Shown in pieces: positions 1 to 64,000 of a stretch of 64,000 nucleotides of DNA. Below the pieces are notes generated by a model. It made no database searches, was not told where the DNA came from, and saw only the letters and a list, made by a program, of their open reading frames with translations. This stretch comes from Haplodiscus bocki. Its lineage: Eukaryota. The position numbers and the translations under genes are program-made. The stretch covers positions 107,136,001 to 107,200,000 of the forward strand of contig OZ296652.1 in NCBI GenBank assembly GCA_965655095.1. The letters are read 5' to 3'. Every line of letters starts with the position of its first letter. Positions within the stretch are counted from its first letter, which is position 1.

Positions 1-86
1 ACTGAAATACCTTATGTTTTCAACATTATCTTTTCTGAAAAAGAAGAATCATGTTCAATTCTGGAACGGTCGGCAACGCCAACAAT

Positions 87-600
87 TTATATTTCAATTA
101 CATACTGAGAAACAATACTGCAAAAAGAATCATATTCTTTCTTATCAAACAGATTGTCTTGCAAATGTTTCCAATGTATATTGTCAAAAGTGTTTTTAGT
201 TTGTCGAGCCCTCTCATAATATGATTTCTCTTTTTCACGTTCATCCAAGATTTTTTCTTGCAAAATTTTATGAATTGAAACTATTTCACAAGCAAACCTC
301 GTTGAAATTGGAATCATAATCAATCCAAAGCCAAAGATAGACACTCTAACAGAATTCGAAGTTGTAGCAATAATGAAAAAAGTGTCAACTGTTTTTAATA
401 TGAAAGACAAAATTTTAAAATGGAATTTTTCTTTTTTTCTGATTTACAATTCCCGTCTTTGAAAGAGGTGATCGTTTCTTGAAGATTGTTGAAACAGTTT
501 TGGAAACAAATTATATCATTTTTTTCTCCAATCTTTCCTCAACAATTGCATATGGTTCTAATCGACCAGATGGATTTAAAGTAGTAGTAAACTTTTATAT
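87..600 (-). pseudogene. Two-hydrophobic-helix (putative membrane-active) protein remnant
   Basis: ORF 87..410 has a hydrophobic hairpin (TVDTFFIIATTSNSVRVSIFGFGLIMIPISTRFAC) followed by a charged helix. Upstream frameshifted sequence reads LNPSGRLEPYAIVEERLEKK...NNLQETITSFKD. Resembles small membrane-hairpin ORFs I recall from adintovirus-like elements (not search-verified). Confidence 0.45.
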
Positions 601-609
601 ATCCAAAAA

Positions 610-1000
610 GCAAACAAGTTTTCCAAAATAAGGCTCTTTTCTTGTATGATAAAAAATTATCAATTCTGGAATTGTTGATATTGCTGTTTTTGGACTTTTA
701 GATGAAACTGGAATGGCAATTTTTGCTCCAATCTCTGAAACTCTTGTAGGTTTTATTCATACCTTTCTAGCCAGTTTTTTACTTGCTTCTATTGAAGCTG
801 TTCGTATATTTTTGAAAAGATTTTCAGACGTTCTGCTTTAATAGTTTTCTCATTAACTGTCATTGATTTTTTTGCATTTAACACTTTTACCAACTATTTT
901 TTTGTACCCTTGGTGTTGAACCACCTTCAAAAGCTATTGTACTACTGTAATGTCAACTTTCAATGCACCAAGACTTGGTTTTCAAACTTTGATTGCCCGT
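610..1000 (-). pseudogene. Small basic protein remnant with amphipathic helix
   Basis: Manual minus-strand translation: KSMTVNEKTIKAERLKIFFKNIRTASIEASKKLARKV*IKPTRVSEIGAKIAIPVSSKSPKTAISTIPELIIFYHTRKEPYFGKLV, with one internal stop. A role as a virion core or membrane-lytic protein is only inferred. Confidence 0.4.
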
Positions 1001-1186
1001 TTTTATCGAAGTTTTTTTTAATAATGAAATAAAAGTTAGTTTTTCTCTTTCAAAACCACCAGAACATACTGTGAAATTTTGTTATCTTTTTGAAAGTTTA
1101 CATAGAGTTAGACTTCAGATATGTTTACACATAACACAAAGTGAAAATTTTGTGTATGTTTGAAAATTTATCGAAGGGTCGGTCCT

Positions 1187-2284
1187 CATGTTTTGAATAT
1201 TGAAAAAAGTAAAGGTCAACGTTTCAACATTGAAAACAACACTATGTCTGTGATCATCTTCTAAGTAAAATGTGATAATACTCGAAACAGCTTGATTTGC
1301 TGCCTTATAAAATAATGTTTCTTGTTCAAAGGAAACTGTATATCATGGATGTTTGTTTAAAATGAAACTAAAAAGAATTGGTTCTTCTGCACCAAGTAAT
1401 ATTGACCAATTTATACAAATACACTTTAAATGAATTTTGTCCAATAGATTTATGTTTGAAAAGCATTCATTGAAAAGTTTTTGATTAAATTTGAATTCCC
1501 AATATGGAGAAAAACCTAATAGTATAATGAAAAAAAACTTTCCTTAAAAACTTCAATGTTTTTAGTAATTAGCTCGGTTTTCATAGTTATATCAGCAGTA
1601 ACAAAATTTCTTTTACCAAATGATTTAATGCAGTTTTGTTGTGTATGAAATGAAAAAATCCTGATGTTAATTCAGAGTTATCAAGACGAGAATTATGTAC
1701 TCTCAAAATTAGTTTATTGTTTTTTTCTGGATCTGATTTTCCTCTCAGATGTCTTTCAAAGTCACCAAGGAAAGCTTTAATATAAACTTGTAAAAGTTCT
1801 TCTCAATTAGTATCTTGATCTTGAATATAATTCATTTCTTCATCTGTTAATTTTCCTGATTTCTTCACAACATTTTCGTTACTACATTGAATTATTTTCA
1901 ACCTTTTAGGATTTTTTGTTCCTATTAATCATCTTCTATATCTTCTTTTCAGTTGAACTCAGTAATTCGTTGATTTCATCAAAAAAACATTCCGAATAAA
2001 AAGTTGTTCCTAATGATTTTAATTTTCAAATTTGTCGTTTTCTTTAGTTTTATGGAAAACAGAGTTATATACTACTCATTTTATTACTTCTAACATACAA
2101 TCATCTTCTCAATTTAGTGGATTATCGGAAGGAAATGTCTTTGTTCTTTTGTTCATTTTGAAATCAAAGCTTCCTGTCGTTTTGTTCGAGTTTGTTCAAC
2201 AAGAACATCAGCATCAGTTTTTTTTGTAATCGAAAGTATAAAATGACCTGTTTTCTTTTTCGAATGATACGTATGTAAATTCAT
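1187..2284 (-). pseudogene. Polinton/adintovirus minor capsid (penton-like) pseudogene, copy 1
   Basis: ATG at 2284 (MNLHTYHSKKKTGHFILSI...VLVEQTRTKRQE...VYNSVFHKTKENDKFE). The C-terminus reads DKIHLKC (1421-1441) ICINWSILLGAEEPILFSFILNKHP*...ITFYLEDD (1253-1276) HRHSVVFNVETLTFT, matching the penton C-terminal jelly-roll motif pattern. Confidence 0.7.
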
Positions 2285-2299
2285 AAATAGGAATTGCAT

Positions 2300-3342
2300 T
2301 TTTCTTGGTTGAGAAGTCAAAGTTATTTTTTTTCCATTAAAGTCAACTTTTCTGTTTTTATAATCTTCAGAACAAAACGATTTATCACTCTATCATATTG
2401 AACGATTTTCCTATGTTGCTTACTCTTTATAGTTTTAAATTTTTTATGACCAAGTGGCTATCTAAATAAAAACTATAGAAGAGAGGCCTGCCTTACCATT
2501 TACAATACCACCACTAATGCAAACACTTTATAAATGAAGTTCATCAATTACACTAATATTCCTTGGTTTTTCTCTAAAATAAGTAATGCCTTCTACTTTA
2601 CTCAAGTTCTGTAAATGCAAGAAGTGTATCAAAGAACAAGACTTATATATAATTGAGTACGGATGATTTTGGTTCAATTTCTGAAAGTTTTCTCAATCAA
2701 ATATCTGCAATATGTATGCTATTAATTATGAAAAATAGTATAAATTTCCACAATTTCATAGATACCTTCAAGTAAGACATGTAGTTGTAAATGCGAAACA
2801 AAAGAGTTTTTATCTAGAAATTTTTATATTTGAATGTATGCCAATTTCTTTCTGATCACCAGATCTTGAAGATCAAAAATTTTATTTTTGCAAAAAACTT
2901 CAACTTTATCAATTTTCAAGGAATGATCATCAACATTTGATAAATAAAATGAGTGTGAGCCTACTTCTAATTTTGTTATTTTTTGTAGGCTCCATTAAAT
3001 GTAATTCAAGACCATTTAATTGTTTAATCGCTAATAGGTCCCGTACTCTTTTCAAACTTGCAGAATCAGTCCAATATACGTTGGTAGAGAGTGAGAAGTC
3101 TTGTTTTTGTTCTAACAAAAGCAGTAAAGAAAATTATAATTTACTTGAACCAGACAGCAGTTTAGATTTTCTGGTTTCACAGGAAGATGAAGACAAAAAT
3201 CTCCATTGGTAAAATTTTTACAAACTTAATTGACTCTTGGGCTTTTGTTTCATTTTTTTCAATTAAACTATCCAACTTTTCTTCCTTTAAGAGTATTTGT
3301 TTTCAGATAATATTCACAAAGAATATCTTTAGGAACTCTCAT
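2300..3342 (-). pseudogene. Minor capsid (penton-like) pseudogene, copy 2
   Basis: N-terminal LDSLIEKNETKAQESIKF and C-terminal KPRNISVIDELHL*SVCISGGIVNGK...FYSFYLD...LGHKKFK...RKVDF/NGKKITL (~2310-2580) align by eye with copy 1. Multiple frameshifts. Confidence 0.6.
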
Positions 3343-3379
3343 AAACCTATTTTAATGAAACGTAAACTTTCGTCGTTAA

Positions 3380-4400
3380 AATTTAATATTGTTAAAAAAA
3401 CTATAGTTTAACCCTGAAAACGAACTACATTACTATCATCCTCCTCAAAAGAAAATGTTTTCTTTTTAAGAAGACACCTTTTTTTATAATTATTGGATTT
3501 TTTGTTATTTTGCATACATGAAGAAGAAGTTTATCCAATGCACAGCTAAACAAGACAGGTTCCGGAGCACCATTTACAACTCTTCCAGCAGCGCAACCAG
3601 ACTTGAGATGTATCTTATCGATCCTTGTAATGTTTAATGGTTCTCACTAAGAAAAGTGCCAAGGCTATTTCCCATAACTGTAGAACTAACAATTGAATGC
3701 AAAAATTGTTTTACTTAACTTTGATACTGGTGCAATGGAGTCAATTGTTATGCTTGCTCTAAATCTAGTATCACCAATAACTGTTATAAATGATAAAAAA
3801 GTTTTATTATTATCCACAATCTCATTGAGTTGGTTGTAACTCAATTACTTGTGAAAAAGAATCAAAAAAGTCCATTTTTCATATTTTTCAAATTCACTGT
3901 ATGTTAAGCTCATTCTGAAGACTTCATCGTCAAGATCTGTATATTTAACAGATTTTGAAGCTGCACATACAACATTTCTTATGAAATTATCGTTAAGATC
4001 TGTTAAATTAGAGGAGTTGGAACCTAACTCTGTTTTTTTCCTTTCTCTAATTCATTTACATTTTATCCAATATTATTTAGATCTCAAAATCCTAATAATT
4101 TCTTCATTCTCTTCATGGTTACAGAATAGATCCAACAACCGTCAGTAAAAAGTGAGAAGTTTTTCTTTTTTTCTGTTATTTCGAATAGAATTATAATCTT
4201 CTAATTTACTTTGAGCTAATAGCCGGGTAACTCTTTCTAAACTCATTGGAATATCAAAAACATGTTTGTCTTGATAAGAACTTTTTGAAATCCAGTGTTT
4301 CTCAAGAACCTGATTTGGTTTGTTCAAGAAGAGTATTTTTCTTTCTAAGTTTATGTAATAACTCAACAGAAAATTTTTTCAAATTCAAAGCCTTTACCTG
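3380..4400 (-). pseudogene. Minor capsid (penton-like) pseudogene, copy 3
   Basis: N-terminal TLLEQTKSGS*ETLDFK...LEDYNSI. C-terminal PLNITRIDKIHLK (DKIHLK 3602-3619) SGCAAGRVVNGAPEPVLFSCALDK...TFSFEEDDSNVVRFQG*TIVF. Confidence 0.65.
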
Positions 4401-4579
4401 ATATAGTTTCTTTTAGTTTTTTAATGTCTCAGCAAAAATTTTTAGTCTCAGTTGCATTCACTGACTTTCTTCCGTTTTCAGTGTGCCACCGAGAGGGTAT
4501 GTGGCTATTTGAGCCAATTTGGTCTTCAAAAGTAAAACCTACTTTATCATCAAATTTCATTTTTACATGGGCGATTTTT

Positions 4580-4985
4580 CCAATGATATAAAAGTAATGC
4601 AGGTGATTTAAAACCCATTTTCATAGTTCTTTATCATTAAAAAGAAGTTTAAACAACAAACTTCACAATAACTATCACGTTCATGAAACATATATTCAGA
4701 AAACTCACAATTTCCATTTCTATTTTAAATAACATAATCTGTCAGTAATTTTGTTGGTGTACCTTAATAAGAAGCAAAAAAATATTCATTTGCTCATAAA
4801 GTCCATTTTGTTCCTCTAGTTGGGTGTAACTTTAAGATGCATTCATTTGTTGTAACTTTACTATCTCTAATGTAAATATTTGTACTTAATACTAGTTCGT
4901 TTAGTTATTCTTTTAGTTTCAAACTTGATGTTGCTTCATTTTTGAAAATAAAGTCTTTGTCAAAGTCAGTAAAAAATAGTGCCAT
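4580..4985 (-). pseudogene. Adenain-like (adenovirus/Polinton maturation) cysteine protease pseudogene
   Basis: ATG at 4985; ...IYIRDSKVTTNECILKLHPTRGTKW (HPTRGTKW 4803-4826, the GTHW motif position), then Y/F-ASY*GTP (the FDSYG position), then RNGNCEFSEY...RDSYC (DSYC 4665-4676) EVCCL. Order and spacing fit the His-Asp-Cys layout of adenain/Ulp1-clan proteases. Confidence 0.7.
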
Positions 4986-6039
4986 TTCTGTTTATCTATT
5001 TTTAATTCTCCTTTTCAGCTAGTACTGAAGGTTTTAAAAATGTCCTCTCTTCCTGAAACCTATAAAAAGACCTACATCACAAAGTACTTGCATTGTAGCT
5101 TTTACGGAAACATCCATAAATTTTTTGTTTTTTAATCGTAATTTTTTTAAAGATAGATCAAGAGCTTTTAAAGATGTTTTTAAACTTTCAGTTTTTGATA
5201 TGTTAGCTTCTCTAATTTCGTCAATCTCATTTCAATTTGTTTTACTTCCAAAACTTTGAAGTTTCTTCTTTCCCAGAAAAACTGTTTTACTATTTGTTCG
5301 TTTCAATCGTTCTGATATTGCTTTTTTTCAATAAGATGATCATGTAGTGATTTGTTCTTTTTATCAATATTCTTACGCTGTAGTTCATCTTTTCTAGATA
5401 ACTTTATAGAAAGTTCACTTGTACCAAAACTGTCCTATTTTTTATATCTCTTTCATAAATGGTGTTAAGTACGACTGAAACAGGAACTAGATGTTTATGA
5501 CAAATTAGTATCTAAATATGGAAAACCAAAAATGTGTACAAATACTTTCAGTTATTATTGATGCTGCTTTGGTACTTAGTTGGTTTGTGTTTTTTGAGGG
5601 TTTTATCCAATTTTTTCAACTCCATCTGTTTCATTCAAAGTTTCAATTAGATTCACCAGTTTCATTTCTTGTAAGTTTTGCTCATCTGAAAGCTCTAACT
5701 TTTCAGCTAAAAAGTCAATTGAATTGTCATTAGGCTCAATTTTTTGTCCATATCTTCAACAGTCTTTACAATTGTTTGTATAGACTCTTCATAAATTCTT
5801 CTTCGGATTACTGCTTTTTGCCTTTTTGTAGATTCTGTTTCACAAGATTGATCTGAAAATTGAAACAAACATTTCTAAACAATTTTGTGTTTTTGGATTG
5901 TTTTTAGTTTTTTCCATAATTTCCGTCAGTTAGTCAGGTGGTATTTCAATAAATCTTACCAGACAACCTTTTATCACCACTATCAATTAAGCCAGCTTTC
6001 AGTTTGCAGGAGTTTGAAAAAAGATATTTGAGAGTACTT

Positions 6040-6270
6040 TTTGGTTTAATTTCTGTTGTATAGACTGATCGAAATTGTGTCATTCTGGTTTTTCTCAATC
6101 GTACTTTCTGAGAGTCCTAATTTTTCTCCTGATTGCTTCAGAGTTGTTTCCGGATCATCATATTTTACTAACAAAATCTTTTGAAATTAAATCTTGCTTA
6201 CAAGTTCGTAGTATCGAATTCGAGTCCAAATTTTGTGACATAGATGCTGAATTAGAAGCAAAATTGAGTT
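6040..6270 (-). pseudogene. Putative helix-turn-helix protein remnant
   Basis: Minus-strand translation with a frameshift: NLDSNSILRTCKQDLISK.../YDDPETTLKQSGEKLGLSESTIEKNQND. KQxxxKLGLSESTI is an HTH-like pattern. Confidence 0.4.
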
Positions 6271-9200
6271 TAAATTTTAAAAAAAAGAGTATATATTAAC
6301 CCGCTAAGAAAATTATTCAAAAACTGTTAGAATCAGGGTTTCTTTTGAAACGAACCCTATCTTGTTAATCGAAAGAAACTCTGTGATAAATGTAAAATTG
6401 AAAAAGACTTCTGTAGTTATAATTTTAGAAGTGATACTTAAAATTATAGGGAAGACTGTAAATTATAAAAGTGTAATAGTGGAAAAGTATGAGTAAAAAT
6501 ACTAAAAAACAACTATACAAATGTTTTTGAGAGACATACAAGAACTTGAGATCCAAACTTCAAAATATCAGATACAATTAGAAGCGAACAAAGTATGCTT
6601 CCGTTTCACAAAACAAGAAAAACCATGAGTTGTTTGGCTGTATTCCCAAGTTCTTCAAAACGTGGATTTTTTTAATTCACTCGAGCATCAATTCTTGACA
6701 ATTATGGTTCAGGTTGAAAATTTCGTTGTATTTTTCCGTTCTACTCCTTCAATCTTTTTAAATGAAAAAAAAAATAAAAAGTGTTCTTTTTGGGTTATTG
6801 TTTGGAAAAGTAATGAAGTTGATCTTTGATTATATCTTTTCGAAGAAATAAGATCTCATTATTTTATGAAATTAAATTTGTAAAAATAAAGCCATAGACA
6901 TCAATATTAGATGTCTTGTAACTTTTTTGAAGCAATTTCTAATTTCTCAAAGGATTGAAAAAATGAGATGATTTTGAATTTATGGTTGATATTTTACAGT
7001 ATCTTGAACATTGTTAGTCAGTAATTTAACAGTCTTGCACGTAGATAGATCTCATTTTACCACAATAGGTGTTTTTTACTTACTTTGGATTTGAAAGCCT
7101 TTTATCTATTTCCTGAAATGAAATAAAATAGCAGCAAAAAAGGCTTTTTTATTGAAAATCAGTTTAAATGAGCATTTATAGTTGATATTTGATCTTTCTT
7201 GTGAACATCGATAGACAGAATTTTACAAACTTTGGACGCGGATAGTCGGATTTAGACGTTCTTGTGTTCAAATTGTTTGCTCTCAGTAGTGTCACTTATA
7301 ATGTTAAACAACCAAAACGGATAAATCACTTTTCGCACAGTTTTGTTTTTCCGCAAATCTTGTGCCAATATGATTAAATTTCTCCATTTGTGATTGTTAT
7401 GCTAGACTATATGCGTGTTTATGTGTTTTTCGATGAAACTAGGGTGAAAAACGTACGGATGGTACGGATGGTATTGTACCTGTTTTCTTTGTTTAATACT
7501 ATAGCTGACACCACTGATAGCGAAACTTTTGAAAACAAGAACGTCTAATGTTGACTATCTGTGTCCAAAATCAATAAATTTCCGGCTATCAATGATAAAA
7601 AAAGATGAATTACCAGCTTTAAATCACAAGTAGCGTCAATTTCAGATTGAAAAAAAGTTTTTTTGATCATTTTTGTTTCATTATAGAAAATAGAAAGCAT
7701 GTGTCCGAATCAAAAGTAAAAAAAATAACATTTCTGTGGTAAAACAATGTCTATCCATTTGCAAGACTGCTGAAATACTGACCAACATTGCCAATGAGAA
7801 TATAAAAAACATCAACTGTAAGTATACAACTCATGTCATTTATACCTTCATTTTATAATACAGAAGATTATTCGAAAAATGACACTAAATCTAATATTGA
7901 TGTTTAGGGGTTTAAATTTACATAATTTGTTTCATAATAGTTTGAGAATTTTTGAAAGGATACAGTCAAAAATCAACTTTATTGCTTTTCAAATTTTTGG
8001 CTTCTGCTAGCATAGGTTTTAAGGTTACCCCATTTAGAACAGTTTTCCAATTGTTTTCCCAACTGAGAGAATAAGGGAGGAGCAGGGAAGAAAATGATCA
8101 AAATGCTAATCTGAACCAGAATTTTCACGAATTATATCTTGAGTGAATTGAAAATGAAACCGTTTCTCAAAAAAAACGAGGAACACTGCCAAGAAACTCA
8201 ATAGTTGTAGTTTTTTTGAAACATTTTGTGAAACAAAATGTATGCTGTTGACCTCCAGAATTTTTTCATCTTCTAAAGTTAAGATCTGAAATTTTTGTGT
8301 TTCTCTCATAATCTCTTTTATATGCATTTATTTTCTGTTTCTTTTTTTACTCATTCCATTCCATTATTACTACTCCTTCAGAAACTACAACCATTTCAAT
8401 ATTTTTGAGTATCATTTCTAAAACAACAACAAAAAAAACGCTTTCAGTAAAACAATTAATACAGACTTTTTTTCCATTCACAGTAAAGGTTTCTTTCCAA
8501 AAACCCTAAATTTAACGAAGTTAGGACAAGTTTCCGTATGGAAGAAAACATTTTTCCATGAAAACAAATGTTCTTTACTCATAATTTTGATTAAGCTTTC
8601 AAATCACAAATTTTGTGCAGAAAATCAATAAAAAGAATATAAAAACAAAAACAATGCTGAAGTTAATGGAAATTAAAGATAATGATCAGAAAGTAATTGA
8701 AAGAACAAATAATAAAAAACTAGAACTTTCAGGTAGTGCAATTTAATGATACAGAAAAGATATAAAAATGAACAGTCTTTACAACAGAAACAAAACCAAG
8801 ATGAACTTGCAGAGATCTTCTTTAACCCCATCCAAAGAGAAAAAGGTTGAACTGATAGTCAGAATAAGATTTTGTCTGTTGAAAATTCAATTGAAAAAGC
8901 CTCCAACAAAAACTACCATGCTGAATTTGTACGAAGAATCCAGAAACCTAAAAAAATGGAACTGTTTTTTCATTTTCATTTATATTTAATTCAATATAAA
9001 TTAACTCTCTACGCTATGAAAGGTTTTTTTCTCTTCAAAATTACAGACTCAGTCCAATAACCCTCAGTAAAGGGATAAAAATTTTTAACCTCCTTTTTTA
9101 AAATAAAAATGGATTAAGAAAAGTTTAATTTTGTTAAAGTTTTCAAGCCATCTTTTTCTAAACCCATTGAAATATCGAAAATAAATGTCGGTCGTAATAA

Positions 9201-9427
9201 ATGCATTTCATTTTCTAGTATTTTTTGAGAGCTTGTTTTGGTTCGTTCAAAAAGATTATTTATCTTCCATTCAAATAAATGTAATATTTCAACTTGCATT
9301 TTTTAAGGTTTGAATACTTTACGTGCTGTAATTTCTAATGTTTGATTGTCTAAGCAACTAATTTTAGTTTTAGTTTTTTTCACTAATTTTTTTTCCATTT
9401 TTAGTGTGTCTTGAACAGGTTGCGCTG

Positions 9428-9627
9428 NNNNNNNNNNNNNNNNNNNNNNNNNNNNNNNNNNNNNNNNNNNNNNNNNNNNNNNNNNNNNNNNNNNNNNNNN
9501 NNNNNNNNNNNNNNNNNNNNNNNNNNNNNNNNNNNNNNNNNNNNNNNNNNNNNNNNNNNNNNNNNNNNNNNNNNNNNNNNNNNNNNNNNNNNNNNNNNNN
9601 NNNNNNNNNNNNNNNNNNNNNNNNNNN
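9428..9627. other. Assembly gap (200 N)
   Basis: Run of exactly 200 N. The round size suggests a scaffolding placeholder. Confidence 0.99.
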
Positions 9628-12600
9628 AAAAAGACTCAGCTCCTGTAAAATCGAGAAGTTCAAACACTGAAAACATCTGTTCGATTAAAACAACAAAGTA
9701 TCAGAAAAACAAAAAAACAAAAGTGTCTCCAAACAAGAACGTTGGATGTCAAAATACATGACAGAGGGTGACCTGATTGTGACCGATCGTCTGAAGTGGC
9801 TGAAAAGTACAGGAAACAGGAAAAACACACCAACAAGTACCAGTTGAAAGGGCTCGCACCAAAACCAGTGGGAAACTTTGAAGCGCCAATTGTATGATTG
9901 GAGCTGCAATGAATCACTACATCTGTGAAGGAAGCGATAACCATTGACCCATATCATTCGTCTAATTTATACATAAAACAGTTGAAGCAGGTCCCCTTGG
10001 TCAAGGATTTGATACTTTTGTTTGGGTACTATTTCGAAACTTGGCGTTTTTATGTTGAACTCAAAGAAACCAAGACACTAATGATGCAACTTGCTACCAC
10101 CTATTGTCTTTCATGTGGAGTAGTTCAAAGATCCGGTCGCGGCCGGAAGCTGTACTCTTCTCCACATCACCTCTCTGGAGGATCCAGTGTGTTAACACGT
10201 TTTATTGATAATCATTGAGGCACTTCTTTGTGTCAAAACAGATTTTCCGTGGTTTATACACAAAAAGTGATTTTTCAACTTTTGGTGGTTTTTGTGTCTC
10301 TGTAATCTTTGTTACTTTCAATTACACAATTCGTTTTTTCGAACTCAAATTTTTCTGAAACTAGACATTACGTTCTGCGATACGGGTGAAATCGGCAACT
10401 TTTCAACTGCGGAGGACTCATCGAGTGATGAATAACCCTTTTTTCCCTAATTTTGAATCTTGTTAGTCCCAAAGCCATAAAACGTCACGGTTTATAAAAG
10501 TTTTACGACATGTGGAATCATATTTCTCAAAAAACAGGTGGAACGTAATCTCCTAAGTTCTCAGTAAGCAGCCCTTTTTCTCAATGAGGACCATGACATT
10601 TGTGTTTTATTGATTTGTTTCTTTCTGGCTAGAATTCTGACCTTTAGAAACTGACAGAAGAAGCTCGTTGTTCTGAAAAAGACTTCACAAGCAAAATCAC
10701 ATTTGTTGAACACTAGCTGCTTAACTTCTAAAACAAAAGTCCCAATCAAAAACTTTAAGGGAGCAGTCTTTTCAAAACACAAAAATTTCTGTCTCAGCGT
10801 CTCAAAGTTGACGGAACGAAATTGCCAAAATTAGGTTTAATGAACTACAGATTTCCATTTTCAAACTTCCAAAATCCGTGTGTTTGCCAGCCTAAAAACT
10901 GCCATCAAGATTTCTGTCGTCATTTCCAGACTCCCGGATAAATATTAATGAATAAAAATCACTGATCTTAAAACCTGGTATCCACAGGAAGTTTATTAGT
11001 CCAAATGGGCCAAAAATTGATCTTACTTTGGAGTATCCCAATTTCGAAGCCAAGCTTTGCACAAAAAAGGGATTGATGTTGTCCCAAAAAGTGAAAAATG
11101 AAAATTAGCAATCACCTTGTATTGACGAAAAATGAATTTGCTGCCAACTTGTTGAAATCCAAATCCGATTTTCAGAAACTTTAGGACTTGAATTCTGCCA
11201 TCAGCGACTCAATCTAGAACTTTTTATTGAACCCAATCCTGGACGAAAAGTCATATGTGGTTTCAACCATTTTTACTCAACTCCTTCGCAAATTACCGCA
11301 AGTCGATTGGAATTATGTTCAATTCAGTCAAAGCGAATCAACCAGAACACCGTTGATTTTTGCTGTGCATCGAAGACAACAAAAATGCCATTCTTGGAAT
11401 TTTTTGACTTTGGCATGCTGAATAAATCTACATCCGGCACTGACCGTCCCTATTGCTAACTCAGAACCTTCAGGAAAATCAAGAAAACGTTCCGATCAGA
11501 AAGCGGACTTTCTTGTTTCACTCAAATTGTGCAGATTCAATCTATTACGTGTATCTTCCACGACTGTCTCTTCGTTTGGTTTGAGAAAACTCGCATTTTT
11601 CAAAAAGTCCTCATCTTGAGAGTTTCGATACCACAACGTTCTTCTATCTGGAAATTTTTGGCAGAATTAATCCCCCTAAAGACAACCATCTGTCCCTAGA
11701 CTTGAAATATTGAGAATTGGAAGAGATATGTCTCATTTTATTACCCACAAGCTGACAAGTTTTATGCAATGTATCCCTGGCTAATGGTTAGTATATATTG
11801 TTATGAGAACCAACTCTTCAGCACAGTAAATTATCCCATTGGAACGTGAGCAAGAGAGTGGATGAGTGGTGACAAAGAACAAGATTATCATGTTGCCACC
11901 AAACAAAATAGGCTGGATAAAATCAGCCAGTGAGAAAATCACCCAGTGTAATCAGGAAAAAGACTCAGTTCCTGTAAAATCGAGAAGTTCAAACACTGAA
12001 AACATCTGTTCGATTAAAACAACAAAGTATCAGAAAAACAAAAAAACAAAAGTGTCTCCAAACAAGAACGTTGGATGTCAAAATACATGACAGAGGGTGA
12101 CCTGATTGTGACCGATCGTCTGAAGTGGCTGAAAAGTACAGGAAACAGGAAAAACACACCAACAAGTACCAGTTGAAAGGGCTCGCACCAAAACCAGTGG
12201 GAAACTTTGAAGCGCCAATTGTATGATTGGAGCTGCAATGAATCACTACATCTGTGAAGGAAGCGATAACCATTGACCCATATCATTCGTCTAATTTATA
12301 CATAAAACAGTTGAAGCAGGTCCCCTTGGTCAAGGATTTGATACTTTTGTTTGGGTACTATTTCGAAACTTGGCGTTTTTATGTTGAACTCAAAGAAACC
12401 AAGACACTAATGATGCAACTTGCTACCACCTATTGTCTTTCATGTGGAGTAGTTCAAAGATCCGGTCGCGGCCGGAAGCTGTACTCTTCTCCACATCACC
12501 TCTCTGGAGGATCCAGTGTGTTAACACGTTTTATTGATAATCATTGAGGCACTTCTTTGTGTCAAAACAGATTTTCCGTGGTTTATACACAAAAAGTGAT

Positions 12601-15600
12601 TTTTCAACTTTTGGTGGTTTTTGTGTCTCTGTAATCTTTGTTACTTTCAATTACACAATTCGTTTTTTCGAACTCAAATTTTTCTGAAACTAGACATTAC
12701 GTTCTGCGATACGGGTGAAATCGGCAACTTTTCAACTGCGGAGGACTCATCGAGTGATGAATAACCCTTTTTTCCCTAATTTTGAATCTTGTTAGTCCCA
12801 AAGCCATAAAACGTCACGGTTTATAAAAGTTTTACGACATGTGGAATCATATTTCTCAAAAAACAGGTGGAACGTAATCTCCTAAGTTCTCAGTAAGCAG
12901 CCCTTTTTCTCAATGAGGACCATGACATTTGTGTTTTATTGATTTGTTTCTTTCTGGCTAGAATTCTGACCTTTAGAAACTGACAGAAGAAGCTCGTTGT
13001 TCTGAAAAAGACTTCACAAGCAAAATCACATTTGTTGAACACTAGCTGCTTAACTTCTAAAACAAAAGTCCCAATCAAAAACTTTAAGGGAGCAGTCTTT
13101 TCAAAACACAAAAATTTCTGTCTCAGCGTCTCAAAGTTGACGGAACGAAATTGCCAAAATTAGGTTTAATGAACTACAGATTTCCATTTTCAAACTTCCA
13201 AAATCCGTGTGTTTGCCAGCCTAAAAACTGCCATCAAGATTTCTGTCGTCATTTCCAGACTCCCGGATAAATATTAATGAATAAAAATCACTGATCTTAA
13301 AACCTGGTATCCACAGGAAGTTTATTAGTCCAAATGGGCCAAAAATTGATCTTACTTTGGAGTATCCCAATTTCGAAGCCAAGCTTTGCACAAAAAAGGG
13401 ATTGATGTTGTCCCAAAAAGTGAAAAATGAAAATTAGCAATCACCTTGTATTGACGAAAAATGAATTTGCTGCCAACTTGTTGAAATCCAAATCCGATTT
13501 TCAGAAACTTTAGGACTTGAATTCTGCCATCAGCGACTCAATCTAGAACTTTTTATTGAACCCAATCCTGGACGAAAAGTCATATGTGGTTTCAACCATT
13601 TTTACTCAACTCCTTCGCAAATTACCGCAAGTCGATTGGAATTATGTTCAATTCAGTCAAAGCGAATCAACCAGAACACCGTTGATTTTTGCTGTGCATC
13701 GAAGACAACAAAAATGCCATTCTTGGAATTTTTTGACTTTGGCATGCTGAATAAATCTACATCCGGCACTGACCGTCCCTATTGCTAACTCAGAACCTTC
13801 AGGAAAATCAAGAAAACGTTCCGATCAGAAAGCGGACTTTCTTGTTTCACTCAAATTGTGCAGATTCAATCTATTACGTGTATCTTCCACGACTGTCTCT
13901 TCGTTTGGTTTGAGAAAACTCGCATTTTTCAAAAAGTCCTCATCTTGAGAGTTTCGATACCACAACGTTCTTCTATCTGGAAATTTTTGGCAGAATTAAT
14001 CCCCCTAAAGACAACCATCTGTCCCTAGACTTGAAATATTGAGAATTGGAAGAGATATGTCTCATTTTATTACCCACAAGCTGACAAGTTTTATGCAATG
14101 TATCCCTGGCTAATGGTTAGTATATATTGTTATGAGAACCAACTCTTCAGCACAGTAAATTATCCCATTGGAACGTGAGCAAGAGAGTGGATGAGTGGTG
14201 ACAAAGAACAAGATTATCATGTTGCCACCAAACAAAATAGGCTGGATAAAATCAGCCAGTGAGAAAATCACCCAGTGTAATCAGGAAAAAGACTCAGTTC
14301 CTGTAAAATCGAGAAGTTCAAACACTGAAAACATCTGTTCGATTAAAACAACAAAGTATCAGAAAAACAAAAAAACAAAAGTGTCTCCAAACAAGAACGT
14401 TGGATGTCAAAATACATGACAGAGGGTGACCTGATTGTGACCGATCGTCTGAAGTGGCTGAAAAGTACAGGAAACAGGAAAAACACACCAACAAGTACCA
14501 GTTGAAAGGGCTCGCACCAAAACCAGTGGGAAACTTTGAAGCGCCAATTGTATGATTGGAGCTGCAATGAATCACTACATCTGTGAAGGAAGCGATAACC
14601 ATTGACCCATATCATTCGTCTAATTTATACATAAAACAGTTGAAGCAGGTCCCCTTGGTCAAGGATTTGATACTTTTGTTTGGGTACTATTTCGAAACTT
14701 GGCGTTTTTATGTTGAACTCAAAGAAACCAAGACACTAATGATGCAACTTGCTACCACCTATTGTCTTTCATGTGGAGTAGTTCAAAGATCCGGTCGCGG
14801 CCGGAAGCTGTACTCTTCTCCACATCACCTCTCTGGAGGATCCAGTGTGTTAACACGTTTTATTGATAATCATTGAGGCACTTCTTTGTGTCAAAACAGA
14901 TTTTCCGTGGTTTATACACAAAAAGTGATTTTTCAACTTTTGGTGGTTTTTGTGTCTCTGTAATCTTTGTTACTTTCAATTACACAATTCGTTTTTTCGA
15001 ACTCAAATTTTTCTGAAACTAGACATTACGTTCTGCGATACGGGTGAAATCGGCAACTTTTCAACTGCGGAGGACTCATCGAGTGATGAATAACCCTTTT
15101 TTCCCTAATTTTGAATCTTGTTAGTCCCAAAGCCATAAAACGTCACGGTTTATAAAAGTTTTACGACATGTGGAATCATATTTCTCAAAAAACAGGTGGA
15201 ACGTAATCTCCTAAGTTCTCAGTAAGCAGCCCTTTTTCTCAATGAGGACCATGACATTTGTGTTTTATTGATTTGTTTCTTTCTGGCTAGAATTCTGACC
15301 TTTAGAAACTGACAGAAGAAGCTCGTTGTTCTGAAAAAGACTTCACAAGCAAAATCACATTTGTTGAACACTAGCTGCTTAACTTCTAAAACAAAAGTCC
15401 CAATCAAAAACTTTAAGGGAGCAGTCTTTTCAAAACACAAAAATTTCTGTCTCAGCGTCTCAAAGTTGACGGAACGAAATTGCCAAAATTAGGTTTAATG
15501 AACTACAGATTTCCATTTTCAAACTTCCAAAATCCGTGTGTTTGCCAGCCTAAAAACTGCCATCAAGATTTCTGTCGTCATTTCCAGACTCCCGGATAAA

Positions 15601-18600
15601 TATTAATGAATAAAAATCACTGATCTTAAAACCTGGTATCCACAGGAAGTTTATTAGTCCAAATGGGCCAAAAATTGATCTTACTTTGGAGTATCCCAAT
15701 TTCGAAGCCAAGCTTTGCACAAAAAAGGGATTGATGTTGTCCCAAAAAGTGAAAAATGAAAATTAGCAATCACCTTGTATTGACGAAAAATGAATTTGCT
15801 GCCAACTTGTTGAAATCCAAATCCGATTTTCAGAAACTTTAGGACTTGAATTCTGCCATCAGCGACTCAATCTAGAACTTTTTATTGAACCCAATCCTGG
15901 ACGAAAAGTCATATGTGGTTTCAACCATTTTTACTCAACTCCTTCGCAAATTACCGCAAGTCGATTGGAATTATGTTCAATTCAGTCAAAGCGAATCAAC
16001 CAGAACACCGTTGATTTTTGCTGTGCATCGAAGACAACAAAAATGCCATTCTTGGAATTTTTTGACTTTGGCATGCTGAATAAATCTACATCCGGCACTG
16101 ACCGTCCCTATTGCTAACTCAGAACCTTCAGGAAAATCAAGAAAACGTTCCGATCAGAAAGCGGACTTTCTTGTTTCACTCAAATTGTGCAGATTCAATC
16201 TATTACGTGTATCTTCCACGACTGTCTCTTCGTTTGGTTTGAGAAAACTCGCATTTTTCAAAAAGTCCTCATCTTGAGAGTTTCGATACCACAACGTTCT
16301 TCTATCTGGAAATTTTTGGCAGAATTAATCCCCCTAAAGACAACCATCTGTCCCTAGACTTGAAATATTGAGAATTGGAAGAGATATGTCTCATTTTATT
16401 ACCCACAAGCTGACAAGTTTTATGCAATGTATCCCTGGCTAATGGTTAGTATATATTGTTATGAGAACCAACTCTTCAGCACAGTAAATTATCCCATTGG
16501 AACGTGAGCAAGAGAGTGGATGAGTGGTGACAAAGAACAAGATTATCATGTTGCCACCAAACAAAATAGGCTGGATAAAATCAGCCAGTGAGAAAATCAC
16601 CCAGTGTAATCAGGAAAAAGACTCAGTTCCTGTAAAATCGAGAAGTTCAAACACTGAAAACATCTGTTCGATTAAAACAACAAAGTATCAGAAAAACAAA
16701 AAAACAAAAGTGTCTCCAAACAAGAACGTTGGATGTCAAAATACATGACAGAGGGTGACCTGATTGTGACCGATCGTCTGAAGTGGCTGAAAAGTACAGG
16801 AAACAGGAAAAACACACCAACAAGTACCAGTTGAAAGGGCTCGCACCAAAACCAGTGGGAAACTTTGAAGCGCCAATTGTATGATTGGAGCTGCAATGAA
16901 TCACTACATCTGTGAAGGAAGCGATAACCATTGACCCATATCATTCGTCTAATTTATACATAAAACAGTTGAAGCAGGTCCCCTTGGTCAAGGATTTGAT
17001 ACTTTTGTTTGGGTACTATTTCGAAACTTGGCGTTTTTATGTTGAACTCAAAGAAACCAAGACACTAATGATGCAACTTGCTACCACCTATTGTCTTTCA
17101 TGTGGAGTAGTTCAAAGATCCGGTCGCGGCCGGAAGCTGTACTCTTCTCCACATCACCTCTCTGGAGGATCCAGTGTGTTAACACGTTTTATTGATAATC
17201 ATTGAGGCACTTCTTTGTGTCAAAACAGATTTTCCGTGGTTTATACACAAAAAGTGATTTTTCAACTTTTGGTGGTTTTTGTGTCTCTGTAATCTTTGTT
17301 ACTTTCAATTACACAATTCGTTTTTTCGAACTCAAATTTTTCTGAAACTAGACATTACGTTCTGCGATACGGGTGAAATCGGCAACTTTTCAACTGCGGA
17401 GGACTCATCGAGTGATGAATAACCCTTTTTTCCCTAATTTTGAATCTTGTTAGTCCCAAAGCCATAAAACGTCACGGTTTATAAAAGTTTTACGACATGT
17501 GGAATCATATTTCTCAAAAAACAGGTGGAACGTAATCTCCTAAGTTCTCAGTAAGCAGCCCTTTTTCTCAATGAGGACCATGACATTTGTGTTTTATTGA
17601 TTTGTTTCTTTCTGGCTAGAATTCTGACCTTTAGAAACTGACAGAAGAAGCTCGTTGTTCTGAAAAAGACTTCACAAGCAAAATCACATTTGTTGAACAC
17701 TAGCTGCTTAACTTCTAAAACAAAAGTCCCAATCAAAAACTTTAAGGGAGCAGTCTTTTCAAAACACAAAAATTTCTGTCTCAGCGTCTCAAAGTTGACG
17801 GAACGAAATTGCCAAAATTAGGTTTAATGAACTACAGATTTCCATTTTCAAACTTCCAAAATCCGTGTGTTTGCCAGCCTAAAAACTGCCATCAAGATTT
17901 CTGTCGTCATTTCCAGACTCCCGGATAAATATTAATGAATAAAAATCACTGATCTTAAAACCTGGTATCCACAGGAAGTTTATTAGTCCAAATGGGCCAA
18001 AAATTGATCTTACTTTGGAGTATCCCAATTTCGAAGCCAAGCTTTGCACAAAAAAGGGATTGATGTTGTCCCAAAAAGTGAAAAATGAAAATTAGCAATC
18101 ACCTTGTATTGACGAAAAATGAATTTGCTGCCAACTTGTTGAAATCCAAATCCGATTTTCAGAAACTTTAGGACTTGAATTCTGCCATCAGCGACTCAAT
18201 CTAGAACTTTTTATTGAACCCAATCCTGGACGAAAAGTCATATGTGGTTTCAACCATTTTTACTCAACTCCTTCGCAAATTACCGCAAGTCGATTGGAAT
18301 TATGTTCAATTCAGTCAAAGCGAATCAACCAGAACACCGTTGATTTTTGCTGTGCATCGAAGACAACAAAAATGCCATTCTTGGAATTTTTTGACTTTGG
18401 CATGCTGAATAAATCTACATCCGGCACTGACCGTCCCTATTGCTAACTCAGAACCTTCAGGAAAATCAAGAAAACGTTCCGATCAGAAAGCGGACTTTCT
18501 TGTTTCACTCAAATTGTGCAGATTCAATCTATTACGTGTATCTTCCACGACTGTCTCTTCGTTTGGTTTGAGAAAACTCGCATTTTTCAAAAAGTCCTCA

Positions 18601-20532
18601 TCTTGAGAGTTTCGATACCACAACGTTCTTCTATCTGGAAATTTTTGGCAGAATTAATCCCCCTAAAGACAACCATCTGTCCCTAGACTTGAAATATTGA
18701 GAATTGGAAGAGATATGTCTCATTTTATTACCCACAAGCTGACAAGTTTTATGCAATGTATCCCTGGCTAATGGTTAGTATATATTGTTATGAGAACCAA
18801 CTCTTCAGCACAGTAAATTATCCCATTGGAACGTGAGCAAGAGAGTGGATGAGTGGTGACAAAGAACAAGATTATCATGTTGCCACCAAACAAAATAGGC
18901 TGGATAAAATCAGCCAGTGAGAAAATCACCCAGTGTAATCAGGAAAAAGACTCAGTTCCTGTAAAATCGAGAAGTTCAAACACTGAAAACATCTGTTCGA
19001 TTAAAACAACAAAGTATCAGAAAAACAAAAAAACAAAAGTGTCTCCAAACAAGAACGTTGGATGTCAAAATACATGACAGAGGGTGACCTGATTGTGACC
19101 GATCGTCTGAAGTGGCTGAAAAGTACAGGAAACAGGAAAAACACACCAACAAGTACCAGTTGAAAGGGCTCGCACCAAAACCAGTGGGAAACTTTGAAGC
19201 GCCAATTGTATGATTGGAGCTGCAATGAATCACTACATCTGTGAAGGAAGCGATAACCATTGACCCATATCATTCGTCTAATTTATACATAAAACAGTTG
19301 AAGCAGGTCCCCTTGGTCAAGGATTTGATACTTTTGTTTGGGTACTATTTCGAAACTTGGCGTTTTTATGTTGAACTCAAAGAAACCAAGACACTAATGA
19401 TGCAACTTGCTACCACCTATTGTCTTTCATGTGGAGTAGTTCAAAGATCCGGTCGCGGCCGGAAGCTGTACTCTTCTCCACATCACCTCTCTGGAGGATC
19501 CAGTGTGTTAACACGTTTTATTGATAATCATTGAGGCACTTCTTTGTGTCAAAACAGATTTTCCGTGGTTTATACACAAAAAGTGATTTTTCAACTTTTG
19601 GTGGTTTTTGTGTCTCTGTAATCTTTGTTACTTTCAATTACACAATTCGTTTTTTCGAACTCAAATTTTTCTGAAACTAGACATTACGTTCTGCGATACG
19701 GGTGAAATCGGCAACTTTTCAACTGCGGAGGACTCATCGAGTGATGAATAACCCTTTTTTCCCTAATTTTGAATCTTGTTAGTCCCAAAGCCATAAAACG
19801 TCACGGTTTATAAAAGTTTTACGACATGTGGAATCATATTTCTCAAAAAACAGGTGGAACGTAATCTCCTAAGTTCTCAGTAAGCAGCCCTTTTTCTCAA
19901 TGAGGACCATGACATTTGTGTTTTATTGATTTGTTTCTTTCTGGCTAGAATTCTGACCTTTAGAAACTGACAGAAGAAGCTCGTTGTTCTGAAAAAGACT
20001 TCACAAGCAAAATCACATTTGTTGAACACTAGCTGCTTAACTTCTAAAACAAAAGTCCCAATCAAAAACTTTAAGGGAGCAGTCTTTTCAAAACACAAAA
20101 ATTTCTGTCTCAGCGTCTCAAAGTTGACGGAACGAAATTGCCAAAATTAGGTTTAATGAACTACAGATTTCCATTTTCAAACTTCCAAAATCCGTGTGTT
20201 TGCCAGCCTAAAAACTGCCATCAAGATTTCTGTCGTCATTTCCAGACTCCCGGATAAATATTAATGAATAAAAATCACTGATCTTAAAACCTGGTATCCA
20301 CAGGAAGTTTATTAGTCCAAATGGGCCAAAAATTGATCTTACTTTGGAGTATCCCAATTTCGAAGCCAAGCTTTGCACAAAAAAGGGATTGATGTTGTCC
20401 CAAAAAGTGAAAAATGAAAATTAGCAATCACCTTGTATTGACGAAAAATGAATTTGCTGCCAACTTGTTGAAATCCAAATCCGATTTTCAGAAACTTTAG
20501 GACTTGAATTCTGCCATCAGCGACTCAATCTA
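9628..20532. repeat. Essentially perfect tandem repeat, 2329 bp x ~4.7
   Basis: Identical ORFs recur at a 2329 bp offset (9925, 12254, 14583, 16912, 19241). The only difference I saw is C at 9640 versus T at 11969. The first mismatch of copy 5 is at 20533. Confidence 0.97.
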
Positions 20533-23500
20533 AAGCTTTTTATTGAACCCAATCCTGGAAGAAAAGTCATATGTGGTTTCAACCAATTTTACTCAACTCC
20601 TTCAAAAATTACCGCAAGTCGATTGCAATTATTTTCAATTCAGTCAAAGCTAATCAACCAGAACACCGTTGATTTTTGCTGTGCATCGAAGACAACAAAA
20701 ATGCCATTCTTGGAATTTTTTGACTTTGGCATGCTGATTAAAATCACATCCGAGACTGACCGTCCCTATTGCTAACTCAGAACCTTAGGAGAAATCAAGA
20801 AAAAGTTCTGATCATAAAGCGGACTTTCTTGTTTCACTCAAAACGTGCACATTCAATCTTTTACGTGTATCTTCCACGACTGTCTCTTCGTTTGGTTTGA
20901 GAAAATTCGCATTTTTCGGAAAGTCCCCATCTTGAGTGTTTTAATCCCCCAACATTTTTCTATCTGTAAATTTTGGGCAAAAATAATCCCCTGAAGACAA
21001 TCATCTGTCCGTACACTTGAACTATTGAGAGTTGAAAGAGAATTATCCCACTTTCGTACCCACAGGCTGTCAAATTTAATGCAAAGTATTCCAAGCTAAC
21101 ATTTTGTATACTTTGTTATCAGAAAAAACTCTTCAGCACAGTAAAATGCCCCATTGGAACGGGCACACGAAAGTGGATGACTGGTGACAAAAATGAATAA
21201 TACCATGTTGCCACCAAAAAAATAGGTGTGGTAGAATAGGTCAGTGAGGGAAACACTTAGTGTAATTAAGGAAAGACCCCTACCATCGTAAAACCTGCAT
21301 CGTTAAATATTGAAACATCTGTTCGAATGAGTCAAAAAACTACTAGAAAAACAAAACTATATCCAAACAAGAACGTTGGATGTCAGAACTGATGATAGTG
21401 CGTGACTTGATTGTGATTGATGGTTCGAAGTGCCTGAAAAATGCAGGAAACCAGAAAAGCACACTGACAAACACCTGTTGGACGAGCTGGCATCAAAACC
21501 AGGGGGAAAATTTGAAGCACTAAGTGTAAGATTGCAGCTACAATGGATCACTATCTCTCTATGAAGAAAACGACAATCGTCGACCCATATCAATTTTCTA
21601 ACTTCTACAAAAAGCATTTAAAGCAGGTTCCCTGGTCAAAGGTTCGATACTTTCGCTTCAGTATTAATCCGAGACTTGGCGTTACGCTTGTTTATTTCAG
21701 GGAAACCAGCGCACTAATGGTGCATCTTGCTAGCACGTTTTGTCCTTGATGCTGGGTACTTTAAAGATCAAGGCACGGTCGAAAGGTCTATTCTTTCTTC
21801 ACATCGGTTGTCTGGAGGATACAGTGTGCTAAAACGTCGTATTGATATTCTTTAAGCCACGTTTTAGTTCCAATCAGATATGCCTTGGTTCATACAGAAA
21901 AAGTTGAGTTTGCATTTTTTGGTGTTTTTTGTGTCTTTAATCTTTTTCAGTATCAAGTACAGATTTTGACTTTTTGAACACAATTTTTTGAGAAACTACA
22001 GAATTACGTTCCGCATCAAAGGTCAAATTGACAGCTCTTCAACGGCGATGGACTTTTTAAGTGAAGTATTACCCCTTTTCCCCTACTTTTGAAACCAAGT
22101 TGAACAAAAGCGACCAAAGGTCCCCTTTCTCGAAAGTTTTTCGACATTAGAATCATATTTCTCAAAAAACAGGCTGTACTTATTCTGCTAAGGTCTCAGT
22201 AAGCAGCCCTTTTGCTTAATGAAGACCATGACAAACGAAATATATTGATTGGTTTCTTTCTATCAGGAATTCTGATCCTCAGAAACTTACCGAAGAGGTT
22301 CGTAGTTTTCAAAAATACTTCACAAGCAAAATCGCATTTCTTCAACACTAGCCGCCCGACTTCTCCTTAAAAGGTCCCAATCAACAACTTTAAAGAAACA
22401 GACATTTTAAGGCACAAAAGCTGCTGTCTGTACGTCTGAAGCTTGCTGATCCAAAATGACAAAAACAAGATTTTTATTTGCAGACCTCCGTTTTAAAAAT
22501 TCCAAAACCCGGAAGTTTGCCATCCTGAAATATTACATCAGGAACTCTTTCGTCGATTGCAAACTTGAGGACAACTATTCAGTTGATAATGGACGGACAT
22601 AGGTCCTTGGTCATCAGACTCCACGAAAAATGGCAAGTGAAACAGTTTCTCCAAGGGATTCGAATTCAAAGTTTTTCCACCAAAATGGCTTGCTTTCGTC
22701 CCAAAAAACAAAGTTTAACAACTATCTCTCTGTAGTAGGGTTGTCGCATGGAAACAATTCATTTTTTGCAAAGGCAAAATTTTTACGGGAAGGCCAAAAA
22801 TGATGAAACGTGCAAGTGCTTACTTTCATTTGTTGATAATCAAAATGATCATTTTGCAAAGCTGGCTACTTGATTTCTGCCATGTTAGACTGAACCTAAC
22901 ACTTTTTGTGTAGTCGAAGTTTTGGTGCAAAACCGTCCGCGGTTTTAGTAATTTTTACACAAGTTTGATGGAACATGTCGGAGTGCAACTGCAAAGTTTC
23001 TCACTTCAGACAAAACAAATCAACTATGGCACCGTTGACATCTGCTGTGCAACGGCAACAGCCAAAACCTCGTGGCAAAAACCATTGAATGGGCACGCTC
23101 ATTATTTTTACATACAGGACGAACTGTTTCTTCTGTTGACTCAAAAACTTGTGAAATTTTCGAGACAGCATTCCAATAATTATATTTTCATCTAAGCGGA
23201 CGTTCTTCTTTTGCTCTATGCATACGGATTCAATCGATTACGTGTATCTTCCAGGACTGCGTTTTCAAATAACTTAGCTTTAGTCCAGTTTGACGGCTAC
23301 TCCTCGAAATGAGACTTTCAATCTCTAAAAACTATTCGAACGTGTTGATCATTTTGATAAGTGTGACCTAACAATAAATCATCTGTCTTTAGTTCTGGAC
23401 TAGTCAAAAATGAGGAAGTCAATTCTCAATTTCTTTCCCACCGGCATAACAGTGCTAAGGTCTCACTTACTAACGCATATCATGCATTTCGATCAAATAA

Positions 23501-23648
23501 ACTCTCAAAACCAACAGTTGGCACTATTACAACATGAATAAATGTTGATCAGTGGCGGAAAAGATCAAAATTTGCATCTCGCGACCAAACAAGGTTGGTG
23601 GCATAAATTACTACAGTGGGGAGACTCTGCTGTGTTTTTAGGAAAAAG

Positions 23649-23950
23649 TTATGAGTATGGTAAATTCAGTATCACGAAACAAGGATTAAAAAACAATTCA
23701 AATGAACCATGAAAGTACCAGAGAAAGAAATGTAGATCCAAACAAGCACGTTGGATGTCAAAGCACATGAGTTTGCGTGGGCTAAGTGTGAAGAATAAAT
23801 TGAGGGTGACAAAAACAACAGACAACAAGACAGAGAGCACATCATCGAATAGCCCTTGAATGAGCTGGTGTCGTACTTGTCGGAAAACACTGAAGCACCA
23901 AGTGTATAGTTGGAGTTACAAGGTATCACAATCTCACGGAAGAAAACGGA
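23649..23950 (-). pseudogene. Array unit ORF family overlapping the signature motif (representative), unknown function
   Basis: Two overlapping minus frames recur across units: ...VIHCSSNxTLGASKF...LTSNVLVW and ...PRKVMCFDIQRACLDL.FFxWYF. Which frame, if either, was the real one cannot be decided by eye. Confidence 0.3.
23736..23760. other. Representative copy of the conserved palindromic array signature ATCCAA-ACAAGCACG-TTGGAT-GTCA
   Basis: 6-bp inverted arms around a 9-nt spacer. This exact 25-mer also occurs at 48650, 51092 and 52790, with close variants in most other units. Function unknown. Confidence 0.85.
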
Positions 23951-24954
23951 AAAACACGGAAACATCTCCAGAGTCAAATAAAGAAAAAAAAGGAGTTGGA
24001 CCACGTACCGTTAGGCAAAAAAGTGATACCTTCGTTTCAGTAATTTTCTAAAACTTGGCAATGAGCATGTTGGGCCCTCACAAACCTGCAAACTAAAGTT
24101 TCAGATCATTAGCACTTTTTGATTTTGAGACGGAGCGCGTTAAAGATCAGGTCGGTGTCCAAAATTGTGTTCAATATTTGGATGGGTTTTCAAATAGCAA
24201 CCAGTGCGACAAGGCTTTGGGCTGACAAAGCATCCTGCTAGGTGATCGTCAAGGCATGTCAATGGCTTAGATCAGAAGCCTTGGAATTTTATCGGAAGTG
24301 TTGAATTTTCAAATTTTAGTGTCTTTTTCTTTCGGGTCCCAATGCTACCGAAAACTTTAGATTGCGTTTAAAAACCTACTGTAAAACCACAAACTCAGCT
24401 TTCTGCAAAAAACAGCTCTCTCTACTTTTCAATTGAAAAATAACCCGTCTTCTTCTTTCAATCTGACTTCTGGTAGCGCAATAACTACTCGAATTTCTGT
24501 TGTATTTGGAAGTTCTTGACAAGATCATCCAATTTCCTCAATAATCTCAGACTAAACGTCTTCCATAAAAGACCCAGGAAGCAGCTTTTTGCTAATCGTG
24601 AACCATGACAGTTGAAAGATGTTGATTGTTTTCAATCTGTCTGGACTTTTGGTACGGGGAATTTCCCCCAAAATTGCTGAGATCTTAGAAAACATTCCCT
24701 TATCGGAACCAAAATTTTCAACACTACTTTCTGCACTCCGCCTTCGAGGGTCCCACTCAACATCCTAATACCGGAGTGGTACATTTCAAAAACCATCAAT
24801 TCTTTTGACAGCTTCTGAGTCCTGACAGACCGAAGAAGCCAAATATAGGAATGAAAAATTCATACCTCAATTTTCGAATTTCTAATGCCGCCAAAGTTAC
24901 CAGATTGAAACTTTCCAACAAGGACTCTGTCGTCAGATCTGTACTTGACGTTGA

Positions 24955-25573
24955 CTATTCAGGAGAAGGAAAGCGGATCGTGACCCTTGGTGTACAGAAA
25001 TACTGACGGACAAAAACGGAGGAAAGGATAACACTTTTAACTAATCCCGGTTCTGAACTTCATGATAGAGCTCGTTAGCTCACAGTGTAAAAATTGACAA
25101 AAATTGTTCTGTAAAAAAGTTTTTGGATAGAAACTTGTAGACTGTTTCAAAGGCAACAGTTTTCCATGAAAAGTCGAAAGTGACGACAAATGCGATCGCT
25201 AATTTTTTTGTAGACTTCCAAAGTTATTGTTTTCTGAAGCTCTTGACATGAATTCTGCTATCAAGGACTCAATCTCTCATATTCATTTTGGTCGATAATG
25301 TTTGCCAAAAATCAGTTGTTTTATAAAATATTTCCACACACCTTTGACGGAATTTATCCCAGTTTCACTGCAAAAGCTTTCAATTCAGTCAACTCAAGTC
25401 AACCAGGAATCAATCACTTTTGTTGCGCAATGGAAACAGAAAGCACCTACTACGCAATGTTTTCGGGACACGCATGCGCAATAAATTTATATGCAATCAA
25501 AATGTTTCTGTTGCTGACTCCAGAACTTGTGGAGTAACAAAGAAACCGTTCCAAAAAATATCTCTTCTTCTAT
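24955..25573 (-). pseudogene. Array unit ORF family B (representative), Cys-containing, unknown function
   Basis: Manual translation FWNGFFVTPQVLESATE...CVVGAFCFHCATKVIDSWL...IESLIAEFMSRASEN. Homologous FWNSLMVTPQVLETARE...GTCCLRCAADV is in ORF 54474..54815 and FWNCLLLTAQTFESAEE is near 27.8 kb. Frameshifted in every copy examined. Confidence 0.4.
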
Positions 25574-28110
25574 GGAGTCTTTCTTGTTTTGCGCTCAATG
25601 TGAATATTCAATCGGTTTCGTTTAGTTTTACGGACTGTACGTTCAATTCATTTAAGAAAGAAGCCACTTCACAGCGATTCTTGACATTGAGAGTTTTAAC
25701 ATCGAATCGTAAAAATGCACTATTACAACGTGAACAAAAGGTTTATAAGTGGTGGCAAAGATCGAACGTACCATCAGAGGGCCAAACAGGGTATGTGGAA
25801 AAAACTACTTTGATGACAACTACGCAGGATAAATGGGAAAAAAATTATTTTGGTGAAATCTGTATCATTGGACATTTGACATATCTATCCAATTGAATGA
25901 AGAAAGTAGCAAAAAAACAGATGTGCATTCAAACATGCAAGCTGAGTGTCAAAGAACAAGGTTTTGCATGGACCAAATGGGCAAGGTTGTTTGAAGGGGA
26001 AAAAAGTACAGGAACCGGGGGAAATGAACACCATGAAAAAGCTGCTGAATGAGCTGGCATCATACTTGTTGGTAAACCGAGAAGCACCAATTGTATGATG
26101 GGAGCAACAAAAGAGTACTATCTCAGAGAAGGAAATCGGAATTTAACTGAAGTCCATCAAGAGTCTAATAGAAAAAAAGGGAGCAAAGCAGGTCCCATTG
26201 GGCATTAACTTGATACATCTGTTCTTGGAGTAGTTTGAAACTTGGCATTATACATGCTGGGCCCACACAATGCTGCACAAAAAAAGTTTCAGATCGTTAC
26301 CACCACTTGACATTGAAAAGAAACATTCTAACAATCCGGTCAGGGTCACAAGGTGTTTTCAATGATTAGATCAATTTTTAGGAGATGCCAGTACCAGAGT
26401 ACGTCATGTTTTCTTGCTCGCCTGCTAGGTTTTTGTTAAGGTACATCTATGGGTCCAATCAATATATTCACGAATTTTTCCCAAAAAGGTGATTCGTCAA
26501 GTTTTTTTGACTTTGTGCCTCTGGCGCCAACACTACCAGTATATCGGAATCTCGAGTTTTCAAAGTCAAATTGTTCAAAAACCACGAGCTCAAAATTTTG
26601 CAAAAAGTTTGCAATTGACAATTCTTACTTGAAAAGGGTTTTTCAAGTTAAAAAAACCTGCTTTATTCCTTCAGTTTGAATCCCGGTAATGCACAAAAAA
26701 CCCAAGGCACTGTTTTTTTGAAAAATTTTGATATTTGAGTTGCTGTTTTCAAAAAAGTGGCGGGATCTCCTCTTTTAGCGTTCCAGTAAGCAGCATTCCC
26801 GTCTCTGCATGATCGTGAAAAATATTGATTAGCTTCTTTCTCTCGAGAATACTAAAACTTCAAACTGCGAGAAAAAGATGGTAAGTTCGGCGAAACTCTA
26901 CAAATCTACATGGAAAATCCTATTGGTTGAACACCTGTTTTTTCAATCCTCCCACAGAATTCCTAATCGACATCTGTCAAATGGAGGGGAATCTTCTGAA
27001 AAAACGTAATTTGTTTTATCTGGGTCTCAGTCCTGACAGACCAAAAAGACCAAAAAAAAATAAATTTGTTATATAGAGACTTCGGTTCTCAAACTTTTAA
27101 ATTCTGTGTTTTCGCGAGTATGAAAGTTACTTGTCATCAAGAGCTCTGCCGTCAGTTGCTCTCTTGAGGATGACTGTTCAACAAAAAATTTACGAATCTT
27201 CATTTTTAGCGTCCAGAGAACCTTCAGAGTCCAAAAAGACCAAAAGGGGAACTTAACTTCAGATTATATTGCTTCTGACGGTTTTCAGATCATTGTTTTT
27301 CCAAGAAAATGGCTTGCTTCTGTCCCATAAATTTGAAATGTACAACTATCTAGCTGTGGTAGGGTGGTCGGATGGAAACTTCCTAAATAAAGCACAGGCA
27401 ACTGTTTCTAGTGAAAAGCCGAAAATGATGAAAAACGCAAGTGCTCATTTTATTGTTGATGTTTTTATCATTTTTTAACGCTCTCAATTTGGGATCTGCC
27501 ATGAGAGATTTAATCTACAACTTTTTCTCTCTTCAAAATCTAGTTGAACAATCAATTGTGATAAAAACCAATTTTATGCATTCTTCACAAAATTTATTGC
27601 AGTGCGATTGCAAAGCAACTTTTCTCAGTTCAGAAAAATCGAATCAATCGAAAAGCTACTGACTTTTGATGTTAAACTGAGACAGCAATTCGCCCTTTTG
27701 CGACAATCTTGGGTTACTGGGTTAAACTGGTTGTTTTTTCAACACAAAATGGAGTGTCTCTTCTGCTGACTCAAATGTTTGTGCAGTAAGCAACAAACAG
27801 TTCCAGAAATTATCAGTGTAGGACCTTTACATGTATATCGAACGAATATTTAGTTTTTGTTGGTGACATGAAAGCCATCTGTCTGTATTGTTGAATCCCT
27901 CGGAAAAAGAAGAGTTATTTGTAAACTATGCAGACGCACCGGACTAACAGCGTTTTTCAAATTCTCTTTGACTAACGGATAGTATTCATTGTTAACAAGC
28001 AAAAAGTTGAAACCATCAAATTGCCCAATTTTGACGTGAACGAAAAATGGACCCTTGGCGGCAAAGCTCAACCTAAGCATGTCACGGCCAAACAAGTTTG
28101 GTGTATTGAC

Positions 28111-31100
28111 TTACCACAGTCAAACAACTACGCTGTGTAAATGAGAAAAAGTAATAACTATGGCAAAATCAGCATCAATGAAAATTGAGGATATTTATTC
28201 AACTGAAACAAAAAAGTACAGGAAGAACAGAAATGGATCCAAACAAACACGATAGATGTCAAACTGTGACATATTGTTTGACTAGACAAAAACTACAAAT
28301 AATGGTAAAAAAGTAGGCCATTGAAGAATCAGACTTACTCGAATAAAACAATAAAAACCCGCTAGAAAGAGCAAAGATCTCAACTATCAAGAGACTCTGG
28401 AGCACCAAAGGAATAACTTGAGCTACAATGGACACTGTGGTAACTAGGAATTGGAATAACTACTGAAATTTATCAAGAGTCTGTTATGACAATAAATCAG
28501 TTGAAGCAGGTGCCATTGGCTGCAATTTGAAGTTTCTCTTCATGAACTAGCTCAAAATTTGGCAATATACATGCTAGGCCCACACAATGCTGCACAAAAA
28601 ATATTTCAGATCGTTGCCACCACTTGATATTGAAAAGAAACATTCTAAAAATCCGGTCAGTGTCAGAAGGTGTATTCATTGATTATATCAATTTTTAGGA
28701 GCAGCCAGTGCCAGAGTACGTCATGTTTTCTTGCTCGCATGCTCGGTTTTTGTGAAGGCACATCTATGGGTCGAATCAATATGTCCAAGATGTTTTCCCA
28801 AAATGTTGATTCGTGAAGTTTTTATGACTTTGAGGCTCTGGCGCCAACACTACTAGTATATCGGAATCTCGAGTTTTCTAAGTCAAATTGTTCAAAAAGC
28901 ACGAGCTCAAAGTTTTACAAAAAGTTTGAAATCGACAATCTGTACTTGATGAGGGTTTTTCATGTACATAAAAACCTGCTTTGTTCCTTCAGTTTGAATC
29001 CCGGTATTGCATAAACTACCCGAGGTACTCTTTTCTTTGAAGAAGCTCGACATTTGAATTGCTTTTTTCCAAAAAATGGCGGAACATCTCCTTTTAGCGT
29101 TCCAGTAAGCAGCATTCCCGTCTCTGCATGATCATCAAATTTATTGATTGGTTTCTTTCTCTCGAGAATCCTGAAACTTCAAACTGCGAGAGAATGGTGG
29201 TAAATTCGGGAAAACTCTACAACTCTACATGCAAAATCCTATTGGTTGAACACCTGTTTTTTCAATCCTCCCACAGAGTTCCCAATCAACATCTGTCAGT
29301 TGGAGGGGTATCTTCTGAAAAGACGTAATTTGTTTTTTTCTGGATCTCAGTCCTGACAGACCAAAAAGACCAAAGAATATAAAATTTTTAATTAGAGACT
29401 TCGGTTCTCAAACTTTTAAAATCTGTGTTTTCGCGAGTATGAAAGTTATTTGCCTTCAAAAGCTCTGCCGTCAGATCTTCTCTTAAGGATGACTGTTCAA
29501 CAAAAAAATTACGAATCTTCATTTTTAGCGTCCAGAGAACCTTCAGAGTCCAAAAAGACCGAAAGGGGAACTTAACTTCAGATTATATTGCTTCTGACGG
29601 TTTTCAGATCATTGCTTCTCCAAGAAAATGGCTTGCTTCTGTCCCATAACTTTAAAATGTACAACTATCTAGCTGTGGTATGGTAGGGTGGTCGGATGGA
29701 AACTTCCTACTTGAGGCACAGGCAACTGCTTCTAGTGAAAAGCCGAAAATGATGAAAAACGCAAGTGCTCATTTTTTTGTTGAAGTTTTTACCGTTCTTT
29801 AACGCTCTCAATTTGGAATCTGCCTTGAAAGATTTATTCTACAACTTTTTCTTTCTTCAAAATCTAGTTGAACAATCAATTGTAATAAAAACCAACTTTA
29901 TGCCTTCTTCACAAAATTTATCGCAGTGCGATTGCAAAGCAACTTTTCTCAGTTCAGAAAAATCGAAGCAATCGAAAAGCCACTGACTTTTGATGTTCAA
30001 CTGAGACAGCAATTCGCCATTTTGCGGCAATCTCTGGTTACTGGGTTGAACTCATTGTTTTTTTGACACAAAACGGAGTGTCTCTTCTGCTGACTGAAGT
30101 AATTGTTGCAGTAAGCAAGAAGCAGTTCCAGAATCTATGAGAGTAGGCTCTTTACATGTATACCGAACCGAATAATTACTTTTTCAACGACTGTTTTTTC
30201 AAATGATTTAAAACTAGTCCCACTCAGAGGCTAATCCTAAAATGGAGATTTCCGTAATCCAAATCGTCTTCGGTTTGGACAGTGTTGGTGATATTTGAGC
30301 CATGAAAGTCATCTGTCTGTAATGTTGAATCCCCCGGAAAAGGAAGAGTTAATTTTAAACTTTGCAGACTCACCGGACTAACAGCGTTTTTCAAATTCTC
30401 TTTGACCAACGAATAGTATTCATTGTTAAAAAGCAAAAACTTGAAACCATCAGTTTGCCCAATAATGACGTAAGCGAAAAATTGACCATTGGCTGCAAAG
30501 CTCAACATAAGCATGTCACAGCCAAACAAGTTTGGTGGGGTAAATTACCACAGTCAAACAACTACGCTGTGTAAATGAGAAAAAGTAATAACTATGGCAA
30601 AATCAGCATCAATGAAAATTGAGGATATTTATTCAACTGAAACAAAAAAGTACAGGAAGAACAGAAATGGATCCAAACAAACACGATAGATGTCAAACTG
30701 TGACATATTGTTTGACTAGACAAAAACTACAAATAATGGTAAAAAAGTAGGCCATTGAAGAATCAGACTTACTCGAATAAAACAATATAAACCCGCTAGA
30801 AAGAGCAAAGATCTCAACTATCAAGAGACTCTGGAGCACCAAAGGAATAACTTGAGCTACAATGGACACTGTGGTAACTAGGAATTGGAATAACTACTGA
30901 AATTTATCAAGAGTCTGTTATGACAATAAATCAGTTGAAGCAGGTGCCATTGGCTGCAATTTGAAGTTTCTCTTCATGAACTAGCTCAAAATTTGGCAAT
31001 ATACATGCTAGGCCCACACAATGCTGCACAAAAAATATTTCAGATCGTTGCCACCACTTGATATTGAAAAGAAACATTCTAAAAATCCGGTCAGTGTCAG

Positions 31101-33141
31101 AAGGTGTATTCATTGATTATATCAATTTTTAGGAGCAGCCAGTGCCAGAGTACGTCATGTTTTCTTGCTCGCATGCTCGGTTTTTGTGAAGGCACATCTA
31201 TGGGTCGAATCAATATGTCCAAGATGTTTTCCCAAAATGTTGATTCGTGAAGTTTTTATGACTTTGAGGCTCTGGCGCCAACACTACTAGTATATCGGAA
31301 TCTCGAGTTTTCTAAGTCAAATTGTTCAAAAAGCACGAGCTCAAAGTTTTACAAAAAGTTTGAAATCGACAATCTGTACTTGATGAGGGTTTTTCATGTA
31401 CATAAAAACCTGCTTTGTTCCTTCAGTTTGAATCCCGGTATTGCATAAACTACCCGAGGTACTCTTTTCTTTGAAGAAGCTCGACATTTGAATTGCTTTT
31501 TTCCAAAAAATGGCGGAACATCTCCTTTTAGCGTTCCAGTAAGCAGCATTCCCGTCTCTGCATGATCATCAAATTTATTGATTGGTTTCTTTCTCTCGAG
31601 AATCCTGAAACTTCAAACTGCGAGAGAATGGTGGTAAATTCGGGAAAACTCTACAACTCTACATGCAAAATCCTATTGGTTGAACACCTGTTTTTTCAAT
31701 CCTCCCACAGAGTTCCCAATCAACATCTGTCAGTTGGAGGGGTATCTTCTGAAAAGACGTAATTTGTTTTTTTCTGGATCTCAGTCCTGACAGACCAAAA
31801 AGACCAAAGAATATAAAATTTTTAATTAGAGACTTCGGTTCTCAAACTTTTAAAATCTGTGTTTTCGCGAGTATGAAAGTTATTTGCCTTCAAAAGCTCT
31901 GCCGTCAGATCTTCTCTTAAGGATGACTGTTCAACAAAAAAATTACGAATCTTCATTTTTAGCGTCCAGAGAACCTTCAGAGTCCAAAAAGACCGAAAGG
32001 GGAACTTAACTTCAGATTATATTGCTTCTGACGGTTTTCAGATCATTGCTTCTCCAAGAAAATGGCTTGCTTCTGTCCCATAACTTTAAAATGTACAACT
32101 ATCTAGCTGTGGTATGGTAGGGTGGTCGGATGGAAACTTCCTACTTGAGGCACAGGCAACTGCTTCTAGTGAAAAGCCGAAAATGATGAAAAACGCAAGT
32201 GCTCATTTTTTTGTTGAAGTTTTTACCGTTCTTTAACGCTCTCAATTTGGAATCTGCCTTGAAAGATTTATTCTACAACTTTTTCTTTCTTCAAAATCTA
32301 GTTGAACAATCAATTGTAATAAAAACCAACTTTATGCCTTCTTCACAAAATTTATCGCAGTGCGATTGCAAAGCAACTTTTCTCAGTTCAGAAAAATCGA
32401 AGCAATCGAAAAGCCACTGACTTTTGATGTTCAACTGAGACAGCAATTCGCCATTTTGCGGCAATCTCTGGTTACTGGGTTGAACTCATTGTTTTTTTGA
32501 CACAAAACGGAGTGTCTCTTCTGCTGACTGAAGTAATTGTTGCAGTAAGCAAGAAGCAGTTCCAGAATCTATGAGAGTAGGCTCTTTACATGTATACCGA
32601 ACCGAATAATTACTTTTTCAACGACTGTTTTTTCAAATGATTTAAAACTAGTCCCACTCAGAGGCTAATCCTAAAATGGAGATTTCCGTAATCCAAATCG
32701 TCTTCGGTTTGGACAGTGTTGGTGATATTTGAGCCATGAAAGTCATCTGTCTGTAATGTTGAATCCCCCGGAAAAGGAAGAGTTAATTTTAAACTTTGCA
32801 GACTCACCGGACTAACAGCGTTTTTCAAATTCTCTTTGACCAACGAATAGTATTCATTGTTAAAAAGCAAAAACTTGAAACCATCAGTTTGCCCAATAAT
32901 GACGTAAGCGAAAAATTGACCATTGGCTGCAAAGCTCAACATAAGCATGTCACAGCCAAACAAGTTTGGTGGGGTAAATTACCACAGTCAAACAACTACG
33001 CTGTGTAAATGAGAAAAAGTAATAACTATGGCAAAATCAGCATCAATGAAAATTGAGGATATTTATTCAACTGAAACAAAAAAGTACAGGAAGAACAGAA
33101 ATGGATCCAAACAAACACGATAGATGTCAAACTGTGACATA
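28111..33141. repeat. Near-perfect tandem duplication, period 2434 bp
   Basis: ORFs are duplicated at +2434 (28497/30931, 29128/31562, 29765/32199, 30224/32658). One substitution noticed near 28354. Confidence 0.95.
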
Positions 33142-33410
33142 CTGTTTGTCTAGGCAAAAACTACAAACAGTGATAAAAAAGTAGGCCATTGAAGAATCAG
33201 ATTTGTTCGAATAAAACAATAAAAACCCGCTAGAAAGAGAAAACTTGACACTGGCCATTGAAGAGAAAAAATGCGAACTTCCATCTTTGCTGTCAGAAGT
33301 ATTCTTGACAGTCCAGAGAACACCAAAATTGATAAACATTTTTAAATCCTGGTTTTGAACTCCTTGTTCCTACAAAGACAAGACTTGTTTTCACCCAAAA
33401 GCATAAAACA

Positions 33411-36400
33411 GACAATTGACGACTTGCAGAAAAATTGTCCGTTGGGAACCCCGTGATTTTCAGACGATCAAAAGTTCTTGATGAAAACACGATAAAGCTG
33501 AAAGATGCAAGTGATTACGTTAGTTTGGCCATTTAGAGAATGACAAACTTCTAAAGTTTTCGACTTGCTTTTTGCCACCAAAAACTTACTCCACAACTTT
33601 TCATTCAGTCAAGATCTTCCTGAAAAAAAATATTTGTTTTCTGGACATTTTCTACAGATCTTCAACGGAGTTTGTTGCAGTGTGACTTTAATTATTAACA
33701 GAATCAAAAAAAGGGACTCAAACACAGAGCCAATGCTTTTTGTTGAGCAATAGAGACCGAAACACGCATTTTTGCGATGACAATGCTTCTGGCACGCTTT
33801 TTACATTTACATATGAGACGGTGTGTCTCTTTTGCTGACTGAAGAAGTTTTCGAGTAATCGCGAAACCGTTCCAAAAAGGTTCACATTGTCCATGTAGAC
33901 TATCTCGTTTTGCACTTTACGTGTATTTTCAATTGATTAAGGCTGTCTTCAAGGACTGTTAGTTCCCCTGATTCAAAAATAAACCGACTAGACAGCCGAT
34001 CTAAATAGTGAGACACTCATTCTCCAAAACTTCGTCTATCTAGACAGTCTTCGTGATAATTGATCCATGAAGAACATCTGCCTTTAGTATTGAACTCCTC
34101 AGAAACGGAAGCGTTATATCTAAATTTTGAAAAACCGCCGGTTTGAGAGTGTTACACAAAATCTCATTGACCAATCGATAGTATGCATATTTAACAAGCA
34201 AAGTCCTGAAACTAAAAAATTGTCCGACTATCACATCAACAAAAAAATGGTCAGTGACTGCAAAGATCATAAAAAGCATTTCGCAGCCAAACAAGGTTGA
34301 CGGGGTAGCTTACCACAGTTAGACAACCAGACTACGCTGTATCGGACGAAAAAAGGATCACTTTTGCAAAATCAGTGTCTTAAAACATTGAATTTATTTA
34401 TTCCTTGATACAATAGATTACTAAAAGACATACGTAGATCCAAACAAGCACGTTAGCACGTTGGATGTCAAAGCACGTAACTTTGCGTGGGTCAATGTTT
34501 GAAAATGATTCAAAGGAACAAAAAGTGAGAGAAATTGGAAAGTGAGTTCGCCATTGAAAACAAAATCTTGTTGCAAAAAGGAAAGAACAAGAGAGTGAAA
34601 ATAAATCAGTTAGAGCAGTTCCCGTTGGCAGCAATTTGGAATTCTTGTTCATGGACTGTTTCAAAGTTTGCCCATATACAGGTTAGGATCACACAAAACT
34701 GCCCTCTAAAGGTTCAGACCATTTCACATTGAGATGGAGCATTTTGAAGTTTAGTTGTACCTGGGGTCAAAAGGTGTACACCTTGTTTGGACCGGCATAC
34801 AAGAAGTTACAGTTCGATAATACGTCGTACTGATTTGTTCCTCCGCTGAGCACTCATTAGGACATGTATATGCATCAAGTCTGTCCCTCCGAGAAATTCA
34901 CAGAAAAAACTGGCTGTCCGTTTTTTAAGGTTTTCCTGTTTGTATGGCGCCACTGCTACTATTATTTAAAGATCCGGTTTTGTAATCTCGAATAATCAGA
35001 AACTGCACTATTAACATTCTGCATAAAGTGTGCAACCGACAGCTTCTCAACTGCAAAGCACTTTCCAATTGAAGAAAAACCGTTTTCCCCTTTCAGTTTG
35101 AATGCCGGTAGTTCAAAAGCTATCCAATGTCCTTTTTTTGAAACTTCTCGACATTCAGAACCAAAATTTCAAAAAAAACGGCCTGAACTCTTTCCAAGGT
35201 CTTCGTAATCAACTCTGTGGCTTGAGAACAACCATGACATTCAAAATTTTCCCGATCGGGAGTTTTGATGCTTAAAAACCGACGGAACACGAGGGTTTTT
35301 CTGGAAGAACTGCGATTGAAAAACTGTTATCTCTTCAATCATATTTTAAATAGTCCTCCTATCGGGGTCCCAATGAACAAATTTTCATTCGCATAGTAGC
35401 TTTCAAAAAGTTATCAGGTCTTTTCCCTGCCTCTGAATCCTGAGAGACCGAAGTGGCAAACTTTTATTCAAAGTTCATAGACCTCGGTATTCAAGCCGCA
35501 AAAACTACCGAATGTAGGAACTTGAAAAATTCTCCCAAGAGCATTCGCCGTCAAATCTATACTTGACACTGGCCATTGAAGAGAAAAAATGCGAACTTCC
35601 ATCTTTGCTGACAGAAGTATTCTTGACAGTCCAGAGAACATCGAAATTGATAAACATTTTTTAATCCTGGTTTTGAACTCCATGTTGCTACAATAACAAG
35701 ACTTGTTTTCACCCAAGAGCATGAAAGAGACAATTGACGACTTGCAGAAAAATTGTCCGTTGGGAACCCCGTGATTTTCAGACGATCAAAAGTTCTTGAT
35801 GAAAACACGATAAAGCTGAAAGATGCAAGTGATTACGTTAGTTTGGCCATTTAGAGAATGACAAACTTCTAAAGTTTTCGACTTGCTTTTTGCCACCAAA
35901 AACTTACTCCACAACTTTTCATTCAGTCAAGATCTTCCTGAAAAAAAATATTTGTTTTCTGGACATTTTCTACAGATCTTCAACGGAGTTTGTTGCAGTG
36001 TGACTTTAATTATTAACAGAATCAAAAAAAGGGACTCAAACACAGAGCCAATGCTTTTTGTTGAGCAATAGAGACCGAAACACGCATTTTTGCGATGACA
36101 ATGCTTCTGGCACGCTTTTTACATTTACATATGAGACGGTGTGTCTCTTTTGCTGACTGAAGAAGTTTTCGAGTAATCGCGAAACCGTTCCAAAAAGGTT
36201 CACATTGTCCATGTAGACTATCTCGTTTTGCACTTTACGTGTATTTTCAATTGATTAAGGCTGTCTTCAAGGACTGTTAGTTCCCCTGATTCAAAAATAA
36301 ACCGACTAGACAGCCGATCTAAATAGTGAGACACTCATTCTCCAAAACTTCGTCTATCTAGACAGTCTTCGTGATAATTGATCCATGAAGAACATCTGCC

Positions 36401-38081
36401 TTTAGTATTGAACTCCTCAGAAACGGAAGCGTTATATCTAAATTTTGAAAAACCGCCGGTTTGAGAGTGTTACACAAAATCTCATTGACCAATCGATAGT
36501 ATGCATATTTAACAAGCAAAGTCCTGAAACTAAAAAATTGTCCGACTATCACATCAACAAAAAAATGGTCAGTGACTGCAAAGATCATAAAAAGCATTTC
36601 GCAGCCAAACAAGGTTGACGGGGTAGCTTACCACAGTTAGACAACCAGACTACGCTGTATCGGACGAAAAAAGGATCACTTTTGCAAAATCAGTGTCTTA
36701 AAACATTGAATTTATTTATTCCTTGATACAATAGATTACTAAAAGACATACGTAGATCCAAACAAGCACGTTAGCACGTTGGATGTCAAAGCACGTAACT
36801 TTGCGTGGGTCAATGTTTGAAAATGATTCAAAGGAACAAAAAGTGAGAGAAATTGGAAAGTGAGTTCGCCATTGAAAACAAAATCTTGTTGCAAAAAGGA
36901 AAGAACAAGAGAGTGAAAATAAATCAGTTAGAGCAGTTCCCGTTGGCAGCAATTTGGAATTCTTGTTCATGGACTGTTTCAAAGTTTGCCCATATACAGG
37001 TTAGGATCACACAAAACTGCCCTCTAAAGGTTCAGACCATTTCACATTGAGATGGAGCATTTTGAAGTTTAGTTGTACCTGGGGTCAAAAGGTGTACACC
37101 TTGTTTGGACCGGCATACAAGAAGTTACAGTTCGATAATACGTCGTACTGATTTGTTCCTCCGCTGAGCACTCATTAGGACATGTATATGCATCAAGTCT
37201 GTCCCTCCGAGAAATTCACAGAAAAAACTGGCTGTCCGTTTTTTAAGGTTTTCCTGTTTGTATGGCGCCACTGCTACTATTATTTAAAGATCCGGTTTTG
37301 TAATCTCGAATAATCAGAAACTGCACTATTAACATTCTGCATAAAGTGTGCAACCGACAGCTTCTCAACTGCAAAGCACTTTCCAATTGAAGAAAAACCG
37401 TTTTCCCCTTTCAGTTTGAATGCCGGTAGTTCAAAAGCTATCCAATGTCCTTTTTTTGAAACTTCTCGACATTCAGAACCAAAATTTCAAAAAAAACGGC
37501 CTGAACTCTTTCCAAGGTCTTCGTAATCAACTCTGTGGCTTGAGAACAACCATGACATTCAAAATTTTCCCGATCGGGAGTTTTGATGCTTAAAAACCGA
37601 CGGAACACGAGGGTTTTTCTGGAAGAACTGCGATTGAAAAACTGTTATCTCTTCAATCATATTTTAAATAGTCCTCCTATCGGGGTCCCAATGAACAAAT
37701 TTTCATTCGCATAGTAGCTTTCAAAAAGTTATCAGGTCTTTTCCCTGCCTCTGAATCCTGAGAGACCGAAGTGGCAAACTTTTATTCAAAGTTCATAGAC
37801 CTCGGTATTCAAGCCGCAAAAACTACCGAATGTAGGAACTTGAAAAATTCTCCCAAGAGCATTCGCCGTCAAATCTATACTTGACACTGGCCATTGAAGA
37901 GAAAAAATGCGAACTTCCATCTTTGCTGACAGAAGTATTCTTGACAGTCCAGAGAACATCGAAATTGATAAACATTTTTTAATCCTGGTTTTGAACTCCA
38001 TGTTGCTACAATAACAAGACTTGTTTTCACCCAAGAGCATGAAAGAGACAATTGACGACTTGCAGAAAAATTGTCCGTTGG
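33411..38081. repeat. Near-perfect tandem duplication, period 2318 bp, followed by a related third copy
   Basis: ORFs are duplicated at +2318 (33565/35883, 34040/36358, 34535/36853). A related copy follows at +2312 (39028, 39165). Confidence 0.95.
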
Positions 38082-38632
38082 AAACTCCGTGATTTTCAGA
38101 AGAGCAACAGTTCTTGATGAAAACACGATAAAGACGGAAGATGCAAGTGCTCACGTTAGTTTGGCCATGTAGAGAATGACAAACTTCTAAAGCTTTCGAC
38201 ATGATTTTTGCCAATAAGGACTTACTCTACTTTTCATTCAGTCAAAATCTTGATGAGAATTCATTTGTTTTCTCGACCATTTCTACAGATCTTCAACGGA
38301 GTTTGTTGATGTGTGACTGCAATTATTAACAGTTTCAGAAAACTCGATTCAATCATAGAGCCAATAATTATTGTTGAGCAAAAGAGACAGCAACACGCCA
38401 TTTTGCAATGATCATGTTTTGGCAAGCTTTTTATATTGACAAATGAGACGGTGTGTCTTTTATTTTGACTGAAGAAATTTTGGAGTAATCACGAAACGGT
38501 TCTCAAAAAGCTTCAATTTGTCTATATGGACTTTCTCGTTTTGCACTTTAGGTGTATTTTCAATTGATTAAATCTTTCTTCATGAACTGGTAATTCCTGT
38601 GATTCGTAAAAATTCCGACTAGACAGCCGATA

Positions 38633-38926
38633 TCAAATAGTAAGACACTCAGTCTCTAAAACTTCGTCTAGCTGGACAGTCTTCGTGATAATTGATCCAT
38701 GAAGAACATCTGCATTTAGTAATGAATTCCTCAGAAACGAAAGCGTTATATCTAAATAATGAAAAACCGCCGGTTTGAGAACGTTATTCAAAATCTCATT
38801 GACTAATCGATAGGATGCGTATTTAACAAGCAAAGTCTTGAAACTAAAATATGGTCCGACTATCACATCAACAAAAATTTGGTCAGTGACTGCAAAGATC
38901 AAAAAAAGCATTTCGAAGCCAAACAA
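38633..38926 (-). pseudogene. Array unit ORF family A (representative), unknown function
   Basis: The same frame stays partly open in diverged units: FGxDMLxLxFAxxxQxFVxVxxGQ...LLVxxxYYxLVxE...ITLPFLRSSxLKxDVxHGSIITKTVQ (27850..28095, 30224..30529, 34040..34294, 38633..38926, 40798..41040, continued in 54474..54815). Confidence 0.5.
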
Positions 38927-41900
38927 GTTTGGCGGGGTTGCTTAGCACAGTCAGACAACTCAACTGCGCTGTATAGGGGAAAAAGTATCACTTTTGCAAA
39001 AACAGTGTCTTAAAACATTGATGTTATTTATTCAATGATACAATAGGTTACTAAAAGACATACGTAGTTCCAAACAAGCACGTTAGCACGTTGGATGTCA
39101 GAGCACGTAACTTTGCGTGGGTCAATGTTTGAAAATGATTCAAAGGAACAAAAAGTGAGAGAAATTGGAAAGTGAGTTCGCCATTGAAAACAAAATCTTG
39201 TTGCAAAAAGGAAAGAACAAGAGAGTGAAAATAAATCAGTTAGAGCAGTTCCCGTTGGCAGCAATTTGGAATTATTGTTCATGGACTGTTTCAAAGTTTG
39301 CCCATATACAGGTTAGGATCACACAAAACTGCCCTCTAAAGGTTCAGACCATTTCACATTGAGATGGAGCATTTTGAAGTTTAGTTGTACCTGGGGTCAA
39401 AAGGTGTACACCTTGTTTGGACCGGCATACAAGAAGTTACAGTTCGATAATACGTCGTACTGATTTGTTCCTCCGCTGAGCACTCATTAGGACATGTATA
39501 TGCATCAAGTCTGTCCCTCCGAGAAATTCACAGAAAAAACTGGCTGTCCGTTTTTTAAGGTTTTCCTGTTTGTATGGCGCCACTGCTACTATTATTTAAA
39601 GATCCGGTTTTGTAATCTCGAATAATCAGAAACTGCACTATTAACATTCTGCATTAAGTGTGCAACCGACAGCTTCTCAACTGCAGAGCACTTTCCGGGT
39701 GAAGAGTAACCAATTTTCTTCTTTTAGTTTGAATGCTGGTAGCTCGAAAACTATCCATGGTCCTCTACTTTCAGACTTTGTTGACATTCAAAATCAAACT
39801 TTTTAAAAAAACAGCCTGAACCTTTTTAAAGGCCAATGTAACCACCCGACGGAAAATGAGGGTTTTTTTGGAAAAACTGCAGCTGATAAATGTTATTTAT
39901 TCAACACTAGTTTTTGCTTTTCTCCTACAGAGGTCACAATCAACAACTCTATAAAGCAGGGTAACTTTCATAAAATCATCATCTACTTTCTCTGCCTCGG
40001 AGTCCTGATAGACGGAAGTAGCCAAATTTGTAAAAAACATTTACAGACCTAGTTTATCTAACCGCAAAAGTCCTCGAATGTAGGATTTTGAAAAAACCTC
40101 CTTGGAGCCCTCGCTGTCAATTCTGTACTTGACACTGACCATTAGGCCGAAAAAATGCGGACTGTGACCTTAAGTGTCGGAAGCAACCTTGACAGTCCAG
40201 AAAATACTAAAAATGACAATCGTTTCTCTTATCCTGGTTTTGAACTCCATGTTGCTACAAGAACGAGACTTGCTTTCACCCACGACCTAAAAAGTGTCAT
40301 ATGACTAACTGAAGAGAAGTTGTCCGGTGGAAACTCCGTGATTTTTGGAAGAGCAACAGTTCTAAATGGAAACCCGATAAACATGAAGGGTGCAAGCGCT
40401 TAAGTTAGTTTGTTGATATTGAGAATGACAAAATTCTAAAGTTTTCGACAAGATGTTTGCGCCAAAGACTTACTCTACAACTTTTCATTCAGTCAAAGTC
40501 TTGCTGGAAAATCATTTGTTCTCTCGATTGTTTCTATAGATCCTCAACGGAGTTGTTGCAGTGTGACTGCTGTTATTAACAGTTTCAGAAAAATCGACTC
40601 AAACATAGAGCCAATAGTTATTGTTGAGCAATAGAGACCGCAAGACGCCATTTTGCGATGATCATGTTTTGGCAAGCTTTTTAAATTTACAAATGAGACG
40701 GTGTGTCTCTTATGCTGACTGAAGAAGTTTTGGAGTAATCATGAAACCGTTCCCAAAAAGCTTCAATTTGTTTATGTAGACTTTCTCGATTTGCACTTTA
40801 CTTGTATTTTAAATTGAAAAAGGCTGTCTGCATGATCTGTTGATTCCCTTGATTCAAAAATAATCCGAACAGACAGGTGATCCAATCAGTGAGACAATCA
40901 GTCTCCAAAACCTCGTCTAGCTGGACAGTCTTCGTGATAATTGATCCATGAAGAACATCTGTCTTTAGTGTTGAACTCCTCAGAAACGGAAGCGTTAAAT
41001 CTAAATTTTGATTATCCACCGGCCTGAGAGCGTTATGCAAAATCTCATTGAAAAATCGCCAGTATGCATATTAACAAGCAAAGTCTTGAAACTAAAAGTT
41101 TGGCCTTTCGAAAACGTACTGAAATACTTCAACAGTCGCATATGAAGAAAAACCAGTTAGTGCACACCCCACTGGGCAGTTGTTTGAAACTTTTCTTTCA
41201 AAACTTTGATTTGGGATTAGTCTGAAACATGGCCTCATACATGTTGGGCTCTCATACAAAAGTACAAGAAAGATTCAGGTCACAAGCAAAACTTGACTTC
41301 GATATGGAGCACTTTGAAAACGAGGTCGTTCAAGAAGGTTTATTCATTGCGTGGATCCGTTTTCAGGAAGATACAGTGTGATATTACGTCTACTTCGCAA
41401 GATAATCTTCTGTTAAAAAATGGTTTTATAATGTCTATGGGTCAAGTCAAAATTTTGAATGTTCCAAACAAAAATTATTGTTTCATGTGTCTCTGGCACC
41501 TACGCTACTTTTATTTGCAGGTATCGGTTTTGAGACTCCAAATATTACTAAAACAGGAACTCAATGTTGTGCATCGAGGCTGAAATTCACAGTCCTTCAT
41601 GTGCAGAAGACTTCTCGAGCGGAAACTTTTGATTTCTGGTCCTCAAATTTGAATGCTGGTAATGCAAAAAACAAACAAGGTCAGGAAATAATTGAAATTG
41701 GTCGAAGAAACTCTTGTCCATTTTATTCAAAAAAACAGGCGAGATGTCTCACCTTAAGGTCTCATTAGGCTGCATTTTCTACTGTGGGTGACCATGATGT
41801 TTGGACTTTACTGATTCCTTGTTTTCTCTCAAAAATACAGATAACTAAAAGCTGGCAGATTATGCTTGTAACTTGTAAATAAAACCACATGCAAAAAGTT

Positions 41901-44900
41901 GTTTCCTCAACACAACCTTCTACAACCATCCCTCGGAGGTCCCCCTAACATCTTAACATTGAAGTGCACTTTTAAAAAAAACGTCTTTTGTTTTATCAGC
42001 GTCTGAGACCTGGCAGACCGAAAACGTCAACCTTGAGCTCAATAGATACATACATTGGTTTTCAAACTTCTAAATTCGGTGAAATTAACAGCATGAAAAT
42101 TGCCACCACTAGCTCCGCCGTCAGTTCTTTACTTCCGGCTGAAAATTCAGTGAAAAGCTTACAACTTTTAATTCACGGTGTTGAAAGAAGATTTGATGGT
42201 CCGGAAAGGCCTAAACTAGACATTTTTGACTTCTCCTTGTTATGAAATACATGTTCCTACAAAAATTGGCTGGATTTTGTTACAAAAGTTTTTGTTTGAC
42301 ACAAATCAATCTGTAGATAAGTTGTTGGATGGAAACTCCTAGACTTCTGCAAGAGCAACATCTCGCAAAGAAAAACCGAAATTGTCGAAGGGTGCAACTG
42401 CTAATGATATTTATTCGATATTCAACATCATTGTTTTCTGAAGCCCTCGATTTGAACTCTGCGATCTTAGATTTAACCGACAAAAAGTTATTTAGTCAAA
42501 TTTTTGGTGACAAAGTGTCCGTTATCTCGTCCATTTTTGCGCACAAGTGACAGAATAAATTGCACCTAGAGAGCTAGAATTTCTAAGTCAGGCAAATCTA
42601 GTCAGTCACCGAGGCATATTTCTGCTGTGCAACCAAGACAGCAAGTACCAAAGTACCAACGTGGAGATAAACTTGGTTTACACACTTCCATTACATTAGA
42701 CGGAGAAACTCTCTTGCTGTCTCAGAAACTTGTGGCGTAAGCTTCAGACTGTTCCAAAGACTTTGAAATAGTCTATGTAGATTTCGTAGTTTTGCGCTGT
42801 TATTGTATATTCCAGCAGCTTTGTGTATCTTCAAGAAACGTATTTTCAATTGTTTTTAAAAAAAACCACTTCACAGCGTTTCGTAACATTTAGAGTTTCA
42901 ATCTCCAAATCTTTTCCTAACTAGACAACGTTGGTCAAAATTTTCTGATTGAAGACTAAAAATTAAATTTAGTGTTCAACTTTTCAGAGTCGAAAGAGGT
43001 GAATATCATATTGAAAACCATTGGGAAGTACAAGCCTTACACAATATGTCACTGACTAATGGATAATTTGCATTGTTAACAAACAGTTACTTTAAACATA
43101 TGAAAAGCACTATTTCCAGCTGAACGGATTTTGGTCAGTAGCGGCCAACGTCAGAGATAGCATGTTGCGGCCAAAAAAACGTTGGTGGGGTAGCTTACCA
43201 CTGTAAGACACCTACTCTGTATGAAGCAGAAAAAGTCATCACTATTGCGAAATCTGTATCTTTAAACATCGAATTTAACTATTCATTGGAATAAAAAAGT
43301 ACCAGAAAAACAGACGCAGATCCAAAAAAGCACGTTGGATGTCAGAGCACATGACCTTGCGCAGGCTATATGTGGAAGATGGTTCGAAAGAACAGAAAGT
43401 GGAAGAAATTGGAAAATAAGTACGCCATCGAAATGCAAGGTGTCTTTTCATTATATTCATAAAAAAAATTAGTTAAACGAGCCTGTATCTCAACAATCGA
43501 AAGATTTTGAAGCACCATGGTTTCAGTTGGAGCAATGATGGCCACTCTCGCAATTAGGCATCCAAAAAAGTACTGAAACCATTCAACAGTCGCATATGAA
43601 GAAAAACCAGTTAGTGCCTATCCCGTTGGGCAGTAGTCTGAAACTTTTCTTTCAGATTTTTGATCTGGGTTAGTCTGAAACATGGCCTTATACATGTTGG
43701 GCTCACATACAACTGTACAATAAAGATTCTGGTAACCTGAGAGCGTCATCCAAAATCTCTTTGAATAATCGATAGTATGCATATTAACAAGCAAAGTCTT
43801 GAAACTAAAAGTTTGGCCATTGGAAAAAGTACTGAAATAATTCAACAGTCGCATATGGAGAAAAACCCGTAGAGGCACGTCCCGTTTGGCAATAATTTGA
43901 AACTATGCTTTAAAAGTTTTGATCTGGGATTAGTCGGAATTATGGCGTTATACATGTTGGTCTCACATACATTTGTACACTAACGATTCACGTCGCTAGC
44001 ACAACTTGACCTTGAGATGGTGCATTTTGAAGATGAGGTGGGTTCAAGAAGGTTTACTCGTTGCTTGGATCGGTTGTCAGGAAGATACGATACGTTATCA
44101 CAAGATCTTCTGCTTAAAACTCGATATACAATGTATATGGGTCAAGTCAGCAATTTCAAGGCTTCAAACAAAATTTATTGTTTTATAAGTCTCTCGCGCC
44201 TACGCTACTATTATTTGCAGATATTGGTTTTCAAACTCAAAATACTATTAAACTATGAATTCAATGTTGCGCATCGACGTTGAAACTAAAAGTACTTCTT
44301 GTGCAAAGCCCTTCTCAAGTGGAAACTATTGAAATTTGGTCCTCCAGTTTGAATGCCGGTAATGCGAAAAATGACCGAGGTCAGGAATCAATTAATATTG
44401 CTCGAAACGAGTGTCCGTTTTTCTCAAAAAAACAGACCAGATGTCTCACCTTAAGGTCTCATTAGGCAGCTTTTTTCCTGGTGGATGACCATGATATTTG
44501 GACTTTATACGTTTGTTTTTCTCTCATAATTACTGATAACTAAAAGCTGGCAGAATATACTGGTAACTTGAAAATAACTCCACATGCAAAAAGTTGTTTC
44601 CTCAACACAACCTTCTTCAACCGTCCCTCGGAGTTCCCCCTAACATCTTAACATTGAAGGGGATTTTTAGAAAAACGTTCTTTGATTTCTCAGTGTCTGA
44701 GAACTGGCAGACCGAAAACGTCAACTTTGAGCTTCATTATTACATACGTCGGTTTTCAAACTTCTGAACTCGGTAAAATGAACAGCATGAAAACTGCCAC
44801 CAACAGCTCGGCCGCCAGTTCTTTACTTCCGGATGAAAATTCATTCAAAAGCTTACAAGTATTAACTCATGGTGTCAAAAGCAGATTTGATGTCCGGTAA

Positions 44901-46339
44901 GGCCTAAACTAGACCTTATTTTTGATTAATCCCGGTTATGCAGTTCATGTTCTTACGAAATTTGGCCGGATTTTGGTACAGATGTTTTTATTTGACAGCA
45001 ATCAGTCTGTAAATAAGTTGTTGGATGGAAACTCTTAGACTTCTGCAAAAGCAACTTCTCGCAAATAAAGGCCAAAATTGACGAAAGGTTCAATGCGAAG
45101 GATAATTTTTCGATATTCAACATCATTGTTTTCTGAAGCTCTCGTTTTGAACTCTGCCATCTTACACTTAACCGACAACTTTTTATTGAGTCAATTTCTT
45201 GATGACAGAGTGTGCGTTGTCTCATTCTTTTTTACCCACAATTGACAGAATATATTGGAGCTAGACTGCCAGAATTCCTAAGTCAGACAAATCGAGTCAG
45301 TCAAAGAGGCAGACTTCTGCTGTACAACGGAGAGCGCAAGTACCAATGTGGAAATAACTTTGGCTTCGACACTTCCATTACATAAGTTGGAGAGACTCTC
45401 TTGCTGTCTCAGGAACTTGTGGTCTTAACATCAAACTGTTCAAAAAACATTAAAGTTGTCCACATAGACTTCTGTTTTTGCCGTTCTCGTGTATATTCAA
45501 TCAGCTATGTGTGTTTCAAGAAGCGTATCTCCAATTGTTCCAGAAAAAGTCCCACTTGACAGCGTTTCGTAACATACAGAATTGCTATCTCCAAATCCCT
45601 TCCTAAGTGGACAACGTTAGTCATAACTTTCCCCTTAAAGGTTAACAAATGTATAAAGTGTTGAATTCTTCATAGTTGAAAGAGGTATATCTCAATTTAA
45701 TAATCACTGGGAATTACCGGCATTACCCAATAATTCACTGACTAACGGAAGTTTTGTATTGTTAACAAACAGATACTTTAAGCAAATGAAAGAAACTATG
45801 ACAATCCGAACAGATTTTGGTCAGTGGCTGCAACGACCAAAATAGGCATGTCCCGGCAAACAGTGTTGGCGGGGTAGTTTACCACGGTGAGACAACTACG
45901 CTGTATAAATAAGAAAAGTCATCACTCATTGAGATCACATCATTGACGATATCTAATCATTGAAACAAAAAACAACCATAAAAACAGATGTTGATCCCAA
46001 CGAGCACGTTGGATGTCAAAACACGTTATTTTGTGTGGGCTAAATAAGGAAAACAATACGAAGGCACAATAAGTGAAAGAAATTTGAAAGTAAGTACGCC
46101 ATTGAAAACCATATTGTGTTGCAATGCAATTGTGAAAAACCGATCTAACGAGCACGTGTCTCAACTATCAGAATTGAAACTATAAAGTAGCAGAAAAACA
46201 GACGTGGGTCCAAACAAGCACGTTGGAAGTCAAATCACGTGACATGGCGTCTGCCAAATGTCTAAAACGGTTCGAAGGAAGAAGAAGTGAAAGAAATTGG
46301 GAAGTGTGTACACCATTGAAAACAAAACTTTTTACAATA

Positions 46340-49300
46340 CAATTGTGAAAAACCGGTCGAAAGGGCGAGTAATTCAAATATCAAAAGAATTAAAGAACCA
46401 AAAGAAAGATTGCAGCTACAATGGACACAGTGGTATCTAGGGAGTCGAAAAACTAATGAAAATAATCAACAGCCTGATTTGAAGAAAAATCAGTTAAAGC
46501 AGTTCCCGTTGGCGTTAAATTGAAACTTCTTTTCCTTGACTGGTTCAAAATTTAGCCCTCAACAGGTTATGATCACACAATACTGCGCGCTAAACGTTCA
46601 GTTCACTCTCACCATTTGATATTGAGATGGAGCAATTTGAAGTTCAGTTGTACCTGGGGTCAGAAGGTGTACACTTTGTTGAGACCGGCATTCAAGAGGT
46701 TACAGTTCGATAAAACGTCGTACCGATTTGTTCGTCTGCTCAGCACTCAATGAGACATGTCTTTGCATCAAGTCTGTCTATCCGGGAATTTCACAGAAGT
46801 TACTGGCTTTCCGTTTTTTGGGGTTTCCTGTTTCTATGGCGCCACTGCTACTAATAATTAAAGATCTGGTTTTGTAAATTCAAAATGACCAGAAACTGCA
46901 CACTTAACATTCTGCATCAAGCGTGCAGCCGACAGCTTCTCAACTGCAGGGCACTTCCCAAGTGAAGAATAACCAGTTTTCTTCTTTTAGTTTGAATGGT
47001 GGTAGTTCAAAAACTACCCAACGTCCTCTTTTTTCAAACTTTCTTGACATTTAAAAATAGATTTCGAGAAAAAACAGCCTGGATATTTTTAAAGGTCGTT
47101 TGAACGTGCTCTCTGGCTTTAAAGTGTCCAAGATATTCAAAAAATGTTGATTGGTTCTTTCTATTTCTTGTCTTGACGTTCAGAAACCGACGGAAAACGA
47201 GGGTTTTTTGGAAAAACTGCAACTGAAAAAAGTTATATCATCAGCACTATGTGTCTCATTCCTCCTATAGAGGTCACAACCAACATCTTCAATTATCAGG
47301 GTAACTTTCGTAAAGTCGTCATCCGTGTTGTCTGCCTCTGAGTCCTGATAGACCGAAATAGCTAAACTTGTAAAAATTTTTCACCGAATTCGTTATTCAA
47401 ACCGCAAAATCCTCGAATGTAGGATTTTGAAAAAGCTCCCACGAGCCCTCACCGTCAGTTCTATATTTGACACTGGCCATTGGGGAGAAAGAACGAGGGT
47501 TTTGATCTTTAGTGTCGGAAGTAACCTTGACAGTCCAGAAAACACAAAAAGTGATAATCCTTTTTTATCCCGGTTTTGAACTCCGTGTTCCTAGAATAAC
47601 ACGGCTTACTTTCACCCACGAGCTAGAAAGTGATATTGACTAACTGCAAAATTTGTCCGATGGAAACTCCGTGATTTTTAGAAGAGCAACAGTTCTTAAT
47701 GTAAACCCGACGAAGATGATTGACGCAAGTGCCTAAGTTAGATTGTCGCTATTGGAAAAGACTATTTTCTAAAGTTTTCGGTTTGATTTTTGACGCCAAA
47801 GAGTTACCCTACAACTTTTCATTCAGTCAAAGTCTTGCTTAATAATCATTTGTATCATCGATTATTTCTACAGATCTTCAACTGAAGTTATCGCAGTTTG
47901 TCTGCAATTATTAACAGATTCAGAAAACTCGACTCAAACATAGAGCCAATGAATATTGTTGAGCAACAGAGACCGCAACACGCCATTTTGCGAAGATCAT
48001 GTGTTCGGCACGCTCTTGACCTTTACAGATGGGACGGTGTGTCTCTTTTGCTAACTGAAGAAGATTTGGAGTTATCACAAAACCATTCCCATAAAGCTTC
48101 AATTTGTCTATGTAGACTTTCTGGTTTTGCGCCTTACGTGTTTTTTCAATCGATTATGTGTGCCTTCAAGAACTGTCCATTACCTTGATTTCAAAAAAGT
48201 CCCAACAGACAGCTGATCCAAAAGGTGAGACAACCAAACTCCGAAACTTAGTCTAGCTGAACAGCCTTCATGTTACTTGACCCATAGAACATCTGTCTTT
48301 AGTGTTAAACTCCTCAGAAATGGAAGCGTTCAATGTAAGTTTTGAATAGCCACCAACTTGACAACGATATCAAAAAAAAACAAAAGCTAATCGCTAGTCT
48401 GCATTGCTAACAAGCAAAGTCTTGGAACCAAAAACTTGTCCGACTACCACCTCATCAAAAATTTGGTCAGTGACTGCAAAGATCAAAATAAGCATGTCAC
48501 GGGCCAAACATGAATGGCTTGGTAGCTTACCATAGCGAGACAACTACGCTATAAATGACAAAGAGTAATCACTATTGCAAAATCAGTATCTCTAAGCATC
48601 TAATTTATCTATTCACTGAAACAATAAAGTACCAGAAAAACAGACGTGGATCCAAACAAGCACGTTGGATGTCAGATCACGTGACATTGCGTGTGCCGAA
48701 TGTAGAAGACGGTTCGAAGGAAGAAGAAGTGAAAGAAATTGGGAAATGTGTACACCTTTGAAAACAAAATCTGTTACAATGCAATTGTGAAAAACCGGTC
48801 GAAAGGGCGAGTAATTCAAATATCAAAAGAATTAAAGAACCAAAAGAAAGATTGCAGCTACAATGGACACAGTGGTATCTAGGGAGTCGAAAAACTAATG
48901 AAAATAATCAACAGCCTGATTTGAAGAAAAATCAGTTAAAGCAGTTCCCGTTGGCGTTAAATTGAAACTTCTTTTCCTTGACTGGTTCAAAATTTAGCCC
49001 TCAACAGGTTATGATCACACAATACTGCGCGCTAAACGTTCAGTTCACTCTCACCATTTGATATTGAGATGGAGCAATTTGAAGTTCAGTTGTACCTGGG
49101 GTCAGAAGGTGTACACTTTGTTGAGACCGGCATTCAAGAGGTTACAGTTCGATAAAACGTCGTACCGATTTGTTCGTCTGCTCAGCACTCAATGAGACAT
49201 GTCTTTGCATCAAGTCTGTCTATCCGGGAATTTCACAGAAGTTACTGGCTTTCCGTTTTTTGGGGTTTCCTGTTTCTATGGCGCCACTGCTACTAATAAT

Positions 49301-51252
49301 TAAAGATCTGGTTTTGTAAATTCAAAATGACCAGAAACTGCACACTTAACATTCTGCATCAAGCGTGCAGCCGACAGCTTCTCAACTGCAGGGCACTTCC
49401 CAAGTGAAGAATAACCAGTTTTCTTCTTTTAGTTTGAATGGTGGTAGTTCAAAAACTACCCAACGTCCTCTTTTTTCAAACTTTCTTGACATTTAAAAAT
49501 AGATTTCGAGAAAAAACAGCCTGGATATTTTTAAAGGTCGTTTGAACGTGCTCTCTGGCTTTAAAGTGTCCAAGATATTCAAAAAATGTTGATTGGTTCT
49601 TTCTATTTCTTGTCTTGACGTTCAGAAACCGACGGAAAACGAGGGTTTTTTGGAAAAACTGCAACTGAAAAAAGTTATATCATCAGCACTATGTGTCTCA
49701 TTCCTCCTATAGAGGTCACAACCAACATCTTCAATTATCAGGGTAACTTTCGTAAAGTCGTCATCCGTGTTGTCTGCCTCTGAGTCCTGATAGACCGAAA
49801 TAGCTAAACTTGTAAAAATTTTTCACCGAATTCGTTATTCAAACCGCAAAATCCTCGAATGTAGGATTTTGAAAAAGCTCCCACGAGCCCTCACCGTCAG
49901 TTCTATATTTGACACTGGCCATTGGGGAGAAAGAACGAGGGTTTTGATCTTTAGTGTCGGAAGTAACCTTGACAGTCCAGAAAACACAAAAAGTGATAAT
50001 CCTTTTTTATCCCGGTTTTGAACTCCGTGTTCCTAGAATAACACGGCTTACTTTCACCCACGAGCTAGAAAGTGATATTGACTAACTGCAAAATTTGTCC
50101 GATGGAAACTCCGTGATTTTTAGAAGAGCAACAGTTCTTAATGTAAACCCGACGAAGATGATTGACGCAAGTGCCTAAGTTAGATTGTCGCTATTGGAAA
50201 AGACTATTTTCTAAAGTTTTCGGTTTGATTTTTGACGCCAAAGAGTTACCCTACAACTTTTCATTCAGTCAAAGTCTTGCTTAATAATCATTTGTATCAT
50301 CGATTATTTCTACAGATCTTCAACTGAAGTTATCGCAGTTTGTCTGCAATTATTAACAGATTCAGAAAACTCGACTCAAACATAGAGCCAATGAATATTG
50401 TTGAGCAACAGAGACCGCAACACGCCATTTTGCGAAGATCATGTGTTCGGCACGCTCTTGACCTTTACAGATGGGACGGTGTGTCTCTTTTGCTAACTGA
50501 AGAAGATTTGGAGTTATCACAAAACCATTCCCATAAAGCTTCAATTTGTCTATGTAGACTTTCTGGTTTTGCGCCTTACGTGTTTTTTCAATCGATTATG
50601 TGTGCCTTCAAGAACTGTCCATTACCTTGATTTCAAAAAAGTCCCAACAGACAGCTGATCCAAAAGGTGAGACAACCAAACTCCGAAACTTAGTCTAGCT
50701 GAACAGCCTTCATGTTACTTGACCCATAGAACATCTGTCTTTAGTGTTAAACTCCTCAGAAATGGAAGCGTTCAATGTAAGTTTTGAATAGCCACCAACT
50801 TGACAACGATATCAAAAAAAAACAAAAGCTAATCGCTAGTCTGCATTGCTAACAAGCAAAGTCTTGGAACCAAAAACTTGTCCGACTACCACCTCATCAA
50901 AAATTTGGTCAGTGACTGCAAAGATCAAAATAAGCATGTCACGGGCCAAACATGAATGGCTTGGTAGCTTACCATAGCGAGACAACTACGCTATAAATGA
51001 CAAAGAGTAATCACTATTGCAAAATCAGTATCTCTAAGCATCTAATTTATCTATTCACTGAAACAATAAAGTACCAGAAAAACAGACGTGGATCCAAACA
51101 AGCACGTTGGATGTCAGATCACGTGACATTGCGTGTGCCGAATGTAGAAGACGGTTCGAAGGAAGAAGAAGTGAAAGAAATTGGGAAATGTGTACACCTT
51201 TGAAAACAAAATCTGTTACAATGCAATTGTGAAAAACCGGTCGAAAGGGCGA
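46340..51252. repeat. Near-perfect tandem duplication, period 2442 bp
   Basis: ORFs are duplicated at +2442 (47034/49476, 47898/50340, 48555/50997). Confidence 0.95.
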
Positions 51253-54200
51253 ATATCTCAAATATCAAAACAATTAAAGCACCAAAAGATTGGAGCTGCA
51301 AAAGACACTGTGGTAAATAGCGAGTCGGAAAAGCAAGGAAACTCATCAAAAGTCTAATATGGAGAAAATTTAGTTCAAGCAGTTCCCGTTCGCAGCAATT
51401 TGAAACTTCTGTTCCTATACTGGTCCAAAATTTAGCCCTCAACAGGTTAGGATCACACAATGCTGCACGCTAAAGGTTCAGTTCACACTCACCATTTGAC
51501 ATTGACATGGAGCAATTTGAAGTTGAGTTGTACCTGGAGTCAAAAAGTGTACACATTGTTTAGACCAGCATTCATGAAGTTACAGCTCGATAATACCGAT
51601 TTGATCGTCTGCTAAGCACTCATTAGGAGATGTCTATGCATCAAGTCTGTCTATCCGAGATTTTCATTAAAAAAACTTATTAATTAAAAATCTGGTTTTG
51701 TAAACTCAAAAAAAACAAATTATCACTCTTAAAATTCTGCATCAAGGGTGCAACCGACATCTTCTCATTTGCGGAGCACTTTCCAAGAAAAGGATATACA
51801 ATTTCCTTCCTTTAGTCTGAATGCTGATAGTTCAAAAACTATCCAAGGTCCTCTTCTTCCAAACTTTCTTGACATTTAAAAATAGATTTCGAGAAAAAAC
51901 AGCCTGGATATTTTTAAAGGTCGTTTTAACGTGCTCTCTGGCTTTAAAGTGTCCAAGATATTCAAAAAATGTTGATTGGTTCTTTCTATTTCTTGTCTTG
52001 ACGTTCAGAAACCGACGGAAAACGAGGGTTTTTTGGAAAAACTGCAACTGAAAAAAGTTATATCATCAGCACTATGTGTCTCATTCCTCCTATAGAGGTC
52101 ACAACCAACATCTTCAATTATCAGGGTAACTTTCGTAAAGTCGTCATCCGTGTTGTCTGCCTCTGAGTCCTGATAGACCGAAATAGCTAAACTTGTAAAT
52201 ATTTTTTACCGAATTCGTTTTTGAAACCGCAAAAATCCTTAGTTTCGCGGACTTCTTAGTTTTGCGCTTTTTGTGTACATTCAATCAGCTTCGGGTATCT
52301 TTAAAAACAGAATATTCAATTGTTTTTTAAAAAGCTAGAGTTCACAGCGTTTCCTAACACTCAGATTTTCAATCTCCAAACCTTTTCGTAACTGGAAAGC
52401 CATGGTGATAGTTATCCAACTAAAGACAAACAAATATATTTAGTTTTGATTTCATCAGAGTCTAAAGAGGTAAATTTCAATTTATTAAGCATTGGGGATT
52501 AGCAGCGTTACCCAATATGTCAAAGAATAACGGAAATTTTGCATTGTTAGCAAACAGATACTTCAAATCAATGCAAGGCACTGTTACAACCTGAGCAAAT
52601 TTTGGTCAGTGACTGCAAAGATCAAAACAGGCATGTCGAGGCCAAACAAGGTTTGCGGGGTAGCTTTTCACAGTGAGACAACTACGCTGTATAAATGACA
52701 AAGAGTCATCACTCTTGCAAAATCAGTATCTCTGAACATCTAATATATTTATTCACTGAAACAATAAAGTACCAGCAAAACATACGTAGATCCAAACAAG
52801 CACGTTGGATGTCAAAGCACATGACTTTGCGTAGGCCAAATGTGGAAGATGATTCGAAGGAAAAAGAAGTGGAAGGAAATGGAAAGTAAGTACGCCATCG
52901 AAATCCAAAGTTTTTTTCAATCTTTTCAGCAAAAATTGGTCAAAACAACCTGTGTCACAACTATCGAAAGGCCTTGAAGCACCAAGGGATTAGTTGGAGC
53001 TACAGTGGCCACTCTCGCAATTAGGCATTCGAAAAAGCACTGAAGCAATTCTGCAGTCTCATATGAAGGAAGACCGGTAGAAGCAGGTCCCGTTTGGCAG
53101 CTTTTGAAACTTTTCTTTCAAATTTTTGGTATGGTTTTGTCTGAAACATGGCCTTTTACATATCGGGCTCACACACACTTGTACACTAAAGAATCAGGTC
53201 GCTAGCACAACTTGACCTTGAGATGGTGCACATTGATGATGAGGTGGGTTCAAGAAGGTTTACTCATTGCTTGGATCAGTTGTCAGGAAGATACAATGCG
53301 ATATTACACCGTTATCACAAGGTATTCTGCTCAAAAGTTGATATACAATGTCTATACGTCAAGTCAACATTTTCAGAGTTCCAAACAGAAATTATTGTTT
53401 TATGTGTCTCTGGCGCCTACGCTACTATTATTTGCAGATATCGGTTTTCAAACTCAAATTACTTATGATTTAAGAACTCAATGTTGTGCATCGAGGTTGA
53501 AATCCAGAGTCCTTCGTGTGCAGAGGACTTCTCAAGTGGAAACTATTGAATTCTGGTCCTCCAGTTTAAATGTTGGTAATGTAAAAAACAACTGAGCTCA
53601 GGAATTATGTAAAATTGCTCGAAACTAGTGTCCGTTTTTTTTTCAGAAAAACTGGCCAGACGTCTCACATTAAGGTGTCATTAAGCAGCTTTTTCTCTTG
53701 TGGATGATCATGTTTTTTGGACTTTAGTCATTTGTTTTTCTTTCATGAGTACTGATAACTAAAACTTTCCTAACTAACCTTCGGTGGTTCCACCTTACAT
53801 TTTAACATTGAAACGGTTTTTTTTAAAAAAAAACATCCTTTGTTTTTTCTTCGTCTGTTCGTCTGAGTCCCCGCAGACCAAAAATGCCAACCTTGAGACT
53901 AATTAATTAATACGTCGGTTTTAAAAATCCTAAAGTCGATGATACTAACAGCATGAAAATTGCCATCAAGAGCTCCGTCGTCAGTTCTTTACTTCCGTAT
54001 GACTATTCAGTGAAATACTTACAAGTCTGAGTTCTTGATGTCAAAAGGAGATTTCATAGTCGAAAAAAGCCAAAAGAGATCCTATTTCCAATTTATCCCG
54101 GTTTTGAAATACTTGTTCCTTCAAAAATTGGCGAATTTGTCAGAGAAGCTAATATTTGACAACAATCAATCTGTAGATTTGTTGTTGGAAGGAAACTCCT

Positions 54201-57200
54201 TGACTTCTGCAAAAGCAACTTTTCTTCATGAAAGGCTGAAATTGACGAAAGGTTCAACTACTAATATAATTTATTCGATATTCAACATCATGGTTTTCTG
54301 AAGCCCTCGACTTGAATTCTGCCATCTTGGACTTAACCAACAAATTTTTATTTTGTCAAATTCTTGGTGAGAAACTGTCCGTTTTCTCGTCAATTTTCAC
54401 ACAAAATTTACAGAATATATTGCATCTAGACAGCCAGAATTCCTAAGTCAGACAAATCACATCAGTCAGAGAGTCAAACGTCTGCTGCACAACGGAGACA
54501 GCAAGTACCGGCGTGGAGATAACCTTGGTGTAGACACTTCCATAACATAAAACCGAAAAACTCTCTTGCTGTCTCAAGAACTTGTGGAGTAACCATCAAG
54601 CTGTTCCAAAAACTTTGAGTTCGTCTGTATAGATTTCTTAGTTTTGAGTTTTTCGTGTATATTCCAGCAGCTTTGTGTATCTTCAGGAACCGTTTTTTCA
54701 ATTGTTTCAGAAAAAATTCCACTTCACAGCGTTTTGTAACATTTAGAGTTTCAATCACCAAATCTCTTCCTAACTGGACAAGGTTGGTGTTAGTTATCCC
54801 CTTAGAGATTACCAAATGTATTTAGTATTCAACTTTCCAGAGTCGAAAGAAGTAAGTCTCAATTTAATAGCCATTGGGGATTAGAAGCGTTAACCAAAAT
54901 GTCAAAGAGTAACGGTTTTTTTACACTGTTAACAAACAGATGCTTCAAACCAATGAAAGGCACTATTACAATCTGAACGGATTTTAGTCAGTAGAGGCCA
55001 AAGTCAGGACTAGCATGTTGCGGCAAAAAAACGTGGGTGGCGTAGTTTACCACTGTGAGACATCTACGCTGTATGAAGGAGAAAAAGTCATCACTATTGC
55101 AGAATCTGTAACTTTAAACATCGAAGTTCTCAATTCACTGAAACAGCAAGTACCAGAAAAACAGAAGCAGATGCAAACAAGCACGTTGGATGTCAAGTCA
55201 CATGACTTTGCGCGGGCCATATGTGGAAGGTGATTCGAAAGAACAGGGAGTGAAAGTACCTGGAAAGTAAGTACGCCATTGGAACCCAAAGTCTCTTTTC
55301 ATTATATTCATCAAAAATTGGCTAAACGAGCCTGTATCACAACTATCGAAAGACTTTGAATTACCAACGGTTTAGTTGGAGCAATGATGGCCTCTCTCGC
55401 AATTAAGCATCCGAAACAGTACTGAAACCATTCAACAGTCGTGTGTGAAGAAAAACCCGTAGAAGCACGTCCCGTTTGGCAGTAATTTGAAACAATGCTT
55501 TCAAAATTTTGATTCCGGATTAGTCGGAAAAAGGCGTTATACATGTTGAGCTCACGTACACTTCTAAACTAAAGGTTCAGGTCGCTAACACAACTTGACC
55601 TTGATATGGAGCACTTTGAAGATGAGGTGGGATTAGGAATGTTTACTCATTGCGTGGATCGGTTTCCAGGAAGATAAAGTGCGAAATTACGTCCTATTCA
55701 CAAAATCTTCAGTCAAAATTCGTTATACAATGTCTAAGGGTCAAGTCAACATCTCCATCTCTTTTCCTAAAAAAATTCTTCCATTTGTCTTTGGCGCCTA
55801 CTCTTCAATCAAGTGCAGGTTTCAATTTTTCAACTCAGAATAAGCAACTATGATCGAAATGTTCTCCATCAAGTGTACAACCGGCAGCTCCTCATATGCA
55901 AAGGACATTTCAAGAACAAACTAACCAACTCTGTTACTTCATTTTGAATTTTGGTAGTGCAAAAACTAACCAAAGTTTTGTTTTGTTCGATTTTCCTCAA
56001 CATTATTATTTCTCAAAAAAACGGTTTCAGTAAGCAACTTTCGTGCTTATGGAGGACCACTACATTCGAACTGTCTTGATTGGTTTCTTTCTTTTCAGTG
56101 TACTGATACATAAAAGCTACCAGACTGTGCTGGTACTCTGTAATTAACTCCACTTGCAAAAACTTCTTCCCTCAACACTACCTACTTCAACCCTTTTTTG
56201 CAGGTCCCACCTAACATCTTAACACTGAGGCGGATTTTTACTAAAACGTCCTTTTTTTTGATGCGTCTGAGTCCTGGCACACCGAAAATGCCAACCTTGA
56301 GCTTCATGAGTTCATACGTCGGTTTCCAAAACTCGAAATTCAGTGATTTTATCAGCTCGAAAAGTGCCATCAAGAATTCCGTCGTCAGTTCTACACTTCC
56401 AGATGACTATTCAGTGAAAAACTTACGAGTCATTTTTCTTGGTGTCCAAAAGGGATTTGATAGACAGTCCAAAAGTTAAAGACATTTTTTTCGATTCATG
56501 CCGGTTATGAAATACATGTTCCTCCAAAAAATAGCTGGAATTCGTCACACAAGTTAATATTTGACAACAATCAATCTATAGATGCGTTGTTGGATGGAAA
56601 CTCCGTGACTTCTGCAAAGGCAACTTCTCGCAAATAAAGGCCGGAGTGTTGACGAAATGTGCAGCTGCTGTTGATATTTCTTCGATATTCAACATCATTG
56701 TTTTCTGAAGCCCTCGATTTGATCTCTGTCATCTTACACTTAAGCGACACAATTTTATTGAGTCAATTTCTTGATGACAGAGCGTGCGTTGTCTCATTCA
56801 TTTTTATCCACAATTGACAGAACATATTGGAGCTAGACTGCCAGAATTCCTAAGTCAGACAAATCGAGTCAGTCAAAGAGGCAGACTTCTGCTGTACAAC
56901 GGAGAGCGCAAGTACCAATGTGGAGATAACTTTGGCTTTGACACTTCCATTACATAAGTTGGAGAGACTCTCTTGCTGTCTCAGGAACTTGTGGAGTAAC
57001 TTTCGAACTGTTCCAAAAACTTTGAATTCGTCTAAACGAACTTATTGGTTTTGCGTTTTTCATGTTTTATCAATCAGCTATATTTATCTTCAAGGACCCA
57101 ATATTCAATTGTTTCTCCATTGGAAAGACATAGTTCCATTGGACAGTTTTTCCTACCCTTCAGACTTTCATTCTCCAAATCTTCTTCTAAGTGGATAACC

Positions 57201-60200
57201 TTCGTGACAATTATCACCTTAAAGACTATCAATTTGTTTTACTGTTGGATTTTTGAGTTGAAAAATTTACTTCTCAATTCGATAACCACCAGATTACCAG
57301 CGCCATCCTGTATCCCACTGACTAACGGATATCATGGCCTGTTACCAAACAAACACTTGAACCTAAGAGGTGGGACTTTCTCATGGTGAACAAAAGTTGC
57401 TCAGGGGCGGCAGAGATCGAAATTAGCATGTCGCGGCCAAAAAAGCTAGGTGGGGTAAATTACAACAGTGAGTCAACTGGATCATTAGCAGAAGTTCATA
57501 GGTATGGTGAAGTCAGTATCAAAACTTATTGAAAGTAACTTTTTAACTGAATTATAAAACTACCAGAAGACATGTAGATCAACACAAGCACGTTGGATGG
57601 CAAATCACATGATTCTGCGTCAATCGAAGAAAAACCAAAATTCAAAGGAGAAAAAAAGTTTAAGGAAGTGGAGAGTACGCAATGAAAACCAAAATTTCTG
57701 TCAAAAAATCAGACTGCGGTGGAAGGAGCTAGTGTCGCAAGTATCGCAAAACCTTGAAACACCAAGTGTTTGAAGGGAGCTACGTTTGATCACATTTGCA
57801 CTTAAGGGTTTGAAAGCCGCTGAAACCTAGCAAAAGTCCCATAGGAAGAAAAATCAGTAAAGGCAGGTAATGTTGGGCAGTTATTTGATACTTTTGTTCA
57901 TAAAGTAGTATGAAAATTGGCTTTAGAAACGTTTCCACTCAAACCTGAACGCTAATGATCCGGATCACTACCACCACTTAAGATGAGATGGAATATATCA
58001 AAAATTAGATCGGGGTGTGAAGCTTTTTTCATTGTTCAGATCAATTTTCAACAAAAAACAGTGCGGTGATACGTTTTATTGATAAGATTTCCCTCTAGTT
58101 GTTGATTGAGGTATGTTTTCATCTCCATTCTTTTCTTTCGAAATTGGTGATTTTTCAAGCTCAAATCTGTTCTGTCTCTGGCGTTTACGTTACTAATACT
58201 TACAGATCTCGGTTTTGCAACTCAAAGTGTTCAATGACTATGAACTCAAGGTTCTGCGTAAAGGTTGCAATCGACAGCGCTTTATCTGTGGAGGACATTC
58301 CGAGCCGAGGAACCCTCTTTTGTTCCCTTTGTTTGAATCCTGATAGTGTAAAACGAACTGGAGGTCGTTTTATCTCCAAACCCTTGATAATATTGTTCGT
58401 ATTTCCCAATAAAAACAAGCAACACGTCTTCCTTTAAGGTCTCACTAGGCAGCTTTGATGTTTGTAGAGGACCATGGCCCTTAAAAAATTTTGATTAGTT
58501 TTTTTTCTATTGGGAGTCCAGGTGCTTGGAAACTGCCGGACAATTTTGGCAGTTTTGGAAAAGCTCTACCTGCAAAAACAGATTTCTTCAGCACTTGCTT
58601 CTTCAGTCCTTCTACAGAAGTCCTAATCAAAATTCTTTAACTGGAAGGTTTTTTTCGAAAAAAACCGTTTATTTTTTTCCGGCGTCCGTCCTGGCACACT
58701 GGAAATGCTGAATTTGTGAAAAAAACTGCAGACGTCCGTTTTAGGACGTCTAAGTTCCGTGTAATTACATGCATTAAATTTGCCATCAAATGCTCTGTCG
58801 TCAGTTCAACACTTGAGGATGATTCATAAGCACAAAATTGACGGGCCTTCTTCCTTCGTGTCGATGGAATCTTGAGTCTACAAAAAAAGCAAAAACTAAA
58901 CCCACTTTTAATATATAAAGTTTGTGAAATCAATGATTCTCTAAGAGGAGGACTCATTTTTGTCCCAAAGTTAAACCTAACATTTATCCAGCCTTAGAAC
59001 TGTTTTCCGATAGAAACTCTTTGATTTTTTTAAAGGCAACTGTTTTTTATGAAAAGCCAAAAATGATGAAATCTGCAAGTACTCACGTACTTTTGTTGAT
59101 TTTCAGATTGATCATTTTCTGGAGCTCTCGACTTCAGTTTTTCAGTTCAGCCATCAATGACCTATTCTACTACTTTTTTTTCAGTCAAGGTTTTGGTGAA
59201 GAATTATTTGTTGTATCAACCACTTCTGCTTTTGACTCAATTTATCGTGGTACGATTGCGAAATTTCGTTTTTCAGACAAATCGCGGCAACTTGGGAGAC
59301 GCTGACTTTTGCTGTGCAACGGAGAGAGTCAGTACACATTTTGCGACAATCCTGGGTTAAGGACGCTCAAATTTTCCCTACAAGAAGCGAGGTACCTCTT
59401 ACGCTGAATCAAGTGTTTGTGGAGTATTCAAGAGACAGTTCTAAAAAATGTCTTTTAGTTTTTAGTCTATGTGGCTGTTAATGTCTTGCTCTCTACGTCT
59501 GTTTGCAACAGAATACATAGTTCTAAAAGGACATTTTTTTCCAATTCATTCAAAAATCGTCCACTCAATAGCTCTTCGTAACATTGAGATTTTCAATCTT
59601 CAAATCGTCCTCGAACTGGAAAGTCTTGGTGGTAGTTGTCCCATTAAAAACATCTGTCTTCAAAGTTGAAATCCTCAAAAAAGGAAGCGTTTCTTCTAAA
59701 TTTCTAAAGCACCGGCCCACCAGTGTTAACCATTTTCTCACTGACTAATTGATAGTATGCATTGTAATCAAACAAACTGTTGAATGCATCAAAGTGCACT
59801 ATACCAAAGCGAACAGAAGGTTATTAGTAGTGGCAACGATAAGAATTACCACGTCGCGGCCACACAAAGTGGGTGAGTTTGAATACTTCAATGAAACATC
59901 CACGCAAGGTGGTCAAGAAACTTTGAAAAATAAGAGAAAATATATACGCATAAACATCGAAGGTATCTATTCAACTGAACAAACAAATTGTAGAGAAAAG
60001 CTGAAGGTCCAAACAAGCACGTTGGATGTGAAAGCACAAAATTTTGCGTGGGTGAAGTGCGAAGAAAGGCTTGGAGGGGACAAAAAGTATAGGAAACGTG
60101 AAAGAAGGTACACCATCAAATGCCGTTCGCATGAGCGGGCAACACAACTATTGAGAAACTTTGAAGCACCAAGTGTAAGCATGGAGCTACAATGGATCAC

Positions 60201-63200
60201 CATTGCAATGAAGGAATCCAAAACCTACTAAAATTTTCAAAGTCTGCTATAGAAAACAATCTGATAAAGCAGGTCCTGTTGGGCAGTGCTTTGGAACTTC
60301 TGTTCCGATATGAGTCTGAAACTTGGCGCTATGGCTGTTGGGTGTACATAAACCTGCACAATAAAGATTCAGATCGCTAGCATTACTTGAGTTTGCGATG
60401 GAGCGCTTTAAATGTCAGTTCCGGGTCAGAAGGTGTACTCAATATCTTGATCAGTTTTCAAGAAGATACAGTGCGATAACATGTCTCTTTGATTTGATCT
60501 TCTGCTAGGTGGTGGTTAAGGCTTGTCTGTGGGTCAAATCACCTTATCCACGGTTCTTTGCCGAAAACGGTGAGTTTGCAAGTTTTGGTGTGTTTTTTCT
60601 CTCTGGCATCAACCCAACTACTCATTGCCGATCTCGGTTTTAAAACTCAAGGTGTTCAAAAAGTACAAACTTACCGTTCTGTAGCAAAGGAGCAATCGAC
60701 AGATTTTTTCCTGCAAACGACTTTTCGAGTGAAGATTTTCCAATTTTGATCCTACAGTTTGAACCCTGGTTGTGCACAACCTACTCAACGTCCTAATTTC
60801 TTGGATTTTTGTTGTTAACAAAATTCACTTTTTTCGAAAACTAGATGCTTGCTTTCTTCCCTGAAGTTTTTAATAGGCAGCCTTGCGCTTGTAGAGGACC
60901 TGGAAAAAGAAAGTTTTGTGAATGGCTTCCTTCTGTCTGAATGGTAATACTCGGGATATGCCAAAAAGTGTCGATAAATTGAAATAATTCCACAATCAAA
61001 CTCAGTTTTCATCAATTATACAACTTTTCCATCTTAGTTAGGTCCTGATGACCAAATGTTTGACTCGAGCGTTACTTTCCAACGAACCTTTAATTCTTCT
61101 CTATGCTTTGAATCCTGACAAACCGGTAAAGTCAAAATTGTTATCAAAAGTCATAGATTGTGGTTTTCAAACTTGAATAAATTGCTAGAAAACTCTCAAA
61201 TTGAATCTCTCTATCAAAAATTCAATCACCAGTTTTGAACCTGACGATGACGATTGAGTAAAACTATCATTCGTCTTGATCCTTGCTGTTTGATTCTTGA
61301 ATACCCAGAAAGTCCGAATTATGCTGGAGTTTGATTCATCAGAGTCTCCAGATTCATACATCTCCATAACAATTTTTTCACGTCTTTCATTAAGGTCATT
61401 ATGGGTCTTTCATTAAGAAACTGACCGCATTTGATCTCTAGAAAAGCTTTTAAATTCATTAACGTTTTATGCACAAGCAACAGATTTTCCTTGAAGGCTG
61501 AAGTTGCCGAAAAACAAATTTTCCCTTCCACACTTCTTTGGAACAATCAATTTTTTGTTCGGACTTATATTATCAATTGTTATAGTTCTGACAGGTGAAA
61601 TTTGATCAATTATTATAATTGCACGACCAATCCAAAAATAAATATTGCAAAAGTTTTGGAAGGAGTGTGTTCAGTGTGTACTCATTGCGAGGTAGAGATA
61701 AGACAAAACAGCATAAAGAACAAATGTAAGTTAACAATTTTGACATTTACAATTTTTGACAACTGATAAAGTACGACCTGGCGCCATTATGCCGTTGGGA
61801 AAGTACCTCTTTTGAATCTCAAAAACCAACAGTTGCAATGTGACGTGTACAAATAAAAAAATCAAGAAAAGTAAAAAAAATGTATTAATTTCGGTTTATT
61901 CTTCATAATTTTTGAACTCCATAAACCCTTTAAACAAGCTAAATTATCATTTACTTTACAATGCAAATAGTGGGACGACTTGAATTTTCTGCAAATCTGA
62001 ATTCATTTCTCCCAATGTCGATTGGTTTTCTTCGATTTGCTTTGAAAACTTCAGAAATTTTGAAACCAAACTTTATCTTGTCAGTGAAATCAATAAAGTG
62101 ATCACTTACATCTATAATTCTTCATAAAGAGATTTTCTATTTGAAAATTGTGTTACTACACTCTGCAGCCGAAATCGAAAGCAGCATAAAACTTTACTGC
62201 GCTGCTAGCACGGCTTCTGCATCTCAAAGTGAGAATTTTTACAAAAAAAGTCAAAAATTCAACCTAAGAAAATTTGCTACACTCTGTAGTTCACAAATCA
62301 CAAAGCTCCAAAAAAGTTACAACGTGAAATGAGGAAATCCCTCACAGAATATAACCGAACAAGAGTCTGCAGAACATTCTGGTTTTACTTTTTCTCCTTT
62401 GCCGGTGTGGTTCAGACGAGAACAATTTGGGATGATGAAAAAAAGGTAGCACAGATTAGCAATGAAAATATGAACAGGCTCCGAGAAAAATGGATAGAGG
62501 TGAAACTAACAAGTCGCCCACAATCTGATTGTGCAGCAGAACAAAAAGCTTACAGCCAGCGTAGTGTGAGTGACATGCTGTTAACGCCAAGCAAACACTC
62601 CCTTTTTGGGTGATGTACATAAGTTCACAAAACAAGTTGGATAGTTAAGAGCGAGTCAAAAAGAAACGAGAAATTCTGAAAACGCTCACGAGACGTTTCT
62701 GAACAATACTCCAGAGCTGTATCTAGGGGCAGTTACCCTTCTTCGTTTTAAACTCTGAGAAAAAGGGTCCAGAATCAGATTGTCAAAATGGGAATTTCTT
62801 GACGTTTGACCAAGTTTTAGTATAATGAAGGTTTTTGAATTCATTCAAAGTTTTTCAAAAACTCTTCCCGAAGAACTGTACGAAAAGAAAATTCGGATTC
62901 TGCATTCATTAAGCGACTAGAAGAAATGGCGAGATGCAGGTCTCTTTGAATAGACCTCAACTCAATACTTATCTTATTTTTTTCAAACTGGTAAAACAAT
63001 GATAAAAATCCCAAACGAACCAAAATCTACCTACGGAGAATGACTCTACAGAAAAGAAATTGGAAGTTTCCACTCTATAACAATGTGACTTCTCTCGTCT
63101 CATTCAAACCATCTAACAAGGTATACAAAACAAACAAACAACATCATGCGAGTTTCTCGCGTTATGCAGCGTGAATAATGGGTGGAAAAGAGGCGTTAAT

Positions 63201-64000
63201 GAACACCAATCAACTTAGGGCACCGCGTATGCGGACTACGGGGTTCCATATATGATCATTCAGCCTTTAAGCAGATGAATAACGAAGCACTATTTTTGGC
63301 TTACTTTCTCAGTTGAAAACTTCGGAAAACTCCAAAAAGTTTTTCGAGACGCTTCGCAGGAGTATATCCCACCGAATTGTGTAAATTCAATCTGAAGTAC
63401 CTAAGATACGGGGGTTAAAACGATCTTGAAATACGAGGTTAACTGAACGGGAAGCCAAATCAAGCGATTCAAAACAACGAAATTGCCTCCGAATTCCAAA
63501 AATCTGTACATTGTCGTCAAGTTTAGATATAAACCAATTTCACAAATTTTAAACAATTGAACCTTGAACAACAACCGTCTTCTAATCAACTGATTTCATT
63601 GTTGAAGAAAAATTAAATAAACAAGCAGTTTATAGAAAGAACTTTTGTAAATTTATCAGAACATGGCGAAATGTCTGATAAATTTCCGAGCAATTCGCAA
63701 CACTACGAATTCCGCCTATAAGTATGAATGTCGAAGAGTAGACATTAGGAGATCTACCACATGTATAGAGTAGTTTAGTCTTAACAGCGAAAATGAATCT
63801 CTCAGACATTACAGAAAGTTCAAATCTAGTAAGTGTTAAAGTTTCAGCAACAAAGTTCAGCTGTCGGTTGCGCAAGATTATTTTTCGTCTGTCATTTTAC
63901 TGAAATTTGGTACATAGGGTTATTGGGTCAATTTGAGAGACTGCAGTACATATGTAGCCAGCTAGCATCAACTTAGGGAATCTCAGGTTAACTTGATAAG

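What the first reader, a model, noticed from the sequence alone, without database searches (positions are those of the whole stretch)
9727..60031. Conserved ~25-bp palindromic site once per unit (ATCCAA-N9-TTGGAT-GTCA)
Seen: 23 copies. The core CAAGCACGTTGGATG is unchanged in most subfamilies (23736, 48650, 52790, 55171, 57578, 60007) while flanks vary much more. The arms ATCCAA/TTGGAT are inverted repeats around an asymmetric 9-nt spacer. Established: inverted arms plus an asymmetric core is the architecture of recombinase attachment sites, dimeric protein operators and replication-origin hairpins. Inference: a cis-acting site maintained after the ORFs died. Caveats: it also lies in a possible reading frame (CFDIQRACLD), the arms are short, and some copies (25927, 28237 family) are degenerate.
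Basis: partly seen in the sequence, partly recalled or inferred. Interest (0 to 1): 0.72.

Follow-up and report, generated by a model that had tools for sequence, protein, structure and literature searches.

The report
Conserved 24-base box in macrosatellite
A 53-kb array of non-coding 2.3-2.4-kb repeats has drifted almost to randomness, yet nearly every unit keeps one 24-base box, which points to a recognition site for an unknown factor rather than the hairpin or recombination site first proposed.

Summary
There are 23 in-register copies, one per unit, in a head-to-tail array at 9628-62367. ACGTTGGATG is exact in 18 copies, against 2.8 expected by chance. This box is the only strongly significant conserved island in the unit. 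It shows 0.6-0.75 parsimony changes per column against a unit mean of 2.52. In most units the core differs from the majority at 0-4% of positions, against 22-40% for the rest of the same unit.

The conserved element is one contiguous block of about 24-32 nt (TCCAAACAAGCACGTTGGATGTCA plus a few flanking bases). Arm changes are not compensated, and the hairpin is no better than shuffled sequence. An 8-bp duplication changes the arm spacing and is tolerated. Mosaic and crossover points do not fall at the site, and units with a decayed or missing box were still duplicated.

The units show no sign of ever having coded for protein: no codon periodicity, no usable genetic code and no Pfam signal. No known RNA family or consensus RNA fold was found.

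The best reading is a sequence-specific recognition box, most likely for a DNA-binding protein, kept by purifying selection in a macrosatellite. DXZ4/CTCF and CENP-B-box satellites are functional analogues, but neither consensus is met. The factor and the role are unknown, and no relatives were reachable outside the window.

The parts
9628..62367 (+). Head-to-tail array of about 24 unit equivalents (2.3-2.45 kb each, 37-39% GC). It starts at the N gap (9428-9627) and ends at 62367. It is non-coding.
   Evidence: Unit-profile nhmmer map, self-blastn, composition profile, coding tests.
9728..9751 (+). Box copy 1 (TCCAAACAAGAACGTTGGATGTCA, 1 difference from the majority). It is the first of four 100%-identical units.
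12057..12080 (+). Box copy 2 (1 difference).
14386..14409 (+). Box copy 3 (1 difference).
16715..16738 (+). Box copy 4 (1 difference).
19044..19067 (+). Box copy 5 (1 difference).
21362..21385 (+). Box copy 6 (1 difference). The unit is only 66% identical to copies 1-5.
23737..23760 (+). Box copy 7, identical to the majority 24-mer.
25928..25951 (+). Box copy 8, decayed (6 of 24 differences, the same rate as the rest of that unit).
28238..28261 (+). Box copy 9, partly decayed (3 of 24 differences).
30672..30695 (+). Box copy 10, partly decayed. Its unit is 100% identical to the previous one.
33106..33129 (+). Box copy 11, partly decayed. Its unit is truncated by a junction from unit position 196 to 1300 at 33239.
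34439..34470 (+). Box copy 12, with an 8-bp tandem duplication (AGCACGTT twice). The arm spacing is 17 nt instead of 9.
36757..36788 (+). Box copy 13, with the same 8-bp duplication.
39069..39100 (+). Box copy 14, with the same 8-bp duplication. The left arm reads TTCCAA.
41108..43252 (+). Unit lacking the box. An unequal-crossover junction (unit position 2286 to 278) removed positions 1-277. The same junction recurs at 43819/43820.
43321..43344 (+). Box copy 15 (1 difference).
45995..46018 (+). Box copy 16 (2 differences), in a 212-bp stub duplication of the unit's 5' part.
46209..46232 (+). Box copy 17 (1 difference: GGAAG, so the ATG is lost).
48651..48674 (+). Box copy 18, identical to the majority.
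51093..51116 (+). Box copy 19, identical to the majority.
52791..52814 (+). Box copy 20, identical to the majority.
55172..55195 (+). Box copy 21 (1 difference, in the left arm and uncompensated).
57579..57602 (+). Box copy 22 (3 differences). The left arm is disrupted, but AGCACGTTGGATG is intact.
60008..60031 (+). Box copy 23 (1 difference), in the most diverged unit (40% from the majority elsewhere).
53140..53303 (+). Representative copy (unit 52723) of a second, weaker zone of reduced substitution. It lies at unit columns 377-540, 300-460 bp downstream of the box.
   Evidence: The 50-column window scores 89.5 against a mean of 142.4, permutation p<0.001. Alignment. No consensus RNA fold.
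55003..55030 (+). Representative copy of a shorter internal relative of the box (GCATGTCGCGG-CCAAACAAG-GTTGG), about 190 bp upstream of the next box. It is only moderately conserved.

Best explanation
The window holds an old non-coding macrosatellite of 2.3-2.4-kb units in head-to-tail order. The array has been reshaped by unequal crossing-over, and some blocks were amplified recently.

The units drift nearly neutrally. Each unit nevertheless carries one contiguous box of about 24 nt, TCCAAACAAGCACGTTGGATGTCA, loosely extending to about 32 nt. Purifying selection acting on the nucleotide sequence keeps this box.

The most likely mechanism is that the box is the recognition site of a sequence-specific DNA-binding factor with a long footprint. 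Candidates are a multi-zinc-finger or architectural protein, or a promoter-proximal factor. Such a site would give the array one bound position every 2.4 kb. The role would then be architectural or insulator-like, chromosome-landmark-like, or the start of a unit-length non-coding transcript.

Shown here: the array, its non-coding nature, the sharp-edged constraint, the lineage-specific loss of constraint, and the lack of hairpin or covariation support.
For: - The box is the only strongly significant conserved island in the unit.
- Its edges are sharp, within 2-3 nt. That fits a discrete site better than gene-conversion tracts.
- The core differs at 0-4% of positions against 22-40% for the rest of the same unit, across lineages separated by an ML tree length of 3.77 substitutions per site.
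- Constraint is lost in one clade, so the box is not a mutational cold spot.
- All copies share one orientation and one position in the unit.
- There is no coding signal.
- There is no RNA family or consensus fold.
- Continuous invariance over about 24 nt, including an invariant CpG in CpG-depleted DNA (observed/expected 0.77), fits a long protein footprint.
- There is a documented precedent. [quoted passage not shown] In Meloidogyne, divergent satellites share a conserved 19-bp box (PMC8097292).
Against: - No binding protein, transcript or chromatin data exist here.
- The host organism is unknown, and no related sequence could be found outside the window. Conservation is therefore measured only among paralogous units of one array.
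- A 24-nt block with no degenerate positions is longer and more uniform than most transcription-factor sites. Its length equally fits a small RNA or a small-RNA target.
- The box matches neither the CTCF core nor the CENP-B box.
- A weaker constrained zone 300-460 bp downstream and an ATG plus a donor-like GTAAGT hint that a transcript may be involved.
Confidence: 0.45

Rival explanations
1. The box is the transcription start, 5' leader or core-promoter element of a unit-length non-coding (or formerly coding) transcript. Each unit would be a transcription unit, and the box would be read as part of the promoter or the first exon.
For: - The box contains an ATG that is kept in 19 of 23 copies.
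- About 78 nt downstream, one clade keeps a donor-like AAG|GTAAGT or GTGAGT.
- The box lies in a purine-rich segment of about 600 bp.
- A second, weaker constrained zone lies 300-460 bp downstream.
- DXZ4 conservation also includes a promoter.
Against: - The donor-like site is confined to related units and is mutated in two of them.
- The peptide after the ATG is not conserved and shows no third-position pattern.
- No conserved TATA-like or other upstream element was found.
- No consistently open frame covers the box.
- This reading overlaps with the best explanation, because a promoter factor site is a protein-binding site.
Confidence: 0.2
2. The block is read at the RNA level. It would be the sequence of a processed small RNA of about 22-30 nt, or the target or binding site for a small RNA or an RNA-binding protein in an array transcript.
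For: - The block length (24-26 nt tightly) and its sharp edges equal small-RNA sizes.
- On the minus strand it begins with T/U.
- Conservation is uniform along the block, with no degenerate positions.
Against: - There is no hairpin precursor or consensus structure on either strand.
- No Rfam match was found, even at E<=5.
- No conserved upstream small-RNA promoter motif was seen.
- No expression data are available.
Confidence: 0.12
3. The box would be a palindromic attachment or recombination site, a dimeric operator, or a rolling-circle origin hairpin, possibly from a tandemly integrated small circular replicon. The site would drive or have driven the array's amplification.
For: - The majority sequence has 6-bp inverted arms 9 nt apart.
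- The unit size of 2.3-2.4 kb resembles small rolling-circle replicons.
- Several junction endpoints (unit positions 196, 215, 278, 435) lie 100-350 bp downstream of the box.
Against: - The spacer is more conserved than the arms.
- Pairing is no better than shuffles, with one compensatory cell against ten broken ones.
- The hairpin energy has z = -0.25, and the hairpin is lost in units that keep the core.
- Comparable inverted repeats occur by chance in 3-5% of windows.
- The 8-bp duplication changes the spacing and is tolerated.
- Switch points are scattered and none falls at the site.
- Units with a decayed or missing box were still duplicated.
- There is no Rep, recombinase or any other Pfam signal.
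- There is no in-phase nonanucleotide.
- There is no similarity to plasmid or phage records.
Confidence: 0.05
4. The box has no function of its own. It stays similar through local homogenisation (short-tract gene conversion), a local mutational cold spot, or chance.
For: All copies are paralogues in one array, where concerted evolution is evident (100%-identical neighbouring units, mosaic units).
Against: - Conversion tracts seen here are hundreds of bp long with scattered ends, whereas the island is 24-32 nt with sharp edges in all subfamilies.
- A cold spot is excluded by the clade in which the core decays at the background rate.
- Chance is excluded by permutation (0 of 2000) and by the alignment-free k-mer result.
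Confidence: 0.06
5. The box is a remnant of a protein-coding exon that is still under selection at the amino-acid level (for example the minus-strand frame ...FDIQRACLD..., or the plus-strand frames).
For: Minus-strand stop-free spans over the box have a median of 65 codons, against a null of 31.
Against: - The long minus-strand spans follow from the purine-rich + strand.
- No frame is open in all units.
- There is no 3-periodicity of substitutions, and only 17 of 148 indels are multiples of 3.
- Translated comparisons show no strand preference.
- No alternative genetic code opens the units.
- Pfam finds only chance-level hits, and the protein word search finds nothing.
- The invariant run includes all three codon positions.
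Confidence: 0.02

Closest known systems
DXZ4 / ICCE-type mammalian macrosatellites with a conserved CTCF site (PMC3491370, PMC3218863, PMC6125249)
   Same: Both are kilobase-scale tandem units (3 kb there, 2.3-2.4 kb here) that are not obviously coding and diverge fast. In both, conservation is restricted to a short protein-recognition motif (plus a promoter) present once per unit in a fixed orientation.
   Different: The box does not match the CTCF core consensus (0 matches in the window at <=1 mismatch). This array is AT-rich (38% GC), not GC-rich. The host is an unknown, AT-rich, non-mammal-looking genome. Conservation here is measured among paralogous units, not between species.
CENP-B box in alpha-satellite and other centromeric satellites (from established knowledge)
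   Same: Both are a short protein-binding box kept within otherwise variable satellite monomers. By coincidence they share the heptamer CGTTGGA.
   Different: The essential positions TTCG-N4-A-N2-CGGG are not met. Only 3 out-of-phase matches were found in the window, fewer than the chance expectation of 4.7. The monomer here is 2.3-2.4 kb, not 171 bp.
Conserved 19-bp box of CenH3-associated tandem repeats in Meloidogyne (PMC8097292)
   Same: In both, one short box is conserved among otherwise very divergent tandem-repeat families in an AT-rich genome. A small dyad symmetry is noted within the box in both cases.
   Different: That box is about 80% GC and sits in 45-84-bp monomers. This one is 46% GC and sits in 2.3-2.4-kb units. 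No centromere data exist here.
Recombinase attachment sites and rolling-circle origin hairpins
   Same: Both have short inverted arms around a 9-nt centre, present once per unit-length element.
   Different: There is no covariation, no stable hairpin, no nonanucleotide, no recombinase or Rep remnant, and no crossover focus at the site. The centre is more conserved than the arms.

Membership tests
Macrosatellite (tandem array of kilobase-scale units) | Head-to-tail array of units of at least 1 kb, with many copies. | tested here: met
   About 24 unit equivalents of 2.3-2.45 kb, all in + orientation, at 9628-62367.
Macrosatellite with a conserved protein-binding box (DXZ4-like) | Conservation is restricted to a short motif while the rest of the unit diverges. 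| tested here: met
   There is one weaker secondary zone.
Macrosatellite with a conserved protein-binding box (DXZ4-like) | The motif is a CTCF core site (CCASYAGRKGGCR). | tested here: not met
   0 matches in the window at <=1 mismatch.
Macrosatellite with a conserved protein-binding box (DXZ4-like) | Demonstrated occupancy by the protein (ChIP or footprint). | not testable with these tools
   No chromatin or binding data are available, and the host is unknown.
CENP-B-box satellite | Essential positions TTCG-N4-A-N2-CGGG, present in phase with the monomer. | tested here: not met
   3 matches at <=1 mismatch, none at the box, against a chance expectation of 4.7.
Recombinase attachment site / dimeric operator | Inverted half-sites are the constrained part, and the central spacer is free or less constrained. 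| tested here: not met
   Spacer 0.6 changes per column against 1.0-1.5 in the arms. An 8-bp insertion in the spacer is tolerated.
Recombinase attachment site / dimeric operator | Exchange points (mosaic boundaries, deletion junctions) fall at the site. | tested here: not met
   Switch points lie at unit columns of roughly 150, 300, 750, 850, 1350 and 1600. Junctions lie at 196, 215, 278, 435, 937, 1251, 2005, 2083 and 2286. None lies at columns 67-100.
Rolling-circle origin (CRESS virus, Helitron or RC plasmid) | A stable stem-loop carrying a conserved nick motif such as NANTATTAC in the loop. | tested here: not met
   The hairpin is -3.1 kcal/mol with z = -0.25. The nonanucleotide is not in phase with the units.
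Rolling-circle origin (CRESS virus, Helitron or RC plasmid) | A Rep or helicase coding remnant in the unit. | tested here: not met
   Pfam on the 50 longest stop-free pieces gave only chance-level singletons. There is no plasmid or phage DNA similarity.
Structured non-coding RNA / miRNA-like hairpin | A conserved secondary structure with covariation, or a match to a known family. | tested here: not met
   Rfam at gathering threshold and at E<=5 found nothing at the box. The alifold consensus is -1.67 kcal/mol, with 0.0 kcal/mol for the wider zones. There is no tRNA.
Protein-coding exon | Codon periodicity of substitutions, indels in multiples of three, and one open frame shared by the copies. 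| tested here: not met
Small-RNA locus (piRNA- or siRNA-type) or small-RNA target | Small RNAs with defined ends that map to the block. | not testable with these tools
   No expression data are available. Only the block length (24-26 nt) is compatible.

The most novel reading that the evidence does not exclude
The array is an ancient, functionally maintained macrosatellite in an AT-rich non-mammalian eukaryote. Its only selected part is a 24-nt recognition box for a still unknown architectural factor, such as a chromosome-pairing, centromere-like or insulator protein, or a small-RNA pathway. That would be a new box/reader pair, independent of CTCF and CENP-B. The periodic array of boxes would be the functional entity, not any gene.
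Probability: 0.25. Interest if true: 0.65.

Novelty: new member of a known kind. Interest (0 to 1): 0.42.

Why it matters
Large tandem repeats are usually dismissed as junk and are poorly assembled. This array is old enough for its units to be about 40-50% diverged, yet one 24-nt box per unit is kept. That is direct sequence evidence that something reads the array.

It gives a concrete, short, testable probe. The intact box can be compared with its naturally decayed version in unit 25859 to fish for the binding protein or small RNA, and to ask what macrosatellites do outside mammals.

The palindrome is incidental, so the search should not be aimed at recombinases or replication initiators.

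Tried and rejected
1. Coding origin, rejected.
- Translated comparisons between units showed no strand preference (+3766 against -3639 bits).
- Seven stop-codon schemes, including ciliate-type codes, opened no frame beyond chance.
- There is no substitution periodicity and no excess of indels in multiples of three.
- Pfam on the 50 longest pieces gave chance-level hits only.
- The word-based protein search with the 160-aa ORF spanning the box found nothing.

2. Known RNAs, rejected. Rfam found nothing at gathering threshold or at E<=5, and there are no tRNAs. No consensus fold was found.

3. tRNA-like A/B-box (Pol III) reading of the core plus a GGTTCGAAGG 39 nt downstream, rejected. The B-box-like word is not conserved, and ARAGORN finds nothing.

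4. TATA-like element about 130 bp upstream, rejected. It is present in only a few units.

5. External relatives, none found.
- A 22-mer scan of metagenome and prokaryote-genome collections returned nothing.
- Looser 17-18-mer scans returned only chance word matches with no unit similarity.
- Exact-ORF look-ups returned nothing.
- Plasmid and phage blastn returned nothing.

6. Literature search by sequence was uninformative. ACGTTGGATG equals the MassARRAY primer tag, so all hits are genotyping papers.

7. Host identification from the flanks failed. There are no intact genes and no Pfam hits. TTTTCAG is modestly enriched, but the count is inflated by duplicated units.

8. The costly all-against-all protein search and the structure tools were not used, because there is no protein to search. 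The N gap at 9428-9627 was left untouched. Nothing in the window looked human.

Full report
**1. What is there**

The window has an AT-rich left flank (1-9427, 28% GC, no intact genes), a 200-N gap (9428-9627), and then 37-39% GC DNA up to the end of the window. That GC-richer DNA is a head-to-tail array from 9628 to 62367, followed by 1.6 kb of unrelated sequence.

Self-comparison and a unit profile show about 24 unit equivalents of 2.3-2.45 kb in one orientation. Tandem Repeats Finder misses the array because its period limit is 500.

The array is strongly graded.
- Four units are 100% identical, next to the gap.
- One unit is 95% identical to those, and one is 66% identical.
- The remaining subfamilies are only 50-60% identical in global alignment.

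Several units are rearranged by unequal crossing-over.
- A junction from unit position 2286 to 278 occurs at 41108 and again at 43819/43820, and removes the box from one unit.
- A junction from 196 to 1300 occurs at 33239.
- A junction from 1251 to 1951 occurs at 52241.
- A 212-bp stub duplication lies at 45927-46138.

**2.

- CAAGCACGTTGGATG with at most 2 mismatches occurs 19 times, against 0.06 expected.
- ACGTTGGATG is exact in 18 copies, against 2.8 expected.
- The four degenerate copies were recovered with a profile.

In an alignment of ten subfamily representatives, the box is the best window at every size. A 25-column window scores 234/250, against a permutation maximum of 201.5 +/- 3.2. 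In that majority-count test, no other 25-column window in the 2.4-kb unit is significant.

The units were cut relative to the box, which could favour alignment quality there, so I repeated the test without an alignment. All of the exact 10- and 12-mers shared by the most subfamilies come from this site.

On a tree of 15 distinct units (ML length 3.77 substitutions per site), columns average 2.52 parsimony changes, against 0.6-0.75 in the core.

**3. It is selection, not a cold spot**

In most units the 24-mer TCCAAACAAGCACGTTGGATGTCA differs from the majority at 0-4% of positions, while the rest of the same unit differs at 22-40%. In one clade the constraint has lapsed. For unit 25859 the figures are 25% against 25%. 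For units 28169/30603 they are 12% against 24%.

The edges of the island are sharp, within 2-3 nt. The conversion and crossover tracts visible in the array are hundreds of bases long with scattered ends.

**4. The units are non-coding**

- The longest ORF is 160-182 codons.
- No alternative stop-codon scheme opens the units beyond chance.
- Translated comparisons between diverged units favour neither strand.
- Substitutions show no 3-periodicity, and only 17 of 148 short indels are multiples of three.
- The 50 longest stop-free pieces give only chance-level Pfam singletons.
- An ORF spanning the box has no relatives in the word-indexed protein database.
- Stop-free spans over the box are long only on the minus strand. 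That follows from the purine-rich + strand in this part of the unit.

**5. The palindrome is incidental**

- The arms exist in the majority sequence, but the supposed spacer is the most conserved part (0.6 changes per column, against 1.0-1.5 for the arms).
- Left-arm variants (CTCCAA, TTCCAA, GTCCAA, ATGCAA, ATCAAC, ATCCCA) are not matched by right-arm changes.
- Formally, 88.9% of cells pair, against 88.4% after shuffling (199 of 500 shuffles as high). There is one compensatory cell, in a decayed copy, against ten broken ones.
- The RNAalifold consensus energy is -1.67 kcal/mol.
- As single-stranded DNA the hairpin is -3.1 kcal/mol at best (z = -0.25). It disappears in units 55105 and 57513, which keep the core.
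- A 6-bp inverted repeat with a 3-14-nt loop occurs in 3-5% of same-sized windows of the array.
- The 34372/36690/39002 family carries an 8-bp tandem duplication (AGCACGTT) that widens the arm spacing from 9 to 17 nt.

**6. No link to recombination or replication**

- Nearest-neighbour tracing along the unit shows many mosaic boundaries, at about columns 150, 300, 750, 850, 1350 and 1600. None falls at the box (columns 67-100).
- Four junction endpoints lie 100-350 bp downstream of the box. This is a mild crowding that I did not test.
- Units with a decayed box (28169 and 30603, 100% identical to each other) and the box-less unit were still duplicated. Amplification therefore does not need the box.
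- There is no Rep or recombinase remnant.
- There is no in-phase nonanucleotide.
- There is no similarity to plasmids or phages.

**7. Other context in the unit**

- A second, weaker constrained zone lies 300-460 bp downstream (unit columns 377-540, permutation p<0.001). It has no periodicity and no consensus fold.
- A shorter relative of the box (CCAAACAAG-GTTGG) lies about 190 bp upstream and is only moderately conserved.
- The core contains an ATG. One clade keeps a donor-like GTAAGT or GTGAGT about 78 nt downstream. The intervening 'peptide' is not conserved.
- No conserved TATA-like element was found.
- No Rfam family matches the box, even at E<=5.

**8. Explanation**

I take as well supported (about 0.85) that the box is a cis-element under nucleotide-level purifying selection.

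Which reader recognises it is an inference.
- A sequence-specific DNA-binding protein with a long footprint is the most likely (0.45). This includes the case where that protein is a promoter factor.
- A promoter or 5' leader reading in the narrow sense comes next (0.2).
- A small-RNA-level reading follows (0.12).
- Homogenisation or chance (0.06) and coding (0.02) are also unlikely.

**9. Comparison with known systems**

Functionally the closest are macrosatellites and satellites that keep only a protein box.
- CENP-B-box satellites (established knowledge).
- The Meloidogyne 19-bp box (PMC8097292).

Membership in these families fails on the defining consensus.
- There is no CTCF core.
- The CENP-B essential positions are absent.
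- The Meloidogyne box is about 80% GC in 45-84-bp monomers.

So the site works like these systems but is not a member of any of them. I rate it a new member of the general kind 'conserved recognition box in a diverging tandem repeat'.

**10. Limits**

No related sequence could be reached outside the window. The host is unidentified. All conservation is among paralogues of one array.

The four identical units next to the N gap may partly reflect assembly. The gap was not filled or looked up. Nothing in the window looked human, and no step needed referral.

Noticed in passing
window 9628-18966: Four 100%-identical 2329-bp units directly abut the 200-N gap (9428-9627). This is either a very recent amplification or an assembly effect. 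The true copy number across the gap is unknown.
   Followed up: partly
window 34439-34470, 36757-36788, 39069-39100: An 8-bp tandem duplication (AGCACGTT AGCACGTT) sits inside the box in one subfamily. Both overlapping halves of the box stay intact, and the arm spacing becomes 17 nt.
   Followed up: yes
window 45927-46138: A 212-bp stub duplication of the 5' part of the unit gives two boxes 214 bp apart (45995 and 46209).
   Followed up: partly
window 41108-43252 and 43820-45926: The same unequal-crossover junction (unit position about 2286 to 278) occurs twice. A rearranged block lacking the box region was therefore itself duplicated.
   Followed up: partly
unit columns 377-540, e.g. window 53140-53303, 55524-55686, 10033-10194: A second, weaker zone of reduced substitution lies 300-460 bp downstream of the box (permutation p<0.001). 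It has no codon periodicity and no consensus RNA fold.
   Followed up: partly
e.g. window 55003-55030, 57416-57443, 11878-11905: An internal relative of the box (GCATGTCGCGG-CCAAACAAG-GTTGG) lies about 190 bp upstream of each box. In two subfamilies it reads CCAAACAAGTTTGG, a perfect 6+6 palindrome. It is only moderately conserved.
   Followed up: partly
about 78 nt downstream of the ATG in the box, e.g. window 52880-52895, 55260-55275, 34535-34550: A splice-donor-like AAG|GTAAGTAC or GTGAGT is kept in one clade of units and mutated in units 43253 and 48583. It could mark a short first exon of a unit transcript, or it could simply be shared ancestry.
   Followed up: partly
unit columns about 2200-2425 and 0-400 (the 600 bp around each box): This segment is purine-rich on the + strand (AT skew +0.2 to +0.3, GC skew up to +0.16). 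The rest of the unit is balanced.
   Followed up: no
core ACGTTGGATG (all copies): The invariant 10-mer happens to be identical to the 5' tag used on MassARRAY genotyping primers. Literature searches by sequence therefore return only genotyping papers. I treat this as a coincidence, because the surrounding units are natural, diverged genomic repeats.
   Followed up: yes
window 1-9427 and 62368-64000: GC content jumps from 28% to 38% at the left edge of the array. Both flanks lack intact genes and Pfam hits. Two similar minus-strand fragments at about 2460-2680 and 3540-3650 (…IDELHL… / …IDKIHLKSGCAAGRVVNG…) may be remnants of a repeated element. TTTTCAG is modestly enriched (57 against 37 expected), but the count is inflated by duplicated units.
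   Followed up: partly
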